In this document: piece after piece, positions 1 to 64,000 of the stretch | How positions within the stretch are numbered: the first letter of the stretch is position 1 | How the letters are laid out: every line of letters starts with the position of its first letter | Assembly: GCA_016191525.1 (NCBI GenBank) | Contig: JACPOK010000038.1 | Span: 100,973-164,972, forward strand | Origin: Burkholderiales bacterium | Lineage (GTDB): Bacteria; Pseudomonadota; Gammaproteobacteria; Burkholderiales; Burkholderiaceae_C | DNA: 64,000 nt | Reading direction: 5' to 3' | Position numbers and translations under genes: made by a program | The notes under the pieces: model-generated | Database searches by the model: none | The model's input: the letters and a program-made list of their open reading frames with translations, nothing else | Told to the model about the DNA's origin: nothing

Positions 1-922
1 TGCACTTGTCCACGAACACGCGGGCAATCTGTACTTCGGTCTGCAGCTCCGCCAGCTTGTAGCGGGTGTTCTGGTAGGCCGCCACCGGCTGGCCGAACAC
101 CTTGCGGTCCTTGGTGTACGCCACCGTCATGTCGATGGCGGCCTGCGCCGCGGCCACGGCGCCGATGGCGATCTGCATGCGCTCCCAGGGCAACTGCTCC
201 ATCAGGCAGATGAAACCCTTGTTCTCGAAGGCGTCGCCGCCCAGCACGCTGTCGCCCGGCAGGCTGACGTTGTCGAAGAAAAGCTCGGAGGTGTCCTGCG
301 CCTTCAGGCCCAGCTTCTTCAGGCGCTTGCCTTTTTCAAAGCCCTTCATGCCGCGCTCCACCAGCATCAGGCTGGTGCCCTTGCCGCCGGCCGCCGGGTT
401 GGTCTTGGCCACCACGATCACCAGGTCGGCATGCCAGCCGTTGGTGATGAAGGTCTTGCTGCCGTTGAGCAGGTAGCTGCCGTCGGCCTGCTTGATGGCG
501 GTGCTCTTCACGCCCTGCAGGTCGCTGCCCGCGGCCGGCTCGCTCATGGCGATGGCGCCCACCATCTCGCCGCTGGCCAGCCGGGGCAGGTACTTTTTCT
601 TCTGCTCTTCGGTGCCGTAATGCAGGATGTACGGCGCCACGATCTCGCTGTGCAGCGAAAAGCCCAGGCCGGTAGCGCCCAGCCCGTAGATCTCCTCGAA
701 CTGGATCACCGAATACAGCTTGTCGGCGCCGGCGCCGCCGTACTCCTCGGGCATCGTGGGGCACAGGAAGCCGTTCTCGCCGGCCTTGTTCCATACGGCG
801 CGGTCCACATAGCCCTGCTCTTCCCATTCTTCGTGGAAAGGCATCACCTCCTTGTCCAGGAATTTCCGGAAGGCGTCGCGAAAGGCCTCGTGGTCGCTGT
901 TGAAAAGGGTGCGGTTGATCAT
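1..922 (-). CDS. Acyl-CoA dehydrogenase (long-chain type), 3' end runs off the window
   Basis: Absent from the ORF track because it has no stop in the window. Manual translation from ATG at 922: MINRTLFNSDHEAFR...AIAMSEPAAGSDLQG...LNGSKTFITNG...DTSELFFDNV...LPWER, which are ACAD motifs. Confidence 0.93.
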   Translation of the reverse strand, partial: MINRTLFNSDHEAFRDAFRKFLDKEVMPFHEEWEEQGYVDRAVWNKAGENGFLCPTMPEEYGGAGADKLYSVIQFEEIYGLGATGLGFSLHSEIVAPYILHYGTEEQKKKYLPRLASGEMVGAIAMSEPAAGSDLQGVKSTAIKQADGSYLLNGSKTFITNGWHADLVIVVAKTNPAAGGKGTSLMLVERGMKGFEKGKRLKKLGLKAQDTSELFFDNVSLPGDSVLGGDAFENKGFICLMEQLPWERMQIAIGAVAAAQAAIDMTVAYTKDRKVFGQPVAAYQNTRYKLAELQTEVQIARVFVDKC

Positions 923-2004
923 GCTGTCCTCCCGTTCATCGCGGCCTTGACGATGCGCGCGTAGTTGCCGATGAAAACGCCGTGCAGGATGGCGTCGCTG
1001 ATGCCGCGCTTGCCCAGGTTGTCGATGACGTCGCGCAGGTCCGCGTAGTCGTTCATCATGCGCCCCGGCCAGACGCCTTCCATGTCCGTGCCGAAGGCCA
1101 CGTGCTGCGGGCCGACCAGGTCGCACATGCGCATGATCTCGTCGGCATAGGTGGCCTTGCTGGTGACGGCGTAGGACGGGTCGCTGGAAAGGCGCAGGCA
1201 CCACAGGCCGATGGCGCCGCCGCGGGCGGCGATCTTGCGCGCAGCCGGCAGGCTGAGCGAGCGGGCGATGTAGCCGGGATCCCGCGAGGTGCCGCCCTGC
1301 GGCGAGATCCACGAATGGGACCACACCGGCGCCGCTTCTGACGCATCCAGCGTGCCGTCCACCACCGACGCCGTGCTGTGCGCCAGGTCGACCACCATGC
1401 CCTGGCGCTTGCACTCGGCCACCACCTTGCCGCCGACCGCCGTCAGGCCGCCATGCACCGGGTCGGCGGTCTGGTGGTCGGCCAGCGGGCTGCGGATGAA
1501 GTGCACCAGCTGCAGGTGCCGCACGCCCATGGCATGGGCCTGCGCCAGACGCTCAGGCTCGCCTTCCAGGAAGTTGGCGGACTCGCACGCCAGCAGCACG
1601 CGCGGTTCCCCGGCCAGCGCGAGGTCCACGTCGGCAGGCGTCAAGGCCTGCTGCACCTTCCATCCCGCGAGCCGGCCCCGGTAGTCGGCCATCGTGCCCT
1701 GGAACGCCGCCCAGATCTGGCCGGCCTGCGGCTGGGCGACCTGCCGGTTGCCGTTGGCGGTGGACGACATCCAGGGCCGGTCATCGACCACCGCCCACGA
1801 CAGCAGCGTGATGCGGTTCTCGCGCATGTGCTTGTCCATGTCCATGCCGAACAGGCGCGGCAGGAACATGCCGTAGTGCGAATGCATGTCGGCCACATAG
1901 GGTTTGCGCACCGGCGTTTGCGCACGGCCGGGCAAGGCCAGCCCCGAGAGCGCCGCGGCGGCCCCCAGGGCTGCCCGCCGGCGTGTGATGTAAGCGCTTT
2001 TCAT
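919..2004 (-). CDS. Membrane dipeptidase (M19)-like amidohydrolase with a probable Tat signal
   Basis: N-terminal RRRAALGAAAALSGLA; motifs DMHSH, CESA, VDLAH, WSHS, GTDMEG. Stop overlaps the ACAD start (ATGA). Confidence 0.8.
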   Translation of the reverse strand: MKSAYITRRRAALGAAAALSGLALPGRAQTPVRKPYVADMHSHYGMFLPRLFGMDMDKHMRENRITLLSWAVVDDRPWMSSTANGNRQVAQPQAGQIWAAFQGTMADYRGRLAGWKVQQALTPADVDLALAGEPRVLLACESANFLEGEPERLAQAHAMGVRHLQLVHFIRSPLADHQTADPVHGGLTAVGGKVVAECKRQGMVVDLAHSTASVVDGTLDASEAAPVWSHSWISPQGGTSRDPGYIARSLSLPAARKIAARGGAIGLWCLRLSSDPSYAVTSKATYADEIMRMCDLVGPQHVAFGTDMEGVWPGRMMNDYADLRDVIDNLGKRGISDAILHGVFIGNYARIVKAAMNGRTA

Positions 2005-2086
2005 CTGTTTTGCCTCCTGTTGCCGCCATTTTTACAGAGCATCCGCTTGGTGAAATGAATATACTTCAGCGAAGCCCCAGGAGACC

Positions 2087-3295
<1,209 letters not shown>

Positions 3296-3299
3296 GCCC

Positions 3300-5447
3300 A
3301 TGAAGACCATCAAGTACGAACTGGCAGGCGGCATCGCCACCATCACCTTCGACGAGGAAGGCTCGCCCGTCAACACGATGTGCGCGCAATGGCAGCAAGA
3401 CCTGGTGGAAGTGACGGCCCAGGTGGTGAAGAACAAAGATGCGATCGCGGGCATCGTGCTCGCTTCGAACAAAATGACGTTCTTCGCCGGCGCTGACCTC
3501 AAAGGCACGATGCGCCTCAAGCCCGAAGACGCGCCGAATGTGTTCCGCGAGATCGAACAGACCAAGAAGTGCTTCCGCACGCTGGAAACACTGGGCAAGC
3601 CGGTGGTGAGCTGCCTGAACGGCACGGCGCTGGGCGGCGGCTGGGAAGTCGCGCTGGTGGGCCACTACCGCGTGGCGGTGGACAACCCGAAGATCCAGTT
3701 CGGCCTGCCCGAGATCACGCTGGGCCTGATTCCCGGCGCCTCCGGCATCACCAAGATGACGCGCCTGCTCGGCCTGATGGGCGCACAGCCCTACATCCTG
3801 GAGAGCAAGCTGTTCAGCCCGCGCGAGGCACTCGAGCTGGGGCTGGTGCACGAGATCGTCCCCGATGACGCGGCCCTGCGGCCCGCCGCGCTGGCCTGGA
3901 TAGCGGCCCACCCGCAGGCGCAGCAGCCCTGGGACGACAAGGCCTACAAGATGCCGGGCGGCACGCCCAGCAACCCCAAGATCGCGGGCATGCTCAGCGT
4001 GGCGCCGGCGGTGCTCAAGCAGAAAACGCGCGGCCTGTATCCCGCGCCCGAATATGCGCTGGCCGCGATGGTCGAAGGCGCGCAGGTGGACTTCGATACG
4101 GCGCTGCGCATCGAATCGCGCTACCTCGCCAAGCTGATCGTGAGCCCGGTGGCGAAGAACATGATCAACACGTTCTTCTTCAACATGAACGCGATCAAGT
4201 CGGGGCAGTCACGGCCGAAAGACGTGCCGCGCTACAAGCCGCAAAAGGTCGGCCTGCTGGGCGCCGGGATGATGGGCGCGGGCATTGCCTATGTGCAGGC
4301 CAGCCGCGGCGTGGCGACCGTGCTCAGGGATGTGTCGCTCGACAAGGCTGAAACCGGCAAGGCCTACAGCGTGAAGATCACGCAGCCGCGCGTGGAGAAG
4401 GGGCGTATGAGCCCTCACGACCAGGCCGCACTGCTGGCCCGCATCACGCCCGCCGACAAGGCCGCGGACCTGCAGGGCTGCGACATGATCATCGAGGCCG
4501 TATTCGAAAACCGCGACCTCAAGGCCAAAGTGACGCAGGAGGCCGAGCCCCTGCTCGCACCCGGCGGCTTCTTCGCCAGCAACACGTCCACCCTGCCCAT
4601 CACCGGCCTGGCCAAGGCCAGTGCCAGGCCCGAAAAATTCGTCGGCATCCACTTCTTCAGCCCCGTGGACAAGATGAAGCTGGTGGAAATCATCCGCGGC
4701 AAGCAGACCGACAGCGAGACCGTGGCCCGCGCCTTCGACTATGTGCAGGCCATCGGCAAGATCCCCATCGTGGTGAATGATTCGCGCGGCTTCTTCACCA
4801 GCCGCGTGTTCGGCACCTTCGTCATGGAAGGCGCGGCCATGGTCGGCGAGGGCATTCCCGCCGCGGTGGTGGAGCAGGCGGGCATCCAGGCGGGCATGCC
4901 TGTCGGGCCCTTGGCCGTGCTGGACGAAACCGCCTTGTCGCTCAGCGTGCACGTGCTGGACCAGACCCGCACCGACATCCGCGCCGAGGGCGGCACCTAC
5001 ATCGCGACACCGGGCGAATTGCTGGTCGAGCGCATGGTCAAGGAATTCGACCGCAACGGCCGCGCCGCCGGCGCCGGCTTCTACGACTACCCCGAGGAAA
5101 AAGGCGCGAAGAAGTCGCTCTGGCTCGAACTGAAAAACCAGTTCGAAAAACCCGGCGCCGCCTGGGACATGCAGGACCTGAAGGACCGCCTGCTGTACCG
5201 GCAGGCCGTGGAAACGGCCCGCTGCCTTTCGGAGAATGTGCTCACCACCGTGCACGACGCCAACATCGGCTCGATCTTCGGCATCGGCTTCCCGGCCTGG
5301 ACCGGCGGCGCCATGCAGTTCATCTACGGCACCGGTATCGATGCCTTCTGCGCCCGCGCCGAACAGCTCGCCGGCAAATACGGGCCCGGCTTCGCGCTCA
5401 CCGCCGCGGTGAAGGACGCGATCCGCAAGCACCAGCCGGCGTACTGA
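3300..5447 (+). CDS. Multifunctional enoyl-CoA hydratase / 3-hydroxyacyl-CoA dehydrogenase (FadB/FadJ-like)
   Basis: Crotonase domain (FFAGADL, ALGGG, GLPE), then GAGMMG Rossmann fold, FASNTSTLPI, GIHFFSP. Start reassigned to ATG 3300, 4 nt after the thiolase stop. Confidence 0.93.
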   Translation: MKTIKYELAGGIATITFDEEGSPVNTMCAQWQQDLVEVTAQVVKNKDAIAGIVLASNKMTFFAGADLKGTMRLKPEDAPNVFREIEQTKKCFRTLETLGKPVVSCLNGTALGGGWEVALVGHYRVAVDNPKIQFGLPEITLGLIPGASGITKMTRLLGLMGAQPYILESKLFSPREALELGLVHEIVPDDAALRPAALAWIAAHPQAQQPWDDKAYKMPGGTPSNPKIAGMLSVAPAVLKQKTRGLYPAPEYALAAMVEGAQVDFDTALRIESRYLAKLIVSPVAKNMINTFFFNMNAIKSGQSRPKDVPRYKPQKVGLLGAGMMGAGIAYVQASRGVATVLRDVSLDKAETGKAYSVKITQPRVEKGRMSPHDQAALLARITPADKAADLQGCDMIIEAVFENRDLKAKVTQEAEPLLAPGGFFASNTSTLPITGLAKASARPEKFVGIHFFSPVDKMKLVEIIRGKQTDSETVARAFDYVQAIGKIPIVVNDSRGFFTSRVFGTFVMEGAAMVGEGIPAAVVEQAGIQAGMPVGPLAVLDETALSLSVHVLDQTRTDIRAEGGTYIATPGELLVERMVKEFDRNGRAAGAGFYDYPEEKGAKKSLWLELKNQFEKPGAAWDMQDLKDRLLYRQAVETARCLSENVLTTVHDANIGSIFGIGFPAWTGGAMQFIYGTGIDAFCARAEQLAGKYGPGFALTAAVKDAIRKHQPAY

Positions 5448-5449
5448 CC

Positions 5450-6490
5450 ATGGTGCTGCTCGACGACACCCCTTTCCCCGAGTGCTTCGAGACCGAGCAG
5501 GCGCTGGAGGATTACCTGGCCCTGCCATCGCGCGACCTGGTCAACGACCTGGCCCGCGCGGGCGGCGACCTGCTGGTGCTGGGCGTGGGCGGCAAGATGG
5601 GCCCCACCCTGGCCCGGCTGGCGCGCAACGCCATGCCCGGGCGCCGCGTGATCGCGGTGGCGCGCTTCAGCGAGGCCGGCGTGCGTGACTCACTGGAAGC
5701 GCACGGCATCGAGACAATCGCGTGCGACCTGCTGGACCGCTCTGCCATCGCCGCCCTGCCCCAGTGCCCCAATGTGGTCTTCATGGCGGGTCGCAAATTC
5801 GGCGCCGATGCCAACAACCCGCTGACCTGGGCGATGAACACCCACGTGCCCGCCCTGGTGGCCGAGAACTTCAAGGCCTCGCGCATCGTGGCCTTCTCCA
5901 CCGCATGTGTGTATCCGTTCGTGCCCGTGACCAGCCAGGGTGCGAGCGAATCCGAGTCGCTAAGCCCGCCCGGTGAATACGCCAACTCCTGCGTGGGGCG
6001 CGAGCGCATGTTCGAGCATTTCTCGCAGGTTCATGGCACGCCCGGGCGCCTGTTCCGCCTGAGCTACGCCATCGACATGCGCTACGGCGTGCTGGCCGAC
6101 GTGGCGCTGAAGGTCTGGCGCGGGCAGCCGGTGGACGTCACCATGGGCCACGTCAACGTGATCTGGCAGGGCGACGCCAACGCGCAGGCCCTGCGTTGCC
6201 TGGCGGCCGCCACCGTACCCACTTCGCCGCTGAACGTCAGCGGGCCCGAGACAACGTCGATCCGCTGGCTGGCCGAAGAGTTCGGCCGCCGGCTGGGCAA
6301 ACCCGTGGCCATCACCGGCCAGGAAGCGCCCACCGCCTGGCTGATGAACACCGGCGAGGCGGAGCGCCTGTTCGGCTACCCGCGCGTGCCGCTGCACCGG
6401 CTGGTGGGCTGGGTGGCCGACTGGATCGCCCGTGAGCAGCGCCTGTACGGCAAGCCGACCAAGTTCGAAGCCCGCGACGGCAAGTACTGA
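5450..6490 (+). CDS. NAD-dependent epimerase/dehydratase (extended SDR)
   Basis: LVLGVGGKMG Rossmann motif, FSTACVY, EYANSC. Confidence 0.82.
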   Translation: MVLLDDTPFPECFETEQALEDYLALPSRDLVNDLARAGGDLLVLGVGGKMGPTLARLARNAMPGRRVIAVARFSEAGVRDSLEAHGIETIACDLLDRSAIAALPQCPNVVFMAGRKFGADANNPLTWAMNTHVPALVAENFKASRIVAFSTACVYPFVPVTSQGASESESLSPPGEYANSCVGRERMFEHFSQVHGTPGRLFRLSYAIDMRYGVLADVALKVWRGQPVDVTMGHVNVIWQGDANAQALRCLAAATVPTSPLNVSGPETTSIRWLAEEFGRRLGKPVAITGQEAPTAWLMNTGEAERLFGYPRVPLHRLVGWVADWIAREQRLYGKPTKFEARDGKY

Positions 6491-6503
6491 AGCAGGTTTC
6501 CTC

Positions 6504-7571
6504 ATGGCATTGAACCGGTCCGACCTTCCCGCCGATGTGCTGGCGCTGCTGGCACAAGGCGCGGTGATCCCCGCGCATCCGCTGGCCCTGGACGCGCGGC
6601 GCCAATTCGACCGCCGGCGCCAGCGCGCGCTGACGCGCTACTACGTGGACGCCGGCGCGGGCGGGCTGGCGGTGGGCGTGCACACCACGCAGTTCAGCAT
6701 CCGCGAGCACGGCTTGTACGAGACCGTGCTGCGCAGCGCCATGGAAGACCGGCTGGCGTGGAGCGGCAAGCCCATGGCCATGATTGCCGGCCTGTGCGGC
6801 GGCACGGCGCAGGCATCAGGCGAGGCGCGTACGGCGGTGGCGTTGGGCTACCACGCCGGCCTGCTCAGCCTGGCCGCTCTGGCGAAGGCGCCCGAGGACG
6901 AGTTGATTGCCCATTGCGAGGCCGTGGCGAGTGAAATTCCCATCGTCGGCTTCTACCTGCAGACGGTGGTGGGCGGGCCTGTCCTGTCCAGCGGGTTCTG
7001 GCGCCGCTTCGCGCTGATTCCCAACGCCCTGGCCATCAAGGTGGCGCCCTTCAACCGCTACCGCACGCTGGACGTGGTGCGTGGCCTGGTCGATGCGCAT
7101 GCCGAGGAGCGTGTCTTTCTCTACACGGGCAACGACGACCACATCGTGCTGGACCTGGCCCTGCCCTTCACCGCCATGCGCGACGGACAACCCGTCAGCG
7201 TGCGCTTTCGCGGCGGCCTGCTGGGGCACTGGTCGGTGTGGACGCGCAGCGCGGTGGAACAGCTGGCGCGCATCAAGGCCGAACTCAAAGCCGGCAACGG
7301 CAGCCTCAGCCCCGCGTTGCTGGCCCTGGATTCGCGGGTGACAGACTGCAATGCCGCTTTCTTCGACGTGGCCAACAATTTCCATGGCTGCATTGCCGGG
7401 TGCCACGAGGTGCTGCGGCGCCAGGGCCTGCTGGAAGGCATCTGGTGCCTGGACCCGGCGGAAGGCATGGGAGCCGGCCAGTCGCAGGAGATCGACCGCG
7501 TGTACCGCGTGCACGGCGACCTGGCCGACGACGCCTTCGTGCGCGAAAACCTGGCGCGCTGGCTTTCCTGA
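6504..7571 (+). CDS. Dihydrodipicolinate synthase-family (class I aldolase) protein
   Basis: GVHTTQF, GFYLQ, Schiff-base Lys in AIKVAPF, YTGNDD. Start reassigned to ATG 6504. Confidence 0.78.
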   Translation: MALNRSDLPADVLALLAQGAVIPAHPLALDARRQFDRRRQRALTRYYVDAGAGGLAVGVHTTQFSIREHGLYETVLRSAMEDRLAWSGKPMAMIAGLCGGTAQASGEARTAVALGYHAGLLSLAALAKAPEDELIAHCEAVASEIPIVGFYLQTVVGGPVLSSGFWRRFALIPNALAIKVAPFNRYRTLDVVRGLVDAHAEERVFLYTGNDDHIVLDLALPFTAMRDGQPVSVRFRGGLLGHWSVWTRSAVEQLARIKAELKAGNGSLSPALLALDSRVTDCNAAFFDVANNFHGCIAGCHEVLRRQGLLEGIWCLDPAEGMGAGQSQEIDRVYRVHGDLADDAFVRENLARWLS

Positions 7572-7620
7572 AAGCGCATGGTAAGTTCGCGGCTTTGAAT
7601 TTCTCCGGCAGTACCACTCC

Positions 7621-8376
7621 ATGACAACACCTACCCCCCGCCTGCAAGACAAGGTCTGCATCGTCACGGGCGGCGCCCAGGGCATCGGCCTGGCCACGGC
7701 GCTCAAGTTCGCCCGCGAAGGCGCGGCCATTGCCATCTGGGACCTGACCCAGCCGGGCATCGACGAAGCCCTGCGCCAGTGCCGCGAAGCCGGGGCCGAG
7801 GCCGGCGGCTGGGTGGTGGACGTCACGCAGCGTGCGATGGTGGATGCCGCCGTGGCGCAGGTGAAGGAGCAGTTCGGCCGCATCGACGTGCTGGTGAACA
7901 ACGCCGGCATCACCAAGGACGCGCGGCTGCAGAAGATGACCATCGAACAGTTCGACCGGGTGATCGACGTCAACCTGCGCGGCGTGTTCCATTGCGCGCA
8001 GGCGGTGGTGGACACCATGATCGAGCAGGGGTACGGCGTGATCCTGAACGCCAGTTCGGTGGTGGGCCTGTACGGCAACTTCGGCCAGTCCAATTACGCG
8101 GCCAGCAAGTTCGGCGTGATCGGCTTCACCAAGACCTGGAGCCGCGAGCTGGGGCCCAAGGGCGTGCGCGTGAACGCCGTGGCGCCGGGCTTCATCCTCA
8201 CCCACATCCTGGACTCCATCCCCGACAAGGTGCTGGAAGACATGAAGAACCGCGTGCCGCTGCACCGCCTGGGCACGCCCGAGGAAATCGCCAATGTGTA
8301 TGCCTTCCTGGCCAGCGACGAGGCCAGCTACGTCAACGGCGCCGTCATCGAGGTTTCCGGCGGCATGACCGTCTGA
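7621..8376 (+). CDS. fabG: 3-oxoacyl-(ACP/CoA) reductase, classical SDR
   Basis: [24 protein letters not shown]. Confidence 0.85.
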
Positions 8377-8386
8377 GGCCGTGCAA

Positions 8387-8426
8387 TGCTTGACTCAGGC
8401 AAGCATTTGCTTGACGATGTCAAGCA
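8387..8426. promoter_or_regulatory. Two tandem palindromic operator boxes (TGCTTGAC-N3-GTCAAGCA) at the MarR-GNAT start
   Basis: 8408-8426 TGCTTGACgatGTCAAGCA is a perfect palindrome. 8387-8405 TGCTTGACtcaGGCAAGCA has one mismatch. The boxes are 21 bp apart. Confidence 0.75.
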
Positions 8427-9358
8427 TGTCATCCGTTTCCGCCGCCCAGGTCAAGGCCGTCCGGGGCTTCAACCGGTTCTACACACAGCGCATCGGCGTG
8501 CTCGACCCCTACCTGGGCAGCGAGCTTTCACTGACCGAGGTGCGGGTGATGTACGAGCTGGCCCACCGCAAGGACTCCACCGCCACGCAGCTGGGGCGCG
8601 AGCTCGCGCTGGACGCCGGCTACCTGAGCCGCATCCTGCGGCGCTTCCAGGGCCAGGGCTGGCTGGCGCGCGCACCCTCGCCCGCCGACGCCCGGCAAAG
8701 CCTGCTGACGCTGACCGCCGCCGGGCATGCGGCGTTCGCGCCGTTGCAGCAGAAGTCGCGCGACGAGACCGCTGAACTGCTGGCAGCCCTGCCAGCGGCC
8801 GCGCGCGGCAGGCTGATTGAAGCCATGGGGACGCTGCAGCGGCTGCTGGACCCGCAAGGCGCGCCGCCCCAGCGGCAGACCGTGGTCCTGCGCGACCCGC
8901 GGCCGGGCGACATGGGCTGGGTGGTCCAGCAGCATGGCGACATCTATGCCCGCGAATACGGCTGGAACATGGAGTTCGAGGGCCTGGTGGCCGATGTGGC
9001 GGCCGGCTTTGTCAAGAACTTCCAGCCGCAATGGGAGCGCTGCTGGATCGCCGAGGTGGATGGCGAACGCGCCGGCTCGGTCTTCGTGGTGCGCAAGAGC
9101 GCCACGGTGGCCCAGCTGCGCCTCCTGATCCTCACGCCGCAGGCGCGCGGCCACGGGCTGGGTGCCCGCCTCACCGACGAATGCATCGCGTTCGCGCGCG
9201 GCAAGGGCTACCGCAAGATGGTGCTGTGGACCAACAGCAACCTGCTGGCGGCGCGCGCCATCTATGCCAGGCGGGGATTCACGCTGGTGAAAAGCGATGC
9301 GTACAAGAGTTACGGCGGCCACGCGCTGGTCGGAGAGACCTGGGAGTTGAAGCTCTGA
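8426..9358 (+). CDS. Bifunctional MarR-family HTH regulator / GNAT acetyltransferase
   Basis: N-terminal wHTH (LTEVRVMYELAH, LDAGYLSRILRRF, DARQSLLTLT); C-terminal GNAT (RGHGLGARL, LWTNSNLLAARAIY). Start could be 8417 or 8426. Confidence 0.88.
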   Translation: MSSVSAAQVKAVRGFNRFYTQRIGVLDPYLGSELSLTEVRVMYELAHRKDSTATQLGRELALDAGYLSRILRRFQGQGWLARAPSPADARQSLLTLTAAGHAAFAPLQQKSRDETAELLAALPAAARGRLIEAMGTLQRLLDPQGAPPQRQTVVLRDPRPGDMGWVVQQHGDIYAREYGWNMEFEGLVADVAAGFVKNFQPQWERCWIAEVDGERAGSVFVVRKSATVAQLRLLILTPQARGHGLGARLTDECIAFARGKGYRKMVLWTNSNLLAARAIYARRGFTLVKSDAYKSYGGHALVGETWELKL

Positions 9359-10257
9359 ACCTCGCCTTGCTGGCAGCAGCCGCCACCGGAGTGCAGGTGG
9401 GCGCAGCCATCGTGGCGTCGCGGTTCGCCGTGGCGGAAGTGCCGCCGCTGACGCTGGCGATGCTGCGTTATGCCATCGGGTTTGCCTGCCTCCTGCCCTT
9501 CGTTTGGGAGGGAAAAAGGCCTGTAGGGCGCACCCAGCATGCGTGGGCGGCTACAAAATCGATAGCACCCGACCTTTTCGCCATGGCCGCGCTGGGCATC
9601 GGCCAGTTCGGCATCCTGATCGCGTTGCTCAATTTCGGGCTGCAGCGCGTGGGTTCCGCCCAGGCCGCGCTGATCTTCAGCCTCTTTCCCCTGCTCACGC
9701 TGATGCTGTCGGCCGCCCTCGGCCGCGAGCGGGTAACGGCGGCGCTGGTGTTTGGCGTGCTGCTTTCCGTGGCGGGCATCGCCGTGTCGCTGTCGGCGCG
9801 GCTGCAGGGCACGGGCGACTGGTGGGGCGAAGCGGCCGTCGCCGCTGCCGCCTGCACCGGCGCGGTTTGCAGCGTGCTGTACCGCCCCTACCTGCAGCGC
9901 TACCCCACCCTTGCGGTCTCGGCCTTCGCGATGCTGGCCTCGGTGCTGTTCCTGGCCGTGCTGGCGCTTGGGGAGGCCTGGCCCACGCGCGTCAGTTCTT
10001 TCAGCGCGCAGGCCTGGGCTGCGACAGGTTTCATCGGCGTGTCCAGCGGCATCGGCTACTACTGGTGGCTCTATGCGCTCAAGCACGAATCGCCGACGCG
10101 GGTCACGGTGTTCCTCTCGCTCAACCCCGTGACGGCGGCGCTGCTCGGCTGGGCCTTCCTGGGCGAAGCGCTGCGCCTGGAAGTGCTGGCCGCGCTGGTG
10201 CTGATTGCCGGGGGCTTGTGGTTAGCCACACGGCCCGCGCCACCCTCGCGCCGATAA
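9355..10257 (+). CDS. DMT/EamA family transporter
   Basis: Two EamA repeats with about 10 hydrophobic segments. There is no in-frame ATG near the start; a CTG at 9355 overlaps the upstream TGA. Confidence 0.82.
   Translation: MNLALLAAAATGVQVGAAIVASRFAVAEVPPLTLAMLRYAIGFACLLPFVWEGKRPVGRTQHAWAATKSIAPDLFAMAALGIGQFGILIALLNFGLQRVGSAQAALIFSLFPLLTLMLSAALGRERVTAALVFGVLLSVAGIAVSLSARLQGTGDWWGEAAVAAAACTGAVCSVLYRPYLQRYPTLAVSAFAMLASVLFLAVLALGEAWPTRVSSFSAQAWAATGFIGVSSGIGYYWWLYALKHESPTRVTVFLSLNPVTAALLGWAFLGEALRLEVLAALVLIAGGLWLATRPAPPSRR
9512..9567 (+). repeat. Dispersed ~56-bp repeat, copy A (in frame inside the DMT gene)
   Basis: GAAAAAGGCCTGTAGGGCGCACCCAGCATGCGTGGGCGGCTACAAAATCGATAGCA. Hand count 36/56 ungapped identity to copy E and 32/47 to the core of copy D. 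Confidence 0.8.
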
Positions 10258-10265
10258 TCGGGGGC

Positions 10266-10862
10266 ATGAGTCTCCCGCCTGCCGAAGCTCCCGGCGCCGC
10301 GCCCGGCCCGCGCCCCCAGCCCAACTCCCTCACGGACCTGTTTGTCTCCTTCACCCTGCTGGCCCTGCAGGGTTTCGGCGGCGTACTGGCCGTGGTCCAG
10401 CGCGAACTGGTGGAGAAAAAGGGCTGGATGACGCGCGAGGAATTCGTGGAGGAATGGGCGGTGGCGCAGATCATGCCGGGGCCCAACGTGGTGAACCTGG
10501 CGCTGATGATCGGCGGGCGCTACTTCGGGCTGCGCGGTGCGATGGTGGCGCTGGCGGGCATGCTGACGGCGCCTTTGCTGGTGGTGCTGGCGCTGGCACT
10601 GATCTATGCCCGGTTCGCCGAAAACGCGCAGGTGGCCGGTGCGCTGCGCGGCATGGGCGCCGTGGCCGCGGGCCTGATCACCGCGACGGGCCTCAAGCTG
10701 CTGCCCGCGCTGCGCAAGAGTCCGATGGGCCTGCCGGCCTGCATCGCCCTGTGCGTGCTGACCTTCGTGGCCGTCGCCCTGCTGCGGCTGCCGCTGGTGT
10801 ATGTGCTGCTGGGCCTCGGCGGCGTGGCCTGCGCCCTCACCTGGCGGAAGCTGCGCGCATGA
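10266..10862 (+). CDS. Short-chain chromate transporter (ChrA/SCHR), subunit 1
   Basis: LQGFGG, EEWAVAQIMPGPNVVN, GAMVALAG motifs. Confidence 0.88.
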   Translation: MSLPPAEAPGAAPGPRPQPNSLTDLFVSFTLLALQGFGGVLAVVQRELVEKKGWMTREEFVEEWAVAQIMPGPNVVNLALMIGGRYFGLRGAMVALAGMLTAPLLVVLALALIYARFAENAQVAGALRGMGAVAAGLITATGLKLLPALRKSPMGLPACIALCVLTFVAVALLRLPLVYVLLGLGGVACALTWRKLRA

Positions 10863-11437
10863 ACCCCGTGCTGCACCTGACGGCGGCCGACTGGCTCACG
10901 CTGTTCGGGCATTTCCTTTCGCTGTCGCTGCTCTCGGTGGGCGGCGCGATCACCACTGCGCCGGACATGCACCGCTTCCTGGTGGACCGGCAGCATTGGC
11001 TGAGCGACCCGCAATTCAGCGCTTCCATCGCCATCGCCCAAGCCGCGCCCGGACCCAATGTGCTGTTCGTGGCGTTGATGGGCTGGAACGTGGGGCTGAA
11101 CGCCGGTGGCCTCCCGCTGGCCCTGTTCGGCATCCTGGTCAGCATGGTGGGCATCCTGATCCCCAGCACCACGCTGACCTACCTGGCCGCCCGCTGGGGC
11201 CACGAGAACCGCGACCTGCGCGCCGTGCGTGCGTTCAAGCAGGGCATGGCGCCCATCGTTATCGCCCTGCTGATCGCCACCGGGTGGATCCTGTCCACAG
11301 GCAGCAGCTATGCCCTGCATGACTGGCCGCGCTGGGCCCTGACCGTCGCGGCGGCCCTGGTCGTCTGGCGAACGCGGTTACATCTTTTGTGGCTTCTGGG
11401 CGCCGGCGCAACGCTGGGCGCGCTGGGCTGGATCTAA
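10859..11437 (+). CDS. Short-chain chromate transporter (ChrA/SCHR), subunit 2
   Basis: LSVGGA, FSASIAIAQAAPGPN. ATGA overlap with subunit 1. Confidence 0.88.
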   Translation: MNPVLHLTAADWLTLFGHFLSLSLLSVGGAITTAPDMHRFLVDRQHWLSDPQFSASIAIAQAAPGPNVLFVALMGWNVGLNAGGLPLALFGILVSMVGILIPSTTLTYLAARWGHENRDLRAVRAFKQGMAPIVIALLIATGWILSTGSSYALHDWPRWALTVAAALVVWRTRLHLLWLLGAGATLGALGWI

Positions 11438-11452
11438 ATTGAAACAGCGCTG

Positions 11453-11478
11453 TCGCAGATAGCTACAGATTGATACAC
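11453..11478 (+). repeat. Partial (3' half) copy C of the ~56-bp repeat, intergenic
   Basis: GCAGATAGCTACAGATTGATACA shares AGCTACAGATT with copy D; the 5' half is not recognisable. Confidence 0.45.
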
Positions 11479-11506
11479 TTGACTCGACAGCACTGCCGGA
11501 GCACAC

Positions 11507-13651
11507 GTGAGCGAGCAAGAAGACCAGGGCCTGAAAGAGGCAGCCGTCCCCCTCTTTGACATCGTCGTCAGGATGCCGCCCGGCGCGCGGCTCGAAGACG
11601 TGGCGCGGCTCGCGCAGGCCGCGGGCGTGCCCGCCGAGCGGGTCGAGAAACTGGTCACGGTTCTGCGCAGCGTTCCGCAGGCCAAGATCGGCGCGAGCGT
11701 ACCGCGTGACCGCGCGGACCGCGCCAGGGAACAATTCGGCAAGGCCGGGCTGATCGTCGAAATCACCCCCGTCCTCACCGTCCAGCACATGGTGACGGGC
11801 GCCTTCGACGGCATGCACGAATGCCCCGGCTGCAAGACCCGCGTGGTGCTCCCCGAGAACAGGCAATGCCCGAACTGCGGCGTGTTTGTCGACAAGGTGA
11901 CCGACGACGTCCTGCTGCGCCGCAAGATCATGGAGCAGGAAAAAAGCCAGATGGACTTCCGGTCGGCGCGCGACGCCAAGGACACCGAGAAGCGCATCCG
12001 GGAAAGCCTGGAAGCGTCGATACGGGCCAAGGTCCGCGCCGAGCTCGAAGAAAAGTACGGCGGCAAGAAAGGCGGCTTCCTGGGCCGCTTTGCCGGCGCC
12101 GCGCGCATCGCCGGGGCCGGCTTGCTGGTGGCGGTGGCTTTTCTTGGGGGCAAGGGAACAACGGCCTCGGGCTTTTCATGGTCGGAGGCCACCAACTGGG
12201 GGCCCTTCAAATCAGCGAACGGTTCCAAGACCGCCGACACGGGCAAGATACTTGATGCCGCAGGTGCGGCCGGTGCCGCCGGCGCAGGTGCCAAGGGTGC
12301 CGCGGGCGGGGGGACGGCCACGGCCGAGGCAGGCAGCACGGGCGATGTGGATATCGACGATCCGCTGATCCAGGCCGCGGGCGGCAAGAGGATTGGCGCC
12401 AAGGGCCTGACCATCGAACAGGCCGTGGGCGCCGCGCAGGCGCTGGGCAAGGCGGTTGGCAACAACACGATCGACCGCGCCATGAACGGCGGCGGGCCTG
12501 CCGGTCCGGCGGGCGCTGGCGGGGCGGGCGCTGGCGGGGCGGGCGCGGGCGGGTCAGCGGGCGGGTCAGCGGGCGGTGGCGCCGTCGCGGGCGGGCCGGC
12601 CGACGGCACCGCCGGCGGGGCGGCGGGCGCGGAAGCACCGCCGCAGCTCAAGGCCCTGCTTTCACTCGAATTCGCCAAGCAACTGGCCGAAATGGGCCAG
12701 GTGCCGCGGGCCATGGAAATCATGCGCGCGCTGAAGGGCTCGCCCAAAGTCACGGGTGACGCGGCAGTGGCTTCGGCCGCGCGGATCGCTGACCTGGAGA
12801 TCAAGGCCTGGGCCACCCAGGCGCAGGGCGAGGCACGCGCCAAGCAGGTGGCCGAGGGCCTGATGGCCGAGGCCGGCGCCCTGAGCGACGCGGCGGAGCG
12901 CACCCAGGCGCTGGTACGCGTCGGCGTGATCCTCAGCCGCAGTGGCCGGCTGCCTTTCGAGACGGTGCGCTCGTTCTTCACGGCCGCCAGTGAATCGCTC
13001 AAGGCGGTGTCCGACCAGCGCGTTGCCGCCGCCACGCTCAGCGACTGGGCCGTCGGCCTGGGCGAGGCCCTGATGGCCGAGGCAACCAACCGCGCCCGCA
13101 CGGGCGCGTGGGCCAAGGCCCAGGCAGCGGGCGGGCAGGTCGAGGGCCTCGCCAAGCAGCTTTCGGACGCCTCCTCGCAGGCCCGGCTCGCGGCCATCGA
13201 TTACCAGGTCAAGCAGCAGCTGGGCCAGCAGGACAAGTCGACGCAAAGCATGGAGACGGCGCTCAAGCAGGTGGCCAAGGCCGGCGGCCTGGCCGAGCGC
13301 GCCGCCCTGTTGCGCGCCGTCGGCCAGCTCTCGGGGGGCGCCGCCACCGAGAAGATGCAGGCGGCAGCCACCGAGCTCGGAGCCCAGCTGGCCTCGAAAA
13401 CAGGCACCGAAAAAGCTCGCGGCCTGGCCCAGCTGTCGCTGCTGTATGCCGACGCGGGCCTGCGCGGCAAGTCCTCGGAGTTCAGCAAGATGGCCCAGTC
13501 GTCGTCGGGCCTGAGCCCGGCCGATTCGGCTTCCGTGAATGCGGACCTGATCGTGCGCAGCGACCTGGCTTCCGCCCGCAACCTGCAAAGCGTGGGCCTG
13601 TACGCCGAGTGCGAGGCGGTGCTGCAGCGGCTGGCGGGCTACCTGCTGTAG
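11507..13651 (+). CDS. Hypothetical membrane-anchored protein: double CxxC zinc ribbon, coiled coil, TM, Gly-rich linker, Ala-rich helical C-terminus
   Basis: GTG start with GGAG SD; CPGC...CPNCG; hydrophobic segment AGAGLLVAVAFLGG; codon usage consistent with coding. Confidence 0.8.
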   Translation: MSEQEDQGLKEAAVPLFDIVVRMPPGARLEDVARLAQAAGVPAERVEKLVTVLRSVPQAKIGASVPRDRADRAREQFGKAGLIVEITPVLTVQHMVTGAFDGMHECPGCKTRVVLPENRQCPNCGVFVDKVTDDVLLRRKIMEQEKSQMDFRSARDAKDTEKRIRESLEASIRAKVRAELEEKYGGKKGGFLGRFAGAARIAGAGLLVAVAFLGGKGTTASGFSWSEATNWGPFKSANGSKTADTGKILDAAGAAGAAGAGAKGAAGGGTATAEAGSTGDVDIDDPLIQAAGGKRIGAKGLTIEQAVGAAQALGKAVGNNTIDRAMNGGGPAGPAGAGGAGAGGAGAGGSAGGSAGGGAVAGGPADGTAGGAAGAEAPPQLKALLSLEFAKQLAEMGQVPRAMEIMRALKGSPKVTGDAAVASAARIADLEIKAWATQAQGEARAKQVAEGLMAEAGALSDAAERTQALVRVGVILSRSGRLPFETVRSFFTAASESLKAVSDQRVAAATLSDWAVGLGEALMAEATNRARTGAWAKAQAAGGQVEGLAKQLSDASSQARLAAIDYQVKQQLGQQDKSTQSMETALKQVAKAGGLAERAALLRAVGQLSGGAATEKMQAAATELGAQLASKTGTEKARGLAQLSLLYADAGLRGKSSEFSKMAQSSSGLSPADSASVNADLIVRSDLASARNLQSVGLYAECEAVLQRLAGYLL
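12509..12577 (+). repeat. In-frame tandem repeats (3 x 15 bp, 2 x 12 bp) encoding a GAGGA/GGSA linker
   Basis: GCGGGCGCTGGCGGG x2 plus a variant; TCAGCGGGCGG(G/T) x2. Confidence 0.75.
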
Positions 13652-13690
13652 CGCCTGCTCGGGACCACCGCTCGTGCCCATAATCGGCGC

Positions 13691-14158
13691 ATGAGCGATT
13701 TGCCCGTTCCCCAACTCAAATTCTTCGCCGACCTTTCGGTGCGGGTGGACAAGCCCCAGGAAGTGGGGCGTACCGCGCGCGGCCTGCGGCGGCTGATTCC
13801 CATCCTGGGCGGCGAGGCGCGCGGCGACGGCTGGACGGCCCGCGTGCTGCCCGGCGGCGCAGACTTCCAGCTGGTGGTGACCGACACGCTGGCCGAGCTG
13901 GATGCGCGCTACATGCTCGAAACCGACGGCGGCGACCGCATCTACGTCACCAACCGGGCAGTGCGTTCCGGGCCGCCCGAGCTCATGGCGAAACTGGTGC
14001 GCGGCGAGCCGGTCGATGCGTCGCAGATCTACTTCCGCTGCAGCCCCAGCTTCGAAACCGCCTCGGCTTCGCTGCAATGGATCACCGAGCGGATGTTCGT
14101 GGGCAGCGGCGCGCGCCACCCCGACAAGGTGGTGATGCGTTTCTGGGAACTGGCCTGA
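13691..14158 (+). CDS. DUF3237 (UPF0311)-like protein
   Basis: RRLIPILGG, VLPGGADFQ, LDARYMLETDGG, IYFRCSPSFET pattern. Confidence 0.78.
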   Translation: MSDLPVPQLKFFADLSVRVDKPQEVGRTARGLRRLIPILGGEARGDGWTARVLPGGADFQLVVTDTLAELDARYMLETDGGDRIYVTNRAVRSGPPELMAKLVRGEPVDASQIYFRCSPSFETASASLQWITERMFVGSGARHPDKVVMRFWELA

Positions 14159-14175
14159 GGCAGGGGGGACCAACG

Positions 14176-15129
14176 ATGCAATACCGCACCCTGGGCCGCT
14201 CGGCCCTGCAAGTTTCGCCGCTTTGCTTCGGCGGCAACGTGTTCGGCTGGACGGTGGACGAGCGCACCTCGTTCTCGCTGCTGGACGCCTGGCTGGACGC
14301 AGGCTTCAATTTCATCGACACGGCTGACGTCTATTCGCGCTGGGCGCCCGGCCATAGCGGCGGCGAATCGGAAACCATCATCGGCAAGTGGCTGGCGCAG
14401 GGTGGCCGGCGCGGCAAGGTGGTGCTGGCCACCAAGGTGGGCATGGACATGGGCGATGGCCGGGTGGGCCTGAAGCCGGCGCGCATCCGCGAAGCGGTGG
14501 AAGCGTCGCTGCGGCGGCTGCAAACCGATCACATCGACCTGTACCAGGCGCACAAGGACGATGCCGGCACGCCGCTGGCCGACACGCTGGAAGCTTTCGG
14601 GGCGCTCATCAAGGCGGGCAAGGTACGCGTGATCGGCGCCTCCAACTACAGCGCGCCGCGGCTGGCCGAGGCGCTGGAGACCAGCCGGCGGCTGGGCCTG
14701 CCGCGCTACGAAAGCCTGCAGCCGCTGTACAACCTGTCGGACCGCGCGGTGTTCGAAAACGAATTGCAGGCGCTGTGCATGAAGGAAGGGCTGGGCGTGA
14801 TCAGCTTTTATGCGCTGGCGGCGGGCTTCCTGACAGGCAAGTACCGCAAGGATTCCGACACGGCCACGAGCGCGCGCGCATCCACCATCGCGCGCTACCT
14901 CAACGGGCGCGGGCTGGCGATCCTGGCTGCGCTGGATGAGGTGGCTGGCGCCATCGGCAGCACTCCTGCCCGCGTGGCCATCGCATGGCTGGTCGCCCGC
15001 CCCGGCGTCACGGCGCCGATCGCCAGCGCCACTTCACTGGCGCAGCTGGCCGACCTGGTGGCAGCCAGCGAGCTGAAACTGGATGCGTCGGCCACGGCGG
15101 CGCTGGACACCGCCAGCACCGGCGGCTAG
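14176..15129 (+). CDS. Aldo/keto reductase
   Basis: IDTADVY, LATKVG, IDLYQAH, IGASNYS, QPLYNL. Start reassigned to 14176. Confidence 0.92.
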   Translation: MQYRTLGRSALQVSPLCFGGNVFGWTVDERTSFSLLDAWLDAGFNFIDTADVYSRWAPGHSGGESETIIGKWLAQGGRRGKVVLATKVGMDMGDGRVGLKPARIREAVEASLRRLQTDHIDLYQAHKDDAGTPLADTLEAFGALIKAGKVRVIGASNYSAPRLAEALETSRRLGLPRYESLQPLYNLSDRAVFENELQALCMKEGLGVISFYALAAGFLTGKYRKDSDTATSARASTIARYLNGRGLAILAALDEVAGAIGSTPARVAIAWLVARPGVTAPIASATSLAQLADLVAASELKLDASATAALDTASTGG

Positions 15130-15182
15130 CCAAGCAGTTCGGGAAGCCCAGCCCTTGACGTCCTCCGGCGGCGGGCCAATCT

Positions 15183-15923
15183 TCATGACCCTGTGCGCTG
15201 CCTCAATGCTTCGTACAGGCACACACCGCTGGCAACCGAGACGTTCAGGCTTTCCACCGCGCCGCGCATGGGGATGCCCACCAGCTCATCGCAGGTCTTG
15301 CGCGTGAGCTGGCGCATGCCCTCCCCTTCGGCGCCCAGCACCAGCGCAACCGGCACCTTCAGGTCCATCTGGTAGATCGTTTTGGGGGCGTCGTCGCTGG
15401 TGCCTATGCACCAGATGCTGCGCTCCTTGAGCTCGCCCAGCGTGCGCGCCAGGTTGGTGACCATGAAATAGGGCATGGTCTCGGACGCGCCGCTTGCCAC
15501 CTTGGCGACAGTGGCGTTGATGCCCACCGCGTGATCCTTGGGGGCGATCACCGCATGGGCGCCGGCCCCGTCCGCCACCCGCAGGCATGCACCGAGGTTG
15601 TGCGGGTCGGTCACGCCATCGAGCACCAGCAGCAGGGGCGGCTCCTTGATCGAATCCAGCAGGTCGTCCAGTGAATTCACCTGCGGCAGCGCCTCCACCC
15701 GGGCGGCTACTCCCTGGTGGCCGTGGCTGCCGGCCAGCTTGGCCAGCCGCATGCCGTCGGCGTCGATCAGACGGGCCCCGGCTTCCCGGGCGCGCTCGGT
15801 GAACTGGCGCATCCGTGCATCTTTTCGGGCAGGGTCGACGTATATCTCGATGATTGAGCGGGGCGCGGTTTTGAGGCGCACGCCCACGGCGTGAAATCCG
15901 AACAGTACTTTGGGGGCAGACAT
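15183..15923 (-). CDS. rlmB: 23S rRNA (guanosine-2251-2'-O)-methyltransferase
   Basis: GFHAV, HQGVAA, LDGVTDPHNLGACLR, GAEGEGM, ESLNVSVA (SPOUT family). Confidence 0.95.
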   Translation of the reverse strand: MSAPKVLFGFHAVGVRLKTAPRSIIEIYVDPARKDARMRQFTERAREAGARLIDADGMRLAKLAGSHGHQGVAARVEALPQVNSLDDLLDSIKEPPLLLVLDGVTDPHNLGACLRVADGAGAHAVIAPKDHAVGINATVAKVASGASETMPYFMVTNLARTLGELKERSIWCIGTSDDAPKTIYQMDLKVPVALVLGAEGEGMRQLTRKTCDELVGIPMRGAVESLNVSVASGVCLYEALRQRTGS

Positions 15924-15991
15924 CACAGGATTATCCCGTGGGCGGGCGCCTAGCCCCTGTATAAAATGAATCACAAAGAAGGAGAGCGAGC

Positions 15992-16864
15992 ATGGGACTG
16001 AGGCTGAAGTTCAACCTGGTGTTGATCGTGGTGTTTCTCGCCGGTTTCGGCGCGGCGGGATTCGTCTCGCGCCAGCTGCTGCAGGAGAACGCCCGCGACG
16101 AGGTGATCCGCAACGCGCGGCTGATGATGGAGGCCGCCACCTCGGTGCGCACCTACACCGTCGACCAGATCCGGCCTCACCTGATCAAGCAGCTGGAGGA
16201 AGTGTTCCTGCCCCAGACGGTGCCGGCCTACGCGGCCACCGAAGCCATCAACGAGCTGCGCAAGAAGTACCCCGACTACAGCTACAAGGAAGCCACGCTC
16301 AACCCCACCAACCCGCGCGACCGCACGGCTGACTGGGAGGCCGACCTGGTCAACAAGTTCCGGGCCAGCGCCGACATCAAGGAAATCGTCTCGGAGCGCC
16401 AGTCGTCCACCGGCCGCACGCTGTTCATCGCCAAGCCGATCCAGATCACCAACGCCGCCTGCCTGCAGTGCCACACCACCGCCGCCATGGCCCCGCCCAC
16501 CATGGTCAAGATCTACGGCGAGGCCAACGGCTTCGGCTGGAAGCACAACGAAATCGTCGGCACCCAGCTGGTCACGGTGCCCATGGACCTGCCGCTGCGC
16601 AATGCCGACCGCGCGTTCAACACCTTCATGGCGTCGCTCGCGGCGGTGTTCGTCGTCGTCTTCATTGTGCTCAACATGATGCTCAGCTGGATGATCATCC
16701 GGCCGATCCGCCGCATGTCGCAGTCGGCCGACAAGATCAGCACGGGCGAATTCAACGAGCCTGAGTTCAACGAAAAGGGCCGGGACGAAATGGCCGTGCT
16801 GGGCAGCTCGTTCAACCGCATGCGCCGCAGCCTCGAAAAAGCCATGCAGATGATCGGCGAGTAA
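15992..16864 (+). CDS. Membrane sensor: TM - periplasmic DUF3365/Tll0287-like heme-c domain - TM - HAMP, no output domain
   Basis: YSYKEATLNPTNPRD, CLQCH heme-c motif, IIRPIRRMS...DEMAVLGSSFNRM HAMP, then stop. Confidence 0.82.
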   Translation: MGLRLKFNLVLIVVFLAGFGAAGFVSRQLLQENARDEVIRNARLMMEAATSVRTYTVDQIRPHLIKQLEEVFLPQTVPAYAATEAINELRKKYPDYSYKEATLNPTNPRDRTADWEADLVNKFRASADIKEIVSERQSSTGRTLFIAKPIQITNAACLQCHTTAAMAPPTMVKIYGEANGFGWKHNEIVGTQLVTVPMDLPLRNADRAFNTFMASLAAVFVVVFIVLNMMLSWMIIRPIRRMSQSADKISTGEFNEPEFNEKGRDEMAVLGSSFNRMRRSLEKAMQMIGE

Positions 16865-16889
16865 GGCACGGGCCGGGAGCGCACCACGG

Positions 16890-19220
16890 ATGGCTGAACG
16901 CCCCACTCCCCCGCCCGCGGCGCCGGCGGACGCCGCCGCGCTTCCCGCGGGCTACCGCATCCACGAGTACCAGATCGAGCGTTCGCTGGGCGGCGGCGGC
17001 TTCGGCATTACCTACCTGGGCACCGACAGCAACCTGCAGCTGCCGGTCGCCATCAAGGAATACTTTCCCAGCGACCTGGTCACGCGCGGCCCCGACCAGA
17101 GCGTGAGCGTGCGCGGCGGCGCCAGTGACGAGGCAAAGGCAACCTACGAATGGGGGCTGGAGCGCTTCCTGGACGAGGCCCGCGCGCTGGCCACCTTCCG
17201 CCACCCCAACATCGTGCGGGTGCTGCGCTACTTCCGCCAGAACGGCACCGCCTACATCGTGATGGAGTACGAGTCGGGCCTGTCGCTCAAGCGCTGGCTG
17301 CCGCAGAACACTCCCCTGTCGCAACGCGCCCTGCTGTCCATCGTCTACCCGCTGCTGGACGGGCTGGAAGCCGTGCACAAGACGGGGTTCCTGCACCGCG
17401 ACATCAAGCCCGACAACATCTATGTGCGCGCCGACGGCACGCCGGTGCTGCTGGACTTCGGCGCGGCCCGCCGCGTCACGGCCAACAAGGACATGACCAA
17501 CATCGTGAGCCCGGGTTTCGCGCCGTTCGAGCAGTACCACTCGCAAGGCAACCAGGGCCCCTGGACCGACATCTATTCGCTGGGCGCGGTGATGTACTGG
17601 ATGACCACCGGCAAGAAGCCCATGGAGTCCGCCTCCCGCGTCAAGACCGACGGCATGCTGCCGGCCTCCGGACTGGCGGAAGCCAGCGTGTTCGGCGCCA
17701 CCCTGCTGCAGGCCATCGACTGGGCGCTGCTGCCGGACGAAGGCAAGCGGCCCCAGACCGTGGGGCAGTTCCGCGCCGCGATCCAGGGCTCGGAAAAGAC
17801 CGGGGCGGCATCCGCGCTGGACTTTGACCTGGAGGGCGACGGCCCCGCGCTTTCCGCCGCGGGCGATGCGCCTTCCGTGCCCGGCCGCGTCACGGGCCCC
17901 TCCGGCGCCCTGCGCAAGAACCTGCTGTGCACCATCATGTTCCTGGACCTGGTGGGTTATTCCATCCGCTCGGTGGACGACCAGGTGGCGCTGAAGAAAC
18001 TTTTCAACGAACTGATCGGCAAGGCGCTCAAGGGCGTGCCCGAGGACACCCGCATCTCCATCGACACGGGCGACGGCGCCGCCATCTGTTTCATGGGCGA
18101 CCCCGAGGAGGCGCTGCAGTCGGCATTGCTGCTGCGCGACCTGCTGGGCCAGCGCTACGGCCACGCCCTGTCGGTGCGCATCGGGCTGCACATGGGGCCG
18201 GTGCGCGTCATCGCCGACATCAACGACCGCGTCAACGTGGTGGGAGACGGCATCAACGTGGCGCAGCGGGTCATGGATTTCGCGCAGGCCAACCAGGTGC
18301 TGGTTTCGCGTTCGTACTACGACGTGATTTCGCGCATCACCGACGACACGGCCGACATGTTCCAGAACCTGGGCCAGTACGAGGACAAGCACGGGCGTAT
18401 GCACGAGGTCTATGCCGTAGGCACCCCGAACGCCAACACCACCCGGCGGGAAGGCCCGTCCACCGGCTACACCCAGACCCAGCCGATGCGCACCATCAAG
18501 CCGCTGGACGCCGACGAGGTGATGGAAGTCGAGGCCGAGCTGGCCCGCCTGATCGGCCCTCTGGCCCGCGTGCTGGTGCGCAAGGCCCGGCCGCTGGCCG
18601 CCAGCCTGCAGGAGTTGCGCGACGCGCTGGCACCCACCATCCAGGAGCCGCGCGCGCGCGAAGCCTTCATCGCGGGCATCCACAGCTCGAGCCGGCCCAC
18701 CCACAGCCATCCGGTCAGCCGGCCCGCCGGCAACAGCAGCAAATCGCCGACGTCCAGCCGCACCAGCCAGTGGGGTGGCCTGGGGCCCAGTTCCCAAAGC
18801 ATGCCGCTGACCTCGCGGCCCCAGCCCAGTCAGCCCAGCCAGCCGCGCAGCCAGCCCATGAGTCAACCCATGAGCCAGCCTGCCAGCCAGCTGCAGCGCG
18901 GCCAGCTGACCCAGCGCCCGCAGGCCGTGCAGCGCAGCCAACCCATGAGCCAGCCCATGAGCCAGCCCATGAGCCGGTTGAACCGTGGCGCGGACTCCAC
19001 CCGCCAGGTGGACATTCCACCCGAGGAAATGGTGATCGTGGAGCACACGCTCAGCAAGTTCATCGGGCCGATGGCCAAAATGCTGATCCGCAAGGAAATC
19101 GGCCGTTGCATCGACTTCAAGGAATTTGCCGCGGCCATCGCCGCCAATATCGACCACCCCGGCCAGCGCGAGGCGTTCGTGCAGGCGCTCAAGCGGGGCC
19201 TGCCCAAGCGGCAGTTCTGA
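16890..19220 (+). CDS. Hanks-type Ser/Thr kinase fused to a class III nucleotide cyclase and two C-terminal repeat domains
   Basis: Kinase: GGGGFG, VAIKE, HRDIKPDN, DFG, DIYSLG. Cyclase: FLDLVGYS, TGDG, RIGLHMGP, GDGINVAQR. Confidence 0.88.
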   Translation: MAERPTPPPAAPADAAALPAGYRIHEYQIERSLGGGGFGITYLGTDSNLQLPVAIKEYFPSDLVTRGPDQSVSVRGGASDEAKATYEWGLERFLDEARALATFRHPNIVRVLRYFRQNGTAYIVMEYESGLSLKRWLPQNTPLSQRALLSIVYPLLDGLEAVHKTGFLHRDIKPDNIYVRADGTPVLLDFGAARRVTANKDMTNIVSPGFAPFEQYHSQGNQGPWTDIYSLGAVMYWMTTGKKPMESASRVKTDGMLPASGLAEASVFGATLLQAIDWALLPDEGKRPQTVGQFRAAIQGSEKTGAASALDFDLEGDGPALSAAGDAPSVPGRVTGPSGALRKNLLCTIMFLDLVGYSIRSVDDQVALKKLFNELIGKALKGVPEDTRISIDTGDGAAICFMGDPEEALQSALLLRDLLGQRYGHALSVRIGLHMGPVRVIADINDRVNVVGDGINVAQRVMDFAQANQVLVSRSYYDVISRITDDTADMFQNLGQYEDKHGRMHEVYAVGTPNANTTRREGPSTGYTQTQPMRTIKPLDADEVMEVEAELARLIGPLARVLVRKARPLAASLQELRDALAPTIQEPRAREAFIAGIHSSSRPTHSHPVSRPAGNSSKSPTSSRTSQWGGLGPSSQSMPLTSRPQPSQPSQPRSQPMSQPMSQPASQLQRGQLTQRPQAVQRSQPMSQPMSQPMSRLNRGADSTRQVDIPPEEMVIVEHTLSKFIGPMAKMLIRKEIGRCIDFKEFAAAIAANIDHPGQREAFVQALKRGLPKRQF
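18849..18975 (+). repeat. 12-bp in-frame repeats encoding SQPM
   Basis: AGCCA(G/A)CCCATG-like units in two clusters. Confidence 0.8.
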
Positions 19221-19228
19221 AGCCGCTT

Positions 19229-19898
<670 letters not shown>

Positions 19899-19900
<2 letters not shown>

Positions 19901-20540
19901 GGATGTGGGTGGTTTGCGCCGCCGCGACTTTATCGCGGCCGCCTTAGCTGGCAGTTACACGGTGGCCCTGCGGGCCGCCGGGGAAAGCACCATCCTGGTC
20001 CTGGGCGACTCGCTCAGCGCCGAGTATGGCCTGAAGCGGGGCGCGGGCTGGGTGGCCCTGCTGGAATCGCGCCTGGCGGCCGGAAAAATCCCCGCCCGGG
20101 TTGTGAACGCCAGCATCAGCGGCGAAACCACTTCGGGCGGCCGCTCACGGCTGGCCGCCCTGCTGGCGCAGCACAAGCCCACGCACGTGGTCATCGAACT
20201 GGGCGGCAACGACGCGCTGCGCGGCCTGCCCCTGGGCAACACCGAGGAAAACCTGTCGCAGATGACGCAGGCGGCGCAAAAAGCCGGCGCGCGCGTGCTG
20301 CTCGTCGGCATGCAGGTGCCGCCCAACTACGGCGCCGACTACAGTCGGCGCTTCGCCGGCCTGTTCGAGAAGGTGGCGAAGGTACACGAGGCGAGCCTGG
20401 TGCCTTTCCTGCTCAAGGGCGTGGCCGATGGCGACGACGCCGTGAAGATGTTCCAGCCGGATCGCATCCACCCCCGGGCCGAGGCCCACCCGGCGATGCT
20501 GGACAACGTCTGGCCTGAGCTGAAGAAGCTGCTCAAGTGA
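19899..20540 (+). CDS. tesA: Arylesterase / acyl-CoA thioesterase I (SGNH hydrolase)
   Basis: GDSLS, NASISGETT, ELGGND, DRIHP; RRRDF Tat-like N-terminus. Start reassigned to 19899. Confidence 0.9.
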
Positions 20541-21598
20541 CGGTGCAGGTCATTTCCGCGGCGGAGGCGGTGGCCCGGTTGGGTGAGTTCGGGGGCATCC
20601 TGGACGCCCGCAGCGAAGCCGAGTATGCCGATGACCACCTTCCGGGCGCGCTCAACTGGCCCACCCTGAACAACGAAGAGCGCAAGCTGGTCGGGACGAT
20701 CTACGCCCAGATCAGCCCGTTCGAAGCGCAAAAACGCGGCGCGGCGCTGGCGGCGGCCAACATCGCACGCCATATCGAGCGCGAGGTGATCGACAAGCCC
20801 AAAAGCTGGCAGCCGCTGGCGTACTGCTGGCGCGGCGGCAAGCGCAGCGGATCGCTGGCACTGGTACTGGACCAGATCGGCTTTCGCGTGCACATCATCC
20901 AGGGCGGCTACAAGGCATTCCGCGGCGCCGTGCTGGCCGACCTGCCCCGCATGGCGGCGCGGCTGCAATACCGCGTGGTGTGCGGCCCCACGGGGTCGGG
21001 CAAGACGCGCCTTTTGCATGCGCTGCAGGCGGCCGGCGCGCAGGTGCTGGATTTGGAGGCCCTGGCCAGCCATCGCGCGTCGGTGCTGGGCTCGATTCCC
21101 GGCGTGCCCCAGCCCAGCCCCAAGCGCTTCGATACGCTGGTCTGGGACAAGCTGCGCAGCTTCGACGCGGCGCGCCCGGTGTTCGTGGAAAGCGAGAGCA
21201 AGAAGGTCGGCGACCTGACGGTGCCGGACGCGCTGATCGCCGCCATGCGTGCGAGCCCCTGCCTGCGGCTGGAATTGCCGCTGGACGAGCGCGTGGGCCT
21301 GCTGCTGGAGGACTATGACGGCTTCGTCAAGGACAGCGACCTGTTCTGCGACCGGCTGGCCGTGTTGACGGCCTTGCGCGGCAAGGCCGTGGTGCAGGGA
21401 TGGATAGACCAGGTCAGGGCGGGCCAGACCGAAGCCGTGGTGCGCGACCTGCTGCTGAAGCACTACGACCCGGGGTACTTGTCGTCGATACAGCGCAACT
21501 TCGCGCAGTACGCGGCCGCCAAACCGGTGTTGGCAAAAGACCGTTCCATCGCCACCCTGGCCGGACTGGCACAGCAAATCCTGGAGGAATCATCATGA
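20537..21598 (+). CDS. mnmH: tRNA 2-selenouridine(34) synthase
   Basis: Rhodanese domain with YCWRGGKRS, Walker A GPTGSGKT, LDLEALASHRASVLG, VESESKKVG. Confidence 0.92.
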   Translation: MTVQVISAAEAVARLGEFGGILDARSEAEYADDHLPGALNWPTLNNEERKLVGTIYAQISPFEAQKRGAALAAANIARHIEREVIDKPKSWQPLAYCWRGGKRSGSLALVLDQIGFRVHIIQGGYKAFRGAVLADLPRMAARLQYRVVCGPTGSGKTRLLHALQAAGAQVLDLEALASHRASVLGSIPGVPQPSPKRFDTLVWDKLRSFDAARPVFVESESKKVGDLTVPDALIAAMRASPCLRLELPLDERVGLLLEDYDGFVKDSDLFCDRLAVLTALRGKAVVQGWIDQVRAGQTEAVVRDLLLKHYDPGYLSSIQRNFAQYAAAKPVLAKDRSIATLAGLAQQILEESS

Positions 21599-22704
21599 AG
21601 CGCCTGTTGATCGCGGTGGGGGCCGCCGTGCTGGCCCTGGTGGCCTACCTGGCTTTCTGGCCGGTGCCGATCGAGCCCGTCACCTGGGCGGCGCCCGTGG
21701 CCCCGGGCTACGCAGGCCCCTACGCGATCAACAACAAGCTGGCCGGAATGCAGATGATCTCGCTGGGCGCCGACAGCGGGCCTGAGCATGTCGCGATCGG
21801 GCCGGACGGCAAGCTGTACACCACGGTCGCCAGCGGCAACATCCTGCGGATGAACACGGACGGCAGTGCGCTGGAAGTGTTTGCCACGACCGGCGGACGC
21901 GTGCTGGGCTTTGATTTCGACGCGGCCGGCAACCTGGTCGCGGCCGACGCCTACCTCGGCCTGCTTTCCATTGGCGCCGACCGCAAGGTGAAGGTGCTGG
22001 CCGACCAGGTCGGCGGTGACCCCATCCGTTACGCCGACGCCGTTGTCGTCGCCAAAAACGGCAAGATCTATTTCACCGATGCCTCCACCCGTTTTGGCGC
22101 CAAGCAATGGGGCGGCACTTTCGAAGCCAGTGTGCTCGACATCCTGGAGCAGTCGTCCAGCGGGCGGGTGCTCGAATACGACCCCGCCAGCCAGGCCACC
22201 CGCGTGGTCGCCAGCGGCCTGGCCTTCGCCAACGGCCTGGCGCTCAGCCAGGACGGGCAGCAGCTGTTCGTGGCCGAAACCGGCAAATACCGCCTGTGGA
22301 AGATTCCCGCGAGCGCTGGCAAACTGGACCTGGCTGGCAGCGGCGCGGCACAAGCCGTGCTGTTGTTCGACAACCTGCCCGGCTACCCCGACAACCTGAT
22401 GCGCGGGCTGGATGGCAAGATCTGGGTCGGCCTCGTGAAGCCGCGCAACGCGACGGTGGACAAGCTGGCGGGCCAGCCGTTCATGCGCAAGCTCACGCTG
22501 CGGCTGCCCCGGGCGCTATGGCCCATCCCCCCGGCCTATGGCCATGTGATGGCGTTCACTGAAGATGGGAAGGTGGTGGCGGACCTGCAGGATCCTTCGG
22601 GGGCCTACCCGGAGACCACGGGTGTCACGGAAACGGCGGACCGCCTGTACATCCAGAGCCTGCATGCCAAGGCGCTGGGCTGGCTGCCGCGGGCGAAACT
22701 TTAA
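21595..22704 (+). CDS. SMP-30/gluconolactonase/strictosidine-synthase-like beta-propeller with N-terminal anchor
   Basis: GPEHVA, GRVLG, YFTDAS, FANGLALS, NLPGYPDN. ATGA overlap with mnmH. Confidence 0.85.
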   Translation: MKRLLIAVGAAVLALVAYLAFWPVPIEPVTWAAPVAPGYAGPYAINNKLAGMQMISLGADSGPEHVAIGPDGKLYTTVASGNILRMNTDGSALEVFATTGGRVLGFDFDAAGNLVAADAYLGLLSIGADRKVKVLADQVGGDPIRYADAVVVAKNGKIYFTDASTRFGAKQWGGTFEASVLDILEQSSSGRVLEYDPASQATRVVASGLAFANGLALSQDGQQLFVAETGKYRLWKIPASAGKLDLAGSGAAQAVLLFDNLPGYPDNLMRGLDGKIWVGLVKPRNATVDKLAGQPFMRKLTLRLPRALWPIPPAYGHVMAFTEDGKVVADLQDPSGAYPETTGVTETADRLYIQSLHAKALGWLPRAKL

Positions 22705-22721
22705 GCTTGCCGGCCTGCGGT

Positions 22722-22904
22722 TCAGGGCTGCGGGGTGGAGCCCGGCTGCGGCGGCACGGCGCCACCCTCCTGGCCTTCATCCGGGGAATCGCCCTCGGGC
22801 CCGCCGGTCTTGCGGTCCGCCTTGGCCTTGAGCTTGTCTTCCTTCTTGCGCTTTTTGGCCAGCTCTTTTTGCCGTTTTTCGTATCCGTAATTGGGTGTGG
22901 CCAC
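22722..22904 (-). CDS. Small basic hypothetical protein (60 aa)
   Basis: GTG start: MATPNYGYEKRQKELAKKRKKEDKLKAK..., with a GGGGGA SD-like sequence upstream. Confidence 0.6.
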   Translation of the reverse strand: MATPNYGYEKRQKELAKKRKKEDKLKAKADRKTGGPEGDSPDEGQEGGAVPPQPGSTPQP

Positions 22905-22971
22905 TGGCAAATCCGTTTGGTTGGTCGATGGGGGGACTTTAAGGCATAAAGACGCCCCGGAACAGTGCGCG

Positions 22972-24177
22972 CTAAGCCATTTTCCCCAAGGCCTGCTCCA
23001 GGTCGGCCCGCAGGTCTTGCGGGGCCTCCAGCCCCACCGAAAAGCGCACCAGGACGCCCTTGTGCGGCCAGGCGCGGCGCATGGCGGGGATGTCATAGGG
23101 CACGACCAGGCTGATCGGCCCGCCCCAGGAATAGCCGAGCTTGAAGAGGCGCAGCGCGTCACAAAATGCATCGACCTGGCCGGCGCCGTAACGGGGGTCG
23201 AAAATCACGGAGAACAAACCTGCCGCAAGGCCGCCGTCCTCGCCACCGCACAGGGCATCCCAGTGCGCGTGGCCCGGCGAGCCTTCGAAAGCGGGATGCA
23301 GCAGTTGCGCGATTTCGGGCCGCCCCTTCAGCCATGCCGCCAGTTCCCGGGCCGCGAGATCGTGCGCGCGGTAGCGCAGTGCGATGCTGGGCAGCGAACG
23401 CAGCACCGCTTCGGCGTCGTTGGCCGCCACGCCCCAGCCCATCCGCATGTGCGTGAGCTTGAGGCGCTCGTGCAAGGCACCGTCACGGGTGACGATGCTG
23501 CCCATGAGCACATCCCCGCCGCCGCTGGGGTACTTGGTGAGGGCCTGCACCACGATGTCGGCACCGCTGCCGGCCACCTGCCTGTCGCCGCGGCCCAGGT
23601 CGAAGCCGTTGAAGGCCAGGCCCGCGCCCCAGGTGTTGTCCAGCGCCGTGAGCACACCCCGCTGGCGGCACACCTGCGCCAGGTGCGCCAGCGGCACGAA
23701 CTCCATGGTCACCGAGCCCGGCGCCTCCAGCCAGACCAGCCGGGTGCGCGAACTGATTCGCGCGGCGAGGTCGGCCGGGTCCATGGGGTCATACAGCTGG
23801 TGCGTGATGCCCCAGTTGGCAAGCTCGCCTTCGGCCAGCGCCTTGCCGGGACCGTACGCGTTATCGGGCAGCAGCACTTCGTCGCCCGCCTTCAGCAGGG
23901 CCATGTCGACGTTGGCGATGGCGGCCAGGCCGCTGGGCACCAGGATGCAGTGCCTGCCCGCTTCCAGCGTGGCGATGCGCTCCTCCAGCATGAAGGTGGT
24001 GGGCGTGCCGTGCAGGCCGTAGGTGTAGCCGCTCTTGTGCTTCCAGTCGCGCGAGCGCATCGCCGCGACGTTTTTGAAGATGACGGTGGACGCCTTGAAG
24101 ACGCCCGGCTGCGGCGCGGAAAAACCGGCCGGCGGGAGGTAGGGATGGTGGATGAGGTCGGTGACTGGATTGCTCAT
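22972..24177 (-). CDS. metC: Cystathionine beta-lyase (PLP-dependent)
   Basis: YGLHGTPT, VPSGLAAI, DNTW, QALTKYPSG, YSWGG. Confidence 0.88.
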   Translation of the reverse strand: MSNPVTDLIHHPYLPPAGFSAPQPGVFKASTVIFKNVAAMRSRDWKHKSGYTYGLHGTPTTFMLEERIATLEAGRHCILVPSGLAAIANVDMALLKAGDEVLLPDNAYGPGKALAEGELANWGITHQLYDPMDPADLAARISSRTRLVWLEAPGSVTMEFVPLAHLAQVCRQRGVLTALDNTWGAGLAFNGFDLGRGDRQVAGSGADIVVQALTKYPSGGGDVLMGSIVTRDGALHERLKLTHMRMGWGVAANDAEAVLRSLPSIALRYRAHDLAARELAAWLKGRPEIAQLLHPAFEGSPGHAHWDALCGGEDGGLAAGLFSVIFDPRYGAGQVDAFCDALRLFKLGYSWGGPISLVVPYDIPAMRRAWPHKGVLVRFSVGLEAPQDLRADLEQALGKMA

Positions 24178-24214
24178 GCAGCCATGTTATCCGGCCCCGC
24201 GCCGCTTCGCTGCG

Positions 24215-24739
24215 CTAGACCTTCCACTTGGCCAGCAGCTTCTCCGGGCCCATGCTGTCGTAGCCCTCGAAGGGCTGGTGGATCCACGGGTTGGTGGGGA
24301 GGAACTCCACCGAATAATCGGGCGTGAACTTCGACAGGCCCTTGGTCCAGATCACCGCGCTGCGCAGCTCGGTGATCGGCGCGTAGTTGTTGCGCAGCAT
24401 GTCGATGACGGCGTTGAGCGTGTGGCCCGAATCCGCCAGGTCGTCGACCAGCAGCACCTTGCCGGCGATCTCGCCCTTCGGCGTCGTGATGTAGCGGGCG
24501 ATGTCCAGGTGGCCCTGGATGGTGCCGGCGTCGGCGCGGTACGAACTGGTGGACATGATGGCCAGCGGCTTGTCGAACACCCGCGACAGGATGTCGCCGG
24601 GCCGCATGCCGCCGCGCGCCAGGCACAGGATGGTGTCGAACTGCCAGCCCGACTGGTGCACCTTGATCGCAAGCTTCTCGATCAGGTTGTGGTATTCGTC
24701 ATAGCTTACGTACAGGTGCTTGCCGTCTTCCGTCAACAT
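24215..24739 (-). CDS. Purine phosphoribosyltransferase-like protein
   Basis: LARGG and the VLLVDDLADSGHT PRPP-binding motif. Confidence 0.85.
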   Translation of the reverse strand: MLTEDGKHLYVSYDEYHNLIEKLAIKVHQSGWQFDTILCLARGGMRPGDILSRVFDKPLAIMSTSSYRADAGTIQGHLDIARYITTPKGEIAGKVLLVDDLADSGHTLNAVIDMLRNNYAPITELRSAVIWTKGLSKFTPDYSVEFLPTNPWIHQPFEGYDSMGPEKLLAKWKV

Positions 24740-24756
24740 GGGTGGGGCTCCGGTTT

Positions 24757-27274
<2,518 letters not shown>

Positions 27275-27342
27275 GATTTTGGGAGGCTGTTAAAAACGGT
27301 ATTTTACCGGGCTCCCGGAGCGGCCCCGCCGGCCGCCGCGGT

Positions 27343-27531
27343 TCAGGACAGGAACCAGAGCATCGCCAGCCCGATCAGCATGCTGCACAGGCCGAAGAAA
27401 CGCAGCTGCCCGTCCTGCAGGGTCAGCAGCTTCTCGAAGGTGCGGCGCCAGCCGCCGGGGGAGATGAAAGGCAGCAGGCCCTCGAGCACCAGCACCAGGG
27501 CCATGGCGGCCCACAGGACGTTGCTGTCCAA
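27343..27531 (-). CDS. DUF2065 (YjeT-like) small membrane protein
   Basis: TTG start; LVLEGLLPFISPGGWR...LRFFGL; follows hflC. Confidence 0.8.
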   Translation of the reverse strand: MDSNVLWAAMALVLVLEGLLPFISPGGWRRTFEKLLTLQDGQLRFFGLCSMLIGLAMLWFLS

Positions 27532-27535
27532 GCGG

Positions 27536-28441
27536 CTACTTCCGGCCGGAGGGCGCGGCGGCCGGCGCGGCATTGCCGCGCAGCGCCTTGAAGAACTCCG
27601 AGCCGGCCGGGTCCAGCACCATCATGTCGCCCTTCTTGTTGAAGGTGGACTTGTAGGCTTCCAGGCTGCGGTAGAACTGCGCGAACTGCGGGTCGCGGCC
27701 GAATGACTCGGCGTAAATCGCCGAGGCCTTCGCATCGCCTTCGCCCTTGACCTTCTGCGCGTCGCGGTAGGCCTCGGCCAGGATCACCTCGCGCTGGCGG
27801 TCGGCATCGGCGCGCACCTTTTCGCCTTCGGCCTGGCCGGTGGAACGCAGTTCGTTGGCCACCTGCTTGCGCTCGGATTCCATGCGGCGGTAGACCGAGT
27901 CCACCACTTCCTTGGGGTAGTCCACGCGCTTGATGCGCACGTCGACGATCTCGATGCCGAAGGTCTTGGCGTCGTCGGCCAGGCGCTTCTGCACGCCCTG
28001 CATGACCTTTTCGCGCTCGCCGGCCAGCAGGTCGCGCACGGTGCGCTTGTTGACTTCGTTCTTCAGCGCGTCCTGCACCACGGAGGTGAGGCGGCTTTCG
28101 GCGGTGGTGATGTTCACGCCGCCGGAGTTGTTGCGGATGAACTGCTTGGCGTCGGCGATGCGCCACTTCACCAGCCAGTCGATCACCAGGTTCTTCTTCT
28201 CGGCGGTCTGGATGGAGCCGGTTTCCGGGCTGTCCAGCGTGAGCACGCGGCGGTCCAGGAACACCACGTTCTGGAACGGCGGCGGCAGCTTGAAGCGCAG
28301 GCCGGGCTCGGTGATCACTTCCTTGATCTGGCCGAACGAATAGACCACGCCGAACTGGCGCTGGTCCACCACGAAAAGCATGGAGCTGAGCAGCGCGAGC
28401 GCCAGCAGCACGGTGGAGATGACGAATCCGATTCTGTTCAT
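27536..28441 (-). CDS. hflC: FtsH protease modulator HflC
   Basis: SPFH domain, RMESER, QFYRSLEAY. Confidence 0.94.
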   Translation of the reverse strand: MNRIGFVISTVLLALALLSSMLFVVDQRQFGVVYSFGQIKEVITEPGLRFKLPPPFQNVVFLDRRVLTLDSPETGSIQTAEKKNLVIDWLVKWRIADAKQFIRNNSGGVNITTAESRLTSVVQDALKNEVNKRTVRDLLAGEREKVMQGVQKRLADDAKTFGIEIVDVRIKRVDYPKEVVDSVYRRMESERKQVANELRSTGQAEGEKVRADADRQREVILAEAYRDAQKVKGEGDAKASAIYAESFGRDPQFAQFYRSLEAYKSTFNKKGDMMVLDPAGSEFFKALRGNAAPAAAPSGRK

Positions 28442-28450
28442 TTTGAAGGG

Positions 28451-28522
28451 GGCCTCCGCAGAGCCGCCTCAAGGAGGTCACGGCCCCCCGTGGGGGCAGC
28501 GAACGTAAGTGAGCGTGGGGGC
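28451..28522 (-). repeat. Structured GC-rich REP/MITE-like element between hflK and hflC
   Basis: Reverse complement GCCCCCACGCTCACTTACGTTCGCTGCCCCCACGGGGGGCCGTGACCTCCTTGAGGCGGCTCTGCGGAGGCC. It has several stems (CCCCC/GGGGG; CCTCC/GGAGG). Resembles, from memory, an intergenic Burkholderiales repeat. Single copy in this window. Confidence 0.5.
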
Positions 28523-28531
28523 ATGTCAGTC

Positions 28532-29857
28532 CTATCGCGTTTCGCGTTCGCGGGTGCGCGAGTTGTCGCGGGCACGGGCATCGCCGGAGATCACCGGCGG
28601 GGCGGCGGGAACGGCGGGCGTGGCGGCGGGCGCGGCGGCCGGCTCGGGCACCTGCGCCGTCTGCTGCAGGATCTTGTCCAGCGGCAGGTACAGCAGGTTG
28701 GTACCCTTGCTGGAGTCGACCAGCACCTTGGTCACGCTGCTGTAGATCTGCTGCATCGCGTCGATGTACATGCGGTCGCGGGTGACCTGCGGCGCCTTCT
28801 GGTATTCATTGAGCACCGAACGGAAGCGCTGCGCATCGCCCTCGGCCTGCGCCAGGATGCGCGACTTGTAGCCGTCGGATTCTTCCTTCAGCCGCGCGGC
28901 GGCGCCCTTGGCGCGGGGGATCACGTCGTTGGCGTAGGCCTGGCCTTCGTTCTTCAGCCGGTCACGGTCCTGGCCGGCCTTGAGCGCATCGTCGAACGCG
29001 GCCTGCACCTGCTCGGGCGGCTGCACGTTCTGGATGTTGACGTTCTGCACCTCGATGCCGGTCTTGTAGCGGTCCATCTGGAACTGGATCGACTTGGCCA
29101 CGTCGCGCTGGATGTTCTCGCTGTTGCGGCCCAGCACGTCGTCCATGTTGACGCGGCCCACCACCTCGCGCACCGCCGATTCGGCCGCGCGGATCACCGC
29201 GTCGTCGGGGTTGCGGTTCTCGAACAGGAATTGCGCCGCGCTCTTCAGGCGGTACTGGATGGTGAAGCGCACGTCCACGATGTTCTCGTCCTGCGTGAGC
29301 ATGGACGATTCGCGCAGGCCGGTGGACTGCACCACGTTGTTGCGGCCGATCTCCACCGAGCGCAGCTGGGTGAGGTTCACGGTTTCGTGGCGCTGGATGG
29401 GATAAGGCAGGCGCCAGTTGAAGCCGGCCTCCACCGTGGAGTGGTACTTGCCGAACTGGGTGACAACGCCCTGCTGGCCTTCCTGCACTATGAAGAAACC
29501 GGTGCCCAGCCAGATCAGCACCACCACCACCGCCACCACCAGGGCGCCGATGCCGGCCGAGCGCATGTCGGGCTGGAAGCCGCCGCCATTGCCGCCGCCG
29601 AAACCATTGCCTCCGCCGCCTTCGGTGCGGCGGCCCTTGCCGCCGAACAGCCCGCCGAGCTTGCGGTTGAAATCGCGCCACAGCTCGTCCAGGTCGGGCG
29701 GGCCCTGGTTGGGGCCCTTGGGCGGGCCGCCTTCGGGCTTGTTGCCTTCGGCGGACTTGTCGTCACCCCGGCCCCAGCGCGGGTCGTTCAGGTTGAACAT
29801 GCCCCTGATCCGGCCTTTCAGCCCGGCCCAGGGCAGGCTGCGTAAATGGAGGTTCAT
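28532..29857 (-). CDS. hflK: FtsH protease modulator HflK
   Basis: LNDPRWG, GPPDLDELW, PPEQVQAAFDD, APQVTRDRMY. Start 29857 or 29800. Confidence 0.94.
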   Translation of the reverse strand: MNLHLRSLPWAGLKGRIRGMFNLNDPRWGRGDDKSAEGNKPEGGPPKGPNQGPPDLDELWRDFNRKLGGLFGGKGRRTEGGGGNGFGGGNGGGFQPDMRSAGIGALVVAVVVVLIWLGTGFFIVQEGQQGVVTQFGKYHSTVEAGFNWRLPYPIQRHETVNLTQLRSVEIGRNNVVQSTGLRESSMLTQDENIVDVRFTIQYRLKSAAQFLFENRNPDDAVIRAAESAVREVVGRVNMDDVLGRNSENIQRDVAKSIQFQMDRYKTGIEVQNVNIQNVQPPEQVQAAFDDALKAGQDRDRLKNEGQAYANDVIPRAKGAAARLKEESDGYKSRILAQAEGDAQRFRSVLNEYQKAPQVTRDRMYIDAMQQIYSSVTKVLVDSSKGTNLLYLPLDKILQQTAQVPEPAAAPAATPAVPAAPPVISGDARARDNSRTRERETR

Positions 29858-29897
29858 GCGCTCTTGGTTTCTTGTTGTGCCGCCCGATTGTGCCCAA

Positions 29898-31088
29898 TCA
29901 GGCCGGGCTATCGGTGAATTCAGGGGCATCTTGCAGGGGCATGTCGTCGGGCGGCCGGGCAGCCGCCCCGGCCAGCAGGCGGCGCAGCTCGGGCAGCCCC
30001 TGGCCGGTGCGGGCGCTGGCGAAGACCCGCGGCACCGCCACGCCCTCGAGCTCATAGGTGTCACTGGCCTGCAGCGGCTGGCGGCCTTCTTCCAGCGCGT
30101 CGATCTTGTTGAACACCAGCATCTGGGGCACTCCGGCGGCGCCGATCTCGTGCAGCACGCGCTGCACCTCGTCGATCTGTTCCTGGAAGCCGGGGTTGGC
30201 GGCGTCCACCACGTGCAGCAGCAGGTCGGCATCCACGGCTTCCTGCAGAGTGGCCTGGAAAGCGGCGATCAGGCCGTGCGGCAAATCGCGGATGAAACCC
30301 ACGGTGTCCGACAGCGAAACCGAGCGGCCTCCGCCCTGCCCGCTGTCATCGGCGTTCGCCAGGTACAGCTGGCGGGTGGTGGTGTCCAGGGTGGCGAACA
30401 GCTGGTCGGCCGCATAGGCGCGGGCCTTGACCAGCGCGTTGAACAGCGTGGACTTGCCGGCATTGGTGTAGCCGACCAGGGAGATATTGAAGGCGCCCTG
30501 CCGCTCGCGGTGCCGGCGCTGGGTCTGGCGCTGTTTCTTCAGCTTGCCCAGGCGCTCCTTGGTGCGCTTGATGGCCTCGCCGATCATGCGGCGGTCCAGC
30601 TCGATCTGCTTTTCGCCCGGGCCGCCGCGCAGGCCCTGGCCGCCGGTCTGGCGCTCCAGGTGGGACCAGCGGCGCACCAGCCGGGTGGAAACGTATTGCA
30701 GCCGCGCCAGCTCGACCTGCAGCTTGCCCTCGTGGCTGCGGGCCCGCTGGGCGAAGATCTGCAGGATCAGCAGTGTGCGGTCATTGACCGGCAGGCCCAG
30801 GTGCTTTTCCAGGTTGCGCTGCTGGGCCGGGCTGAGCGACTGGTCGAACAGCACCTCCTGGGCGCCCGTCTGCTCGGCCAGCAGCCGGATTTCGTCCGCC
30901 TTGCCGCTGCCGATGAAAAGCGCCGCATCAGGCGCCTTGCGCTTGCAGGTGACGCGGGCCACCGGGTCCATGCCGGCGGTCTGCGCGAGCAGGCCGAGCT
31001 CTTCGAGGCCAGTATCGAAATGGGGGAGCCCGAGGTCCACCCCGACAAGGATGGTGGGCGCCGCCGTGCGGTCGTTGGTCGTATTCAG
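29898..31088 (-). CDS. hflX: Ribosome-associated GTPase HflX
   Basis: [33 protein letters not shown]. The frame extends upstream of GTG 31040 (TILVGVDLG) to a CTG at 31088. Confidence 0.92.
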
Positions 31089-31333
31089 GGGGCGGGTGCG
31101 TCTGTGCCCTCGGCCGCCGAGAAGTTGACGGCGCGCCCGGGCACGATGGTGGAGATGGCGTGCTTGTAGACCATCTGGGTCACGGTGTTGCGCAACAGCA
31201 CAACGTATTGATCAAAAGACTCAATCTGGCCCTGCAGCTTGATGCCGTTGACGAGGTAAATCGACACCGGCACATGCTCGCGACGCAGGGTGTTGAGGAA
31301 TGGGTCTTGTAGTAGCTGCCCTTTGTTGCTCAC
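31085..31333 (-). CDS. hfq: RNA chaperone Hfq
   Basis: [25 protein letters not shown]. Confidence 0.98.
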
Positions 31334-31472
31334 GATATTGCTCCGTGTTCTGAAAAGTGTTGTTGGAATATCACCTTACCACAGCGAAAGCACCGTGCAA
31401 GTAGTCCAACGCCGAAAACCCGGCCCTGGCTGAAGGGCAGTTTGGGGCCCTGCCCGCGACTTCAAGGGCGGG

Positions 31473-32816
31473 CTAGTCCGAGTCCTTGCCGGCGTACGGA
31501 TTTTTCGAGCTTTTCATCTCGATCCGCAGGGGCGTGCCGGTCAGGCTGAATTCCTTGCGGAAGCGCCCTTCCAGGAATCGTTTGTAGGACTCGGTCACAT
31601 GTTCCAGCGAATTGCCGTGCACCACGATGATCGGCGGATTCATCCCACCCTGGTGCGCGTAACGCAACTTCGGGCGGAACATGCCGGCGCGCTGGGGCGC
31701 CTGGAACTGCACCGCCTCCAGCAGCAGGCGGGTCAGCACCGGCGTGGGCATCTTGATCATGGCCGAGCGGTGGGCCGCGGCGATGGACGTCCAGACCGGC
31801 CCCAGGCCCTGTCGCTTCTTCGCGGAAATCAGGTGCATGGGCGCGAATTTCAGGAAGGCCAGGCGCAGCTCGACAGAACGCTGCAACTGCTCGCGCTGGT
31901 AGGCGTCCACGGCGTCCCATTTGTTGATGGCCAGCACCACGGCGCGCCCGCTCTCCAGGATGTAGCCCGCGATATGGGCGTCCTGGTCGGTCACGCCCTG
32001 CGTCGCGTCCAGCAGCAGCAGGACCACGTTGGCCGATTCAATTGCCTGCAGCGTCTTGACCACCGAGAACTTCTCGATGGCCTCGAACACCTTGCCCTTG
32101 CGGCGCAGCCCGGCCGTGTCGATCAGCTCGAACTTCTGGCCGCCGCGCTCGAACGGCACGCTGATGGCGTCGCGCGTGGTGCCCGGCAGGTCGAAGGCCA
32201 CCAGCCGCTCCTCGCCCAGCCAGGTGTTGATCAGGGTGGACTTGCCCACGTTGGGCCGGCCGGCCACGGCCAGCTTGATGACGCCCGGCTCCTCGGCTTC
32301 GCCCGCTTCGTCCGGGTCGGGCAGGTTCAGCGGCTCCAGCGCCACCTCGACAAGGTCACGGATCCCCTGCCCGTGCGCCGCCGAGATGGGGTGCACCTCG
32401 CCCAGGCCCAGCTCGTAGAACTCCGTCAGCTGGATGCCTTCGGTCATGCCCTCGGCCTTGTTGGCGGCAAGCACCGTCGGCTTGCCCAGCTTGCGCAGGT
32501 AGTTCGCGATGTCGTGGTCTTGCGCGGACAGGCCGGCACGGCCATCGACCACGAAGATCACAACATCGGCCTCGGCCACGGCCTGGCGCGTCTGCTTGGC
32601 CATCTCCATGTAGATGCCGCTCTCGGCCGTCGGCTCGAAGCCGCCGGTGTCGATGGCGATGTATTCGTGCCTGCCCTGCCTGCCGTTGCCGTAATGGCGG
32701 TCGCGCGTCAGGCCCGCGAAGTCGGCCACGATCGCATCGCGCGACTTGGTCAGCCGGTTGAAAAGCGTCGACTTGCCAACGTTGGGGCGGCCCACCAGGG
32801 CGATGACTGGTTTCAT
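31473..32816 (-). CDS. der: Ribosome biogenesis GTPase Der
   Basis: Two GRPNVGKS P-loops and a KH-like C-terminus. Confidence 0.97.
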
Positions 32817-32828
32817 CGGGCCGCGGGA

Positions 32829-34004
32829 TTATTCAGGCACGAAGCCGTAGATGCCGCCGCCGTGCGTTACGACCACCAGGGTGTTGCCCGCCAGGACAGG
32901 GGCGGCGGCCACGGCCGTGCCGTCGGTCGTGAGGCGCGTGAGCGGCGTTCCATCGGTGCGGGACAGCAGGTGCACCAGGCCCGCGCTGTCACCCACCACC
33001 ACGGAGCGGCCCACCACCAGCGGGCCGGTCAGGCCGCGGTACAGCAGGCGGTCGCTGGTCCAGGCGCGCTCACCGGCGTCGCGCTTCCAGGCGACGACCT
33101 TGCCGTCGCTCTCGGTGCCGTAAACCATCTGCTCATCGCCATGCACGCCTTCGGCGCCATTGGCCGGCTTGGACCACAGCACGGTGCCGCGCGCCGCGTC
33201 CACACAGCCCACGCTGGCCTGGAAGGCGCGTGCGCAAACCGTATTGCCGACCCGGCTGGTGCGGCCCACCAGGTCCACCAGACGCTCGATATCGTTGGTG
33301 CCGCGGGGCGTTGCGATGGCAGCTTCCCAGCGGACGCTGCCATTGATCGGGTTCAGGCCCACCATGCGCCCACCCAGGCCGGTGACCAGGGTGTCGCCCA
33401 CCGCCAGCATCACGCCGGACTGGCGCAGCACCAGCGGCTCGCCGGGGCGCTGCTGGGTCCACAGCTTGCGGCCGCTCTGGCCGTCGAAAGCGCTGACCGA
33501 GCGGTCCGCCGCCAGCACAAAGACACGGCCTCCCGCCACGAAAGGCGCGGTGTAGCCCTGGGCCACCAGCTTCTGGCGCCAGGCCTGCTTGCCGCCGCTG
33601 AAGGCCACGACTTCGTTGCCGCGCGTGATGACCGCGGTGAGGTTGCCATCGCTGCCAACGCCGGCCGCGATCGGCCCGCCCGCACTGGCGCGCCACAACT
33701 CACGCCCGGTCGCGCCGTCGATCGCAACCACCGAGCCATCGCTGCTGGCCACGGCCACCGTGTTGCCACTGACGTTCACGGCCAGGGGAAAGCCGACTTC
33801 GCCGACGCGTGCCGTCCATGCCGGGCGCACGGCGATGAGGGCCGCGTTGGGTGCCAGTTCGGCCGGCTTGGGCTTTTCCACGGAACTGCTGCCGCCCAGC
33901 CAGGACGGCATCATGGAACAGCCGGAAATCGCGAGTGCTACAAAAACAGGAGCTGCGTAAGCAATACCGGTGCGGGTTGCAGCCGTTTTCTTCTCGTAAA
34001 TCAT
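32829..34004 (-). CDS. bamB: Outer membrane protein assembly lipoprotein BamB
   Basis: Lipobox LAISGC, PQQ-like propeller repeats, RGTNDIERLVD; yfgM-bamB-der synteny. Confidence 0.92.
   Translation of the reverse strand: MIYEKKTAATRTGIAYAAPVFVALAISGCSMMPSWLGGSSSVEKPKPAELAPNAALIAVRPAWTARVGEVGFPLAVNVSGNTVAVASSDGSVVAIDGATGRELWRASAGGPIAAGVGSDGNLTAVITRGNEVVAFSGGKQAWRQKLVAQGYTAPFVAGGRVFVLAADRSVSAFDGQSGRKLWTQQRPGEPLVLRQSGVMLAVGDTLVTGLGGRMVGLNPINGSVRWEAAIATPRGTNDIERLVDLVGRTSRVGNTVCARAFQASVGCVDAARGTVLWSKPANGAEGVHGDEQMVYGTESDGKVVAWKRDAGERAWTSDRLLYRGLTGPLVVGRSVVVGDSAGLVHLLSRTDGTPLTRLTTDGTAVAAAPVLAGNTLVVVTHGGGIYGFVPE
33936..33990 (-). repeat. ~56-bp repeat, copy B (encodes most of the BamB signal peptide)
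   Basis: Reverse complement GAAAACGGCTGCAACCCGCACCGGTATTGCTTACGCAGCTCCTGTTTTTGTAGCA; 40/55 ungapped identity to copy D. Confidence 0.8.
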
Positions 34005-34696
34005 GGTTTGGACCCTGCGGGAGCGGTGGTGGCCGAGGGGGCCGGCGTGAGCGACTTGGGATCCACGCCCAGCGCGGTCAGCTTGACTTCAACCAGCCGG
34101 CGGTATTCCGCCCGCTCGTCCAGGCCCTGGTAGGCCCTGGTGTATTCGGCCTTGGCCTCGTTCTTCTTGCCCTGCAGGCTGTAGATGTCGCCCCTGCGGT
34201 CGGCCACCATCGCCTCGAATTCCTTGGGGAACGATGCGCCCAGCTGCTTGAGCGCTTCGTCGTAGGCCTTCGCGTCGGCCAGCACGCCGGCCAGCCGCAG
34301 CCGGGCCACGGCCTGGTAGCCCTCATCGGAGGCCTTGTCGGCCACCCAGGCCAGTGCCGCCTTGGCAGCGTCGGTGTTGCCCTTCTCGGCGAAGGACTTG
34401 GCGGCCAGCATGCCGGCCTGCTGCGCGTACGTGGTGCCGCCGAACTTGTCCTTCATGTCGGCAAAGGACCGCTCCACGCGGGCGGCGTCGCCGCTGGTGA
34501 CGGCGCGCTCCACTTCGTCGTACATCGCGGCGGCCTGCACGGCCTGCGTGCGCTGCCAGTAATTCCAGCCGTTCCAGGCGGCGATCGAGCCGAATACGGC
34601 GATCAGCAGCCAGGTGATGGCATTGCCGTAGGTGTTCCAGAAGTGCTTGATCTCCGCAAGCTGCTCCTGCTCTTCAAGGTCGAGGTGTTTTGCCAT
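34001..34696 (-). CDS. yfgM: YfgM-family TPR membrane chaperone
   Basis: DLEEQEQL..IKHFW..YG, TM segment, TPR-like repeats, DRRGD. Confidence 0.88.
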   Translation of the reverse strand: MAKHLDLEEQEQLAEIKHFWNTYGNAITWLLIAVFGSIAAWNGWNYWQRTQAVQAAAMYDEVERAVTSGDAARVERSFADMKDKFGGTTYAQQAGMLAAKSFAEKGNTDAAKAALAWVADKASDEGYQAVARLRLAGVLADAKAYDEALKQLGASFPKEFEAMVADRRGDIYSLQGKKNEAKAEYTRAYQGLDERAEYRRLVEVKLTALGVDPKSLTPAPSATTAPAGSKP

Positions 34697-34708
34697 GGGT
34701 CTCTTGTG

Positions 34709-35995
34709 TCAAGCCTGCGATTGTAGGGTGGCGGCCCATTCGGCAGGCGCCGCCAGCGGGCGGCGCTGCTGCGCGCCGCTGCCGTCGCGCAGCGATTTCA
34801 CCGTGACTTCACCGGCAGCCAGTTCATCGGCGCCGAAGACGAGGGCGAAGCGCGCGCCGCTGGCATCGGCCTTCTTGAACTGCGATTTCATGCTGCCGCC
34901 GCCGGCGTGCATGGCGACCGAGACGCCCGCGGCGCGCAAGGCCTCGATGGCGGCCATCGCCGGCAGGCGTGCCTGCGCGTCCGGCACGACCGCGTAGGCA
35001 TCGGGCGCGTCCGCCGGTGCGCCAATGCCTGCCGCCTCGAGCAGCAGCATCAGGCGCTCCAGCCCCAGGCCCCAGCCCACCGCCGGTGCCGGCTTGCCGC
35101 CCAATTGCTCAATCAGCCCGTCGTAGCGGCCGCCGCCGCATACGGTGCCCTGGGAGCCGAGCCGGTCGGTCACCCACTCGAACACGGTGAGGTTGTAGTA
35201 ATCCATGCCGCGCACCAGCCGCGGGTTGACACGGTAGGCCAGGCCCGCGGCATCGAGCACCTCGCGCACCGCGCCGAAGTGCGCCAGCGAAGCTTCGCCC
35301 AAAAAGTCCATCAGCCTGGGCGCCGCTTCCACCAGGGCCTGCATCGCCGGGTTCTTGCTGTCCAGGATGCGCAGCGGGTTGCTGTGCAGGCGGCGGCGCG
35401 CATCTTCGTCCAGCTGGTCCGCATGCGCTTCAAAGTGGGCGATCAGCGCGGCGCGGTGCGCCTGGCGCTCGTCGGCCTGGCCCAGGCTGTTGATCTCCAG
35501 CCGCACGTCGCTGCCCTCGGCCAGCCCGAGGTCGCGCCACAGGGCGCGGCACATCAGGATCAGCTCGGCATCCACGTCGGGGCCGGCGTAGTCGAGCGCT
35601 TCCACGTCCAGCTGGTGGAACTGCCGGTAGCGGCCCTTTTGCGGGCGCTCGTGGCGGAACATGGGGCCAATGGTCCAGATGCGCAGCGGCCCGTTGTACA
35701 GGGCGTTGTGCTCCACCATGGCGCGCACGATGCCGGCGGTGGCCTCGGGGCGCAGGGTGAGCCGGTCGCCGTTCATGCTGTCCTCGAAAGAGTACATCTC
35801 CTTCTCGACAATGTCGGTCACCTCGCCCAGGCCGCGAACGAACAGTGCGGTGGGCTCCACGATGGGCGTGCGGATGTTGCGATAGGCATAGCGGGCCATC
35901 AGCGCGCGCACCTTGCCCTCCACCCACTCCCAGCGGGCGGAATCGGGCGGCAATATGTCGTTCATGCCTTTGACGGCACTCAGTTTGTCGGCCAT
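34709..35995 (-). CDS. hisS: Histidine--tRNA ligase
   Basis: [42 protein letters not shown]. Start reassigned to 35995. Confidence 0.96.
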
Positions 35996-36008
35996 GTTTT
36001 TCCGGGGG

Positions 36009-37277
36009 TCAGGCGGTTTCGGCAACCGTGCCGAAGCGCTTTTCAATGTAGTTTTCGACGATCTGGTGGAACTCGGTGACGATGTTCTCGCCGCGCAGCG
36101 TCAGCGCCTTCTGCCCGTCGATGAAGACGGGCGCGGCCGGGGCCTCGCCGGTGCCGGGCAGGCTGATGCCGATGTCGGCATGCTTGCTCTCGCCGGGGCC
36201 GTTGACGATGCAGCCCATCACGGCCACTTTCATCTTCTCGACGCCGGGGTACTTCTTGCGCCAGACCGGCATCTGCGCGCGCAGGTAGTCGTCGATCTGC
36301 TTGGCCAGCTCCTGGAAGGTGGTGCTGGTGGTGCGCCCGCAGCCGGGGCATGCCGTGACGCTGGGCACGAAGCTGCGCAGGCCCAGGCCCTGGATGATTT
36401 CAGAGGCGATCACCACTTCCTGCGTGCGCGATTCGCCGGGCTGCGGCGTGAGCGAGACGCGGATCGTGTCGCCGATGCCCTCCTGCAGCAGGATGCCCAG
36501 CGCCACGCTGGAGGCGACGGTGCCCTTGGTGCCCATGCCCGCTTCGGTCAGGCCCAGGTGCAGCGGGTAGTCGCAGCGGCGGGCCAGTTCGCGGTAGACG
36601 GAGATCAGGTCCTGCACGCCGCTGACCTTGCACGACAGGATGACCTGGCTGCCGTCCATGCCCATGCTTTCGGCCAGCTTCGCGGAATCGATGGCGGAAG
36701 TGACGAGTGCTTCGTACATCACCAGTTTCGCGTCCCAAGGCTCGGCGCGCGCGCTGTTCACGTCCATCAGGCCGGCCAGCAGTTCCTGGTCCAGGCTGCC
36801 CCAGTTCACGCCGATGCGCACGGGCTTGTTCCAGCGCATCGCCGCCTCGATCATCTGGCCGAACTGCTTGTCGTGCTTGTCGCCCTTGCCCACGTTGCCG
36901 GGGTTGATGCGGTACTTGGAAAGCGCCTGCGCGCAATCCGGGTAGTCGGTCAGCAGCCGGTGGCCGTTGTAGTGGAAGTCGCCGATCAGCGGCACCGCGA
37001 TGCCCATGCGGTCCAGCTGCTCGCGGATGTAGGGCACCTGGGCCGCGGCCTCGGGCGTGTTGACCGTGATGCGCACCAGCTCGGACCCGGCGATGGCCAG
37101 TTCCTTGACCTGGATGGCCGTGCCGATTGCGTCCTGCGTATCGGTGTTGGTCATCGACTGGATGCGCACGGGCGCGTCGCCGCCAATGGTGACCACGTTG
37201 GCGCCCCAGGCGGCGCGGGCCTGGCGGGAGTGGCGGGGCTTGGGAAACGCTGCTTCGATCGGCAGGCAAGGCTGCAT
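36009..37277 (-). CDS. ispG: (E)-4-hydroxy-3-methylbut-2-enyl-diphosphate synthase
   Basis: [32 protein letters not shown]. Confidence 0.96.
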
Positions 37278-38269
37278 TACTTCACCTCAAAACGGGCCAC
37301 GTTGTCCCGCACATACGGCGCCAGGTTCATCGGCTTGCCGCGCACTTCCACTTCGGTGCCATTGGCGCTGCCCACGGTGACGACCAGCGGCGTGGTGCCG
37401 GAAGCGCCCGCTGTTTCACCGGGCATGAGCAGCTTGCGCAGCGTCACGGTGCCCTTGGCGTCGGTGACCTGGATCCACGACTGGGCCCTGGCCTTGAATA
37501 CCACCAGCCCGCTGGTCGAGGCCGCGGGCGCGGATGCGGCTGGCACCGGCGCCGGCGCCGAGGCGACCTTGGCCGCGGTGGCAGTCGCCGTAGGCATGAC
37601 ACTGGGACTCACGCTCTTTGTCACTGTGGTCGCGGCGGGCGCCGATGCCGGGGTCGCCGGCCTGGCCAGCGTGAGCGTGGGCGTGTGCGATGTGGCTTGC
37701 GGGATGGCCACGGCTGTCACCGAAGAAGCAGCCGGCACCGCGCCTTCCGAAGGCGGCTGGTAGACCATGGGCGTCGGCGGGATCGGCGGGATCACCACGT
37801 CGCTTCGGGCCACGGCCGGCGCTTCGTCGCGCTGCGTGGCGGGCAGCAGGATCAGCACCAGCGCACCCAGCAACAGCGCAAAGACCGCCAGGAACACCGG
37901 GCGGGAGAGCTGGTCCAGCCAGGAAGGCCCGGCGCCATCGCTGGGGGAGCGGAACGGCGCGTTGATGCCGCTTTCGCTGTCCGCCAGACGGGGCGCGCCG
38001 GTCTGCGGCAACAGCGCCAAGACCGGCGCGGGATCGATCTTCAGCGTGCGGCAGACGCTGGCTGCCAGCGCGCGCACGAAGACGGCATCGGGCAGCAGGT
38101 CAAGCCGGTCGGCCTCCAGCGCCTCCAGCTTGCGCACCGGCACCTTGAGCGAGACCGCCAGCGCGGCCACGTGCAGGCCGGCCGCCTCGCGCGCCTCGCG
38201 CAACAGGGTGCCCGCAGTGGTGCCGCTTGCCTGTTGCGGGACATCCCCCTGCCCCGTCTCCTCACTCAT
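37277..38269 (-). CDS. rodZ: Cytoskeleton protein RodZ (HTH - TM - DUF4115)
   Basis: N-terminal HTH, TM, Ala/Pro linker, SWIQV C-terminal domain; synteny. Confidence 0.85.
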
Positions 38270-39083
38270 CGAACGTCCCCCGGTCCCAGCTGCGGCTTTC
38301 GCGCGATTGCGGGTAGCGCTTCTTCAGTTGCTCGCCCAGCTGCCGCATGGCCACGCTGTCATTCATGCGCCGCTCCACCTTGATGCCCAGCCACAGGGTT
38401 TCGGCGTTGGCCAGGTCTGTGTTGTTCAGCCGGCGGATGTAGAACTGTGATCGCTGGAATTCACCGCGCTGGAAAAGCAGGTTGGCCAGGTTGTAGCCGG
38501 TGACGGGATTGGCCGCGTCCAGCTCATACGAGCGCGAGAGGCTGCGCTCGGCATCTTCCTTGCGGCCGGCCCGCGCCTGGCACAGGCCCTGGGCCATCAG
38601 CGTCTTGGCCCGCTCGGCGTAAAGCGGGTTGGCCATCGCCTGCTCGAACGAGCGCATGGCTTCGTCGTAGCGCGCCTGCTGGCACTGCAGCCAGCCGAAA
38701 TTGTGCTGGGCGTTGGGGTCGCGCGGGTTCAGCGCCACGGCGCGGCGGAAACTGTCCTCGGCCTGCCTCATGTCGTTGAGGCGCATGTAGATCAGCCCGC
38801 GCAGGTTGTACGCATCCGGGAAATTGGGATCGGCCAGGATCACCTGCTTCAACTCGTCCAGCGCCACGGCGGTCTGGCCCTGCTCGAAGTAGCCGATCGC
38901 CAGTTCCATCCGGATGCGGGCCCGTTTTCTCGCCTCGGGCTCGTCGGACGCGGTGAACATTTCGGGGCCCGCGGCGGATTCGCCCGGTTTGCTCGCGCAG
39001 CCACCCACGCAGAGCAGCACGGTGCCTGCCAGCCATGCCCACACGAGCCAGGCCTTGGCGTCCCAACCGCTTGCTGATTTCAT
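38262..39083 (-). CDS. pilW: Type IV pilus biogenesis/stability TPR lipoprotein PilW/PilF
   Basis: Lipobox VGGC, TPR repeats, follows rlmN. Confidence 0.88.
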
Positions 39084-40237
39084 GGTTCCTGGATCTCCTT
39101 GGCGGCACGGGCGGCCGCCGGCACCTGTTTGAGCATCACGGTGCGCTGCTGGGCGATCCGATCACCCACCCGGGTGCGATCCTTGACGTCGCCGGCCAGC
39201 TGGCCGCAGGCGGCGTCGATATCGTCCCCTCTGGTTTTGCGCACAGTGGTGACGATACCAGCATCCCCCAGGATTTTCGCGAAAGCGCTGACCTGGTGTT
39301 GCGCGGAACGCAGCAGGCCGGACGCGGGGAACGGGTTGAAGGGGATCAGGTTGATCTTGCACGACACGCCGCCGCCGCCATGGCGCCGCACCAGCTGCAC
39401 AAGCTGCTGCGCGTGTTCCGGCTGGTCGTTGACGCCGTCCAGCATGCAGTATTCGAAAGTGATGAAGTCGCGCGGCGCGTGCTCGAGGTAGCGGTTGCAG
39501 GCGTCCAGCAGCTCGGCCAGCGGGTATTTCCTGTTCAGCGGCACCAGGTTGTCGCGCAGCGAATCGTTGGGTGCGTGCAGCGACACCGCCAGCGCGACGG
39601 GGCAATCCTGGCCCAGGCGGTCGATCATCGGCACCACGCCCGAGGTCGACACGGTGACGCGGCGGCGTGACAGGCCGTAGCCGTGGTCGTCCAGCATCAC
39701 CCGCAGGGCCGGGACCAGCGCCGAATAATTCTGCAGCGGCTCGCCCATGCCCATCATCACCACGTTGGAGATGACGCGGTCTTCGCGATTGAGGTGCTTG
39801 CGCAGGAAGTGCTCGGCAAACCAGAGCTGGGCCACGATTTCGCCGGTGCTGAGGTTGCGCGAGAAGCCCTGGTGGCCGGTCGAGCAGAAACGGCAGCCCA
39901 CCGCGCAGCCGGCCTGGGAGGAGACACACAGCGTGCCGCGGTCATCCTCGGGGATGAACACGGCTTCCACCGCGTCGCCCTGCCCCACGTCGAACAGCCA
40001 CTTGATGGTGCCGTCCTTCGACTCGTGCTGGGTGATGACGGGCAGGCCCTGCAGGTGGGCGGCGCCCTTGAGTTTTTCGCGCAGCGACTTCGCCAGGTCG
40101 CTCATCTGGCTGAAATCAGCGGCGCCCTTCTGGTGGATCCAGCGGAACAGCTGCGTCGCGCGGAATTTCTTCTCGCCCAGCGTTTCGCAGAACGCGGCCA
40201 GGCCTTCCAGATCGAAATCGAGAAGGTTGGCCGTCAT
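39080..40237 (-). CDS. rlmN: 23S rRNA/tRNA adenine C2-methyltransferase (radical SAM)
   Basis: [29 protein letters not shown]. Confidence 0.96.
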
Positions 40238-40256
40238 CGCATCGGGATTCCCGCTT

Positions 40257-40682
40257 TCAGCGGGAATAGACGTTCATGCCGGGGAAGAAGAAGCCCACTT
40301 CCACCTTGGCCGTCTCGACCGCGTCGGAGCCGTGCACCGCGTTGGCGTCGATGCTGTCGGCGAAATCGGCGCGGATGGTGCCCTTGTCGGCCTTCTTGGG
40401 GTCGGTGGCGCCCATCAGGTCGCGATTCTTCAGGATGGCGTTCTCGCCTTCCAGGGCCTGGATCATCACCGGGCCGGAAATCATGAACTCGACCAGGTCC
40501 TTGAAGAAGGGGCGCTCCTTGTGGACGGCGTAGAACTGCTCGGCCTCGCCGCGCGACAGGTGGGCCATCTTCGCGGCAACCACCTTCAGGCCGGCAGCCT
40601 CGAAGCGGGCGTAGATCTGGCCGATGACGTTCTTGGCCACGGCGTCGGGCTTGATGATGGAAAGGGTGCGTTCGATAGCCAT
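40257..40682 (-). CDS. ndk: Nucleoside diphosphate kinase
   Basis: [19 protein letters not shown]. Confidence 0.98.
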
Positions 40683-40827
40683 GTTGGATCTTCCTGGATT
40701 GATTTGTTAGGTTTTCGCCGGCCCGCAAAGTTCGCGGCCGATTTCGGCAAAGCCCTGTATTTTAGCCTTTGGACGCTACAGCGCCGCGGCACGGGACTTC
40801 ACCCCCGCCCGCCCGGGGCCTGTGCCG

Positions 40828-42291
40828 TCAGCGGCCGCGGCCGCCGCGGCGCTGGCCGCCACCGCCACCACCACCACCCGTGCCGCCGCCCCCGCCGCCC
40901 CGGCGCTGCCCGCCCGGGCCGCCCTGGCGCTGGCGCGTGAAACTGTCGGCGCCGATATAGCCCAGCGAAGTCTTCATCGGGTCCGGCTGGGCGCTGCCGC
41001 CCTGGCGGTCACCGTCCTGCTGCCGGTCGCCGCCGCGGTTCTTGCGGCGTTGTCCCTGGCCTTGCCCCTGGCCCTGGCTCTGCCCGCCGCCGTTGCCCCG
41101 GCCCTGGCCGGGAGGGCCGCCGGGTCCCTGCGCGCGCTGGCCGTCGTTGTTGCCCCGCCCGCCACCGGCACCGCCGCTGCGCCCACCCCGGCGGCGGTTG
41201 CGGCCGCCCCGGCCACCACCCTCGCCTTCGGCATTGGCGCCTTCGCCGCGCGGCGGCCGCTCGCCCTGCTGGCTGCCGGCGGCGTTCATCAGCGCCCGGA
41301 TGTCGCGCTCGTCCAGTTCCATGAAGGCGCCGCGCTTGAGGCCGCGCGGCAGCACCATGGCGCCGTAGCGGATGCGGATCAGCCGGCTGACGGCATGGCC
41401 CACCGCCTCGAACATGCGGCGCACCTCGCGGTTGCGCCCTTCGGAAATCGTCACGCGGTACCAGGTGTTGGCACCCTCGCCGCCGCCGTCCTCGATGGCG
41501 CCGAACTGGGCCCGCCCATCGCCCAGTTCCACGCCTTCGGTCAGGCGCTGCTTTTCCTCGGTGCTGAGCGCGCCCAGCACCCGCACGGCGTATTCGCGCT
41601 CCAGGCCGAAGCGCGGATGCATGAGCCTGTTGGCCAGTTCGCCCGAGCTGGTGAACAGCAGCAGGCCTTCGGTGTTCAGGTCCAGCCGGCCGACCGACTG
41701 CCACTTGCCCTGGTACAGGCGCGGCAGCTTGCGGAACACGGTGGGCCGGTTTTGCGGGTCGTCGTTGGTCACCACCTCGCCCGCGGGCTTGTGATAGGCG
41801 ATCACCCGGGCCGGCGGCGGCGCGATCCGGAAGCGGATCGGCTTGCCGTTGAGCTTGACCTGGTCGCCGAACTGGATGCGTTGGCCGATATGGGCCGGCT
41901 CGTTGTTGACGGAAATGCGGCCTTCGGTGATGAGCTGCTCCATCTCCAGGCGCGACCCCAGCCCGGCCTGGGCCAGAACCTTGTGCAGCTTGGGGGTATC
42001 CGCCTGGGCCGACAGCACCCGCTTGGGCAGCACCACCTCGGGGCTTTGCTCGTCGGCGTCGAACTGCCCCGACACGACGTCGGCGAACAGGATGGGGGCC
42101 GGCGGCACGGCCGCCTCGGCCAGCGCCGCCGGCCGGTCTTGATCGTCGTCGTCGAGGTCCTCGTCGTCGTAATCGTCGTCCGACGCGAATTCGGCGGCAT
42201 CACGTTCCCGGTCGGCGCGCGCCGCAGCCTCTTTTTCTTCCATTTCCTCGAGGGTGGCGGTAGGGGCGGCGCGGGAATGCGGATCGGTCAT
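40828..42291 (-). CDS. rluB: 23S rRNA pseudouridine synthase B with acidic N-terminus and Gly/Arg-rich tail
   Basis: S4 domain [34 protein letters not shown]. Confidence 0.9.
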
Positions 42292-42293
42292 GT

Positions 42294-42953
42294 TCAGGTC
42301 TCGACTGCTTTTTCTGCCGCAGCGTCGGCGGCGCCTTCATCGGCGGGTGGGTCCAGGGCGGGCTCTTCGGCTTCCATCGCCAGCCCGGGCTGGGCCGCGT
42401 CAGGTTCGGCGGCCAGCGAGGCCAGCACGCCGGCCTGCTCGGCCGGGTTGTCCAGCACCGGCAGCTGGTCCAGCGATTCCAGGCCCAGGTCATCCAGGAA
42501 CTGGCGGGTGGTGGCGAACAGCGCCGGCCGCCCCGCCGCTTCGCGATGGCCGATCACTTCCACCCAGCCGCGGTCTTCCAGCTGCTTGAGCAGCAGGGTG
42601 TTGATGGTGACGCCGCGGATGTCTTCCATGTCGCCCCGGGTAACCGGCTGGCGGTAGGCAATGATGGCCAGCGTCTCCAGTGTGGCGCGGGTGTACTTGG
42701 GCGGCTTTTCCGGGTGCAGCCGGTCCAGGTACTCGCGCATCTCCGGGCGGCTCTGGAAGCGCCAGCCGCTGGCCACGGCCACCAGTTCGACGCCGCGCTG
42801 GGCCCAGTCGCCCTGCAGGTCCTGAAGCAGCGCCTTGATGGTGTCGGCGCCCAGTTCGTCGTTGAACAGCACGCGCAGCTCGCGCACCGGAAGCGGCTGC
42901 TGCGAGCAGATCAAGGCGGTTTCGAGGACGCGCTTGGCATCCGCCGTATTCAT
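42294..42953 (-). CDS. scpB: SMC-Scp complex subunit ScpB
   Basis: [33 protein letters not shown]. Start reassigned to 42953. Confidence 0.93.
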
Positions 42954-43008
42954 TGTCTTTTGCAGTTCGAAAGGAAAAGGGCGCCAGGGGCGCAAACTGC
43001 ACCGCGGG

Positions 43009-44058
43009 CTAGCCGGGGGCGTGGCTCGGGAGCCATTCGGAATCATTGTAGCGCAGCCCCCATTGCGCCAGCGCCCCCCGCAGGTCTGCCGGCAGGGCCG
43101 AGCGGAAAACCAGGTCCCCTCCCGACACCGGGTGGGTGAACGCCAGCCGCCAGGCATGCAGGGCCTGCCGTTCCAGCCCGGCCGCCGGCGCGCCACCATA
43201 GACCGCGTCCGCCACCAGCGGGTGGCCGATGGACGCCATGTGCACGCGGATCTGGTGGGTACGCCCCGTCTGCAGGGTCGCCAGCACCCAGCAGCCGTCC
43301 TGGGCGTTTTGCAGCAGCTCGAAAGTGGTGGACGCCGTCTTGCCGGAATTCCTTTCCAGGTCGACCACCGCCATGCGCAGGCGGTTGCGCGGGTCGCGCC
43401 CGACCGGCGCATCCACGTGCCGCAAGGCGGCCCCGTTCCACGGCCGGTGGGCCAGCGCCACGTACTGGCGGGCCACCTCGCGTGCGGCGATCTGCCGCAC
43501 CAGCGCGTCCATGGCGGCGCGCGAGCGCGCCACCACCATCAGGCCGCTGGTGTCCTTGTCGAGCCGGTGCACGATGCCCGCGCGCGGCAGCAAGGCCGCC
43601 TTGTCGTCGCGGGCCAGCAGCCCGTTGAGCAGCGTGCCGCTCCAGTTGCCCGGCGCGGGGTGAACCACCAGCCCGGCGGGCTTGTCCAGCACCAGCAGGT
43701 GCTCGTCCTCGAACACCACGTTCAGCGCCATGGCTTCGGGCCGGAAGGCCTGGCTTTGCGGTGTGGGCCGCAGTTCCACCGTGCCGCTGTCGCCGGCCCT
43801 GACCTTGAGCGAAGACTTCACGGCCTGCTGGCCATTGAGCAGCACCGCACCCGCCTCCAGCAGCTGCTGCAGGTAGCTGCGCGAGAACTCGGGCACCAGC
43901 GCGGCGAGCGCTCGGTCCAGCCGCTCACCATGCTGCGCCGCGCTCACGGTGAAGGCGCGCAGTTCGCTGTCGGGCCCGGCGTCGGCGGGCTCGTCAAGCG
44001 CGCCGTCCGCCTCGGGGGCCAAAGGGTCGGTCGATATAATGAATTTGCCCTGTTTCAA
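43009..44058 (-). CDS. rluD: 23S rRNA pseudouridine synthase D (RluA family)
   Basis: S4 domain [26 protein letters not shown]; divergent from bamD. Confidence 0.93.
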
Positions 44059-44072
44059 GAAAGTTGCCAGCG

Positions 44073-44876
44073 ATGCCTAGCGCCAAATTATCGGTTGTCC
44101 CCGTCCTGCTGCTGGCCGGTGCCGCCTTCGTCGCGGGCTGCTCGTCCACGCCGGACGACAAGACGGCCTCCTGGAGCCCGAACAGGATTTACGCCGAAGC
44201 CAAGGACGAAGCCAACAGCGGCTCCTATGACAAGGCCATCCCGCTGTTCGAAAAGCTCGAAGGCCGCGCCGCCGGCACGCCGCTGGCGCAACAGGCCCAG
44301 CTGGAAAAGGCCTATGCCCAGTACAAGTCCGGCGACCAGGCCCAGGCCCTGTCCACGCTGGACCGTTTCATGAAGCTGCACCCTTCCAGCCCGGCGATCG
44401 ACTACGCGCTGTACCTGAAGGGCATCGTCAACTTCAACGACAACCTGGGCCTGTTCTCCTTCCTGTCACGCCAGGACCTGTCCGAGCGCGACCAGAAGGC
44501 CGCCAAGGAATCGTTCGAGGCCTTCCGCGAGCTGGCCAACCGCTTCCCCGATTCGCGCTACACGCCGGATGCCCGGGCGCGCATGACCTACATCGTCAAC
44601 TCGCTGGCGCAGTACGAGGTGCACGTGGCGCGCTACTACTACAGCCGCGGCGCCTACGTGGCGGCGATCAACCGGGCCCAGAACGCGCTGACCGATTACC
44701 AGGACGTGCCGGCGCTGGAAGAAGCCCTGTACATCATGCTGCGCTCCTACGACGCGCTGGGTATGGCTTCGCTGCGCGACGACACCCGCCGCGTGATGGA
44801 AAAAACCTTTCCCAAGAGCGAATACCTGAGCCGCGGCTTCAAGTCCAGCCAGGATCCGTGGTGGAAGTTCTGGTAG
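44073..44876 (+). CDS. bamD: Outer membrane protein assembly lipoprotein BamD
   Basis: Lipobox VAGC, TPR repeats, YALYLKG, VARYYY..GAYVAA. Confidence 0.94.
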   Translation: MPSAKLSVVPVLLLAGAAFVAGCSSTPDDKTASWSPNRIYAEAKDEANSGSYDKAIPLFEKLEGRAAGTPLAQQAQLEKAYAQYKSGDQAQALSTLDRFMKLHPSSPAIDYALYLKGIVNFNDNLGLFSFLSRQDLSERDQKAAKESFEAFRELANRFPDSRYTPDARARMTYIVNSLAQYEVHVARYYYSRGAYVAAINRAQNALTDYQDVPALEEALYIMLRSYDALGMASLRDDTRRVMEKTFPKSEYLSRGFKSSQDPWWKFW

Positions 44877-46881
44877 CCACCACCCCGGCCGCGGGTGCCA
44901 GCGCCTCGAGCGCCTGGGCGAACTCCGCGGCCGATTGAATCCGCCGCATCGGCGGCAGCGCCGCCAGCAGGCGGCGCCCGTATCCCATCGTGGCCAGCCG
45001 CGAGTCGCACACCACGAGCAGCCCCTGGTCTGATTCACGCCGGATCAGCCGGCCCGCGCCCTGCTTGAGCGCCACCGCGGCCTCGGGCACGAAATAGTCG
45101 TTGAAGGCGCTGCGCCCCTGCCCCTCCAGCCGCTGGGCACGGGCTTCGACCAGCGGGTCACCAGGCGGCGGGAACGGCAGCTTGTCGATCACCACCAGTT
45201 GCAGCGCATCACCGGGGATGTCCACGCCCTCCCAGAACGACGCGGAGGCGACGAGGACGCATCCGGCGCGGCCCTGCGAATCCCCCTCGCGGAAGCGCTC
45301 CATCAGCCGCCGCTTGGGCAGTTGCCCCTGCACCAGCACCTCGATCTCCAGCGAGCCTTCGAACCGCGCCTGCAGGGCCTCACCGATCGCGCGCAAGGCC
45401 CGCAGCGTGGTGGTGAGCACCATGGTGCGGCCGCCCAGCCGGCGGGCGCCGTCGGCGGCCAGCACGGCCACCTGTGCGCTGTGCCCGGGATCGCTGGGCT
45501 TGGGCAGGTCGCGCGGCACATAGACAGCCGCCTGGCTGGCATAGTTAAACGGGCTTCCCACCCGCAGGACTTCCGCCCCCGCCAGCCCGCACGGCTCGGT
45601 GAACCAGGTCAGGCCGGCGTCATCGCCCAGCGTGGCCGAGGTGAATATCCATGAACGGGTGGAGGCTTCGGCGCCATCCTCGCCTGCGCGCAGCAGTTTT
45701 TCCTGCACGGCCTTGGCGATGTCCAGGGGTGACTCCACCAGGCGCAGTTGCGTGCCCACATCCACCCACCGCACCGAACCCGCCGCGCAGGGCAAGGCAA
45801 AGGCGGCGGCCCGCTCGGCGAACTGCGTGGCGCGTTCATGCAGGCGGGCGAAATCAGGCGCGATCTCGCTCACCGTGTCCAGCGCCTCAATGACCTCGCC
45901 GCAGGCCGTGCGCACGTCTTCCAGCGCCTGCCGCCACGGCAGGGCGTCCACCTGCTCAGGCGCCTCGCCCGTCCAGCGCAGCTTGGCGCCGGGCCAGCTC
46001 TTGCCGACCACCAGGCGCAGGTCGCGCGCCGCGCGCTCGGTGCCTGCCGCGAGCTGCTGCCAGTCGGCCAGGCCGCGCGCCAGCTGCAGGCCCGCGCCCA
46101 GCAGGTCGCGGCTGAAATCCAGCAGCTGGCCGGTGGTGAGGTGGCTGCCCAGGAACTGAACGCCGGTCTCGTTGAGCTGGTGCGCCTCGTCAAAAATCGC
46201 CACCCGCACCGTGGGCAGCAGTTCCGCCATGCCCGACTCGCGTACCGCCAGGTCTGCAAAGAAGAGATGGTGGTTGATCACCACAACGTCGGCGGCCAGC
46301 GCTTCGCGGCGCGCCGTGTTCACGTGGCAGCCGCGGAATCTGGGGCACTGGGCGCCCAGGCAGTTTTCCCGCGTGGAGGTGACGAGCGGGATCAGTGGCG
46401 AACGCTCGTCCAGGCCGGACAGCTCGGCCAGGTCGCCGGTGCGGGTGGACTGTGCCCAGGCTTCCACCTTGGCCAGGGTGCGCGCCGAAGTGCGGTCGGG
46501 CAGCGTGGCCTCGTTCCTGGCGAGCTCCATCCGGTGCACGCAGAGATAGCTGCCACGCCCCTTGAGCAGCGCGGTGCGCACCGGCAGGCCCAGGGCCTGC
46601 ACCAGCCGCGGCAGGTCGCGGCCGAATAGCTGGTCCTGCAGGGTCTTGGTGGCGGTGGACAGCAGCACGCGTTCACCGCTGAGGAGCGCCGGCACCAGGT
46701 ACGAGAAGGTCTTGCCCACGCCCGTGCCGGCCTCGACCACCAGCGCGCCGCCCTCCTGGATGATCCGGGCCACCGCCACGGCCATGTCGGTCTGGCCCTG
46801 GCGCGGCTGGAAATGGTCGGCCGCGCGCGACAGCACCCCGTGGGGCGCGAACGCTTCGCGGACCGCTGGCTCAAGGCTCAA
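44839..46881 (-). CDS. yoaA: ATP-dependent DNA helicase, DinG/YoaA family
   Basis: EAGTGVGKT, Fe-S cysteines (YLC, CLG..CP..C), DEAH, WEGVD, QGAGRLIR. The 3' end overlaps bamD. Confidence 0.88.
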   Translation of the reverse strand: MSLEPAVREAFAPHGVLSRAADHFQPRQGQTDMAVAVARIIQEGGALVVEAGTGVGKTFSYLVPALLSGERVLLSTATKTLQDQLFGRDLPRLVQALGLPVRTALLKGRGSYLCVHRMELARNEATLPDRTSARTLAKVEAWAQSTRTGDLAELSGLDERSPLIPLVTSTRENCLGAQCPRFRGCHVNTARREALAADVVVINHHLFFADLAVRESGMAELLPTVRVAIFDEAHQLNETGVQFLGSHLTTGQLLDFSRDLLGAGLQLARGLADWQQLAAGTERAARDLRLVVGKSWPGAKLRWTGEAPEQVDALPWRQALEDVRTACGEVIEALDTVSEIAPDFARLHERATQFAERAAAFALPCAAGSVRWVDVGTQLRLVESPLDIAKAVQEKLLRAGEDGAEASTRSWIFTSATLGDDAGLTWFTEPCGLAGAEVLRVGSPFNYASQAAVYVPRDLPKPSDPGHSAQVAVLAADGARRLGGRTMVLTTTLRALRAIGEALQARFEGSLEIEVLVQGQLPKRRLMERFREGDSQGRAGCVLVASASFWEGVDIPGDALQLVVIDKLPFPPPGDPLVEARAQRLEGQGRSAFNDYFVPEAAVALKQGAGRLIRRESDQGLLVVCDSRLATMGYGRRLLAALPPMRRIQSAAEFAQALEALAPAAGVVATRTSTTDPGWT

Positions 46882-46888
46882 GAAAAGC

Positions 46889-47092
46889 TCATGCAGGTTC
46901 TTTGGGGTCCAGGGCCAGCTCCAGCCTGGAAATCTGGTCCCGCAGGCCCAGGCGGCGCTTCTTCAGCCGCCGCATCATCAGCTCGTCCAAGGGCGTTTCC
47001 TGGCCCAGCCGGTCGATCAGTGCGTCCAGGTCGGCGTGCTCCATCTTCAATTCGATCAGGTGGCGCTCGGGGGAGTGGAGATTGGAGTCCAA
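46889..47092 (-). CDS. DUF465 (YdcH-like) small coiled-coil protein
   Basis: TTG start; LKMEHADLDALID...RRLKKRRLGLRDQI. Confidence 0.8.
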   Translation of the reverse strand: MDSNLHSPERHLIELKMEHADLDALIDRLGQETPLDELMMRRLKKRRLGLRDQISRLELALDPKEPA

Positions 47093-47206
47093 GGGAATGG
47101 GGCTGGCGCAATGGCCGGGGCTCGGGTTCACCCGATAATACGTGCTTGGCGGCGTTTAATCGAGCGCCCCAGCCCATAATGGGCCGACGAAAGAACCCCC
47201 CTGAAC

Positions 47207-47968
47207 ATGGCAAAAGGCTACCGACTCACCGCTTCGACGGGCATCCACAAGGGTGACCGCGAATACCAGCAGGACCAGATTGCGCTGATCAGCCATCCGC
47301 GCATCACCGGCTGCGTGATGGGCGTGGTCGCCGACGGCATGGGCGGGCGCAGCGGCGGGCGCAAAGCCTCCGACCAGGTCATGATGACCGCCAAGCAGCT
47401 GTTCGAGCGCTACTCTCCCGAACACGACGACGCGCCCTCCCTGCTCAAGCAGATCGTGCAGGAAGCCCACATCGTCATCAAGCTGACGGCCATTTCCGCC
47501 GAGCAGGAGCCGCACAGCACGCTGGCCGTGTTCCTGATCAACCCGGCGGGCGACTGCCACTGGGTCCATGCGGGCGACTCGCGCATCTACCACTTCCACG
47601 GCAGCAAGCTGGTCAAGCGGACCATGGACCATTCCTACGTGCAGACGCTGGTGGACAAGGGCGAGATCACCGAGGAAGAAGCCAACGTGCACCCGCAGTC
47701 CAACATCCTGATGGGCTGCCTGGGCTCGGAGGACGATCCGCCGGCAGACATCCACTTCATCCCGCAGCTGCGGCCGGGCGACGTGCTCATGTCATGCAGC
47801 GACGGCGTGTGGCACTACTTCAGCCCGAACGAGCTGGGCTCGGTGCTGTCGTCGCTCTCGCCGCGCGAGGCCACGGAGTTCCTCATCGAAAAGGCGCGCT
47901 CCCGCGCCCGCGGCGGCGGCGACAACCTGTCGCTGGTGATCGTCAAGCTGGAACCGCTGGAAAGCTGA
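47207..47968 (+). CDS. PP2C-family Ser/Thr protein phosphatase
   Basis: QQD, VADGMGG, HAGDSR, CSDG, GGDN. Confidence 0.9.
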   Translation: MAKGYRLTASTGIHKGDREYQQDQIALISHPRITGCVMGVVADGMGGRSGGRKASDQVMMTAKQLFERYSPEHDDAPSLLKQIVQEAHIVIKLTAISAEQEPHSTLAVFLINPAGDCHWVHAGDSRIYHFHGSKLVKRTMDHSYVQTLVDKGEITEEEANVHPQSNILMGCLGSEDDPPADIHFIPQLRPGDVLMSCSDGVWHYFSPNELGSVLSSLSPREATEFLIEKARSRARGGGDNLSLVIVKLEPLES

Positions 47969-47974
47969 GCCGGC

Positions 47975-48604
47975 TCAGGGCGGCACGGGCAGGGGCTTGA
48001 CCTCTTCCTTTTTGGGCTCCGCCAGTTTCTTCGCGACACGGTCCTTGCGTTCCTGCGCTTCCTTCTGGCGCTCAAGCACCTTGGCTTTTTCCTGTGCGGC
48101 CCGCGCCGCCTTGGCGTCGCGCGCGGCCTGCTCCGAAGCGGCTTTCTGCCGGGCCTGGCTTTCCCGTTGCGCGGCCCGCTCTTTCTGCGAAGCCAGCGCG
48201 GCGGGGCGCTCCGCCGCCTTCTGGGCTGCGTGCTCTTCCTTGGTGGCCTGCTCCGTCGCGGCCCGCAGCCGCGTGCTGGAATTCAGCTCCTGTTTTTGCG
48301 TGGAGGTTTTCTCTTCGATGGCGCGCACGCGTTCGGCGCCGCGCCGCTTGCGCTCGGCGTCGCTGAGCGAGATCTCCTGCCGGCGCAGGTCGGACAGCAC
48401 TTCGCGCCGGCGCGCCTTGGCGGCGGCCAGGCAGTCATTCACCGCGAATTTCTGCCAGCAGTCTTTCTGGTCGGCGGCATAGCGCGCCTCGGCCTCCGCG
48501 CGCAGGGACACGATGCGGGCCTGCTCGGCCTCGATGCGCTGGGGCGTTTCGGCCTGGGCCAGCGAGCAGGCCAGCACGGCAAGGATGAGGCAAGGTGTTT
48601 TCAT
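47975..48604 (-). CDS. Exported hypothetical protein with a Cys pair and a highly charged coiled coil
   Basis: Signal peptide MKTPCLILAVLACSLAQA; CWQKFAVNDC; overlaps the zapE stop. Confidence 0.7.
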   Translation of the reverse strand: MKTPCLILAVLACSLAQAETPQRIEAEQARIVSLRAEAEARYAADQKDCWQKFAVNDCLAAAKARRREVLSDLRRQEISLSDAERKRRGAERVRAIEEKTSTQKQELNSSTRLRAATEQATKEEHAAQKAAERPAALASQKERAAQRESQARQKAASEQAARDAKAARAAQEKAKVLERQKEAQERKDRVAKKLAEPKKEEVKPLPVPP

Positions 48605-49701
48605 GTCAGGCGGGTATCCACAGTGCGGCGGTCCAGCGCCAGGAACCGCGCCGACTGCATTTCCGTCAGGCGCGACACCGTGCGCGGGAACTCATGGGCC
48701 AGCGGCCCCTCCGTGTACAACGCCGCCGGTGGCACTTCAGCCGACATGATAAGTTTCACGTGCCGGTCGTACAGCACATCCACCAGCCAGGTGAAACGCC
48801 GGGCCTCTGAAGCCATGCGCACGGGCATATAGGGCACACCGGAAAGCAGCACGGTGTGGAACTGGCTCGCGATCTCCAGGTAGTCGTTCTGCGAACGCGG
48901 CCCGCCGCACAGCGTGCGAAAGTCGAACCAGACCACCCCGCCGGCCTTGCGCCGGGCCCGGATCTCGCGGGACTCGATGTGCAGCACCGGGTCTTCATCG
49001 CGCGTTTCGGCCAGCCGGGTAAAGGCCTCGTCCATCGCCGCATCCGCCTGCGGCCCCAGCGGCGTGTGGTAGAGCTTGACCTGCGCCATGGTGAGGCTGC
49101 GGTAGTCGGTGCCGTTGTCCACACCGATGACTTCCAGCTTCTCGTTGAGCAGAGCTATGGCGGGCAGGACGCGGTCGCGGTGCAGCCCATCGGGATACAG
49201 GTCATCAGGCTTGAAATTGGACGTTGTGACGAACCCCACGCCGTTGTCGAACAGCGCCAGCAGCAGCCGGTGCAGGATCATCGCGTCGGTGATGTCCGCC
49301 ACGTGGAATTCGTCGAAGCAGATCAGGCGATGGCGTTTTGCCATCCGCGCGCCCAGCTCGTCCAGCGGGTTCACCGTGCCCTGCAGCTCGGACAGTTCGC
49401 GGTGCACTTCGCGCATGAACTCGTGGAAGTGCAGGCGCGTCTTGCGCACCAGCGGCACGGCATTGAAGAAGCAGTCCATCAGGAAGCTCTTGCCGCGGCC
49501 CACGCCCCCGTACATGTACACCCCACGCGGGATATCGGGCCGGTTGATCAGCTTCTTCAGGGGGTTGGAGCGCTGCTCCTTGAACTGCGCCCATTCGCGG
49601 GCGCAGCGGTCCAGGGCTTCAACGGCGCGAAGCTGCGCGGGGTCGCTTGTGTAACCCCGCGCCAGAAGCTCCGCATCGTAGGCCTCGCGGACTGAAGTCA
49701 C
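48601..49701 (-). CDS. zapE: Cell division AAA+ ATPase ZapE (AFG1 family)
   Basis: GGVGRGKS, RLHFHEFM, CFDEF, ARRFTWLVD. Confidence 0.92.
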   Translation of the reverse strand: MTSVREAYDAELLARGYTSDPAQLRAVEALDRCAREWAQFKEQRSNPLKKLINRPDIPRGVYMYGGVGRGKSFLMDCFFNAVPLVRKTRLHFHEFMREVHRELSELQGTVNPLDELGARMAKRHRLICFDEFHVADITDAMILHRLLLALFDNGVGFVTTSNFKPDDLYPDGLHRDRVLPAIALLNEKLEVIGVDNGTDYRSLTMAQVKLYHTPLGPQADAAMDEAFTRLAETRDEDPVLHIESREIRARRKAGGVVWFDFRTLCGGPRSQNDYLEIASQFHTVLLSGVPYMPVRMASEARRFTWLVDVLYDRHVKLIMSAEVPPAALYTEGPLAHEFPRTVSRLTEMQSARFLALDRRTVDTRLT

Positions 49702-49702
49702 G

Positions 49703-51121
49703 CTAGAAATTCAGTGTGCGCTTGTCGACGGCCAGCGCCGCTTCCTTGGTGGCCTCGGACAGCGACGGGTGCGCATGGCAGATGCGGGCCAGGTCTTCCG
49801 AGGACGCGCGGAACGCCATCGCCACCACGCACTCGGCGATCAGTTCACTGGCCATGGGGCCCACGATGTGCACGCCCAGGATTTCGTCGGTGGCGGCATC
49901 GGCCAGCATCTTCACCATGCCGGTGGTGTCGCCCAGCGCCCGCGCACGGCCGTTGGCCATGAAAGGGAAGGTGCCGGCCTTGTACTTCACGCCCGCGGCC
50001 TTGAGCTGCTGCTCGGTCTGGCCGACCCAGGCGATTTCCGGGCTGGTGTAGATCACCCAGGGAATGGTGTTGAAGTTCACGTGGCCGTGCTGGCCGGCGA
50101 TGCGCTCGGCCACCGCGACGCCCTCCTCCTCGGCCTTGTGCGCGAGCATGGGGCCGCGCACCACGTCGCCGATGGCCCACACGCCCGGCAGGTTGGTCCG
50201 GCACTCCTCATCGACGACCACGGCGCCGCGCTCGTCCAGCTTCAGGCCAACGGCTTCGGGATTCAGGCCGATGGTATTGGGCACGCGGCCGATGGAGACG
50301 ATCAGCTTGTCAACATCCAGCGCCTGCGCCTCGCCCCTGGCATTCGTATAGGCGATCGACACGCCCTTCTTGCCCGTCTTGATTTCGCCCACCTTCACGC
50401 CCAGCTCGATCTTCAGGCCCTGCTTGTCGAAGGCCTTCTTCGCTTCCCTGGCGATCTGCTCGTCCACCGCGCCCAGGAAAGTGGGCAGGCCTTCGAGGAT
50501 GGTCACGTCCGAGCCGAGGCGCCGCCAGACGGAACCCATCTCCAGCCCGATGACGCCGGAGCCGATCAGGCCCAGCTTCTTCGGTACGCCCTGGATGCGC
50601 AGCGCGCCGTCGTTCGAAAGGATGTTCTCCTCGTCGAACGGCGTGCCGGGCAGCGCGCGGGCATTGGAGCCGGTGGCCACGATGATGTTCTTGCCCACCA
50701 GCGACTCTTCGCCAGCCTTGACTTCGTAGCCGCCGTCCGCGGCCTTCGCGAACGAGCCGCGGCCGTGGAAAAACGTCACCTTGTTCTTCTTGAACAGGAA
50801 CACGATGCCGTCGTTGTTCTGCTTCACGACCGTGTCCTTGCGGGCCAGCATCTTCGCGGCATCCAGCGCCAGGCCTTTCACTTCAATGCCGTGTTCGGCG
50901 AAGTGCTTGCCGGCGTGCTCGAAGTGTTCCGAGGACTGCAGCAGCGCCTTGGACGGGATGCAGCCTACGTTGGTGCAGGTGCCGCCCAGGGCCGGGCCGC
51001 CCTTGGCGTTCTTCCATTCGTCGATGCAGGCGGTGTTGAAGCCCAGCTGCGCCGCGCGGATGGCGGCGATGTAGCCGCCGGGACCGCCGCCGATGACGAT
51101 CACGTCAAAGTTCTTTGCCAT
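49703..51121 (-). CDS. lpdA: Dihydrolipoamide dehydrogenase (E3)
   Basis: [25 protein letters not shown]. Start reassigned to 51121. Confidence 0.96.
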
Positions 51122-51131
51122 CTTCGGTACC

Positions 51132-52388
51132 TCAGATGTCAAAGAGAAGGCGCGACGGATCTTCCAGCGCTTCCTTCATCGCCACCAGGCCCAGCACGGC
51201 TTCGCGGCCGTCGATGATGCGGTGGTCGTAGCTCATGGCCAGGTAGTTCATCGGCCGCACCACCACCTGCCCGTTCTCCACGACGGCGCGGTCCTTGGTG
51301 GCGTGCACGCCCAGGATGGCCGATTGCGGCGGATTGATGATGGGGGTGGACAGCATCGAGCCGAACACGCCGCCGTTGGAAATGGAAAAGGTGCCGCCGG
51401 TCATCTCTTCGATGCCCAGCTTTCCGTCGCGCGCCTTGGCGCCGTACTCGGCGATCTTCTTCTCGATGTCGGCGAAGCTCATCTGGTCGGCATTGCGCAG
51501 GATGGGCACCACCAGGCCGCGCGGGGAGCCCACGGCGATGCCGATGTCGAAGTAGCCGTGGTAGACGATGTCGTTGCCGTCGACCGATGCGTTGATCACC
51601 GGGTATTTCTTCAGCGCATGAACCGCCGCCTTCACGAAGAAGCTCATGAAGCCGATCTTCACGCCGTGCTCCTTCTCGAACTTCTCCTGGAAGCGCTTGC
51701 GCATTTCCATCACCGGAGCCATGTTCACTTCGTTGAACGTGGTGAGGATGGCGTTGCTCGACTGCGACTGCAGCAGGCGCTCGGCCACGCGGGCCCGCAG
51801 TCGGCTCATGGGCACGCGCTGTTCGGGCCGCTGCCCCAGGTCCGGCGCCGCCACGGACGCGTTCACCTGGGGGAGGAAAGCGGCTGCAGGGCGCGCCGGC
51901 TGTGCTTGGGCAGCTACAGATTTAGGAGCAGACGCAGCGCCGAGCACGTCCGCCTTGAGCACGCGGCCGTCCTTGCCGGTGCCCGGCACGGAGCCGGCGG
52001 CCAGGTTGTTGTCGGCCATCAGCTTGGCGGCTGCCGGCATCGCGATGCCGGCCTTGCTGCCCACCGAAGCGGCGGCTGCCGGCGCCGCCGCAGCGGCGGG
52101 CACGGCAGCTGCTGCGGCCGGGGCCGGGGCCACCGCCACGCTCTTGCCGTCGGTATCGATCTTCGCGATCAGCTGCTCGGCGGCCACCGTGCTGCCGTCG
52201 GCCTGCACGATTTCGGCCAACACGCCGGCTGCGGGCGCGGGCACTTCCAGCACCACCTTGTCGGTCTCGATCTCGATCAGGATCTCATCCATCGCCACGG
52301 CGTCGCCGGGCTTCTTTTTCCACTGCAGCAGGGTTGCCTCGGCAACCGATTCGGACAGCTGCGGGACTTTGACTTCTACGATAGCCAT
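51132..52388 (-). CDS. sucB: 2-oxoglutarate dehydrogenase E2 (dihydrolipoyl succinyltransferase)
   Basis: Lipoyl domain ETDKV, E3-binding domain [17 protein letters not shown]. Confidence 0.96.
51876..51930 (+). repeat. ~56-bp repeat, copy D (antisense, in frame in the SucB linker)
   Basis: GAAAGCGGCTGCAGGGCGCGCCGGCTGTGCTTGGGCAGCTACAGATTTAGGAGCA; read on the minus strand as [18 protein letters not shown]. Confidence 0.82.
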
Positions 52389-52405
52389 TTTTCTGTTCGT
52401 TTTCG

Positions 52406-55276
52406 TTATTTGGTTAAGACGAAGCCCTTGAGCTTGCCGAAGGCGCCGTCGACCAGGGCCTTCTGCTGCTCCTGGTGCAGGTGCGAGTAGCCCACCGCGG
52501 GCGAGGCGGAGGCGGCGCGGCCGGAGTAACCCAGCTTCTGGCCTTCCAGCATGTTCTCGTGGATGTAGTGCTGCACGAAGAACCAGGCGCCCTGGTTCTG
52601 CGGCTCGTCCTGCGTCCAGACGATGTCGGTGGCGTTCGGGTACTTCTTGAGCTCGGCCGCGAAGGCCTTGTGCGGGAACGGATAGAGCTGCTCCACGCGC
52701 AGGATGACCGTGTCGTCAGCGCCCTTTTCCTCGCGCTTCTTGGCCAGGTCGTAATACACCTTGCCCGAGCACAGCACGATGCGCTTGACCTTCTCGGCCT
52801 TCAGTTCCTTGTTCTCGGGAATGATGGTCTGGAAGCTGCCCTTGGTGAACTCCACCAGCGGCGAGGCGGCGTCCTTGTTCCGAAGCAGCGACTTGGGCGT
52901 CATGATGATCAGTGGCTTGCGCAGCGGGCGGATCATCTGGCGGCGCAGCACATGGAAGATCTGGCTGGCCGTGGTCGGCTGCACCACCTGGATGTTGGTG
53001 TCGGCCGACAGCTGCATGAAGCGCTCCAGCCGCGCCGAGCTGTGCTCCGGGCCCTGGCCTTCATAGCCGTGCGGCAGCATCAGCGTGATGCCGTTCACGC
53101 GGCCCCACTTCACTTCACCCGAGGCGATGAACTGGTCGATCACCACCTGTGCGCCGTTGGCGAAATCGCCGAACTGCGCTTCCCAGATCACCAGGGTATT
53201 GGGGTCGTTGGAGGCATAGCCGTACTCGAAACCCAGCACCGCCTCTTCGGACAGGATGGAGTCGATCACGACGTAGGGGGCCTGGTTGTCGGCCACGTTG
53301 CACAGCGGCGTGTAGGTGCCGATGTCCCACTTTTCGCGGTTCTGGTCGTGCAGCACAGAGTGCCGGTGGGTGAAGGTGCCCCGCCCGCAATCCTCGCCCG
53401 ACAGGCGCACCGGGTAGCCGCTGGCCACCAGCGATGCGAAGGCCATGTGCTCGCCCATGCCCCAGTCGACATTGGTCTCGCCGCGGCCCATGGCGGCGCG
53501 GTCGTCCAGCACTTTCTTGACCAGGGGATGCGCAGTGAAGTCGGCCGGCAAAGTGGTGATCTTCTCGGCCAGGCGCTTCCATTCCGCGGTGGGAATGGCC
53601 GTGTCGGCCGCGTCGGTCCACTTCTTGCCCAGGTAAGGGCTCCAGTCGACCGCGTACTTGCTCTTGAAGTTGGTCAGCACCGGGTCGAACGTGTTCTTGC
53701 CGGCGTCCAGCGCTGCGCGCAGCGCCTTGACCATGTCGTCGCCCAGCGTCTCGCCCATGCCCTGCGCCGTCAGCTTGTCGGCGTAGAGGCGCCTCGTGCC
53801 GGGGTGCTGGCCGATCTTCTTGTACATCAGCGGCTGGGTCAGGGAAGGCGTGTCCTGCTCGTTGTGGCCGAGCTTGCGGAAGCAGACGATGTCCACCACC
53901 ACGTCCTTGGCGAACTCCATGCGGTAGTCCAGCGCCAGGCGGGTGGCCAGCACCACGGCTTCGGGATCGTCGCCATTCACGTGCAGTACCGGCGCCTCGA
54001 TCATCTTGACGACGTCGGTGCAGTACAGCGTGGAGCGGCTGTCACGCGGGTCCGAGGTGGTGAAGCCGATCTGGTTGTTGATGACGATGTGCACCGTGCC
54101 GCCGGTGAAGTAGCCGCGGGTTTCGGCCAGCGCCAGCGTTTCCATCACCACGCCCTGCCCTGCGAAGGCGGCGTCGCCGTGCACCTGCACTGGCAGCACC
54201 TGCTTGCCCTGCGGGTCGGCGCGGCGGTCCATCCGGGCCCGAACGGACCCTTCGACCACAGGGTTGACGATTTCCAGGTGGGACGGGTTGAAGGCCAGCG
54301 TCAGGTGGACCGGGCCGCCGGAGGTGGTCACGTCCGAGCTGAAGCCCTGGTGGTACTTGACGTCACCGGAAGGCAGGTCTTCCTTGGCGGTGTGGTCGAA
54401 CTCGGCGAACAGGTCGGCCGGCACCTTGCCCAGCGAATTGACCAGCACATTCAGCCGGCCGCGATGCGCCATGCCGATCACGATTTCCTGCACGCCCTTG
54501 GCGCCGGCTTCCTGGATCAGCTCATCAAGGGAGGCGATGAAGCTCTCGCCGCCTTCCAGAGAAAAGCGCTTCTGGCCAACGTACTTGGTGTGCAGGAAGC
54601 GCTCCAGGCCTTCGGCAGCCGTCAGGCGGTCGAGGATGTGCCTTTTTTTCTCGGCCGAGAAGTTGGGCTTGCTGCGGATCGATTCGAGCTTTTGCTGCCA
54701 CCAGCGCTTCTTGCCCTGGTCGCTGATGTACATGTACTCGGCGCCGATGGTGCCGCAGTAGGTTTCGCGCAGCGCGTTGATCAGCTCGCGCAGCGACATC
54801 GACTCCTTGCCGAAGAAGGTGTTGCTGGTGTTGAACACGATTTCCTGGTCGGCATCCGAGAAGCCGTAGAAGGAAGCCTCGAGTTCGGGGATCTTTTCGC
54901 GCTCGGTGCGCTTCAGGGGGTCCAGGTCGGCCCAGCGGGCGCCGACGTTGCGGTAGGCGGCGATGAGCTGCTGCACGGCCGTGCGCTTGCGGCCCATTTC
55001 GGAGTCGGCGCCGGTGGCCTGCACCACGCGTGTGCCACCCTGCTTGGCGCGCTCGGCGAAGGCATTGACCACGGGCAGGTGCGGCACGTCCCTGGCATTG
55101 CTGCCGTCGACGGCGGGCACGTTCTGCAGGGCGTCGAAATAGTCGCGCCAGGTGTCGGGCACGCTGCCGGGGTTGGCGAGGTAGTTTTCGTACATCTCCT
55201 CGACATAGGGCGCGTTGCCGCCGAAGAGATAGGAATTGCCTTGATAGGCCGTGTAGACGGAGCTGGGCTCACTCAT
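52406..55276 (-). CDS. sucA: 2-oxoglutarate dehydrogenase E1
   Basis: [37 protein letters not shown]. Confidence 0.97.
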
Positions 55277-55311
55277 GCTGTTCGCTGACTTTCCGTCTCC
55301 CTGCAGGAGAC

Positions 55312-55378
55312 ATTGGCTGGTTCAAGAAACCTCCCGCGACACGGCTGGACCGGATGGCGGATGCGACTGTGGCTGGAA
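55312..55378 (-). ncRNA. Probable sucA RNA motif (cis-regulatory leader)
   Basis: Minus strand ...GTCGCATCCGCCATCCGGTCCAGCCGTGTCGCGGGAGGTTTCTTGAACCAGC lies just 5' of sucA. It matches my recollection of the Burkholderiales sucA motif core (CCG..CGGTCAAGCCGTGTCGCGGAAGGTT..AACC). Not checked with Infernal. Confidence 0.7.
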
Positions 55379-55424
55379 GGGCCTGGTGTTGCAGCCCTGA
55401 TTGTGCCACCAACGGCTGGCGCTG

Positions 55425-56270
55425 TCAGCGCGGGATGGCTGGCGCCTGGCGCGCACCGCTGTTGTATTCGCGGCTTTCCTCATTCGATTTGCGCTGCCAC
55501 GCTTCGCGCATCTTCGTCACGGCTTCACGATCGGACATGGTGCTGCCCGTGGGCGGCGCCACATCTGCCGGGGGAGTAAATTCGATGCCGAACTGCCGCT
55601 TCATCGAGAGGTTGCAGGCCAGGTGGTCGCCGGCGGACGGCTGCGACCGCTTGCGTATGCTTTCGTCGCGCAGGTAGCTCATCACCGAATCGGCCTGCTC
55701 ATGGGTGTGCGGCAGCCCCAACACGTGGCCCATCTCGTGCACCACCACCGAGGGCAGGTCGGTCATGCGCGGGTTCAGCTCGATGCCGGTTTGCAGGCTG
55801 CCGGTGCCTGCGATCCCGCCGCCGTTGGCGCTTGCCTTCAGGTAATCCAGCCGCCAGCGGATGCTGACGCGCTCGGGCCTGCCGTCGGCCTGATACGGCG
55901 CCCGCCCGCCATAGCTCAGGTCCACCTTGCAGCCGTCCATCCAGGCTTGCATGGCCCGGCGGATCGCCGCCTCGACGGTGGCGGCAGGATGCTCGGCCGG
56001 CTCGTTGCCGGGGTCGTAATACAGCGTGAAGGCCGCGCGCACTTCCGGCTTGTACAGGCTGGCGGGCCGGGACGCCGCAGCCGCCGGTGCTGCCAGCCTG
56101 GGCAATTTGACCAGCGCTTCCCGGTCGTTGCCGCCCGATTCATTGCAAGGCGCATCCTTGTACGCCGTGCGCCCACCAGCGCCGGTGCAGCGGTAGACGG
56201 TGGGTTGCGCCTGGGCGGCCGCAGCACAGGCCAGCAAGCCCGCCAGTGCGCAGGCCGCTCTCATTTTCAT
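55425..56270 (-). CDS. Secreted DUF4124-like + matrixin/metzincin zinc metalloprotease
   Basis: Signal peptide, YRCTGAGGRTAYKDAPC, HEMGHVLGLPH plus Met-turn SVMSY. Start 56270 or 56291. Confidence 0.78.
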   Translation of the reverse strand: MKMRAACALAGLLACAAAAQAQPTVYRCTGAGGRTAYKDAPCNESGGNDREALVKLPRLAAPAAAASRPASLYKPEVRAAFTLYYDPGNEPAEHPAATVEAAIRRAMQAWMDGCKVDLSYGGRAPYQADGRPERVSIRWRLDYLKASANGGGIAGTGSLQTGIELNPRMTDLPSVVVHEMGHVLGLPHTHEQADSVMSYLRDESIRKRSQPSAGDHLACNLSMKRQFGIEFTPPADVAPPTGSTMSDREAVTKMREAWQRKSNEESREYNSGARQAPAIPR

Positions 56271-56311
56271 AGCCGCATAAGCATGTCCCATGCGGTCTGC
56301 AGCCTACTTTC
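56256..56311 (-). repeat. ~56-bp repeat, copy F (spans the prpE stop and the protease start)
   Basis: Reverse complement GAAAGTAGGCTGCAGACCGCATGGGACATGCTTATGCGGCTATGAAAATGAGAGCG; 26/35 identity to copy B over the core. Confidence 0.72.
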
Positions 56312-58196
56312 CCAATGAATCCGTGATCGCCCGCAGCGCGGCGGGGTCTTCGATGGTGGTCAGGTCGCCCGCGTCCCGGCCTTCGCACACCGCCTGGATT
56401 GCGCGCCGCAACAGCTTGCCGCTGCGCGTCTTGGGCAGCAGGCCGACGAAGTGCACGCGTGAGGGCCGGGCCACCGCGCCGAGCTGCTCGTCCACCACCT
56501 TCATGATCTCGCCTTCGAGCTTCATGCGGGCCGCCTCATCGCCCAGCGCGGCCGCATCGCGCGCGACCACGAAGGCCATCGCCACCTGGCCCTTGAGCGC
56601 GTCGGCCACGCCGACCACCGCCACCTCGGCCACGTTGCGGTGGCTGGAGATGCTCTCTTCGATCTCGCGCGTGCCCAGCCGGTGGCCGGCCACGTTGATC
56701 ACGTCGTCGGTGCGGCCCAGGATGTAGTAGTAGCCGTCCTGTTCGCGGATGCCCCAGTCGAAGGTGCTGTAGACCATCCTGCCGGGAATGCTCTGCCAGT
56801 AGGTCTTGACGAAGCGCGCGTCGTCGCCCCAGATGGTCTGCATGAAGCCCGGCGGCGTGGGTCCCTCGATGACGACGACGCCCTTCTCGCCCGGCTGCGT
56901 CAACTCCTCTCCCGTGCCCTCATGGACGATCTTCACCTTGAACCCGTACATGGGCACGCCGGGGCTGCCGAACTTGCTGGCCTTCTTCTCCACGCCGTTG
57001 GCCACGGTCAGGATGGGCCAGCCGCTCTCGGTCTGCCAGTAGTTGTCGATGATGGGCACGCCCAGCGCTTCGCTGATCCAGCGGCCGGTGGGTTCATCGA
57101 GCGGCTCGCCCGCCAGGTACAGCGCCTTCAGGCTGGACAGGTCGTACTTCTTCAGGAACGCCGGGTCCTGCTTCCTGAGCACGCGCACCGCCGTGGGCGC
57201 GCTGAACATCGCCTTGACCTTGTACTTCTCCACCAGGCTCCACCAGATGCCCGCGTCGGGCCGGACCGGCAGCCCCTCGTACATGATGGTGGCCATGCCC
57301 GCGATCAGCGGGCCGTAGACGATGTAGCTGTGGCCCACCACCCAGCCGATGTCGCTGGTGGAGAAATAGGTTTCTCCCGCCTCGCACTCGAAGATGTGCT
57401 TCATGCTGGCCGCCAGCGCCACCGCGTAGCCGCCGACGTCGCGCTGCACGCCCTTGGGCCGCCCGGTGGTGCCGCTGGTGTAGATGGTGTAGCTGATGTC
57501 GGTGGCGTCCAGCCACTCGCAGGGCACGCTGGTCCCGGCATGCTTATGCGACAGGGCCTCCCACGAATGGTCGCGGCCTTCCTGCATGGTGAAGGCCGCG
57601 AGGCCCCGGTCCACCATGATCACGGCTTGCGGCTTGTGGCTGGACAGGCGGATCGCCTCGTCCAGCAGCGGCTTGTATTCCACCACTTTCCCGCCGCGCG
57701 AGCCGGCATCGGCGCTGACGATGAGCCGGGGCGACGCGTCCTCGATGCGGGAGGCCAGCGCCATGGAAGCAAAACCGCCGAACACCACGGAGTGCACGGC
57801 GCCGATGCGGGCGCAGGCCAGCATCATGAAAGCGGCCTCGGCGATCATCGGCATGTAGATCAACACCCGGTCGCCCTTGTTCACGCCCAGGCCGAGCAGC
57901 ATGGCGGCGGCACGCTGCACCTGCTCGTGAAGCTCACGGAAGCTGTAGGTCTTTTCAGTGCCGGTTTCCGTGGAGACGTAGATCAGCGCCGGCTGCTCCG
58001 CGCGGTCCTTGAGGTGACGGTCGACCGCGTTGTGGCACAGGTTGGTGGTGCCGCCCACAAACCAGCGGGTGAATGGGGGGTTGGTGTTGTCGCAGATCGT
58101 TTGCGGCGGCGCCTGCCAGGCTATCAGTTGCGCCTGCTCGGCCCAGAAAGCCTCGGGCTCGGCCAGCGAACGCTGGTAGAAGTCGTCGTAATTCAT
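56304..58196 (-). CDS. prpE: Propionate--CoA ligase
   Basis: YTSGTTGRPKG, SDIGWVVGHSY, DNYWQTE, GRTDDVINVAGHR, KTRSGK. Confidence 0.9.
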   Translation of the reverse strand: MNYDDFYQRSLAEPEAFWAEQAQLIAWQAPPQTICDNTNPPFTRWFVGGTTNLCHNAVDRHLKDRAEQPALIYVSTETGTEKTYSFRELHEQVQRAAAMLLGLGVNKGDRVLIYMPMIAEAAFMMLACARIGAVHSVVFGGFASMALASRIEDASPRLIVSADAGSRGGKVVEYKPLLDEAIRLSSHKPQAVIMVDRGLAAFTMQEGRDHSWEALSHKHAGTSVPCEWLDATDISYTIYTSGTTGRPKGVQRDVGGYAVALAASMKHIFECEAGETYFSTSDIGWVVGHSYIVYGPLIAGMATIMYEGLPVRPDAGIWWSLVEKYKVKAMFSAPTAVRVLRKQDPAFLKKYDLSSLKALYLAGEPLDEPTGRWISEALGVPIIDNYWQTESGWPILTVANGVEKKASKFGSPGVPMYGFKVKIVHEGTGEELTQPGEKGVVVIEGPTPPGFMQTIWGDDARFVKTYWQSIPGRMVYSTFDWGIREQDGYYYILGRTDDVINVAGHRLGTREIEESISSHRNVAEVAVVGVADALKGQVAMAFVVARDAAALGDEAARMKLEGEIMKVVDEQLGAVARPSRVHFVGLLPKTRSGKLLRRAIQAVCEGRDAGDLTTIEDPAALRAITDSLGK

Positions 58197-58211
58197 CGCG
58201 CCTTCCCCCGG

Positions 58212-58817
58212 TTACTTCACCATGTCCTTGATTTCGCGGAACAGCGGGTGGTCGGCCGTGCGCAGCCACTCGAAAGCCACCATTTCGGTGGTGACCAGTT
58301 CCGCGCCGGCGGCCGCCAGCCGGTCGAAGGCCGCATCCCGGTTGCGCTCGGTGCGCGAGCCGCTGGCATCGGTCACCACCCAGACGTCGAACTCCTCGTC
58401 CAGCAGGTCCAGCGCCGTCTGCAGCAGGCACACATGGGTTTCGCAGCCGGCCAGGACGATGGTGTTGCGCTGCTCGGCGGGCTGGGCGGGCTTTTGCAGG
58501 TGCTTGGGCAGGCTGCGCGCATTGCCGCCCTGCTGCTGGCGGGCCGCCGGCCGCAGCAAGTCCGCCAGCCCATCGGCCACGGCGCTGAAATGCATTTTGG
58601 CCAGGGTCTTGCGGCACAGGCCCCGCACCTCGGGCACGGCCTGGCCCAGGCCGGCGGGGTTCTCTTCGGTGCCCCAGACCGGCACCTCGAGCTGGCCGGC
58701 CATGCGGCCCAGCAGCACCGCGTTGCGCAGCACGGCTTCGCTTTCGTGGATAAAAGGCATCAGCCGGGCCTGGTAGTCCACCAGCACCAGCTGGGAGTCC
58801 GATTCGTCGAGCAGCAT
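58212..58817 (-). CDS. Isochorismatase-family cysteine hydrolase
   Basis: LVDYQ, KMHFS, GCETHVC catalytic triad pattern. Confidence 0.87.
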   Translation of the reverse strand: MLLDESDSQLVLVDYQARLMPFIHESEAVLRNAVLLGRMAGQLEVPVWGTEENPAGLGQAVPEVRGLCRKTLAKMHFSAVADGLADLLRPAARQQQGGNARSLPKHLQKPAQPAEQRNTIVLAGCETHVCLLQTALDLLDEEFDVWVVTDASGSRTERNRDAAFDRLAAAGAELVTTEMVAFEWLRTADHPLFREIKDMVK

Positions 58818-58930
58818 GAGGATTGTTTTCCTTGGGGTTGCGCCCGATTATTCCAGTGTGCCCCCAAAGCCGGCACAGGAAAACTACTGCCGCCGCGGCA
58901 CGGCAGGGCCGGCAGGGCCGGCGGCTGGCC

Positions 58931-59824
58931 TCAGGCCGGCGTCAGCGGCATGGGGACCGTCAGCGCGCTGGGCACCCGCAGCGGCCGGGAATCGGCCGCC
59001 CAGGGCAGGCTCATGGGGCGTGAATGGCGCTCGCGGTCGCGCTGCATGTGGTGCCGGCGCCGGTCCTCGTCCTGCTTGCGGGCCGCCATGGCCACGCAGA
59101 TCGACTTGTACAGCCCCCCGACGGAGGCAGTTTCGCCATCCGCGCCCTCCAGCGCGCAGTCCGGCACCAGCACGATCTCGCTGTCGCCCGCGTCAAGCTC
59201 GATGCGGCCCGGGTCGCCCAGCACCCGGGTCACGGCGCGGCGCGCTTTTTCCCGCGTCATCGGCATCAACACCGTGAATTCCACCGGCCCGGTGCGCACG
59301 GCCATCCCGTGCTCGCCGGCCAGCGCCGCCATCTTGCGGACCACCCGGTCCATCAGTTTGCGGCTGACGCGGTTGCCGTAGATAGTGCGCACCTCCAGCA
59401 GGTCGGCCCAATCGAATACGGCAATGCTGAGGGCGCGACCCTCACGCCGGCAATCCGCCAGCATCTCGCCGCCACGCCCCACCATCCCGCTGCGGTTGTA
59501 CAGCCCGGTGGTGAGGTCGATCCAGCCCTTCTGCCGCTGCGCGTTGCGGCGAATCGCCGCGCCGAACCTGGCCGCCAGGATCAGGAGCGCGAAGTACACC
59601 AGCGTAATGCCCAGGCAGAACAGGAAGAACGGCTGCGCCGGCCCGCCGGGCCCGGCTTCCATGTAGGCGGTGCTCGCCAGCCAGGCAGGCGCTACGCCGA
59701 TGGACCACGCGACCCAGGGCTTGAGCGCGGTGAGCACCCGTCCGGGCCGCCCGTGCGCGGGCCGGCCGGCCTGGCGGCGGCGGCGGGGATCCTCGATGCT
59801 GGTCGGTTCAAACGGAATGTCCAC
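58931..59824 (-). CDS. Membrane-anchored degenerate GGDEF-domain protein
   Basis: Two TM segments, DLTTGLYNR, AVFDWADL, RTGPVEF in place of RxGGDEF. Confidence 0.72.
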   Translation of the reverse strand: MDIPFEPTSIEDPRRRRQAGRPAHGRPGRVLTALKPWVAWSIGVAPAWLASTAYMEAGPGGPAQPFFLFCLGITLVYFALLILAARFGAAIRRNAQRQKGWIDLTTGLYNRSGMVGRGGEMLADCRREGRALSIAVFDWADLLEVRTIYGNRVSRKLMDRVVRKMAALAGEHGMAVRTGPVEFTVLMPMTREKARRAVTRVLGDPGRIELDAGDSEIVLVPDCALEGADGETASVGGLYKSICVAMAARKQDEDRRRHHMQRDRERHSRPMSLPWAADSRPLRVPSALTVPMPLTPA

Positions 59825-59829
59825 TGTGT

Positions 59830-59868
59830 GTCTCCTGCGCGCACAGCGTGCGCCTGCAGGTATGAGAC
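59830..59868 (-). promoter_or_regulatory. 5' UTR hairpin that sequesters the SD of the GGDEF-like gene
   Basis: GTCTC/GAGAC, CCTGC/GCAGG and GCGCAC/GTGCGC arms; SD GGAGA at 59831-59835 lies in the 3' arm. Confidence 0.5.
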
Positions 59869-59941
59869 CACCCGGCGAGCGGCGGCGATTAGGCCAATCG
59901 CGCAGCCGGCGTAGGAAAATGGCTTAAGCGGGCCGCCGCCG

Positions 59942-60391
59942 CTAATTCGGGCGGCCGCCCAGCGGCTCGTGCACGAGCAGCCAGTACACCTGCAGCCGCT
60001 GCACCTGCTCGATGAATCGGCTGAAGTCCACGGGCTTGCGCACGTAGCTGTTGGCCCCGTGCTGCAGGCTGGCGACGACGTCCTCTTCCTCGCTGGACGA
60101 GGTGAGGATGACCACCGGCACGTAGCGCGTGCGCTCGTCGTCGCGGATGCGCCGCAGCACCTCGATGCCGCCCAGCTTGGGCAGCTTCAGGTCCAGCAGC
60201 ACCAGCGCGGGCACGTCGCGCGGGTCGCGGCCCTCGTGGCGGCCGGTACCGAACAGGTACTCCACCGCCTCCAGGCCGTCATTGGCGACCACCACCTCAT
60301 TGAGGACGTTGTTCTCGGCCAGCGTCATCAGGGTGAGTTCCTGGTGATCCGGGTTGTCCTCGACCAGGAGGATCCTGCTGTTCTTCATCAT
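59942..60391 (-). CDS. Single-domain response regulator (Rcp1/CheY-like)
   Basis: ILLVEDN, LLDLKLPK, ILTSS, YVRKP. Confidence 0.92.
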   Translation of the reverse strand: MMKNSRILLVEDNPDHQELTLMTLAENNVLNEVVVANDGLEAVEYLFGTGRHEGRDPRDVPALVLLDLKLPKLGGIEVLRRIRDDERTRYVPVVILTSSSEEEDVVASLQHGANSYVRKPVDFSRFIEQVQRLQVYWLLVHEPLGGRPN

Positions 60392-63020
60392 GAGTCACTC
60401 CCTGAAGTGTGAACCGGAACGAGGCGCCCTCTCCCGGGCGGCCCTCGGCCCAGACCCTGCCGCCATGCCGGCTGATGATGCGGTGCACCGTCGCCAGACC
60501 GATGCCCGTGCCTTCGAATTCGGTCACGGCGTGCAGGCGCTGGAAGGCATGGAACAGCTTGTCCACGTAGGCCATGTCGAAGCCCGCGCCGTTGTCGCTG
60601 ACGAAGTAGACCGTCTCGCCCCGTTCGCCGGCATGGCAGCCCACATGGATGCGCGCGGCAGGCATGCGGGCGGTGAATTTCCAGGCGTTTTCCAGCAGGT
60701 TTTCCAGCACCACCTGCAAAAGGCGCAGGTCGCCCTGGCCGCGCATGGGCTGGTCGATCTCCACGGCCACCTCGCGTTCGGGGAAGCGCGCGCGCAGCCG
60801 CTCGATGACGCGCAGCGCCGCGGGCGCCAGGTCCACCGTCTCGCGGCGGATTTCGGCCCGTGTGACCCGGGCCAGCAGCAGCAGGTCGTCGATCAGCCCG
60901 CTCATGTGGCCGGTGTTCTCGCGGATGCGCTCCAGGTAGTGCAGGGCCTGGCCGTCCAGCCGCTGCGCATGCCGCGCCATCAGTGCGCGGCCAAAACCGT
61001 CAATAACCTGCAGCGGCGCGCGCAGGTCATGCGACACCGAGTAGGAAAACGATTCGAGCTCCTGGTTGGAAATGGCCAGGTCGCGGGTGCGCTCGCTCAC
61101 CCGGCGCTCCAGCGTCTCGTTGAGCTGCAGCAGCGCGTGCTGCGCTTCCAGGCGGCCGGTGATGTCGTGGGCCAGCACCGTGCGGGCGGGCCGGCCGTCG
61201 TATTCCAGCGTGTGGGAGGAAATCTCCACGAAGATCAGCCGCCCGTCTTTCAGGCGGTGGCGCCAGGCGGCGGGCCCGTGCATCGGCTGCTGCGCGCGCG
61301 CCGCCTCCAGCAGGCTGCCGCGGTCTTCCTGGGGGCGGATGTCGGCGATGGTCATGGCCAGGAACTCCTCGCGGGAGTAGCCGTAATGCGCCACGGCGGC
61401 ATCATTCACCGTGAGGAAGCGCAGCGTCTCCAGGTCGAACACCCACATCGGGTGCGGGTTGGACTGGAACAGCGAGCGGTAGCGCTGCTCGCTCTCGCGC
61501 AATGCCAGCTCGGCCTGGTAGGTGGCCGTGACGTCGGAAAACACCAGCACCGCGCCGACGGCCCGGGCGTCGGGCCCAAGCAGCGGCCGGGCGCCGCTCT
61601 GGATGATCTTTTCCGCACCTCCGGTCAGCGCGCCGCGCGCGCTCCACCGGAAGCCTTCCACCACTTCACCTTGCAGTGCGCGGAACACCGGCCGCTCTTC
61701 TGGCGGCAGCGGCGTGCCATCCAGGTGATGGAACCCCGGCTCCGCCGCTGACACGAAGGTCGGCCCACGGCCCCTTCCGAGCAGGCTGATGCCCGGCAGG
61801 ATGGCGGATGCCGCGGCATTGAGGTGGAGCACGTGGCCTCGCGGATCCACCACCAGCACGCCTTCTGCCATGCTCTGAAGCACCGACTCCAGCAGGTTGC
61901 GCTGCCCTTCCATTTCGCCCATCGCCCCGTCGCGCTGGACCGAGCGCTCGGCCAGCGACCGGGCCATGCCGTGGAAGCGCCGGTCGAGCTCCGCTACTTC
62001 GCGCAGGGCGGGCCGCGAGGCCGAACGGTCGTCGAAGCTCACCTCGCCCTGCTCCAGCGCGTCCATGCGGCGCAGCACCCGGCTGATCGGCCGCACCACC
62101 ACCCGGTCGCCGAACGCCCAGGCCGCCGCGGCCGCCAGCACGGTGATGAATGCCAGTGCGATCAGCTGCTGGCGCAGGCGCAGGGTGGAAGGGGCCAGCA
62201 CGTCGGCGCTGGACACCATGCCGGCGACGAATAACCGGCCTTCTTCGCTGCGCCCGACCGGCCGCACCGCGTAGAGCCATTCGCCGCCGCCGGCCCCGGG
62301 CGCGCGCTCCAGCCGCTGCGTGCCCGCGGTGACGGCCTCACGCAGGAACCCGCCGGCCAGGCGCGAGCCCACCTCCAGTGCGCGCGTGCCGGCCGATGCC
62401 AGCACCACGCCGTTGAGGTCCAGCACCAGCAGCGTCATTTCGGGCGGTATAGCCAGCCGGCGCAGGTGCTCGTCGGCCTGCGCCACGTCCAGCGCCACAT
62501 AGACCACACCTCGCAAGCCGCGGTCGGCATCGCGGTACACAGGCAGCCCGAAGGTCAGCACCGGCCGGCCGCTGGCCCGGCTGAGGACCAACTCGCCCAC
62601 GCTGAACCGGCCCGTCTGCACGGCGGTGCGGAAGAACAGGCGGTCGCTGGACACCACCGAACTGGCGGGCGCCTCGGCCCGGCAGGTCAGGCGGCCCTGG
62701 GCGTCGAGCAGGCCAAAGGTGCCGTAGGCCACCGGGAACTGCAGTTGCAGCTTTTTCATGTAGCCGGCACAGGCGGCGGGATCGTCCCCGTACACCGGCG
62801 GTGAATTGGCGATGGCCGTGAGCATCTGGCGGGCCCCGTCGACCAGCCGCTCCTGGTGGGCGGCGCTGAGCTCGACGACGGATTTGAGGCTGGTCTCGGC
62901 GCGCTGCAGCCGCCCCTGCTGCTCGGACAGCGAAGCCTGCACGACCACGGCGAAAACCGGCGCGATCGCAATCAGCACAAGCAGGATCAGCGCTGCGCGC
63001 AGCCCGAAAGCACGTGTCAC
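60297..63020 (-). CDS. Sensor histidine kinase (TM - Cache - TM - HAMP - PAS - PAS - HisKA - HATPase)
   Basis: FSYSVSHDLRAPL, NLLENAWKF, DNGAGF, GTGIGL. Likely GTG start at 63020 (in-frame alternative 63083). Confidence 0.9.
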   Translation of the reverse strand: MTRAFGLRAALILLVLIAIAPVFAVVVQASLSEQQGRLQRAETSLKSVVELSAAHQERLVDGARQMLTAIANSPPVYGDDPAACAGYMKKLQLQFPVAYGTFGLLDAQGRLTCRAEAPASSVVSSDRLFFRTAVQTGRFSVGELVLSRASGRPVLTFGLPVYRDADRGLRGVVYVALDVAQADEHLRRLAIPPEMTLLVLDLNGVVLASAGTRALEVGSRLAGGFLREAVTAGTQRLERAPGAGGGEWLYAVRPVGRSEEGRLFVAGMVSSADVLAPSTLRLRQQLIALAFITVLAAAAAWAFGDRVVVRPISRVLRRMDALEQGEVSFDDRSASRPALREVAELDRRFHGMARSLAERSVQRDGAMGEMEGQRNLLESVLQSMAEGVLVVDPRGHVLHLNAAASAILPGISLLGRGRGPTFVSAAEPGFHHLDGTPLPPEERPVFRALQGEVVEGFRWSARGALTGGAEKIIQSGARPLLGPDARAVGAVLVFSDVTATYQAELALRESEQRYRSLFQSNPHPMWVFDLETLRFLTVNDAAVAHYGYSREEFLAMTIADIRPQEDRGSLLEAARAQQPMHGPAAWRHRLKDGRLIFVEISSHTLEYDGRPARTVLAHDITGRLEAQHALLQLNETLERRVSERTRDLAISNQELESFSYSVSHDLRAPLQVIDGFGRALMARHAQRLDGQALHYLERIRENTGHMSGLIDDLLLLARVTRAEIRRETVDLAPAALRVIERLRARFPEREVAVEIDQPMRGQGDLRLLQVVLENLLENAWKFTARMPAARIHVGCHAGERGETVYFVSDNGAGFDMAYVDKLFHAFQRLHAVTEFEGTGIGLATVHRIISRHGGRVWAEGRPGEGASFRFTLQGVTHDEEQQDPPGRGQPGSPGTHPDDAGREQRPQ

Positions 63021-63243
63021 TTGGTTCCCTGTATCTATCGGGCCCTGGGGCCCCCCACGTTGCCGCGGTGGTTCCGCGGTCAACGGCCAGTAAACGACGC
63101 TCCCCCAGTGTTCGCCTGCGCACCCCCGCTGTCAAGACAGGACTTGCCGTAAGACCAAGGTTTTCCACGCCAGCCCTCGGCATGCCTCGCGGGGGGTACA
63201 CTCGGCGGCGCAAGAACGCGCAACCGGAAAACACCTTTCTCCC

Positions 63244-64000
63244 GTGTCCCTTTCCCCGCCCGCCACGATCAGGCTGCTGTGCGTCGAAGACAACCCCGAC
63301 GACCTCGAACTCATGGCGATCGCGCTGGAACGCGCGGACCCGCACCGCCGCTATGAGCTGCAGCGGGTCGACGACGCCAACGCCTTCGGCCAGGCGCTGC
63401 AGCAGGATTTCGACGCCATCCTGTGCGACTTCAACATGCCCCGCTTTTCGCCCTACGCCGCGCTGCAGATCCTGGTGGCCCGGCGCTGCGGCACGCCGCT
63501 GGTGGTGGTGACCCGCGCCATCGGCGAGGAAGCCGCCGTTCACGTGCTGCGCTGCGGCGCCAAGGACTACCTCACCAAGGACAAGCTGGGCACGCTGCCG
63601 CAGATCATCGACCGCGTGATCGGCGAGCGCCAGCGCGTGCTCGAGCAGGAGCGCATGGCCCGGGAGCTGGAAGCGGCCTATCTGCGGCTCAAGGAGCTGT
63701 CGGCGCGCGTTGTGGTGGCCCAGGAGCGCGAACGCACGCTGATATCGCGCGAGCTGCACGACCAGCTCGGCCAGACGCTGACCGGCATGGTGATCCACCT
63801 GCGCGCGGCCGATCGCGCGCCCGACCCCCAGGCCGCGCGCAAGCACACCGAAACCGCGATGGAGATGGCGCAGGGTGCGGTGCAGCAGGTCAAGACACTG
63901 TCGTTTTCGCTGCGCCCGGCGCAGCTGGACCTGCTGGGCCTGGTGGCGGCCGTGCAAAGCGCCGTGCAACGCATCGCCGAGCCGGCCGGCCTGGCCTTCA
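63244..64000 (+). CDS. Receiver domain + HisKA_3 (NarX-type) histidine kinase, runs off the window
   Basis: Manual translation from GTG 63244: RLLCVEDNPDD...ILCDFNMP...AKDYLTKD...ERERTLISRELHDQLGQTLT...LRPAQLDLLGL. Confidence 0.88.
   Translation, partial: MSLSPPATIRLLCVEDNPDDLELMAIALERADPHRRYELQRVDDANAFGQALQQDFDAILCDFNMPRFSPYAALQILVARRCGTPLVVVTRAIGEEAAVHVLRCGAKDYLTKDKLGTLPQIIDRVIGERQRVLEQERMARELEAAYLRLKELSARVVVAQERERTLISRELHDQLGQTLTGMVIHLRAADRAPDPQAARKHTETAMEMAQGAVQQVKTLSFSLRPAQLDLLGLVAAVQSAVQRIAEPAGLAF

Follow-up and report, generated by a model that had tools for sequence, protein, structure and literature searches.

The window, that is, the whole stretch of 64,000 nt of DNA that was analysed, carries five copies of a motif that are true members of a dispersed family of about 320 copies in a Ramlibacter-like genome of 5.0 Mb (G000). 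Judging from the sequence of this and other genomes, the family is probably a long recognition motif, which would have been made and then maintained through base substitutions driven by a force acting at the DNA level: Its copies overlay codons without insertion and keep their spelling across genera, which gives it the look of a long DNA recognition signal and not of a jumping repeat. The copies in the window are listed below, with the E values given by an nhmmer model trained solely on copies outside the window.

Copy 1, positions 9501-9569, plus strand (E 8.1e-14): in frame and sense in an EamA/DMT transporter gene (9391-10257), residues ~37-60, in the loop that follows membrane helix 1.
Copy 2, positions 26543-26605, minus strand (E 9.4e-12): residues ~223-244 of HisZ (gene hisZ, 26117-27274), within the tRNA-synt_His domain; in frame, in a second sense frame.
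Copy 3, positions 33934-34001, minus strand (E 2.2e-10): residues 2-24 of the signal peptide of the BamB lipoprotein (gene 32829-34004), followed by the lipobox AISGCS.
Copy 4, positions 51865-51932, plus strand (E 6.5e-12): antisense to sucB (51132-52388, minus strand), over the Ala/Pro linker (residues ~152-175) that joins the E3-binding domain of SucB to the catalytic one.
Copy 5, positions 56254-56320, minus strand (E 4e-8): over the stop codon TAG (56306-56304) of the acetyl-CoA synthetase gene (acs), a short spacer and the region where the gene for an M10/DUF4124 lipoprotein (protease) starts, with its ATG at 56291 or 56270.

Across the whole 5.0-Mb genome the model finds 319 copies at E<=1e-3 and, in the reversed genome taken as null, no match at E<=0.1. 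The initial annotation was thus right in proposing a dispersed repeat family with five mutually alignable copies in the window, each of which the leave-out model recovers in its place at whole-genome E values of 4e-8 to 8e-14; its hand count of 64-73% pairwise identity also fits the mean column identity of 67% among the five. The length of ~56 bp that it gave has to be corrected to ~65-74 nt, and the half copy that it placed near 11453 yields no match even at E<=1000 with a target of 151 nt. The motif has a fixed register, corresponding to model columns 5-71, and the consensus TTTTCAGAGGGAAAAAGGCCTGCAGAGCGCRCCAGCTGTGCGTGGGCAGCTATCAAATTTATAGCA, in which 12 columns, spread across 48 nt, are invariant in an alignment of 80 copies. 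It is AT-rich in a GC-rich host genome, carries ~56 bits of information over 74 nt and occurs at a density of ~64 copies per Mb. Pairwise identity across the family averages 62%, with a maximum of 92.5%, while the nearest-neighbour identity of copies is 0.778 versus 0.743 under a column-shuffle null; mutual information is confined to adjacent columns, with no long-range haplotypes. A weak palindromic echo of the motif lies at 56244-56273 on the plus strand (E 0.008).

About a third of the family lies inside genes, 104 of the 319 copies being crossed by an open frame that agrees with the coding frame of the 150 nt on either side, as against 32 with co-directional flanks in different frames. The motif is read in four frames and orientations, 52 copies being sense and 52 antisense, and it is held at synonymous positions, which bears out the earlier view that its conservation resides in the DNA and not in the protein. 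The frames reported for the window were also correct: The EamA/DMT transporter, BamB and the start of the protease use one sense frame, HisZ uses a second one, and SucB has its copy in antisense. The statement that five of six copies lie in coding sequence needs to be qualified, since four of the five are truly intragenic and the fifth covers the acs stop and the spacer and takes in no more than the opening codons of the protease gene. Pfam matches confirm that the hosts are real genes, and a domain match runs across the copy in four of eight sampled proteins, the others having it in linkers or overlapping a domain edge; in the window, the matches of EamA (4-133) and of tRNA-synt_His (9-313) extend across copies 1 and 2, those of SucB flank copy 4, and both genes beside copy 5 have Pfam matches. 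Outside genes, copies avoid divergent promoter regions and are enriched at the 3' ends of genes: The 626 divergent gaps hold seven copies versus 42 in the 211 convergent ones, and between tandem genes the orientations split 56:63. Spacing is more even than chance, with 12 gaps of <2 kb between copies versus 40 expected. C27 and C5, two contigs of likely foreign origin, are devoid of copies, of which 17.8 would be expected in the 278 kb of C27.

How did so long a motif come to lie in functional genes? A mobile or once-mobile element, akin to the palindromic elements of Rickettsia (RPE) or to REPs, as in the initial annotation, or else to MITEs, would have been inserted in frame and would now supply peptide segments. 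The family is indeed dispersed, AT-rich in a GC-rich host, capable of forming hairpins, in frame for a third of its copies and patchy in its distribution, as invading elements are. The lengths of the host proteins tell otherwise. Relative to the motif-free relative G008, 14 of 32 in-frame copies show a length change of 0 or -2, five of +3 to +7 and ten of +15 to +54 nt, whereas the full gain of +66 to +72 nt is found in none of the 32; for copies that are not intragenic, the median difference is +5. These comparisons were made with gene calls from a crude custom finder and cover 1.6 Mb of G008 and, for the motif-bearing genome G066, 0.64 Mb. HisZ has no gap at the motif against 28 orthologues, including those from other families of the same order, in which the segment is present at equal length, and none of HisZ, BamB, SucB and EamA is longer than motif-free relatives or outside their range of length. 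The signal peptide of BamB, whose single in-frame start is the ATG at 34004, overlapping the upstream stop codon, measures 29 residues up to the Cys versus 20-28 in the longest relatives, and thus contains no insertion of 22 residues; the SucB linker is 3-4 residues shorter than that of relatives, not longer. The EamA loop, which is variable within the genus, has the same length in the genomes G005 and G061, and the corresponding site of G066 lacks the motif. Hence the proposal that the element adds peptide segments does not hold, since these four proteins are no longer than their motif-free orthologues and a gain of full element length is never seen.

At the sites compared, the sequence changes in place. 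Where high-information columns differ between G000 and G008, the consensus base is in G000 115 times and in G008 once. Low-information columns have 49% identity with the G008 orthologue versus 77% in the flanks, so that the change is not limited to critical bases. The copy at C21:146094-146159 aligns base for base with its G066 orthologue, at 57% identity in the patch. Three copies specific to G066 sit, however, in DNA that is 55-104 nt longer than that of G000 and, together with the ten in-frame copies with +15 to +54 nt, may reflect some insertion-like events.

The family also lacks the hallmarks of mobile elements. Terminal inverted repeats are absent, the ends matching in 7 of 20 positions, as are target-site duplications, the longest k-mer shared by the flanks averaging 3.89 versus 3.81 +/- 0.07 in the null; nor are there subfamilies or near-identical recent copies, given the mean identity of 62% and a nearest neighbour at 78% versus 74% for the null, and on these grounds a MITE was rejected. 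As the initial annotation noted, no cognate transposase lies in the window; the RAYT or HUH nuclease flanked by copies for which it suggested a search is not to be found either, because the single PF01797 (Y1/RAYT-like) gene of the genome is unflanked, its closest copy being ~6 kb off, and such a gene occurs in 272 of 301 genomes of the bacterial family, with or without the motif, which is present in 71. The hairpins that had been described do exist in the consensus, which can form three of them and has 82% of cells paired, but they show no covariation beyond column shuffles (score 0.102 vs 0.103; pairing 82% vs 81.9%), and a REP/REPIN-RAYT system was discarded on these two counts. An RPE-type repeat was set aside too, for the motif is translated in frame without extra residues with respect to orthologues. 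Considering also that different genera have copies at identical sites, under synonymous constraint, and that the likely foreign contigs have none, a mobile element appears quite unlikely as the source of the family.

The recognition motif is also supported by other genera. Across the bacterial family the motif is widespread but patchy, and it occurs in only two of 61 genomes of the genus of G000. At the hisZ site, the motif is present in 12 other genera, while in the bacterial genus to which G000 belongs only the hisZ DNA of G000 itself matches the motif model. Codons 240-243 read CTA/TCA/AAT/TTG in 13, 13, 12 and 13 of the 13 motif-bearing genomes, respectively, and the GC-rich CTG/GCC.../AAC/CTG in 23 non-bearing genomes. 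Synonymous identity among bearing genomes is 69.7% inside the motif versus 52.7% outside, as compared with 53.6% inside and 57.4% outside the motif region among non-bearing genomes. The sucB linker site is common to six or seven foreign genera, always antisense, and 11 genera share a site immediately downstream of the purA stop. Between G000 and G066, orthologous copies are 92% identical in high-information columns, 70% in middle ones and 48% in low-information ones, against a reference of 65% at 4-fold sites (332 genes). Lineages have their own dialects: At column 46, 13 of 13 copies of G066 have T, whereas the G000 orthologues have G in nine cases, A in three and T in one. On these alignments, the spelling of the motif is held at orthologous sites across genera, including synonymous positions, against the GC bias of the genomes.

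Such dialects might also be expected if old, functionless repeats were homogenised within each genome by gene conversion, a form of concerted evolution with which the difference at column 46 and the slight excess of nearest-neighbour identity over the column-shuffle null would agree. Yet a mean likeness of ~62% over 70 nt offers too little homology for the process, and long-range haplotypes are missing. Low-information columns, at 48% identity between orthologues, are not homogenised and high-information ones, at 92%, are, a position-specific pattern that fits recognition and not copying, and conversion cannot account for one hisZ spelling in 13 genera. We consider it quite improbable.

A further alternative is that G000 acquired its copies piecemeal, by transformation and homologous replacement of short tracts from motif-bearing genera, leaving length unchanged. 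In the hisZ tree, G000 nests among motif-free species. Its hisZ is closer to that of its own genus everywhere but in codons ~221-250, which are closer to foreign bearing genera (0.70-0.76 vs 0.56-0.68 identity). This foreign-like tract coincides, however, with the limits of the motif, which is unexpected for random end points of recombination, and the adjoining windows of five codons are like those of the genus (0.93 vs 0.73; 0.87 vs 0.67). Moreover, 15 of 18 G066 copies are common to orthologous sites of G000, and most copies are therefore inherited. Piecemeal replacement thus seems very unlikely, and the position of G000 among motif-free species would imply either many independent losses or a motif family that has been rebuilt. 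Finally, a structured RNA, cis-regulatory element or small RNA is highly improbable, even if the consensus has three possible hairpins, with G-T pairs in the middle arm that fit one strand only, and copies are enriched at the 3' ends of genes, for the stems do not covary, RNAalifold gives a consensus energy of -1.7 kcal/mol, no copy matches any Rfam covariance model (the single match in the window being the sucA motif at 55283-55366) and orientation to transcription is random both in genes and between tandem genes.

With respect to known systems, the motif behaves most like DNA uptake sequences. Those of Pasteurellaceae (USS) reportedly lie at regular distances and are retained at orthologous sites. 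Similarly to the present motif, USS and the DUS of Neisseriaceae have hundreds of copies on both strands, many of which are intragenic without change in length, lying in tolerant segments and in a few preferred reading frames (for USS inside genes, see PMC2817400). They arise and persist by substitution, keep their sites between related taxa, with dialects of the lineage, are more regularly spaced than expected by chance, seldom occur in foreign DNA and are enriched at the 3' ends of genes. The motif differs from them in its 65-74 nt with three palindromic sub-sites, compared with a core of 9-12 nt (~30 nt at most), in its ~64 copies per Mb versus roughly 800, and in being known here from genome sequence alone. 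It also differs in its relation to a receptor, for which ComP is the counterpart in DUS (PMC3868556). The ComP_DUS-type pilin domain (PF16732) is present in G000, in 278 of 301 genomes of the bacterial family and in none of 14 control genomes; since motif-free genomes have it too, it does not discriminate the bearers of the motif.

Other systems share part of these features. RPEs are likewise dispersed repeats translated in several frames within many unrelated functional genes, but they are said to be insertions adding 30-50 residues, whereas our motif adds none and has sites that are orthologous across genera with constrained synonymous positions. REPs and REPINs are also short, abundant, hairpin-capable and found preferentially downstream of genes and in convergent gaps, and intragenic REPs with GTAG/CGTC tags have reportedly been described; the present motif departs from them in its stems without covariation, in having no flanked RAYT, in being intragenic for a third of its copies and in forming no clusters, close neighbours being in deficit. 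The octanucleotide HIP1 of cyanobacteria, which is said to propagate by substitution, has thousands of copies and not hundreds, and 8 nt and not ~70. Like our motif, HIP1 (GCGATCGC) is hyper-abundant, found inside genes and maintained by selection (PMC5861425). A spaced motif of Polaromonas naphthalenivorans CJ2, ATAGCT(N)22CAAAAG, was listed as an unexplained novel motif on the basis of counts alone, without comparison of orthologues: 125 copies, mostly near gene ends, many between convergent genes and some intragenic (PMC5217627). It belongs to the same bacterial family and has in common with our motif an A-run and the core AGCTAT/ATAGC. Since the two differ in spacing and flanks, it is probably another dialect or a related family.

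From these features we infer a sequence-specific DNA reader and the kind of force that it would exert. Under the recognition reading, the copies would be fixed orthologous chromosomal sites, altered by base substitution alone and not spread by insertion, on every one of which the putative reader would act. The force could be biased transmission, for example if DNA with the motif is taken up and recombined in preference to other DNA, as with USS and DUS, or it could be selection for binding; either would push tolerant sites towards the motif and then keep them there, and lineages that lose the reader would let their copies erode. An uptake-type drive is slightly more likely than a cellular DNA-binding function, neither being probable by itself, and some other process acting in place is unlikely. 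Several points speak against the recognition reading. Besides the divergence of low-information columns, the insertion-like cases, the position of G000 among motif-free species and a ComP_DUS domain that does not discriminate, they include the length of the motif, which with ~56 bits over 74 nt greatly exceeds that of known signals for uptake or binding, and the strong and lasting force that some 300 such sites made by point substitution require.

A bolder proposal, which we advance as a possibility only, is that many Comamonadaceae have an undescribed class of long (65-74 nt) composite recognition signal with a co-evolving putative reader, perhaps in the uptake machinery around ComP-like pilins, by which essential genes are rewritten. 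Such a drive would change synonymous and even non-synonymous positions of hisZ, sucB, bamB, miaA and other essential genes and would hold them over the time of genus divergence; the patchiness of the motif would be accounted for by loss of the reader.

In practical terms, copies of the motif mislead repeat annotation and analyses of codon usage and dN/dS; they also mark native versus foreign DNA, as contig C27 illustrates, and their patchy occurrence, in 71 of 301 genomes, lends itself to phylogenetic profiling as a way to the putative reader. If the recognition reading is true, an undiscovered sequence-specific DNA reader is predicted, and the concept of recognition and uptake sequences would extend from motifs of ~10 nt to composite signals of ~70 nt. 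A force at the DNA level, unrelated to protein function, would then shape the coding of ~100 genes per genome in a large and environmentally important bacterial family, reaching signal peptides, linkers and even segments within domains, and these genes would constitute natural overlapping codes for a protein and a DNA signal.

The five copies reported in the initial annotation proved to be genuine: Read directly, they align readily with a mean column identity of 67%, and a model built from copies outside the window alone matches all of them with whole-genome E values from 8e-14 to 4e-8 in iterated nhmmer searches of the genome G000 (5.0 Mb in 40 contigs, 66.4% GC). The window corresponds to C36:100973-164972 of this genome. 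The same model finds 319 copies at E ≤ 1e-3 across the whole genome and none at E ≤ 0.1 in its reversed sequence. Their conserved register spans approximately 65-74 nt: TTTTCAGAGGGAAAAAGGCCTGCAGAGCGCRCCAGCTGTGCGTGGGCAGCTATCAAATTTATAGCA. A half copy that had been placed near position 11453 gave no match even at E ≤ 1000 within a 151-nt target. The window contains two weak partial matches to the model, one at 56244-56273 (+; E 0.008) corresponding to the opposite strand of copy 5 at its palindromic arm GCTAT...ATAGC, and the other at 42210-42240 (-; E 0.46), which is not significant. By Pfam searches and direct reading, the copies in the window are located as follows.

9501-9569 (+), copy 1: EamA transporter gene (9391-10257), within the loop that follows the first helix
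26543-26605 (-), copy 2: within the tRNA-synt_His domain of HisZ
33934-34001 (-), copy 3: encodes residues 2-24 of BamB, in the signal peptide of this lipoprotein, immediately before the lipobox
51865-51932 (+), copy 4: SucB linker, antisense
56254-56320 (-), copy 5: stop codon of acs, spacer and beginning of the gene for an M10/DUF4124 lipoprotein

The reading frames originally assigned to these copies are correct. Their assignment to coding sequence holds for the four copies that are truly intragenic and fails for copy 5, which covers the acs stop, the spacer behind it and the beginning of the next gene. The start codon of bamB overlaps the stop of an upstream 231-aa gene (ATGA, 34001-34004), so that there is no intergenic DNA at this place and the motif begins at codon 2. 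Around copy 1, a long ORF of 452 aa (9504-10862) has no corresponding gene, and the stretch 9391-10862 is occupied by the EamA gene and a chromate transporter gene (10218-10862) lying in different frames with an overlap of 40 nt. Upstream of the gene for the E1 subunit of 2-oxoglutarate dehydrogenase (52406-55276) lies the Rfam sucA RNA motif RF01070 (55283-55366, -; 71.5 bits), an ordinary, known cis-regulatory element.

Genome-wide, genes were called with a crude, home-made finder based on codon usage, and copies were considered in frame when both 150-nt flanks shared the same best coding frame and the frame remained open through the copy. By this flank-frame test 104 of the 319 copies are in frame within genes, while 32 lie between co-directional flanks in differing frames. 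The in-frame copies, which score lower than the others (42 vs. 51 bits), use four frames (sense-1 in 39 cases, antisense-2 in 34, antisense-1 in 14 and sense-2 in 10), and the Ala-rich peptides that result are recurrent; a stop-free frame whose product would be a peptide rich in Cys and aromatic residues is hardly used. Pfam analysis of the eight top in-frame cases indicates genuine genes (ThiL, MiaA, RlmD, P450, FemAB-like and others); in four of these proteins the domain match extends across the copy, and in the remaining four the copy lies in a linker or overlaps the edge of a domain. Orientation with respect to transcription is random both in genes (52:52) and between tandem genes (56:63), and a strand bias following GC skew was discarded as weak (175 vs. 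144), the skew of the genome being itself weak. The 626 divergent gaps are avoided, with 7 copies in total, and the 211 convergent gaps are favoured, with 42. Copies are also seldom close to each other, since only 12 spacings fall below 2 kb vs. 40 expected (the lowest of 500 permutations had 25), and the CV of spacing is 0.86 vs. 0.97. Copies are lacking from contig C27 (278,571 nt; 63.1% GC), where 17.8 would be expected (P 2e-8) and codon usage is atypical, and from C5 (47,929 nt; 3.1 expected). Both have about 63% GC, vs. 66-67% elsewhere, and a low coding score (0.74) under the codon model of the chromosome; they are probably plasmid or recently acquired DNA.

How did so many copies come to lie within genes? 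A structured RNA was rejected, since the hairpins described initially are present in the consensus but show no covariation, whether with RNAalifold or with a hand-drawn three-hairpin structure, and an Rfam search gave no match at motif copies. The proposal of a mobile or once-mobile element deserves more consideration. The ends of the consensus are not inverted repeats, no target-site duplication is common to the flanks of the copies, and no subfamilies or recent bursts were found; copies average 62% identity with none near-identical, and the confinement of mutual information to adjacent columns also argues against subfamilies. A RAYT/IS200-type gene flanked by copies, which the initial annotation suggested looking for, did not emerge: The sole Y1/RAYT-like gene (L001, 231 aa, contig C8:211298-211993, +), just upstream of a gene of about 1570 aa resembling glutamate synthase, has no copy within approximately 6 kb. 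Given its conservation as a single-copy gene in 272 of the 301 sampled genomes of the bacterial family, this gene looks like a domesticated housekeeping function rather than an active transposase.

The suggestion that the element supplies proteins with additional peptide segments is contradicted by HisZ, which aligns without gaps with 17 orthologues of the same genus and 11 belonging to different families of the order; BamB, SucB and EamA are likewise not longer than in 12-20 relatives. In this comparison, only the hisZ of G000 matches the motif at the DNA level (46 bits, others below 6 bits), and its differences from the relatives are clustered; they include synonymous substitutions that create rare codons ending in A or T, in every case in the direction of the consensus. 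The same pattern emerges from 1.6 Mb compared with G008, a complete genome of the same genus without copies. Among 32 in-frame copies with both flanks anchored, 14 show a length difference of 0 or -2, 5 of +3 to +7, 10 of +15 to +54 and 3 of -12 to -48, and none has the gain of a full element (+66 to +72 nt); copies outside genes have a median difference of +5. At sites of the same length, identity to G008 falls to 46-51% in the patch vs. 77% in the flanks, AT content is 43% in G000 vs. 25% in G008, and differing high-information columns carry the consensus base 115 times in G000 and once in G008. Prior similarity of the target does not fully explain these patches, for the orthologous segments of G008 match the consensus at 28-38% vs. 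about 26% expected, a small excess. The other motif-bearing genome of the genus, G066, was compared over 0.64 Mb, and its orthologue of C21:146094-146159 is plainly homologous base by base.

The distribution of the motif was followed with a covariance model. Sixty further species of the genus were searched besides G000, the nearest named relatives of which are Ramlibacter, and among these 61 genomes the family is present only in G000 and G066, with one match in a further member, G061. Across Comamonadaceae in the broad sense, matches occur in at least 71 of 301 genomes and at least 56 of 201 genera, numbers that are lower bounds because 16 candidates were scored per genome. Of the 18 mappable copies of G066, 15 lie at sites also bearing a copy in G000. 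Orthologous copies are 71% identical vs. 59% for non-orthologous pairs, with 92% identity in high-information columns, 70% in middle and 48% in low ones; between the two genomes, identity at the 4-fold sites of 332 genes is 65%. Column 46 is T in all 13 orthologous copies of G066, while the partners in G000 have G in 9, A in 3 and T in 1, which constitutes a genome-specific dialect. G000 and G066 are not clearly sister species, as their relationship is not resolved by a three-gene tree.

Conservation extends to other genera. Twelve motif-bearing genomes from other genera have the hisZ motif at precisely the site it occupies in G000, and codons 240-243 read CTA TCA AAT TTG in 13, 13, 12 and 13 of the 13 bearing genomes, vs. 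CTG, GCC and others, AAC, and CTG in 23 non-bearing ones. Bearing genomes have a synonymous identity of 69.7% within the motif vs. 52.7% beyond it; the corresponding values for non-bearing genomes are 53.6% and 57.4%. The copy in the sucB linker recurs in 6-7 foreign genera, antisense every time, and a copy directly after the stop of purA, in the same orientation (loci L307-L321), is common to 11 foreign genera. G000 lacks this copy, and its purA is separated from the following gene by just 17 nt (window 24740-24756). The sharing of the hisZ, sucB and purA copies across genera indicates that they are ancient, tied to particular sites and maintained at the level of DNA. In a hisZ tree without the motif region, G000 nests within its own motif-free genus, and its gene is foreign-like across the motif alone; a wide recombination tract is thus rejected, the foreign-like tract coinciding with the limits of the motif. 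The copies of G000 may have been retained, rebuilt or imported.

A candidate for the putative DNA-binding reader of the motif was sought in the pilins matching ComP_DUS (PF16732), the family of the Neisseria DUS receptor. Such matches occur in 278 of the 301 genomes (277 above the curated cut-off), including one in G000 (E 5.6e-17); the 14 control genomes have none. Being present almost throughout the bacterial family, ComP_DUS does not track the motif and was rejected as a discriminating reader. The only prior literature found comprises a related spaced motif of Polaromonas naphthalenivorans, present just in a statistical listing (PMC5217627), and an analysis of USS inside genes (PMC2817400).

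Every test that separates the two favours a recognition motif maintained in place over an inserted mobile repeat. To our knowledge, the only systems that behave so are DNA uptake sequences and HIP1, a much shorter motif; the behaviour is alike, but the length and composite build of the present motif fit neither. An uptake-type drive would be the foremost sub-mechanism, even if a tentative one, and we consider it fairly probable that the motif itself constitutes a long DNA recognition signal with a putative reader.

Follow-up and report, generated by a model that had tools for sequence, protein, structure and literature searches.

An output-less heme-c/HAMP sensor and an adjacent kinase-cyclase protein probably form a two-protein receptor in a Burkholderiales bacterium

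Analysis of a 64,000-nucleotide stretch of a Burkholderiales bacterium (the window) indicates that two adjacent genes, designated here A and B, probably encode a single two-protein receptor, in which a soluble enzyme docks on a membrane sensor through modules at its C-terminus. The two genes lie 25 nt apart and both are on the + strand (Table 1). The two-protein kind of receptor is already known, a CHH receptor with a Ser/Thr kinase encoded in the same operon having been described in a 2026 preprint on Pseudomonas azotoformans (bioRxiv 10.64898/2026.05.25.727664; companion 10.64898/2026.02.01.703092); what is new here is the added cyclase. We propose that gene A encodes a dimeric inner-membrane sensor whose periplasmic Cache domain would hold a covalent heme c at CLQCH, and whose sole cytoplasmic part would be the HAMP four-helix bundle. 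The gene B protein would dock on this HAMP via the pair of DUF8082 four-helix modules at its C-terminus, each contacting one HAMP subunit, which gives one partner per receptor dimer; docking would tether two enzymes beneath the receptor, a Hanks-type Ser/Thr kinase predicted to be active and a class III nucleotidyl cyclase. A ligand on the heme would shift the HAMP conformation and, as in the homologue, this shift would increase phosphorylation of a HAMP residue by the kinase, S250/T251 being the candidates here. In the window's lineage, insertion of a cyclase domain appears to have separated the kinase from the docking modules, so that the receptor probably also controls cyclic-nucleotide synthesis, and receptor-driven cNMP would feed a genome-wide network.

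Table 1. Features of genes A and B, in window coordinates.
Feature	Position	Strand	Basis
Gene A, CHH (Cache_heme-TM-HAMP) receptor, 290 aa, without output domain	15992..16864	+	ORF, Pfam
Gene A TM1 / signal-anchor, approximately residues 5-28 (boundaries approximate)	16004..16075	+	Kyte-Doolittle segment 1-30
Gene A periplasmic Cache_heme (Tll0287-like, PF11845; DUF3365), residues 31-197	16082..16582	+	Pfam E 2.2e-38
Gene A CLQCH heme-c attachment motif (C157, C160, H161)	16460..16474	+	motif position
Gene A TM2, approximately residues 207-232 (boundaries approximate)	16610..16687	+	hydrophobic segment 207-240
Gene A HAMP, residues 231-282, predicted docking site for gene B	16682..16837	+	Pfam E 3.4e-14
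Gene A S250-T251, AS1/connector junction, candidate phospho-acceptor	16739..16744	+	position
Gene B, soluble partner, 776 aa, kinase-cyclase-DUF8082 x2	16890..19220	+	ORF, Pfam, AF2 layout
Gene B Hanks-type Ser/Thr kinase domain, about residues 20-300	16947..17789	+	Pfam, motifs, AF2
Gene B disordered kinase-cyclase linker, residues 305-340	17802..17909	+	AF2 pLDDT below 50
Gene B class III nucleotidyl cyclase domain, residues 342-512	17913..18425	+	Pfam, PDB cyclase matches, AF2
Gene B DUF8082 (PF26309) module 1, four-helix bundle with IGPLARVLVRKA	18510..18674	+	HMM E 1e-22
Gene B disordered Pro/Gln/Ser-rich inter-module linker, about 105 aa	18684..19004	+	AF2 pLDDT below 50
Gene B DUF8082 (PF26309) module 2, helical bundle with IGPMAKMLIRKE	19020..19199	+	HMM E 2e-20

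Gene A is present as a single copy in the genome, and its product ends 8 residues past the HAMP domain, with no Pfam domain beyond it. All 52 of 52 diverse homologues (35–66% identity) stop within about 8–15 residues of HAMP, and the form of about 290 aa prevails among the best 150 cluster representatives (50% identity clusters); judged from these homologues the stop after HAMP is native, and a check for an output domain hidden by a frameshift revealed none. Residues C157, C160, and H161 are invariant in the 52 homologues, and conservation is at least 90% at S250 and G252. C157 and C160 are the only cysteines of the protein and both lie in CLQCH, so that gene A has no axial Cys, a trait that sets the NO-binding signalling type apart from the Cys/His redox class (10.64898/2026.02.01.703092). 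By this residue pattern gene A falls in the ligand-binding (NO-type) class and not the redox class, and we infer that its ligand is NO. Receptors of the CHH kind are further expected to carry covalent heme c and to bind NO with a slow off-rate.

The gene B protein has no TM segment (maximum KD19 1.28), and its kinase (Pfam Pkinase at residues 27–249, E 2.5e-36) is PknB-like but with neither PASTA nor TM. The VAIK (K56), HRD (D171), and DFG (D189) motifs are intact, the catalytic residues are the same in all 65 homologues, and the domain is well folded in the AF2 model. The two C-terminal repeats, about 70 aa each (HMM matches at about 531–602 and 701–772, with 21 positions identical between them), belong to Pfam DUF8082 (PF26309), named via homologues that carry PF26309, and both contain a conserved IGPxAR helix motif, at residues 555 and 725. 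AF2 shows four helices in module 1 and a pLDDT of about 95 in module 2; a DUF8082 model (pLDDT 84) has helices at 11–25, 28–39, 43–53, and 57–65, with G26 and A29 invariant and L21 and P27 at least 90% conserved. Within the 5.0-Mb genome DUF8082 occurs in gene B only, and a search for true stand-alone DUF8082 proteins found none. The linker between the modules holds short tandem DNA repeats, with a period of 12 at 18936–18975 (TRF). The first-pass annotation had described this arrangement, and its coordinates, intergenic gap, CLQCH motif, HAMP followed by a stop, and TM-less kinase-cyclase with two repeats were all borne out by the ORFs and Pfam; it had listed the helical repeats without giving them any role.

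The pairing of genes A and B far exceeds chance. When 201 family genomes are profiled for sensor and module, 41 have both and 157 have neither, with one sensor-only and two module-only genomes (Fisher p = 3.7e-39); in the single sensor-only genome the partner is cut by a contig end. The module is absent from the six genomes in which the Tll0287 protein has an output of its own. In 94 of the 98 assessable loci (all but L009, L093, L096, and L098) the sensor gene is immediately followed by a DUF8082 partner, adjacency being seen in 8/8 close genera and 19/20 distant ones, and 175 of 177 DUF8082 matches (101 loci) are no more than 3.2 kb downstream of a sensor and on the same strand. In a natural fusion, P0307 (a Rosetta stone), a sensor with 46% identity is joined to a Hanks kinase. 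A two-protein receptor had been suggested in the first-pass annotation, and the idea is backed by this conservation of the pair, a test that the annotation had itself proposed, by the lack of a frameshift concealing an output domain, by the fusion, and by the binding shown in the homologue (bioRxiv 10.64898/2026.05.25.727664).

The P. azotoformans system has much in common with genes A and B. Both receptors have, in the periplasm, a Cache domain of the heme-c type that bears CXXCH and lacks an axial Cys, along with two TM segments and a terminal, output-less HAMP, and in both the partner gene is directly downstream; both partners have a PknB-like kinase, free of TM segments and with the VAIK, HRD, and DFG motifs, followed by two C-terminal four-helix modules with disordered linkers and IGP(L/I)AR...V..(K/R) helices. 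The P. azotoformans proteins bind with a Kd of about 90 nM and a stoichiometry of one kinase per receptor dimer, binding is abolished when the kinase lacks its C-terminal modules, and a 3.47 Å cryo-EM map places the IGPLARFLVRKSLN and IGPIARIVVSRALR helices on the HAMP (bioRxiv 10.64898/2026.05.25.727664). The contact helix of gene B module 1 is identical to the HAMP-contacting IGPLARFLVRKSLN at 10/14 residues, and that of module 2 matches the Pseudomonas one at 4/14 positions only. By analogy with this complex, the DUF8082 repeats are the key docking element of CHH partners, and we infer that the gene A and gene B proteins bind in the same way. NO binding has likewise been demonstrated in the homologue. 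In P. azotoformans the demonstrated kinase substrate is the HAMP itself, NO boosting phosphorylation of Thr256, where the loop between the two HAMP helices begins (bioRxiv 10.64898/2026.05.25.727664); S250/T251 of gene A would be equivalent to Thr256 by position, not by alignment. Gene B differs in having a class III cyclase of about 170 residues between kinase and modules and an inter-module linker of about 105 residues rather than about 30; the operon lacks a PP2C gene (an orphan PP2C is 28 kb off, within the window), and the host is a betaproteobacterium, whereas the kinase-only partner is from a gammaproteobacterium. Cyclase-bearing or cyclase-only partners, T6SS contexts, and STAC are mentioned in neither preprint (10.64898/2026.05.25.727664, 10.64898/2026.02.01.703092). 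The remark in the first-pass annotation that such a system is not known to be characterised in betaproteobacteria is outdated, a gammaproteobacterial receptor of this kind having been characterised in 2026.

The cyclase of gene B (Guanylate_cyc at residues 348–486, 30.3 bits against a Pfam cut-off of 21.9) is modelled by AF2 with a pLDDT of at least 90. Both metal-binding aspartates are there, in FLD (D353) and TGD (D395), as are an Arg and the transition-state Asn and Arg (GINVAQR), and all six catalytic positions outside the substrate pair are intact; among cyclase-bearing sequences the transition-state Asn is kept in 28/33 and the Arg in 34/39. The canonical substrate pair (Lys/Asp for ATP, Glu/Cys-type for GTP) is lacking, the Lys position being Ile (I, L, V, or M in the family, with an invariant Asp adjoining) and the Asp/Cys position Asn. 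The genome has 11 class III cyclase domains (10 besides that of gene B) and 18 cNMP-binding domains, and a second cyclase/kinase fusion, REC-cyclase-kinase, is encoded at C8:530881-532980. We note that class III cyclases need to dimerise, yet one partner per receptor dimer leaves the gene B cyclase monomeric.

The output enzyme of the partner is exchangeable: it is a kinase at 57 loci, a kinase plus cyclase at 19 (including the window), and a cyclase alone at 12, four of these last being confirmed above Pfam's cut-off, and the exchanges cluster on the sensor tree (17 changes, versus 41 in shuffles). The existence of kinase-less partners indicates that the cyclase can couple to the receptor without the kinase, and since two of them, L068 and L076, nest within the window's kinase-cyclase clade, the cyclase and docking module have there outlasted the loss of the kinase. 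The segment GDGINVAQR is near-invariant in kinase-bearing and kinase-less partners that are only 45–60% identical. Constraint on catalysis is non-uniform, because a metal Asp is substituted in four of about 17 orthologues of the window's clade (L023, L026, L027, and L032), and because in the Methyloversatilis clade the cyclase is clearly degenerate while the kinase is retained; the domain is fully degenerate yet retained in L039, L040, L049, L078, and L092. On this evidence the gene B cyclase is probably active and an output in its own right, and we put the chances that it is both active and controlled by the receptor at about even.

It is possible, if somewhat doubtful, that the cyclase-homology domain is silent and serves for dimerisation or as a scaffold joining two kinase domains or two receptor dimers, like pseudo-cyclase domains elsewhere. 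Such a role would suit the weak Pfam score, the missing substrate pair, the metal-Asp substitutions, the degenerate domains that are kept, and the presence of other class III cyclase domains in the genome, and with one partner per receptor dimer a dimerising domain is plausible for clustering receptors. However, the remaining catalytic positions of gene B are intact, both GDGINVAQR and xDTGDGAAxCF are near-invariant despite the low overall identity, which is typical of an active site and not of an interface, and partners with a cyclase as their sole enzyme are widespread. Non-canonical substrate residues are also compatible with class III activity, Rv1900c reportedly being a class III cyclase that is active in spite of them.

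The first-pass annotation had the kinase gating cyclic-nucleotide synthesis, and a serial scheme of this type, in which a kinase activated by the receptor would turn on the cyclase through phosphorylation in cis, much as in eukaryotic receptor guanylyl cyclases that have a kinase-homology domain, now seems unlikely. The kinase-then-cyclase order is that of membrane guanylyl cyclases, both domains are on one chain with a 36-residue linker, predicted to be disordered, that could carry phosphosites, the genome has the REC-cyclase-kinase fusion, and a separate, divergently oriented cyclase gene lies upstream at several kinase-only loci. Against it are the 12 kinase-less loci, two of them inside the window's own clade, the retention of the kinase beside a degenerate cyclase in Methyloversatilis, and the identity of the known kinase substrate in the homologue, which is the receptor HAMP. 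That the genes are mere neighbours, or gene A a pseudogene left by truncation of a histidine kinase or a chemoreceptor, with no functional coupling, is a reading to which automatic annotation of homologues as 'methyl-accepting chemotaxis protein' or 'protein-histidine pros-kinase' and the existence of longer Tll0287-HAMP proteins with GAF-HisKA, GGDEF, or PP2C outputs might lend color, but it is exceedingly improbable and for practical purposes refuted by the conservation data, given the 290-aa end-to-end architecture common to hundreds of 50%-identity cluster representatives, the conserved C-terminus of gene A, the adjacency and co-occurrence, the finding that in two syntenic genomes from which the sensor has been lost the partner lacks a kinase and has a mutated metal Asp, and the binding demonstrated in the homologue.

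Returning to a docked two-protein receptor, a parallel for the docking module may be found in Archaeoglobus fulgidus, where Af1503 is a receptor with HAMP as its only cytosolic part, and the genomically coupled Af1502 is a STAC domain, a four-helix bundle of two hairpins of about 68 aa (PDB 5A1Q) in which an LGPx(x)A motif joins helices 1 and 2 (PMC4834066). The DUF8082 module is of the same size and, in the AF2 model, of the same four-helix, two-hairpin topology, with [IL]GPxA between its helices 1 and 2; the best PDB sequence match of the gene A HAMP is likewise the Af1503 HAMP. We know of no demonstration that Af1502 and Af1503 bind each other. A Foldseek search with the DUF8082 model ranks Af1502 (5a1q) first of 350,542 chains, at a level that is not significant (E 1.6, prob 0.77, TM 0.56–0.59), and the match of the DUF8082 profile to Af1502 over the motif region is also not significant (HMM E 0.49). 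Small four-helix bundles, we note, match one another easily in structure searches. STAC domains stand alone or link SLC5 transporters to histidine kinases, unlike DUF8082, which is a tandem pair at an enzyme C-terminus. The link between DUF8082 and STAC is a coherent but weak lead, and it is only tentatively that we suggest that DUF8082 is a portable HAMP-docking adaptor related to STAC and that, in pairs with a cyclase such as the one in the window, a periplasmic heme-c gas sensor has direct control of a class III cyclase of unusual specificity. If so, bacterial CHH and archaeal Af1503 output-less HAMP receptors recruit effectors by the same four-helix module, and the cyclase-bearing pairs are, in Bacteria, the split and transmembrane equivalent of NO-to-sGC signalling.

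Several other systems invite comparison. A CHH-kinase pair adjoins T6SS genes in L003, L004, L007, L011, L012, L017, L085, L088, and L105, with Fha/TagH in most and TssL, TssM, or VgrG as well in some, which suggests a sensor-kinase input to T6SS firing in these relatives, comparable to PpkA-PppA-Fha1 of the Pseudomonas aeruginosa H1-T6SS; PpkA, however, is itself a membrane-bound kinase and has its own periplasmic vWA domain, whereas the CHH system divides sensor and kinase between two proteins. Since the genome of the window lacks a T6SS, T6SS control is excluded as the role of genes A and B. Single chains in which a class III cyclase-homology domain follows a Hanks kinase are also found among the TOMM kinase/cyclase fusions (NCBIfam TIGR03903), which are proteins of about 1270 aa with AAA/TPR regions and, unlike gene B, without DUF8082 or a CHH partner; gene B scores 62.5 bits against a cut-off of 705.75 and was rejected as a member. 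Among eukaryotic systems, NO-sensitive sGC likewise couples heme-based gas sensing to a class III cyclase, and the receptor GCs have the same order of extracellular sensor, TM, kinase-like domain, and cyclase. Unlike either of these, the system here consists of two polypeptides joined by a docking module, its heme would be c-type and periplasmic, its kinase is catalytically intact and not a pseudokinase, and the substrate residues of its cyclase match those of neither GC nor AC; the likeness is one of logic and not homology of the whole system.

The receptor gene (gene A) and its soluble partner (gene B) are transcribed in the same direction in different reading frames with a 25 nt gap between them, and are flanked by a divergent rlmB-like methyltransferase gene on one side and a convergent ABC-ATPase gene on the other. 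Gene A encodes a Tll0287-like domain (PF11845, residues 31–197, E = 2e-38), which has a CLQCH motif at residue 157 and is flanked by hydrophobic segments, and a HAMP domain at residues 231–282 (Pfam); the CXXCH pair provides its only cysteines, and S250-T251-G252 is located at the AS1/connector junction. Gene B lacks a TM segment and has Pfam matches to Pkinase (residues 27–249, with intact VAIK, HRD and DFG motifs) and Guanylate_cyc (residues 348–486, scoring 30 bits where the cut-off is 21.9), followed by two C-terminal repeats of about 70 amino acids, named PF26309 (DUF8082) from precomputed tables. Its AF2 model has confident four-helix bundles at residues 541–595 and 711–770, with disordered linkers between. 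All of the details of the two genes reported in the first-pass annotation (open reading frames, domains, motifs and repeats) are present.

Positions of the receptor-partner pair and other features in the window
Feature	Coordinates	Strand	Description
Upstream ORF	11507-13651	+	714 aa
Gene A	15992-16864	+	ORF, 290 aa
Gene B	16890-19220	+	ORF, 776 aa
DUF8082 module, first	18510-18674	+	within gene B
Inter-module tandem DNA repeats	18821-18975		within gene B
DUF8082 module, second	19020-19199	+	within gene B
Orphan PP2C phosphatase	47207-47968	+	253 aa, no adjacent kinase

The SQPM/SQP low-complexity linker between the modules is encoded by short tandem DNA repeats, one of period 12 (AGCCAGCCCATG, 3.3 copies) and one of period 9 (3.9 copies), and varies widely in length among gene B orthologues. 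NCBIfam matches of gene B to MADS6, BREX PglW and lanthionine-synthetase kinases fall far under their cut-offs and reflect kinase-domain similarity only. PDB sequence searches with the modules gave no significant match, and apparent stand-alone DUF8082 proteins, which are short matches on long contigs, proved to come from error-prone assemblies in which frameshifts had broken up kinase genes.

An exhaustive search over 1.84 billion cluster representatives (E ≤ 1e-30) yielded 502 relatives of gene A, and proteins of about 290 amino acids, aligned end to end, dominate the best 150 of these. In an alignment of 52 such homologues (35–66% identity), C157, C160 and H161 are invariant and every member ends a few residues past the HAMP domain. 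This family-wide architecture rules out truncation of gene A or a frameshift in it, the latter a cause that the first-pass annotation had allowed for, and the output-less ending is judged from the alignment to be native. Among longer relatives the outputs are GAF-HisKA, hybrid-kinase, PP2C, GGDEF or TPR/pentapeptide, and in one 588-residue protein, P0307, a gene A-type sensor is directly fused to a Hanks kinase, providing a Rosetta-stone link between sensor and kinase.

The host belongs to the Comamonadaceae and is Ramlibacter-like; in its 5.0-Mb genome the sensor is single-copy and a repeat HMM matches gene B alone. The ORF upstream of the pair, with an L7/L12-C-like N-terminal segment, a double CxxC motif, a Gly-rich stretch and Ala/Leu-rich helices, has no DUF8082 match in that whole-genome search and is thus unrelated to DUF8082. 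A survey of the family found a Tll0287 match in 48 of 200 genera; a kinase-cyclase gene lies directly 3′ of the sensor in all eight close genera, and in 19 of 20 more distant ones the sensor is followed by a divergent kinase (mostly about 30–35% identical) that has the same C-terminal repeats and no cyclase. A further 80 named loci, gathered using a 12-sequence sensor alignment, come from Burkholderiales, Rhodocyclales, Usitatibacter and Accumulibacter, together with a few MAGs labelled Myxococcaceae, Methylomirabilis and Acidiferrobacteraceae. Of 177 repeat HMM matches, 175 are on the same strand as a sensor and no more than 3.2 kb downstream of it (101 loci), and the partner is directly downstream in 94 of the 98 assessable loci, which answers the proposal that conservation of the gene pair be checked.

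When the repeat profile was searched in 201 family genomes, the same set used for the sensor survey, 41 contained both the repeat and a full-length CHH (Cache_heme-HAMP) sensor, one had a sensor only, its partner being cut by a contig end, two had a repeat only, and 157 had neither (Fisher p = 3.7e-39). The repeat is absent from all six genomes whose Tll0287 protein bears an output domain of its own. The sole family-survey locus without an adjacent partner (L009) is in a genome that encodes a repeat-bearing kinase elsewhere. Both repeat-only genomes (loci L101 in G082 and L102 in G194) have lost the sensor but retain synteny with the window via the tesA/ybbA flank, and their partners are kinase-less cyclase-module genes with a mutated metal-binding Asp; this state looks like reductive decay following sensor loss. 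The two-protein receptor proposed earlier is thus backed by adjacency, by co-occurrence, by the P0307 fusion and by its match to a published pair.

The partners themselves are of several types. Kinase plus two repeats is the arrangement at 57 loci, kinase plus cyclase plus two repeats at 19 including the window (and one truncated), and cyclase plus repeats with no kinase, in proteins of about 360–390 aa, at 12 (and one truncated); curated Pfam models confirmed cyclase-only partners. Partner type is strongly clustered on the sensor tree, requiring 17 changes compared with 41 in shuffles, none of 200 shuffles being as low. The clade containing the window (99% support) includes 16 partners with kinase, cyclase and repeats, one truncated kinase-cyclase, and two with cyclase and repeat only; these last two are nested beside a Ramlibacter partner of the full type, indicating loss of the kinase in that lineage with retention of the cyclase and a single repeat. 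The output enzyme is therefore exchangeable and the repeat constant, such that the docking module, and not the kinase, is the invariant feature of the partner.

Several loci have additional genes. At six kinase-only loci (L001, L071, L074, L077, L080 and L083) a class III cyclase is encoded by its own gene, upstream of the sensor and divergent from it; some of these cyclases have canonical Lys/Asp adenylate-cyclase residues. In an Acidiferrobacteraceae MAG (L090) a second DUF8082 pair is encoded on the sensor strand, some 2 kb upstream, and a cyclase-module gene lies downstream, which together would make two partners for one receptor. Two metagenomic contigs (L105 and L107) have a Peptidase_C14 (caspase-like) and PG_binding gene directly upstream of the CHH receptor. 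Genome G176 has six module matches at four places, one of which (L104, contig C26) is an extra kinase-DUF8082 gene without an adjacent sensor, followed by a large Rhs/YD-repeat-like ORF.

The gene B cyclase matches PDB cyclases and is modelled by AF2 at a pLDDT of at least 90, and its fold is genuinely that of a class III cyclase. Catalytic residues present in gene B are the metal-binding D353 and D395, an Arg within RIGLH and the transition-state Asn/Arg (GINVAQR), and GDGINVAQR and xDTGDGAAxCF are near-invariant among partners with and without the kinase, which share only 45–60% identity. The substrate pair is non-canonical, with a hydrophobic residue at the Lys position next to an invariant Asp, and an Asn in the Asp/Cys position, a pattern that predicts no particular product. 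We regard the chances as about even that the cyclase would be active and linked to the receptor. The constraint is not uniform, as the metal Asp is substituted in four orthologues of the window's clade, and the Methyloversatilis and Myxococcaceae-type partners have a degenerate cyclase. That the domain serves as a silent scaffold is somewhat unlikely. Activation of the cyclase through gating by the kinase, as the first-pass annotation had supposed, is improbable; it is unsupported, since cyclase-only partners occur and the kinase has been lost within the window's own clade. These two alternatives overlap with the reading of an active, receptor-linked cyclase and are not mutually exclusive. Class III cyclases function as dimers, and with one partner per receptor dimer each complex would contain a single cyclase domain, at odds with this requirement; either complexes pair up, or activity resides in undocked cyclase dimers.

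The host genome encodes 11 class III cyclase domains and 18 cNMP-binding domains. A second cyclase/kinase fusion in the same genome (contig C8, 530881-532980) has its domains in another order, with a receiver domain (REC), a canonical class III cyclase and then a Ser/Thr kinase, and its gene directly follows a PAS histidine kinase gene. Three of the four PP2C phosphatases in the genome each adjoin a kinase paralogue, and it is possible, if speculative, that the orphan in the window is the cognate phosphatase of gene B. In relatives, the CHH sensor and kinase-only pair is often embedded in or beside T6SS clusters (L003, L004, L007, L011, L012 and L017 in family genomes, L085 and L088 in Variovorax, and L105), with Fha/TagH immediately 3′ of the kinase in most and, in some, TssL and TssM further downstream or VgrG close by. 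These arrangements suggest that the pairs provide a heme-sensor input to the T6SS threonine-phosphorylation pathway, with Fha as substrate. The host genome has no T6SS, TssM and Fha both being absent, which rules out a T6SS role for the gene A/B pair.

A Foldseek comparison of the module model with 350,542 PDB chains gave nothing significant, with Af1502 (5A1Q) at ranks 1 and 3 (TM 0.56–0.59, prob 0.77, E = 1.6), and Af1502 is among the matches of a profile search as well (E = 0.49), over the h1-GP-h2 region. The STAC domain was founded on Af1502, which has 68 aa, forms a four-helix bundle with LGPx(x)A between helices 1 and 2, and is translationally coupled to Af1503, a classic receptor with HAMP as its sole cytosolic part (PMC4834066). 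The invariant [IL]GPxA of DUF8082 likewise joins the first two helices, matching the motif in structural position, and the best match of the sensor HAMP is that of Af1503. In CbrA, STAC docks under the membrane domain and is a proposed coupling element (PMC13022988). A search of 13 relatives and of 151 genomes from the class found no SLC5-STAC-histidine-kinase proteins, the one candidate being a transporter only. Each line favouring a possible relationship between DUF8082 and STAC is weak, but jointly the lines are coherent.

HAMP domains have long been regarded purely as relays within one polypeptide, and Af1503 is the most-studied HAMP model protein. In the CHH/DUF8082 system the HAMP domain is a docking platform for a separate effector, and because the module can bring a kinase, a class III cyclase or the two together, a single family of receptors is open to rewiring towards either phosphorylation or cyclic-nucleotide signalling. 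Cyclase partners without a kinase (about 360 aa) are simple targets for asking if a HAMP can control a cyclase in trans, the pairs embedded in T6SS clusters point to a concrete physiological output, with Fha as substrate, for the kinase-only form, and the STAC link, if true, would give a function to Af1502 as the partner of Af1503. The Ramlibacter pair is a candidate periplasmic NO/heme-ligand input to an unusually large cNMP network. These comparative data extend a single published case, and the portable module, cyclase-only partners, T6SS linkage and possible STAC relationship are a real but incremental advance.

That case is the CHH receptor of P. azotoformans, characterised in a May 2026 bioRxiv preprint (10.64898/2026.05.25.727664) and its companion (10.64898/2026.02.01.703092), in which DUF3365 is defined as Cache_heme. 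The receptor, which has no axial Cys of the kind seen in the redox class, binds NO and releases it slowly; it binds the kinase encoded in its operon with a Kd of about 90 nM, dependent on the kinase C-terminal region, at one kinase per receptor dimer. A 3.47 Å cryo-EM map of the complex shows two pseudo-symmetric four-helix bundles, each setting a conserved helix, IGPLARFLVRKSLN or IGPIARIVVSRALR, under one HAMP subunit, and HAMP Thr256, where the AS1-AS2 loop begins, is phosphorylated by the kinase, faster with NO (10.64898/2026.05.25.727664; 10.64898/2026.02.01.703092). Cyclase-bearing partners, T6SS and STAC go unmentioned in both preprints. Gene B resembles this kinase in its two C-terminal bundles, disordered linkers and conserved helices, carrying IGPLARVLVRKA, which is identical at 10 of 14 positions to the HAMP-contacting helix of P. 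azotoformans, and IGPMAKMLIRKE; gene A resembles the receptor in its cysteine content, and the Ser-Thr-Gly at its AS1/connector junction is a candidate counterpart of the Thr256 site. These matches place the two pairs in the same kind, and although the claim that such a system had not been characterised has been overtaken by the 2026 preprint, the gene A/B pair is, as judged from its sequence features, a member of the CHH/DUF8082 kind in which the kinase-cyclase partner is new.

Follow-up and report, generated by a model that had tools for sequence, protein, structure and literature searches.

A cyclase-homology domain with intact catalytic residues and an Ile/Asn base-selecting pair in a candidate partner of a periplasmic haem-c receptor

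What is a class III cyclase domain for, and what might it make, when its catalytic residues are in place and its base-selecting residues match neither adenylyl nor guanylyl cyclases? The question is raised by a gene in a 64,000-nucleotide stretch of DNA from a Burkholderiales bacterium (assembly GCA_016191525.1, contig JACPOK010000038.1, positions 100,973 to 164,972), the whole of which is called the window here. All features below lie on the + strand and are given in window coordinates.

The gene and its receptor neighbour

The gene (16890–19220) encodes a soluble protein of 776 amino acids in which a Ser/Thr kinase is followed by a cyclase-homology domain (CHD) and two helical bundles. It is translated without stops, has a GC3 of 0.91, high as in real genes here, and starts 25 nt past the stop codon of the preceding gene with GGGAG upstream. 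The kinase domain (residues 27–300, 16968–17789) gave a Pfam Pkinase match over residues 27–249 (E = 2.5e-36) and has Lys56 (VAIK), Asp171 (HRD), Asn176 and Asp189 (DFG), as expected for a Hanks-type Ser/Thr kinase (PF00069); these four residues are kept in all ~146 kinase-CHD fused homologues. A linker rich in Gly, Ala, Ser and Pro (17790–17921) leads to the CHD, and when it was read by eye neither a coiled coil nor a cyclase transducer helix was evident in it. The CHD itself (residues 345–510, 17922–18419) was delimited from Pfam, alignments and a structural model; the match to Guanylate_cyc (PF00211) covers residues 348–486 (30.3 bits, cut-off 21.9). The span first assigned to a cyclase domain, 17925–18330, corresponds to residues 346–480, and all motifs quoted for it were found inside.

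The C-terminal part comprises bundle 1 (IGPLARVLVRKARP, 18525–18734), a Ser/Pro/Gln-rich linker (18735–18989) with short tandem repeats (12-nt unit, 18936–18975) and bundle 2 (IGPMAKMLIRKEIG, 18990–19217). Both bundles are putative HAMP-docking modules, so designated from repeat homology and motif match, and are homologous to each other (37% identity, E = 2e-11). Both are of the 'IGPxA' type. The family PF26309, pre-computed on homologues, appears to cover the C-terminal bundles, judging from which truncated homologues carry it; a literature search found PF26309 in no paper. Assignment to the TOMM system kinase/cyclase fusion (TIGR03903) was rejected, the match reaching 62.5 bits against a cut-off of 705.75 and involving the kinase part only. 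Promoter and terminator scans of the operon returned nothing above chance.

The gene directly upstream (15992–16864) was read from Pfam and its translation as a receptor with a Cache_haem domain (Tll0287-like/DUF3365, E = 2.2e-38) carrying a CLQCH haem-c motif, a transmembrane (TM) segment and a HAMP domain (E = 3.4e-14), without an output domain (a 'CHH' receptor). Its HAMP has Ser-Thr at the start of the connector ('ISTGEF'). In >40 related loci the CHD gene is immediately preceded by a receptor gene. The neighbours of the CHD gene are, besides the receptor, genes for a SpoU methylase, an ABC ATPase and a GDSL lipase, and the neighbourhood is syntenic housekeeping DNA.

A receptor of this kind binds NO and docks a kinase through helical bundles of the type found here (Deshpande et al. 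2026 preprint, bioRxiv 10.64898/2026.05.25.727664); its receptor domain is described in PMC12889525. In the cryo-EM structure of the Pseudomonas azotoformans CHH receptor-Ser/Thr kinase complex each bundle contacts one HAMP subunit, so that one kinase bridges both subunits of the receptor dimer with its two bundles. For that system NO is reported to enhance phosphorylation of a HAMP Thr (Thr256). The downstream signalling is stated there to be unknown. The published kinase has no CHD, and the word 'cyclase' occurs only twice in the preprint text, never for a receptor partner (bioRxiv 10.64898/2026.05.25.727664). When the bundle motifs encoded in the window were compared by eye with the printed motifs, they matched the two HAMP-contacting helices, including IGPLARFLVRKSLN of the P. 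azotoformans kinase. Going by sequence, the gene is a candidate CHH partner, since it lies beside an output-less receptor and encodes two IGPxAR-type bundles. By analogy with the published system, the Ramlibacter receptor probably senses NO.

The arrangement is not confined to fusions. In 5 of 23 sampled receptor loci the sole partner gene beside the receptor encodes a CHD-bundle protein without a kinase, and in two more of them kinase-bundle and CHD-bundle proteins are encoded as separate genes; the catalytic set is kept in all seven CHDs of those loci. The kinase-less CHD-bundle gene stands right after the receptor gene in loci L049, L054, L069, L085 and L097. In a TM-anchored subclade the CHD gene is followed in 28 of 34 loci by a small lipoprotein gene and then by a Hanks kinase gene. 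A second partner type that is common among CHH receptors is the CHD-bundle protein, whether it includes a kinase or not. Many such receptors are thus paired with a cyclase domain that stands instead of a kinase, beside a kinase, or fused to one.

Catalytic and base-selecting residues of the domain

The first-pass annotation had mapped by eye two metal-binding Asp residues (in FLD and TGDG), a transition-state Asn/Arg pair (GINVAQR) and, at the two base-selecting sites, Ile (SIDTGD) and Asn (NVVGD). Alignment bore out each of these positions. When a profile of 80 family members was aligned to PDB 3mr7, Asp353 (17946–17948, codon checked) and Asp395 (18072–18074, codon checked), the latter in an invariant D-T-G-D-G-A-A, fell on the two metal Asp residues, and the family [IL] position, Ile391 in this protein (18060–18062), coincided with the Lys in 'VKTTGDG', where adenylyl cyclases carry Lys and guanylyl cyclases Glu. 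Alignments to rhodopsin-guanylyl cyclases placed Asn449 (18234–18236) on Cys566, the site of the adenylyl Asp/Thr and guanylyl Cys, and Asn456 and Arg460 (18255–18269, codons checked) on the Asn and Arg of VNTASR. The same Cys566 is changed to Asp in the engineered E497K/C566D adenylyl form (6aoa/5oyh). The register agreed when the domain was aligned to the ten other CHDs of the genome, seven of which have Lys/Asp or Lys/Thr. Lys500 (18387–18389), picked out by family conservation in an invariant D-K-H-x-R-x-H, probably corresponds, given its position in the fold, to the last-strand Lys that binds phosphate. Adenylyl cyclases pair Lys with Asp or Thr, and guanylyl cyclases pair Glu with Cys, Ser, Thr, His, Ala or Gly (PMC4215837); Ile391/Asn449 agrees with neither. 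The alignments confirm a CHD that carries intact catalytic residues with the base-selecting pair Ile/Asn.

The AlphaFold2 model of the domain (pLDDT 92.9) resembled class III cyclases (VIA Z 19–21; Foldseek E = 1.2e-12). The highest values were obtained with 3et6 (Z 21.0) and 1ybt (Z 20.5), over 160–167 residues at an rmsd of 2.1–2.3, and the catalytic domains of soluble guanylyl cyclase (sGC; 3uvj, 4ni2) were among the matched structures. Uridylate and cytidylate cyclases (PycC; 7r65, 8jsz, 8jsf) scored Z 15.8–17.7. By these values the purine cyclases are nearer to the model than the pyrimidine cyclases. With the modelled fold, the profile match, the metal Asp pair and the Asn/Arg pair all present, the segment is predicted to be a class III nucleotidyl cyclase domain.

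Conservation was measured in 156 distant representatives (47–85% identical). Asp353, Asp395, Asn449, Asn456, Arg460 and Lys500 are each kept in at least 93% of them, Asp353 in 149 and Asn449 in 146; residue 391 is Leu in 106, Ile in 32 and Val in 11. Asp392, like the whole of D-T-G-D-G-A-A, is invariant in the family. The full signature, [ILVM]/Asn together with the catalytic set, was found in 117 of 121 close homologues (97%) and in 34 of 34 loci of TM-anchored forms. In a tree the clade is set apart from the ten other CHDs of the genome on a long branch (SH-aLRT 100). As judged from these alignments, its hallmark is a hydrophobic Ile, Leu, Val or Met at the Lys/Glu site with Asn at the Asp/Thr/Cys site, which provides a sequence rule for finding further members. 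A modest Pfam score (30.3 bits) and a first mapping made by eye might have hinted that the unusual residues are meaningless, being drift in a decaying or misaligned domain. However, three independent alignments agree, the model is confident, and the residues are conserved over hundreds of clusters at 47–90% identity. Conservation of the Ile/Asn pattern across the family refutes drift, and we consider that reading highly improbable.

The clade's CHD was not found in the 60 other genera of the same family searched (E <= 1e-20), and 16 of 40 other genomes of the same genus gave a match (E <= 1e-10). Searches of plasmids and phages found no relatives. A literature search found no paper on the clade; the cyclase-like proteins treated in a 2016 Biol Direct paper belong to another family, DUF2652. 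Two proteins, P0128 and P0130, have a second CHD of another non-canonical type (DTAGDG ... GIAVHxGAR). Because this second CHD brings a metal Asp of its own, it offers no hint of C1/C2-like complementation, and that idea was dropped.

Catalysis, product and alternative roles

The reading we prefer, at a probability of roughly 0.55, is that the segment is the catalytic core of an active class III cyclase from a distinct conserved clade that serves as a receptor output, with a purine cyclic nucleotide (cNMP) as its most likely product. The CHD would pair head to tail as a homodimer and, by the usual two-metal mechanism, turn an NTP into a 3',5'-cyclic NMP: Asp353 and Asp395 would hold the metals, Asn456 and Arg460 would stabilise the transition state, and Lys500 would hold the phosphates. 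Through its two bundles the protein would dock on the HAMP domain of the periplasmic haem-c receptor, itself lacking an output domain, whose gene lies just upstream. Such docking would make the cyclase a second output of an NO-binding receptor type, beside phosphorylation, and the receptor or the kinase may control it. Because the base pocket is built differently, the product is not readable from sequence; a purine cNMP seems likeliest, cAMP ahead of cGMP, perhaps with loose specificity. Against this scheme, the kinase-CHD linker looks disordered and so offers no evident helical coupling, and one kinase per receptor dimer would leave a single CHD per dimer, although two CHDs must pair for class III catalysis.

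The latter point also bears on a rival in which the CHD is mainly non-catalytic and serves as a scaffold that binds nucleotide or dimerises, either bringing two kinase-receptor complexes together or regulating the kinase, with cyclase chemistry secondary or absent: with one partner per receptor dimer, as in the published complex, the CHD would be unpaired, unless CHD pairing is itself the signal. We think this role unlikely, but it is a real rival because a Polaromonas sub-lineage has lost Asp353 and kept the kinase. Asn449 and Ile391 drift there too, which ties both residues to the active site. Among the ~146 fused proteins, a metal Asp is changed in 10 (~7%), from several lineages, while the kinase residues are intact in all, and GDGINVAQR and DKHxRxH do not vary even in proteins without the metal Asp, which suggests a conserved structural or binding role. 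Two CHD-bundle paralogues in the same genus have clearly degenerate catalytic sites and have kept their bundles, so the protein can persist without cyclase chemistry; one structure matched by the model, 6yii (Z 13.2), is titled 'class III adenylyl cyclase-like ATP-binding protein'. However, a pure scaffold needs no metal Asp pair, Asn, Arg and Lys, yet these are all kept in 97% of close homologues, in every TM-anchored form and in the kinase-less receptor partners, where the CHD is the sole enzyme-like domain. The protein encoded in the window has every catalytic residue.

The first-pass annotation had further suggested that the product is neither cAMP nor cGMP, and possibly a cyclic pyrimidine. 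That the pair is no cAMP or cGMP signature was a fair deduction; the step from there to such a product drew no positive support from the Z values, the PycC profile or the gene context. It strikes us as doubtful that the CHD, as an active cyclase, makes chiefly a cyclic pyrimidine (as in Pycsar) or some other nucleotide that serves the haem receptor as a dedicated messenger. In favour of this, both classical specificity pairs are missing and selection strongly maintains their replacement throughout the clade. The same genomes have canonical cyclases of the Lys/Asp and Lys/Thr kinds, as would suit a product that is not redundant. Uracil is recognised by Asn elsewhere, in PycTIR (N143) and in a CD-NTase subclade (PMC11224242), and the pyrimidine cyclases share the fold. 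The purine cyclases are nevertheless nearer in structure and in sequence, and base selection in the known pyrimidine cyclases involves different residues at different positions, which are clade-specific (e.g. Y50/D94/R97, F100/R142/Q144, F60/K104/F109); since PycC clades differ in this way, pyrimidine use is not predictable from the two classical positions (PMC11224242). The PADLOC PycC model PDLC00734 matched weakly, with 27.9 bits confined to the C-terminal half, which is what general homology among class III domains would be expected to give. No Pycsar-type effector (TIR or TM with a cyclic-nucleotide-binding domain) is adjacent to the CHD gene, and the surroundings are not those of a defence island. 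Nor does necessity argue for an active cyclase: the clade's CHD is not the sole cyclase in five genomes with the TM-anchored form, all of which carry canonical CHDs too, as does every genome examined.

We likewise find it improbable that the clade, recruited by docking bundles to periplasmic haem-c NO receptors, makes a messenger other than cAMP or cGMP, be it a cyclic pyrimidine or another. If it does, bacteria would have a second messenger devoted to NO responses in everyday physiology rather than phage defence, acting in parallel with Ser/Thr phosphorylation. Under the preferred reading of an active cyclase, the receptors would act through a second messenger, making them a bacterial counterpart of NO-activated sGC; an inactive CHD would be a conserved pseudo-cyclase organising a kinase, which is also informative. 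The receptor-kinase system was described biochemically only in 2026, and the present analysis adds a cyclase-domain partner whose conserved pocket follows neither the cAMP nor the cGMP rule.

Comparison with known signalling systems

Among the closest systems in organisation is the P. azotoformans CHH system. There, too, the gene for an output-less Cache_haem and HAMP receptor adjoins that for a soluble PknB-like kinase, in the same gene order as in the window, and the kinase ends in two related bundles with IGPxAR-type helices. The difference lies between the catalytic domain and the bundles, where that kinase has a linker of ~30 residues and the protein encoded in the window has a whole CHD.

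The domain shares its fold (Z 19–21) with canonical class III adenylyl and guanylyl cyclases (Rv1900c, 1ybt; Chlamydomonas guanylyl cyclase, 3et6; rhodopsin-guanylyl cyclase, 6sir/5oyh; CyaB, 3r5g; CyaC, 1wc1), along with the metal Asp pair, the transition-state Asn and Arg and the terminal Lys. Canonical enzymes have Lys/Asp(Thr) or Glu/Cys(Ser, Thr, His, Ala, Gly) at the base-selecting sites, whereas this CHD has Ile/Asn, and its clade, unlike them, has its own invariant set of Asp392, Gln365, Lys369, Asp443, Asn445 and DKHxRxH. Departure from the Lys/Asp pair has precedent in two mycobacterial CHDs, Rv0386 (Gln/Asn) and Rv1900c (Asn/Asp), which reportedly make cAMP and show some guanylyl activity as well (Castro et al. 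2005; Sinha et al. 2005). The second site of Rv0386 is Asn, as here, and Rv1900c is a top structural match of the model. Their first site is polar (Gln or Asn), whereas that of the window's CHD is hydrophobic; they belong to other CHD lineages and, unlike it, are not known to be linked to Cache_haem receptors or Hanks kinases. Synthesis of cUMP or cCMP by a class III fold is exemplified by the PycC enzymes of Pycsar, whose pocket residues are not of the purine type. In defence loci these enzymes are accompanied by TIR or TM effectors, none of which stands beside the gene described here.

In its logic, the proposed system is like animal sGC and the bacterial H-NOX- and NosP-coupled enzymes, in which a haem NO sensor controls a nucleotide-signalling enzyme, a likeness of function only. 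In contrast to those systems, the window's receptor would hold a covalent c-type haem in a periplasmic Cache domain, and the putative cyclase is a separate polypeptide, fused to a kinase and recruited, as we propose, by docking bundles.

The kinase-cyclase gene and its active-site residues

The gene at 16890-19220 (+) encodes 776 residues with no internal stop, and its GC3 (0.91) and codon-position GC are like those of other genes of the window. Pfam assigns residues 27-249 to a protein kinase domain (E 2.5e-36) and residues 348-486 to an adenylate/guanylate cyclase catalytic domain, the cyclase-homology domain (CHD; 30.3 bits vs a cut-off of 21.9). The C-terminal third contains two ~55-residue helical segments (bundles) homologous to each other (37% identity, E 2e-11), separated by a Ser/Pro/Gln-rich stretch with short tandem repeats. 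This 'SQPM'-type linker is encoded by 9- and 12-nt repeat units at 18821-18975, and its length differs between homologues (proteins of 690-790 aa). No TM segment was seen when the 776-aa protein was read by eye.

The interval 17925-18330 (residues 346-480) contains every motif quoted in the first-pass annotation, which had mapped by eye an intact Asp/Asp/Asn/Arg catalytic set, Ile at the Lys/Glu specificity site and Asn at the Asp/Cys site. A profile made from 80 aligned family members, headed by the window's domain, was searched against PDB sequences. In 3mr7, both metal-binding Asp residues (the second in T-G-D-G) aligned with Asp353 and Asp395, and the Lys of 'VKTTGDG' with the family's Ile/Leu, Ile391 in the window protein. 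Asn449 corresponded to the wild-type Cys566 of rhodopsin-guanylyl cyclases (6ao9, 6sir), a position four residues ahead of the G-D in 'CLVGD' that has been changed to Asp in the engineered adenylyl form (6aoa, 5oyh); Asn456 and Arg460 corresponded to the Asn and Arg of VNTASR in the same enzymes. The register was unchanged against ten other cyclase domains of the same genome, seven of which have plain Lys/Asp or Lys/Thr and two more of which lack the Lys. An AlphaFold2 model of the CHD built from the family alignment was confident (pLDDT 92.9, pTM 0.89) and matched the class III cyclases 3et6, 1ybt, 3r5g, 1y10, 2w01 and 1wc1 with Z 19-21 and Foldseek E about 1e-12. The alignments and the confident model with its cyclase matches therefore confirm the by-eye mapping, both of the catalytic residues and of the two specificity sites.

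A clade signature and the probable product

With the CHD as query, a full HMMER search over 1.84 billion representatives returned 5187 matches at E <= 1e-3, of which 503 reached E <= 1e-30; conservation was assessed on the best 150 matches plus the query (156 rows). Four motifs were each more than 90% conserved: F-x-D (Asp353), R-x-x-[ILV]-D-T-G-D-G-A-A, N-[IVL]-[IVL]-G-D-G-I-N-V-A-Q-R and D-K-H-x-R-x-H. The Lys-equivalent position was Leu in 106 rows, Ile in 32 and Val in 11, and the second specificity site was Asn in 146 of 156. Both metal Asp residues, the [ILVM]/Asn pair and the Asn, Arg and Lys were kept in 117 of 121 close homologues (at least 70% identity). In a tree, a long branch (SH-aLRT 100) lay between the clade and the ten other cyclase domains of the genome. 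The nearest clusters in the ESM Atlas are labelled 'hypothetical protein' with PF00211, and a literature search found no paper on this CHD family. The Ile/Asn pattern is a clade signature rather than drift, and the feature is real and conserved, the mark of an uncharacterised class III cyclase clade whose base pocket has a signature of its own.

Under the classical rule, adenylyl cyclases carry Lys with Asp, and guanylyl cyclases Glu with Cys, Ser, Thr, His, Ala or Gly (PMC4215837). The Ile391/Asn449 pair fits neither; to this extent the earlier reading, that the pair is no cAMP or cGMP signature, was fair. The further suggestion of a cyclic pyrimidine is not supported: structures of PycC, the Pycsar pyrimidine cyclase, are further from the CHD model (Z 15.8-17.7) than purine cyclases (Z 19-21, including CyaB, 3r5g), PycC profile matches are weak and partial, PycC clades choose pyrimidines by other residues, and the examined loci have no effector or defence context. 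Mycobacterial enzymes with non-canonical pairs still make cAMP, and some cGMP. Canonical cyclases are also present in all genomes examined, which is compatible with a distinct product without showing one. Taken together, the distance from PycC, the genomic context and the mycobacterial precedent make a purine cNMP the most likely predicted product and any other nucleotide unlikely. Since the product cannot be inferred, the first-pass interpretation is only partly supported.

Architectures, neighbours and receptor partners

The CHD occurs in kinase-CHD-bundle proteins such as that of the window, in CHD-bundle proteins without a kinase, and as an N-terminal domain with a single TM helix and an extracytoplasmic tail behind it (~400 aa). 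It is also fused with ankyrin repeats, with PEGA, or with a second CHD of another type; the PEGA-fused member P0182 retains the clade motifs, with Ile at the Lys site. Two proteins (P0128, P0130) have a second, different non-canonical cyclase domain (DTAGDG ... GIAVHxGAR type), C-terminal, after the bundles.

The next gene upstream (15992-16864, +), 25 nt away, encodes a Cache_haem-HAMP (CHH) receptor without output domain: its Tll0287-like (DUF3365) domain, which bears the haem-c motif CLQCH, is followed by a TM segment and a HAMP domain, after which the protein ends. Bordering the two genes are a divergently oriented SpoU methylase gene and a convergent ABC ATPase gene. The latter (19229-19900, -) is overlapped by about 365 nt by a GDSL-lipase ORF called from the first TTG (19536-20540, +), whose Pfam match starts only at residue ~143, so that its true start is probably further downstream. 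A 722-aa ORF at 11483-13651 (+) has gene-like codon bias and no Pfam match at E <= 0.001.

The receptor gene lies directly 5' of the CHD gene in 7/7 loci examined from the genus. Among 80 loci from named genomes, it directly precedes 36 kinase-fused CHD genes (Ramlibacter, Polaromonas, Hylemonella, Rhodoferax, Rhodocyclaceae); at L049, L054, L069, L085 and L097 it directly precedes a kinase-less CHD-bundle gene, with no space for a kinase. The TM-anchored subclade (Gallionella, Sideroxydans and others) is without such a receptor; in 28 of 34 loci its CHD gene is instead closely followed by a gene for a tail-anchored Hanks kinase, usually with a ~140-aa lipoprotein gene in between, and the neighbours are housekeeping genes. 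Fusion in some forms and adjacency in others thus tie the clade to Hanks kinases in both ways. The CHD-TM-periplasmic tail, lipoprotein and kinase genes form a conserved module within L059-L099 (e.g. L073 5983-8616, L082 5983-8919) in Gallionellaceae, Methylophilaceae and other Betaproteobacteria; the lipoprotein has no Pfam match, and in ten loci sharing the flank the module sits between dnaX-ybaB-recR-pseudouridine synthase and a CptA-like gene.

The window's receptor was used to search 300 genomes of the class. In the 23 inspected loci that hold a clear receptor (L103-L125), the partner was a kinase only in 15, a CHD-bundle protein only in five, both in two, and neither within 1.5 kb in one. 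In the two loci with both (L104, L119; genomes of other families), the genes are separate and on opposite sides of the receptor gene, and we read the two proteins as either competing for a single receptor or sharing it. At the positions tested, each of the seven CHD partners retains Asp, [Leu/Val], Asp, Asp, Asp, Asn, Arg and Lys, and six have Asn449 as well. The window protein looks like the two partner types joined in one chain, and the clade appears to be a partner of Cache_haem-HAMP receptors, with or without a Hanks kinase.

Catalysis and the published receptor system

Near-invariance of all residues needed for phosphoryl transfer argues for catalysis, as do receptor partners that have no enzyme-like domain other than the CHD. 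Asp353 is lost in essentially one Polaromonas lineage (L039, L040, L042, L050, L051, L052, L055), so that these seven loci stand for only one or a few events. There, four proteins have Ser or Thr in place of Asn449, and three have Thr or Met at position 391; outside that lineage both positions are nearly invariant, and their drift where Asp353 is lost ties them to the active site. Two observations count against catalysis being essential: the change of a metal Asp to Asn, Gly, His or Glu in 10 of about 146 fused proteins, every one with the kinase Lys, Asp, Asn and Asp intact, and two degenerate same-genus paralogues in which the bundles persist while the second metal Asp, Asn449 and Asn456 are gone. 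These paralogues (L100 2579-3646, L101 2607-3755, from other genomes) have no receptor gene within 2.5 kb upstream.

Class III catalysis requires a CHD dimer. In the published receptor complex one partner spans both HAMP subunits (bioRxiv 10.64898/2026.05.25.727664), which would place a single CHD under each receptor dimer. The CHD may bring two receptor complexes together, or CHD partners may bind in another stoichiometry; some of these are short (270-300 aa) with only one detectable bundle, which would agree with two copies on each receptor dimer.

This receptor system is the subject of two 2026 preprints by the Zhulin and Crane laboratories (PMC12889525; bioRxiv 10.64898/2026.05.25.727664). 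The first shows DUF3365/Tll0287-like domains to be Cache domains that contain haem c, and NO to be bound by the P. azotoformans Cache_haem-HAMP protein (PMC12889525). This CHH receptor, without output domain, binds its operon-encoded PknB-like kinase with nanomolar affinity through the kinase's two C-terminal helical bundles, whose helices IGPLARFLVRKSLN and IGPIARIVVSRALR contact one HAMP subunit apiece, and the kinase phosphorylates HAMP Thr256, faster with NO bound; the word 'cyclase' occurs twice in that text, neither time for a receptor partner (bioRxiv 10.64898/2026.05.25.727664). The HAMP connector of the window's receptor begins 'ISTGEF', a possible counterpart of the phosphorylated Thr256. 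Because IGPLARVLVRKARP and IGPMAKMLIRKEIG in the window protein's bundles match the published helices, we consider these bundles the same docking modules as in the P. azotoformans kinase; that kinase has only a ~30-residue linker where the window protein has a cyclase domain.

Follow-up and report, generated by a model that had tools for sequence, protein, structure and literature searches.

A copy of a REP-like interspersed repeat encodes much of the BamB signal peptide in a Ramlibacter genome

The stretch of DNA analysed here, referred to as the window, spans 64,000 nt of a 5.0-Mb Ramlibacter genome (GCA_016191525.1, contig JACPOK010000038.1, positions 100,973 to 164,972) and carries the genes hisS, yfgM-like, bamB and der, an order that is the same in relatives. 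The bamB coding sequence (32829..34004, minus strand) encodes a protein of 391 aa that scores 333.9 bits against the curated equivalog model TIGR03300, above the cut-off of 285.2 bits that establishes its identity. The YfgM-like gene upstream (34001..34696, minus strand; TPR_21) was called as an open reading frame; a search of NCBIfam gave no match for the copy in this genome, and homologues in the same position carry PF09976. The two genes overlap in an ATGA read directly from the sequence (34001..34004, minus strand), where the bamB start meets the stop of the upstream gene, and they are probably translationally coupled. Beyond the in-frame stop, translation can first begin at the ATG at 34004, and no ATG, GTG or TTG occurs in frame either upstream of it or between it and the lipobox residue Cys29. 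Almost all of the approximately 110–113 Ramlibacter congeners with bamB keep this junction, as ccATGA or tcATGA, and because it is conserved almost everywhere in the congeners, the bamB start is taken to be ancestral.

The first 29 codons of bamB (33918..34004, minus strand) encode a lipoprotein signal peptide, MIYEKKTAATRTGIAYAAPVFVALAISGC, assigned from hydropathy, charge and a PROSITE PS51257-type rule. Its lipobox, I26-S27-G28-C29 (33918..33929, minus strand; read from the sequence), closes the hydrophobic region and fits the pattern [LVI][ASTVI][GAS]C, and all congeners have a homologous lipobox of the form L-[AGS]-G-C. Set beside 216 BamB signals from Ramlibacter, the signal is physicochemically typical of the genus: hydropathy over the best 10 aa reaches 2.51 (median 2.50), the n-region carries a charge of +2 (genus median 2), and the length is 29 aa (range 17–42, median 24). 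In our own implementation of the rule, which requires a Cys at positions 15–35, a K or R in the first seven residues and no charge in the six positions before the lipobox context, the signal passes, as do 190 of the 216. The serine at +2 fits sorting to the outer membrane by the E. coli rule.

Immediately 3′ of the start codon lies a copy of an interspersed repeat, here called copy B, which is read antisense as codons 2–23 of bamB (33936..33999, plus strand in the orientation of the nhmmer model) and ends outside the lipobox. A nucleotide profile built from three seeds found it at 33936–33999 with 41 bits (E 4.6e-10; envelope 33927–34010), and a profile of 83 copies raised this to a gapless match of 48.1 bits (E 1.9e-12), rank 154 of 311 in the genome. 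It retains 16 of the 17 invariant columns of the family and matches the consensus at 42 of 68 positions, against a codon-shuffled null of 18 ± 3.7. The GC content at its third codon positions is 0.45, compared with 0.8–1.0 in the signal-peptide codons of most congeners. The hairpins of the family have been lost in copy B (folding z +0.1 to +0.7), so that it is recognised by its sequence alone. On these results its membership of the repeat family is confirmed. Detection required a local short-word blastn search and nhmmer against the whole genome, in which several loci matched both ends of the segment at equal spacing; a repeat search restricted to the window returned chance matches alone, its top inverted pair being inspected and dismissed, and yielded no partner for copy B. 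An assembly artefact was also considered and is argued against by the same architecture in the independent metagenome assemblies L031 and L032.

An earlier, sequence-only reading had assigned residues from about K5 to A23 (33936–33990) to a repeat. Those coordinates lie inside copy B and the end at A23 holds, while the start had been set too far in: the copy reaches about 9 nt closer to the start codon, beginning at codon 2 or 3, which adds Y3 and E4. Its further proposal, that the repeat gives the basic n-region together with the greater part of the hydrophobic region, is borne out by K5, K6, R11 and I14–A23. The repeat-encoded core stretch IAYAAPVFVA accounts for ten residues of a hydrophobic core of roughly thirteen, with LAISG-C29 alone following it.

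The family itself is abundant. The first profile, made from three loci found by blastn, recovered 202 copies in the genome, and the 83-copy profile recovered 311 copies of a unit of approximately 65 nt. The consensus, GGTTGCTATAAATTTGATAGCTGCCCACGCACAGCTGGTGCGCTCTGCAGGCCTTTTTCCCTCTGAAAA, contains three hairpins of 5 bp, whose folding signal is weak (z −1.6), and the 17 invariant columns read GCT..TAGC..GC..GCG..C.G.C..TT. Within these, TAGC is invariant and is preceded by A in the consensus (GATAGC) and by G in a minority of copies. Searches of Rfam found no family resembling the repeat, and the consensus flanks showed no obvious terminal inverted repeats of the kind that mark a MITE. Qualitatively, the best-scoring copies are intergenic or sit at 3′ ends, and weaker copies are genic; the classifier behind the genome-wide count of 109 internal copies is crude, as a random control placed 47% internally.

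In the reading frame used by bamB, 126 of 226 gapless copies are open and read approximately SEGKRPAARASCAWAAIKSIA, a basic segment followed by an Ala-rich hydrophobic one. When open copies were placed in the bamB context, 24 of 125 (19%) satisfied all three simple signal criteria, so the repeat appears partly pre-adapted to this role, with the bamB copy among the better variants. At this pass rate, a lucky variant or later adaptation must be assumed for bamB.

In-frame copies occur in open reading frames of unrelated function, including bamB, hisZ, a DMT transporter and lolA. Within the window, copy A (9494..9575, minus strand, 59.4 bits) lies in frame in a DMT/EamA transporter (ORF 9031–10257, plus strand), where it supplies EGKRPVGRTQHAWAATKSIA to an interhelical loop; in congeners that do not hold the family, an unrelated loop of 12–23 aa occupies the same place, which indicates little or no net lengthening. 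Copy E (26541..26608, plus strand, 37.8 bits) is inside hisZ. Copy D (51875..51939, minus strand, 46.9 bits) falls inside a long open reading frame by a crude test, in what the sequence-only reading took for a SucB linker, and copy F (56246..56327, plus strand, 34.6 bits) is at a gene junction and overlaps the 3′ end of an ORF. A sucA RNA motif (RF01070, 71.5 bits; 55283–55366, minus strand) is found near copy F.

A Y1 transposase was considered as a tracker of the family. The genome encodes one RAYT-like Y1 transposase (PF01797, 231 aa, C8:211298-211990) with no repeat copy within 5 kb, the nearest being approximately 7 kb away. Of 118 Ramlibacter species, 111 have this gene as a single copy and 5 have the family, and the candidate was rejected on this ground; the pattern expected of a RAYT-type partner, a gene flanked by copies and co-distributed with them, was not seen.

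The distribution of the family in the genus is narrow. A covariance model detected it in 5 of 118 species (G000, G119, G129, G118 and a single match in G103) and did not detect it in 16 genomes of other families. Among the 113 species representatives with bamB, four hold the family and three of these four have the bamB copy (G000; G129, 25.5 bits; G118, 14 bits), as opposed to none of the 109 representatives that do not hold the family (Fisher p 1.7e-5). Across all relatives taken together, an in-register bamB copy is present in at least ten other Ramlibacter lineages, where it scores 55 bits in L118 and L119, 54 in L120, 27.8 in L121, 25.5 in L048, 20 in L031, 18 in L125, 14 in L035, 12.7 in L123 and 11 in L124; the match in L032 is below significance (6.5 bits, E 0.86). 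Register, orientation and boundaries are the same in the copy-bearing relatives, where the ATGA junction is followed by the repeat from TTTCAGAGG to GTAGCAAC and then by CTGGCCGGCTGC, giving the layout ATGA, repeat, CTGGCNGGCTGC and a signal of 28–29 aa. These signals match the repeat consensus at 33–50 of 68 positions (codon-shuffled null 18 ± 3.7) and have a third-position GC of 0.39–0.64, against 0.8–1.0 elsewhere. In addition, a protein profile made from translated genomic copies matches the copy-bearing N-termini with E values down to 3e-10.

The 28-codon signals of L003, L036, L045, L052, L059 and L080 were examined as possible decayed copies and proved indistinguishable from the codon-shuffled null. 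With 20–25 of 68 consensus matches, other 28-codon signals stay within that null, and the codon-for-codon alignment with signals of other species that would have spoken against a repeat origin was not found. Some congeners carry other sequence at this site. The bamB leader of L075 (G042:C37:261766-261827) contains, in frame, an inverted pair of an unrelated hairpin repeat, ATTCCCGCGAAGGCGGGAATC, within a 42-aa signal that reads …VIPAKAGIQ…WIPAFAGMT…; this repeat has about 20 copies in G042 and 21 in the genome studied here. BamB signals of 34–40 aa in L013/L058 and in L015/L017/L073/L074 (MNDKNNDAS…; MILTSRKSGPSGPSG…) may contain further inserted sequences.

Another reading is that the repeat is not translated as a signal, because the start of bamB lies elsewhere or the gene is decaying in this genome. 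In its favour, Di Nocera et al. 2013 (PMC3733652) caution that REPs which appear at predicted NH2 termini are in many cases artefacts of annotation. The sole start is nevertheless at 34004, upstream of the repeat and in a conserved ATGA junction; no other start precedes the lipobox, and the full 391-aa ORF scores above the BamB cut-off. The frame has also stayed open through the repeat in more than ten lineages despite divergence at a neutral rate, and the lipobox is conserved. We give an untranslated repeat next to no credence.

The history of the bamB copy was followed on a tree of 214 mature BamB sequences, a single-protein tree whose deep nodes are poorly resolved. P0004, the clade that joins this genome (L001) with L031 and L032, P0005 and P0006 branch at or near the base of one clade, and species with a 20-aa signal, such as MSRLASRGAALVLAAALGGC in one congener, are nested within it (support 97–99). 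Codon by codon, L123 (MISLANRP, GVLIRRGC and then SAIVFVAMLTGC) aligns with L034 (MIALAQRA and then AALVLIATLGGC) around an eight-codon gap that takes the place of GVLIRRGC, and most differences between the two are third-position changes from A/T to G/C. From this alignment and these third-position changes, the ordinary 20-aa signal of the sister clade appears, most simply, to be a 24-nt deletion derivative of the repeat-encoded one. The searched genomes of the 20-aa clade (G002, G021, G023 and G071) did not contain the family, and no empty site was found among relatives.

Divergence between L001 and L031/L032 in the repeat-derived codons is 0.36 at first and second positions, equal to the third-position divergence of the mature part (0.36–0.39) and sixfold higher than its first- and second-position divergence (0.06). 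Judging from these rates, the repeat-derived segment evolves at about the neutral rate and is likely under generic constraint only. An ancient copy decaying at such a rate would be expected to have become unrecognisable. The copies in L118 and L120, which lie in a different deep clade from L001, are nonetheless still recognisable at 50 of 68 consensus positions and belong to another subfamily (CAGCCGTTTT in L001, CAGGCCTTTTT in L118). A near-neutral rate together with recognisable copies of a second subfamily suggests repeated hits on this site or renewal of the copy there.

The same data can be set against a single ancient capture near the base of the genus, followed by vertical inheritance, with the differences in freshness due to uneven decay. 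Such a history would account for the identical boundaries, orientation, frame and 28–29-aa signal in all copy-bearing lineages, for the sequence CCCGC that all bamB copies have where the consensus has AGCGC, and for the basal or near-basal position of copy-bearing lineages in several clades. It sits poorly with near-neutral decay, since L118 and L120 score 54–55 bits with their 50 of 68 matches, above many genomic copies; these two fall in the other deep clade from L001 and differ from it in their subfamily variants, and 113 of 118 species do not have the family. We consider a single capture unlikely and favour repeated hits or renewals at the bamB site.

BamB is not the only protein concerned. 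At least ten other exported proteins have a signal n- or h-region encoded by copies of the family, in either orientation and with E values from 3e-18 to 2e-7: a TupA-like binding protein (repeat at C30:918355-918438), an M16 peptidase, a TonB-dependent receptor (C30:315874-315953), an SCO1-like lipoprotein (C37:168424-168487), a TPM-domain protein, a BepA-like protease, a secretin (C17:34206-34265), LolA (C35:301704-301762), a YcnI-like protein and a DsbD-like protein. LolA is identified by TIGR00547 (227 bits); apart from LolA, the TupA-like protein and BamB, the names are our own reading of the sequences. None of the repeat-encoded leaders is unusually long.

With so many copies in signal peptides, and with a consensus whose reading in the bamB frame, SEGKRPAARASCAWAAIKSIA, itself resembles a signal peptide, the direction of descent could be reversed, the family having been born from signal-coding sequence in bamB or a similar gene and bamB being the source. 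Most of the evidence points the other way. The invariant hairpin and tag positions (GCT..TAGC, GC, GCG) are typical of REP-like DNA, intergenic regions and 3′ ends harbour the best copies, and signals are encoded in both orientations. The bamB copy is below average in consensus similarity (154 of 311) and is low in third-position GC, which sets it apart from congeners' native signals. Neither its ATGA nor its lipobox flank recurs at genomic copies, and G119 goes part of the way to showing the family in a genome whose bamB signal is unrelated. An origin of the family in signal-coding sequence is thus very improbable, and the repeat is treated below as the donor and the signal as the recipient.

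How a copy can enter a gene is best seen in hisZ (26117–27274, minus strand), whose length is identical in eight congeners that do not hold the family. The stretch occupied by copy E matches the consensus at 52 of 69 positions, compared with 27–34 of 69 in the equal-length congeners. Per congener there are 21–30 differences, of which 18–25 are towards the repeat consensus and 0–2 away from it (p 6e-8 to 4e-5), and the encoded peptide is almost unchanged despite the repeat copy. In this comparison of sequences, the copy looks like a templated overwrite that replaced the native sequence at equal length, not an insertion. The added residues that would mark an RPE-like element were not found in HisZ, the bamB signal or the DMT loop.

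By extension, the bamB signal may have been overwritten repeatedly and in register wherever the family is active, by a conversion-like process or template switching with no change in length. The equal-length replacement in hisZ with its directional differences is consistent with this, as are the unlengthened repeat-encoded signals and DMT loop, the restriction of the bamB copy to genomes that hold the family, and the differences among copies in freshness and subfamily. On the other side, signals in genomes that lack the family have no significant prior similarity that could guide conversion (20–25 of 68, where the null is 18 ± 3.7), conversion between such dissimilar sequences has no known mechanism, vertical descent with neutral decay fits the L001/L031/L032 clade, and the signature is rigorous at one locus, hisZ. 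Repeated overwriting of bamB is accordingly a reading that we hold tentatively. The broader proposal is equally provisional, namely that within genes the family may spread by equal-length, in-register overwriting through ectopic conversion or template switching, with BamB and at least ten other signals being rewritten repeatedly where the family is active and decaying to ordinary signals where it has been lost. Were it true, some of the normal signal peptides and loops of these bacteria would have their ancestry in repeat DNA.

We consider it probable that the BamB signal is repeat-encoded from the conserved ATG, that it replaced an older signal, that the protein follows the Sec/Lol lipoprotein route and that the site was hit more than once. 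Translation of bamB would begin at the conserved ATG that overlaps the yfgM-like stop, and codons 2–23, an antisense-read copy of a REP-like hairpin element, would give the n-region (net +2) and the core; the last residues, (L)AISG-C29 with the lipobox, would be the sole older gene sequence of the leader. Export, lipidation and cleavage are predicted from established lipoprotein biogenesis (Sec/Lgt/LspA/Lnt/Lol). In this scheme Sec would export the precursor, Lgt would lipidate Cys29, and LspA would cut before Cys29 and so discard the repeat-encoded peptide, after which the mature lipoprotein, with Ser at +2, would pass to the outer membrane via Lol. Because the repeat-derived part would be removed, generic signal properties would suffice, which would explain the near-neutral rate. 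The copy would have replaced an earlier signal and not been added to one, because the signal, at 29 aa against a genus median of 24, is not lengthened. It would already have been in place in the ancestor that this species shares with its closest metagenomic relatives; the sister clade would then have lost eight codons and drifted to high GC, which left the ordinary-looking 20-aa signal, and in other lineages that carry the family in-register copies of differing freshness would reflect repeated hits or renewals at the site. The sequence-only reading had offered the repeat as an export signal exapted on a core outer-membrane assembly factor. That idea is supported and is amended here, in that an older signal was probably replaced, the genome has at least 11 such signals with that of BamB among them, other Ramlibacter lineages show the same arrangement, and export itself is predicted.

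No part of an exported protein evolves faster than its signal peptide, and where such a peptide came from can seldom be traced. In this case a source can be given, a repeat family, and the stages are visible in one genus, from fresh copies through neutrally decaying copies to what appears to be an ordinary-looking deletion derivative. The case suggests a route for non-coding selfish DNA into an essential gene part, on core envelope machinery that includes BamB, LolA, a secretin and a TonB-dependent receptor. It also carries a warning for annotation, that start codons should not by default be shifted downstream of REPs. If equal-length overwriting of the hisZ type proved general, it would be an undescribed way for interspersed repeats to rewrite coding sequence.

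Palindromic repeats lying in frame inside genes are established. Intragenic REPs with GTAG/CGTC tags have been described, including copies at NH2 termini, the latter being probably untranslated (Di Nocera, De Gregorio & Rocco 2013, PMC3733652). With REPs and REPINs (PMC3733652; Bertels & Rainey 2011, PMC3116915) the present family appears to share short, high-copy, hairpin-forming units, best copies that are intergenic or at 3′ ends, some in-frame ORF copies including NH2 termini, and a (G/A)TAGC tag beside an imperfect palindrome. It differs from them in that the tag is mostly ATAG instead of GTAG, the stems are 5 bp and no copy flanks a Y1-transposase gene; unlike the REPs described in 2013, the signal peptide here requires translation of the repeat, and the proteins are not lengthened. 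Rickettsia RPEs, of 105–150 bp, add a peptide segment (Ogata et al. 2000, reviewed in PMC3184786 and PMC10969869). Both they and the present family are selfish-looking palindromic repeats found in frame in unrelated genes and tolerated at permissive parts of proteins, but here the unit is approximately 65 nt, lies in a cleaved leader and, in hisZ, appears as an equal-length replacement; the literature searched contained no paper linking RPEs to signal peptides. Neisseria REP2 (reviewed in PMC3184786) likewise contributes the translation-start end of genes, whereas bamB has an ancestral start codon and upstream coupling, and what the repeat contributes there is the n- and h-regions. Neither repeat-encoded signal peptides nor equal-length overwriting were described in the literature searched. 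Relative to these systems, what would be new is the recurrence of the repeat in one register across a genus, its traceable decay to an ordinary signal, the number of signals affected and the equal-length overwriting.

Follow-up and report, generated by a model that had tools for sequence, protein, structure and literature searches.

Translated repeats in the linkers of E2 enzymes have already been catalogued. The survey of intragenic GTAG/CGTC-tagged REPs by Di Nocera, De Gregorio and Rocco (2013; BMC Genomics 14:522, PMC3733652) includes, in its Additional file 3, REPs in Oter_4191 (E2o, residues 190-204) and Oter_4192 (E2p) of Opitutus terrae and in Sala_1235 (PDH E2) of Sphingopyxis alaskensis, and its authors suggest that intragenic REP inserts are neutral because they are located in flexible linkers. 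Rickettsia palindromic elements (RPEs; Ogata et al. 2000, 2002), the classic example of in-frame repeats, are, in the accounts given in PMC10969869 and PMC3733652, about 150 bp long and insert into genes, creating in-frame fusions. Among betaproteobacteria, the BRE (Beta-proteobacterial repeat element; Hot et al. 2011; BMC Genomics 12:207, PMC3110155) is commonest in Comamonadaceae, for example Polaromonas JS666; it reads TTTTTTGCCGCCGGGCGCCCAAGGCAAAAAGCCCCCTCGGGGGGCAGCAAGC..., has a GC content of 69%, often occurs in tandem and has some copies lying wholly within coding sequences.

The gene analysed here, sucB, encoding dihydrolipoamide succinyltransferase (E2o), lies in a 64,000-nt stretch of DNA from a Burkholderiales bacterium, hereafter the window. 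E2 chains of the 2-oxoacid dehydrogenases have Ala/Pro-rich inter-domain linkers in a swinging-arm architecture. The identity of the gene is that expected of an E2o: the domains are in the expected order (lipoyl, E3-binding, catalytic), sucB stands between lpd (49703-51142) and sucA (52406-55276), and the protein is 84-90% amino-acid identical to Comamonadaceae SucB. The features of the locus are as follows.

51132..52388, minus strand: sucB, E2o, 418 aa (ORF list, translation, Pfam)
SucB residues 5-77, minus strand: Biotin_lipoyl domain (Pfam)
51942..52046, minus strand: E3-binding (peripheral subunit-binding) domain, residues 115-149, immediately preceding the linker coded by the repeat (PF02817, E 3.9e-10)
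51873..51932, minus strand: 20 repeat-coded sucB codons, S153-L172, antisense to the model orientation of the repeat family (translation, leave-one-out nhmmer)
51867..51933, plus strand: the sucB repeat copy in model orientation (nhmmer; model positions 14-80 of 82)
51144..51827, minus strand: catalytic acyltransferase domain (2-oxoacid_dh), residues 188-415 (PF00198, E 1.7e-82)

The minus strand of 51873-51932 reads TCTGCTCCTAAATCTGTAGCTGCCCAAGCACAGCCGGCGCGCCCTGCAGCCGCTTTCCTC and is translated as SucB residues 153-172. These make up 20 of the roughly 38 residues that separate the E3-binding and catalytic domains, so that the Pfam domain borders identify the repeat-coded segment as inter-domain linker. 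A preliminary description of this DNA had read one repeat copy antisense as this linker, at residues 154-171 (51876-51929), with coordinates that are off by one base at most. An AlphaFold2 model of SucB built from a 25-sequence alignment had a mean pLDDT of 38.6, too poor to judge whether the segment is disordered. Just upstream of the repeat, at 51951-51959, the SucB sequence is GRVLKADVL, as against GRVTKGDVL in at least 90% of 24 aligned relatives; the two substitutions, T144L and G146A, fall at nearly invariant positions near the end of the E3-binding domain. Elsewhere in the operon, the one Rfam match at gathering thresholds in the whole window is the sucA RNA motif (RF01070, 71.5 bits), which immediately precedes sucA at 55283-55366 on the minus strand.

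Searches confined to the window failed to reveal the repeat family, as no second copy was found there by exact, ≤3-mismatch or repeat-finding searches. The family was revealed by whole-genome short blastn followed by a profile. When the region was compared with the whole genome by sensitive blastn, numerous matches appeared on other contigs (27-47 nt, 85-100% identity), and an nhmmer profile built from these matches detected 266 copies genome-wide at E<1e-3 (300 with a second profile). The repeat unit is about 68 nt long, with the consensus GTTTTCAGAGGGAAAAAGGCCTGCAGAGCGCGCCAGCTGTGCGTGGGCAGCTATCAAATTTATAGCAAC and conservation falling to background beyond its ends, and the family has a GC content of 52% in a genome of 66% GC. 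The approximately 300 copies are all single, with no dimers and no pair within 300 nt, and both strands are equally used. Four sister copies lie within the window, and the other copies lettered in the preliminary description correspond to profile matches there.

9496..9570, plus strand: sister copy in an EamA/DMT transporter ORF, read in sense (PFVWEGKRPVGRTQHAWAATKSIAP; nhmmer E 1.9e-10; Pfam EamA)
26543..26608, minus strand: sister copy in hisZ, read in sense in a third frame (nhmmer E 4.2e-11; Pfam tRNA-synt_His 9-313)
33933..34006, minus strand: sister copy at the junction of a TPR_21 gene and bamB (nhmmer E 1.8e-7; ORFs, Pfam)
56253..56325, minus strand: weak, degenerate sister copy (nhmmer E 9.7e-4, or 3.5e-8 with a larger profile)

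Because the first profile had included the sucB copy, the profile was rebuilt from 120 copies with the sucB copy excluded. The resemblance on which the preliminary description had relied is highly significant against this leave-one-out profile (51874-51933, 50.8 bits, E 4.7e-13 genome-wide and 6e-15 over the window), and by its score the sucB copy ranks 115th of 300. It aligns gaplessly with 70 other copies and keeps the AT-rich GCTAC-AGATTTA-GGAGC end of the alignment. Within this 3' end the family's hairpin GCTAT-N7-ATAGC is shrunk to GCT...AGC (GCTACAGATTTAGGAGC). At the other end the copy departs from the family, with sucB's own CCCCAGGTG, which encodes LPQV, standing where the consensus has TTTTCAGAGG. 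These properties bear on whether an Ala/Pro linker simply resembles a GC-rich repeat by chance or composition, or whether the segment is an assembly artefact. The Ala codons (GCNGCNGCC) do resemble the repeat's conserved core TAGCTGCC, and the failure of ≤3-mismatch searches to find a second copy in the window could be read the same way; however, the leave-one-out significance and the gapless alignment extending through the AT-rich end both count against a compositional match, and 960 codon-shuffled linkers reached at most 4.9 bits. As for an artefact, the site lies in the middle of a 246-kb contig and the ORF is intact. We therefore give this explanation practically no weight.

The copy also stands out in its codon usage. 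With a codon table trained on 2222 long ORFs of the host genome, sucB codons 151-170 have a CAI of 0.24 and a GC3 of 0.35, compared with 0.73 and 0.87 for the whole gene, and no other 20-codon window among the 1796 in sucA, sucB and lpd has so low a CAI (0.42 for the next lowest outside the stretch). The codons singled out in the preliminary description as unusual for a highly biased gene (GCT, CCT, AAA, TCT and GTA) have relative adaptiveness values of 0.05-0.19, and the codon-adaptation scan thus bears out that observation. At the protein level, the Ala/Pro-rich character that had been thought suited to a linker is even more marked than expected from the family: the Ala+Pro fraction of the sucB copy is 0.57, the highest among the 222 copies open in the sucB frame (median, 0.29), and five bulky residues (Ile, Leu) of the consensus translation VAINLIAAHAQLARSAGLF are replaced in SucB by Pro, Ser, Val, Pro and Ala. 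Selection may have shaped this composition, and both filtering at fixation and tuning at a later stage would be compatible with it. Part of the Ala/Pro richness could also be retained ancestral sequence, as K-S-V-A of the host resembles K-P-S-V-A of relatives.

That the strongest rare-codon cluster of the operon lies exactly at a domain boundary raises the possibility that the repeat is kept as a rare-codon or RNA element, acting either on translation between the domains, which it would slow or regulate, or on the regulation of lpd downstream. Neither terminators nor promoters were found at the sucB repeat site, though, and the fold of the mRNA segment is no more stable than that of shuffled sequence (z -0.06). 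Moreover, 17 congeners and most relatives do without the repeat and use high-GC3 codons there, and the same repeat occurs in many unrelated genes and frames. We consider such a role very improbable, and the repeat at the sucB site would then have no DNA- or RNA-level function of its own.

Comparison with relatives pointed to a recent origin of the copy. A covariance model of the family, which scored at least 116 copies in the host genome, detected no copies in 24 same-genus genomes, apart from one marginal partial match, nor any in 16 genomes representing other families of that order. The repeat is likewise missing from the 17 same-genus sucB loci compared. In a SucB tree calculated with the linker masked, the host belongs to a clade of 13 members that includes Ramlibacter and Caenimonas sequences, and it is the sole carrier there; the other 12 members, like the 17 same-genus sucB genes, score at most 2 bits, at or below the codon-shuffle null, compared with 56.9 for the host, and the DNA flanking the site is 82-93% identical between the host and its clade relatives. 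When the linkers were aligned across relatives, a comparison proposed in the preliminary description, relatives had an Ala/Pro-rich stretch of 23 codons between DVLGA and LPQV (e.g. VAGGASKPSVAPVAAPAAPARAA) and the host 20, indicating that the repeat replaced the linker rather than lengthening SucB, which has 418 aa in the host and 422-426 aa in relatives.

We thus consider it highly probable that a copy of the ~68-nt dispersed repeat recently replaced a 23-codon Ala/Pro stretch and is tolerated as the SucB linker. On this account, the repeat would have entered sucB antisense and in frame, very probably after the split from the sampled same-genus species as judged from the sequence comparisons, and would have taken the place of the Ala/Pro-rich stretch with linker length kept. 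Either a suitable variant alone would have been fixable or the copy would have been tuned after arrival. It could persist because the segment would need only flexibility, non-stickiness and about the right length, for which an Ala/Pro-rich frame would suffice. As the genome contains one sucB only (a single match at E≤1e-60), SucB with the repeat linker presumably works.

The host is, however, not the only bacterium with repeat DNA at this site, and several genera argue for a longer history. Several Comamonadaceae sucB genes have AT-rich linker DNA in the same position, orientation and frame (in Polaromonas, for example, TCTGCTCCTAAATCAGTAGCTGCCAGCGCAATACC...), and a related repeat was found at the sucB site in Polaromonas, Rhodoferax, Simplicispira (S. 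metamorpha), Acidovorax (a MAG), Ottowia and further MAGs. The Polaromonas segment is a member of a related repeat family within the Polaromonas genome, and a profile of 11 non-sucB Polaromonas copies gave E values of 1e-7 to 6e-3 for nine sucB loci and weaker matches to two others. The host and Polaromonas sucB copies have their first 22 nt, GCTCCTAAATC(A/T)GTAGCTGCC, in common, and in Polaromonas the repeat-coded AIPTGAPT..LPQV lines up with a linker motif that is widespread, IPTG(V/A)PT..LPQV. The same-site repeats in other genera and the common 22-nt start fit an old resident as well as a new arrival. A repeat of this superfamily would then have been in sucB since an early Comamonadaceae ancestor, would have been kept or re-homogenised by gene conversion in the host, and would have drifted to high-GC codons in most relatives. 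The host-containing clade is a polytomy, so the host could branch first, as such a history would allow; the deep branches of the tree are poorly resolved.

The genera with a repeat at the sucB site are scattered in the SucB tree, and the remaining 80-odd sucB linkers, those of all congeners included, have no residual repeat similarity. Several results weigh against the longer history. The central 35 nt of the host sucB copy match the host consensus and not the Polaromonas type, and the flanking identity that ordinary RecA-mediated conversion requires is absent. Since both the copy and the family are absent from the clade and the genus and the centre of the copy equals the host consensus, we regard long residence as unlikely, though with enough in its favour to be weighed seriously. 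Across genera, the sucB site could have been repeatedly re-occupied, or an old copy could have persisted and been re-homogenised in some lineages. By eye, the reverse strand of the related repeat in one Polaromonas genome (G041, locus L115) reads like AceF linker 1 of the host, and the aceF site may likewise be common to several genera.

The sucB copy is one of many repeats translated in this genome. Copies were assigned to genes if a single frame stayed open across the copy and the 60 codons on either side had coding-type usage, and by this test 51 of the 266 copies lie inside genes and in frame, 27 in sense and 24 in antisense. Nineteen of these use the sucB frame (antisense), 19 and 6 use two sense frames, and 5 and 2 use two further frames. 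The sucB frame is stop-free in 78% of all copies, and the earlier suggestion that the element is stop-free and usable in both orientations thus extends to the family. Genes hosting in-frame copies include sucB, aceF, lpd, leuS, hscA, hisZ and pepN, along with genes encoding an ABC-F ATPase, a PBP1C-like protein and a SPOR protein. Two of the copies lie about 10-12 kb past the end of the window:

C36:176677-176741, sense: in-frame copy in linker 1 of AceF (PDH E2), reading VSEEKQAAAPATPAQAATKTVA (E 1.7e-5)
C36:174421-174485, sense: in-frame copy in the linker of the lipoyl-bearing E3, reading VPEEKTAAAPASSAQAATKTIA (E 8.1e-9)

Together with the copy in SucB, these show that three swinging-arm linkers of the 2-oxoacid dehydrogenase complexes are partly built of this repeat. 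Linker 2 of AceF (C36:176297-176434) was found to contain an inverted pair of another, 27-nt repeat, read as VRAEPVEA...PSTSSGRT, whose arms CCGTTCGGGCTGAGCCTGTCGAAGCCC and GCCCTTCGACAAGCTCAGGGCGAACGG each have about ten further copies in the genome. In sister species (loci L128, L129, L131, L133-L135 and L145), the AceF and E3 linkers carry unrelated GC-rich sequences that are in frame and, by eye, inverted-repeat-like, with translations such as SPSPQPSPQRGEG...SPSPSPA.AGEGRGEGG and VSPPPPGEGRVGA...PPPQPSPGGGG. Swinging-arm linkers are evidently sinks for whichever repeat a genome carries.

The lack of net length gain in sucB (-3 codons) is shared by other in-frame copies. In HscA (ATETIAAHAQLAGVAARFTIQ, C36:203318-203382), about 21 residues lying between the conserved motifs AKEALS and FE..T are replaced in a gapless alignment with seven congeners, with no length change, and the HisZ copy is likewise gapless against relatives, with the native sequence replaced in register and length unchanged; the LeuS copy lies in a length-variable region. 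Within a 62-nt window of hisZ, 18-23 of the 21-26 differences from each relative move the host towards the repeat consensus and 0-2 move it away, and some of those towards the consensus are synonymous and introduce the rare codons CTA, TCA and AAT. The native hisZ site of relatives is 48-55% identical to the repeat consensus, which is the best match in their 4-kb locus. Such prior resemblance of the native site is weak for hscA and absent for sucB and is therefore no general rule.

From these alignments, copies look as though they arise by conversion-like or templated-repair overwriting, not by transposition. We raise more tentatively the possibility that the family and its Comamonadaceae relatives as a whole spread by length-preserving, in-register overwriting, with the Ala-rich linkers of E2o, E2p and E3 as recurrent cassette sites. 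Overwriting would keep frames intact, which would explain why a fifth of the copies lie inside genes, and if it does operate, the E2o, E2p and E3 linkers would be rewritten repeatedly by whichever repeat family is active.

Structural analysis of the family allowed its comparison with mobile elements. Conserved structure was limited to the 5-bp GCTAT/ATAGC hairpin by RNAalifold, mutual information and per-copy folding; no covariation was found in the family, the highest column-pair mutual information being 0.15 bit and the mean fold z-score -1.2. A two-hairpin REP model was dropped, since no conserved structure was found apart from this hairpin. No target-site duplications were seen by eye in the flanks of the 45 best copies, and terminal inverted repeats were not found, since neither of the two ends, TTTTCAGAGG and ATAGCAAC, is an inverted copy of the other; on both grounds the family was not assigned to the MITEs. 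Adenine-specific variation like that of DGRs was not seen on inspection of the family conservation profile. The only gene of the Y1 (IS200-like) transposase family in the host genome (PF01797 at C8:211337, in the region C8:211289-211990) is a single-copy gene next to gltB. On either side of it stands one of a pair of perfect 20-nt inverted repeats (GGGGTCAGATTCCAATTAAT plus its complement) that are unrelated to the 68-nt repeat, whose nearest copy is about 7 kb away. Since the Y1 gene is not flanked by copies of the 68-nt repeat, we also set aside the interpretation of the family as a RAYT-mobilised REP or REPIN.

Our literature search found no description of this 68-nt family. Like the BRE, it is a betaproteobacterial repeat with some intragenic copies, but its copies are single, with 52% GC and a different consensus, and it was not identified with the BRE because its consensus is unlike the published Bordetella copies when compared by inspection. 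The likeness to RPEs, as these are portrayed in the sources cited above, is one of mode of action: both are selfish-looking families with many in-frame copies in unrelated housekeeping genes (51 of 266 here), and the hosts of RPEs stay functional. In contrast to that portrayal, the 68-nt repeat uses five of the six frames and produced no net lengthening in the three testable cases, so that it is not the peptide-adding insertion by which RPEs are recognised, and we did not class it among them.

The GTAG/CGTC-tagged REPs resemble the 68-nt family in being short, high-copy and mostly intergenic, with copies also in frame inside known genes, and about half of the 68-nt copies end in GTAGC. Nevertheless, the 68-nt repeat is longer, is not clearly palindromic, occurs as single copies without inverted pairs and carries GTAGC in part of its copies; in addition, the host's Y1 gene is flanked by unrelated inverted repeats, and copies of the 68-nt repeat replace sequence rather than add it. 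Compared with the usual Ala/Pro linkers of E2 enzymes, the SucB linker described here has the same position between the E3-binding and catalytic domains and a similar length and Ala/Pro-rich composition, but its DNA is a recognisable copy of a dispersed repeat with rare codons. It provides a clean, datable case of a housekeeping-enzyme linker made from repeat DNA, and repeat-built linkers are relevant to annotation, to the alignment of linkers and to thinking about where new peptide segments come from. If the length-preserving replacement seen in sucB, HscA and HisZ is general, it would constitute a mode of spread for short repeats that we did not find described in the literature. In sum, the sucB copy is a further case of a translated repeat in an E2 linker, and the less ordinary and more interesting point, compared with the linker case itself, is the length-preserving way in which copies appear to arise.
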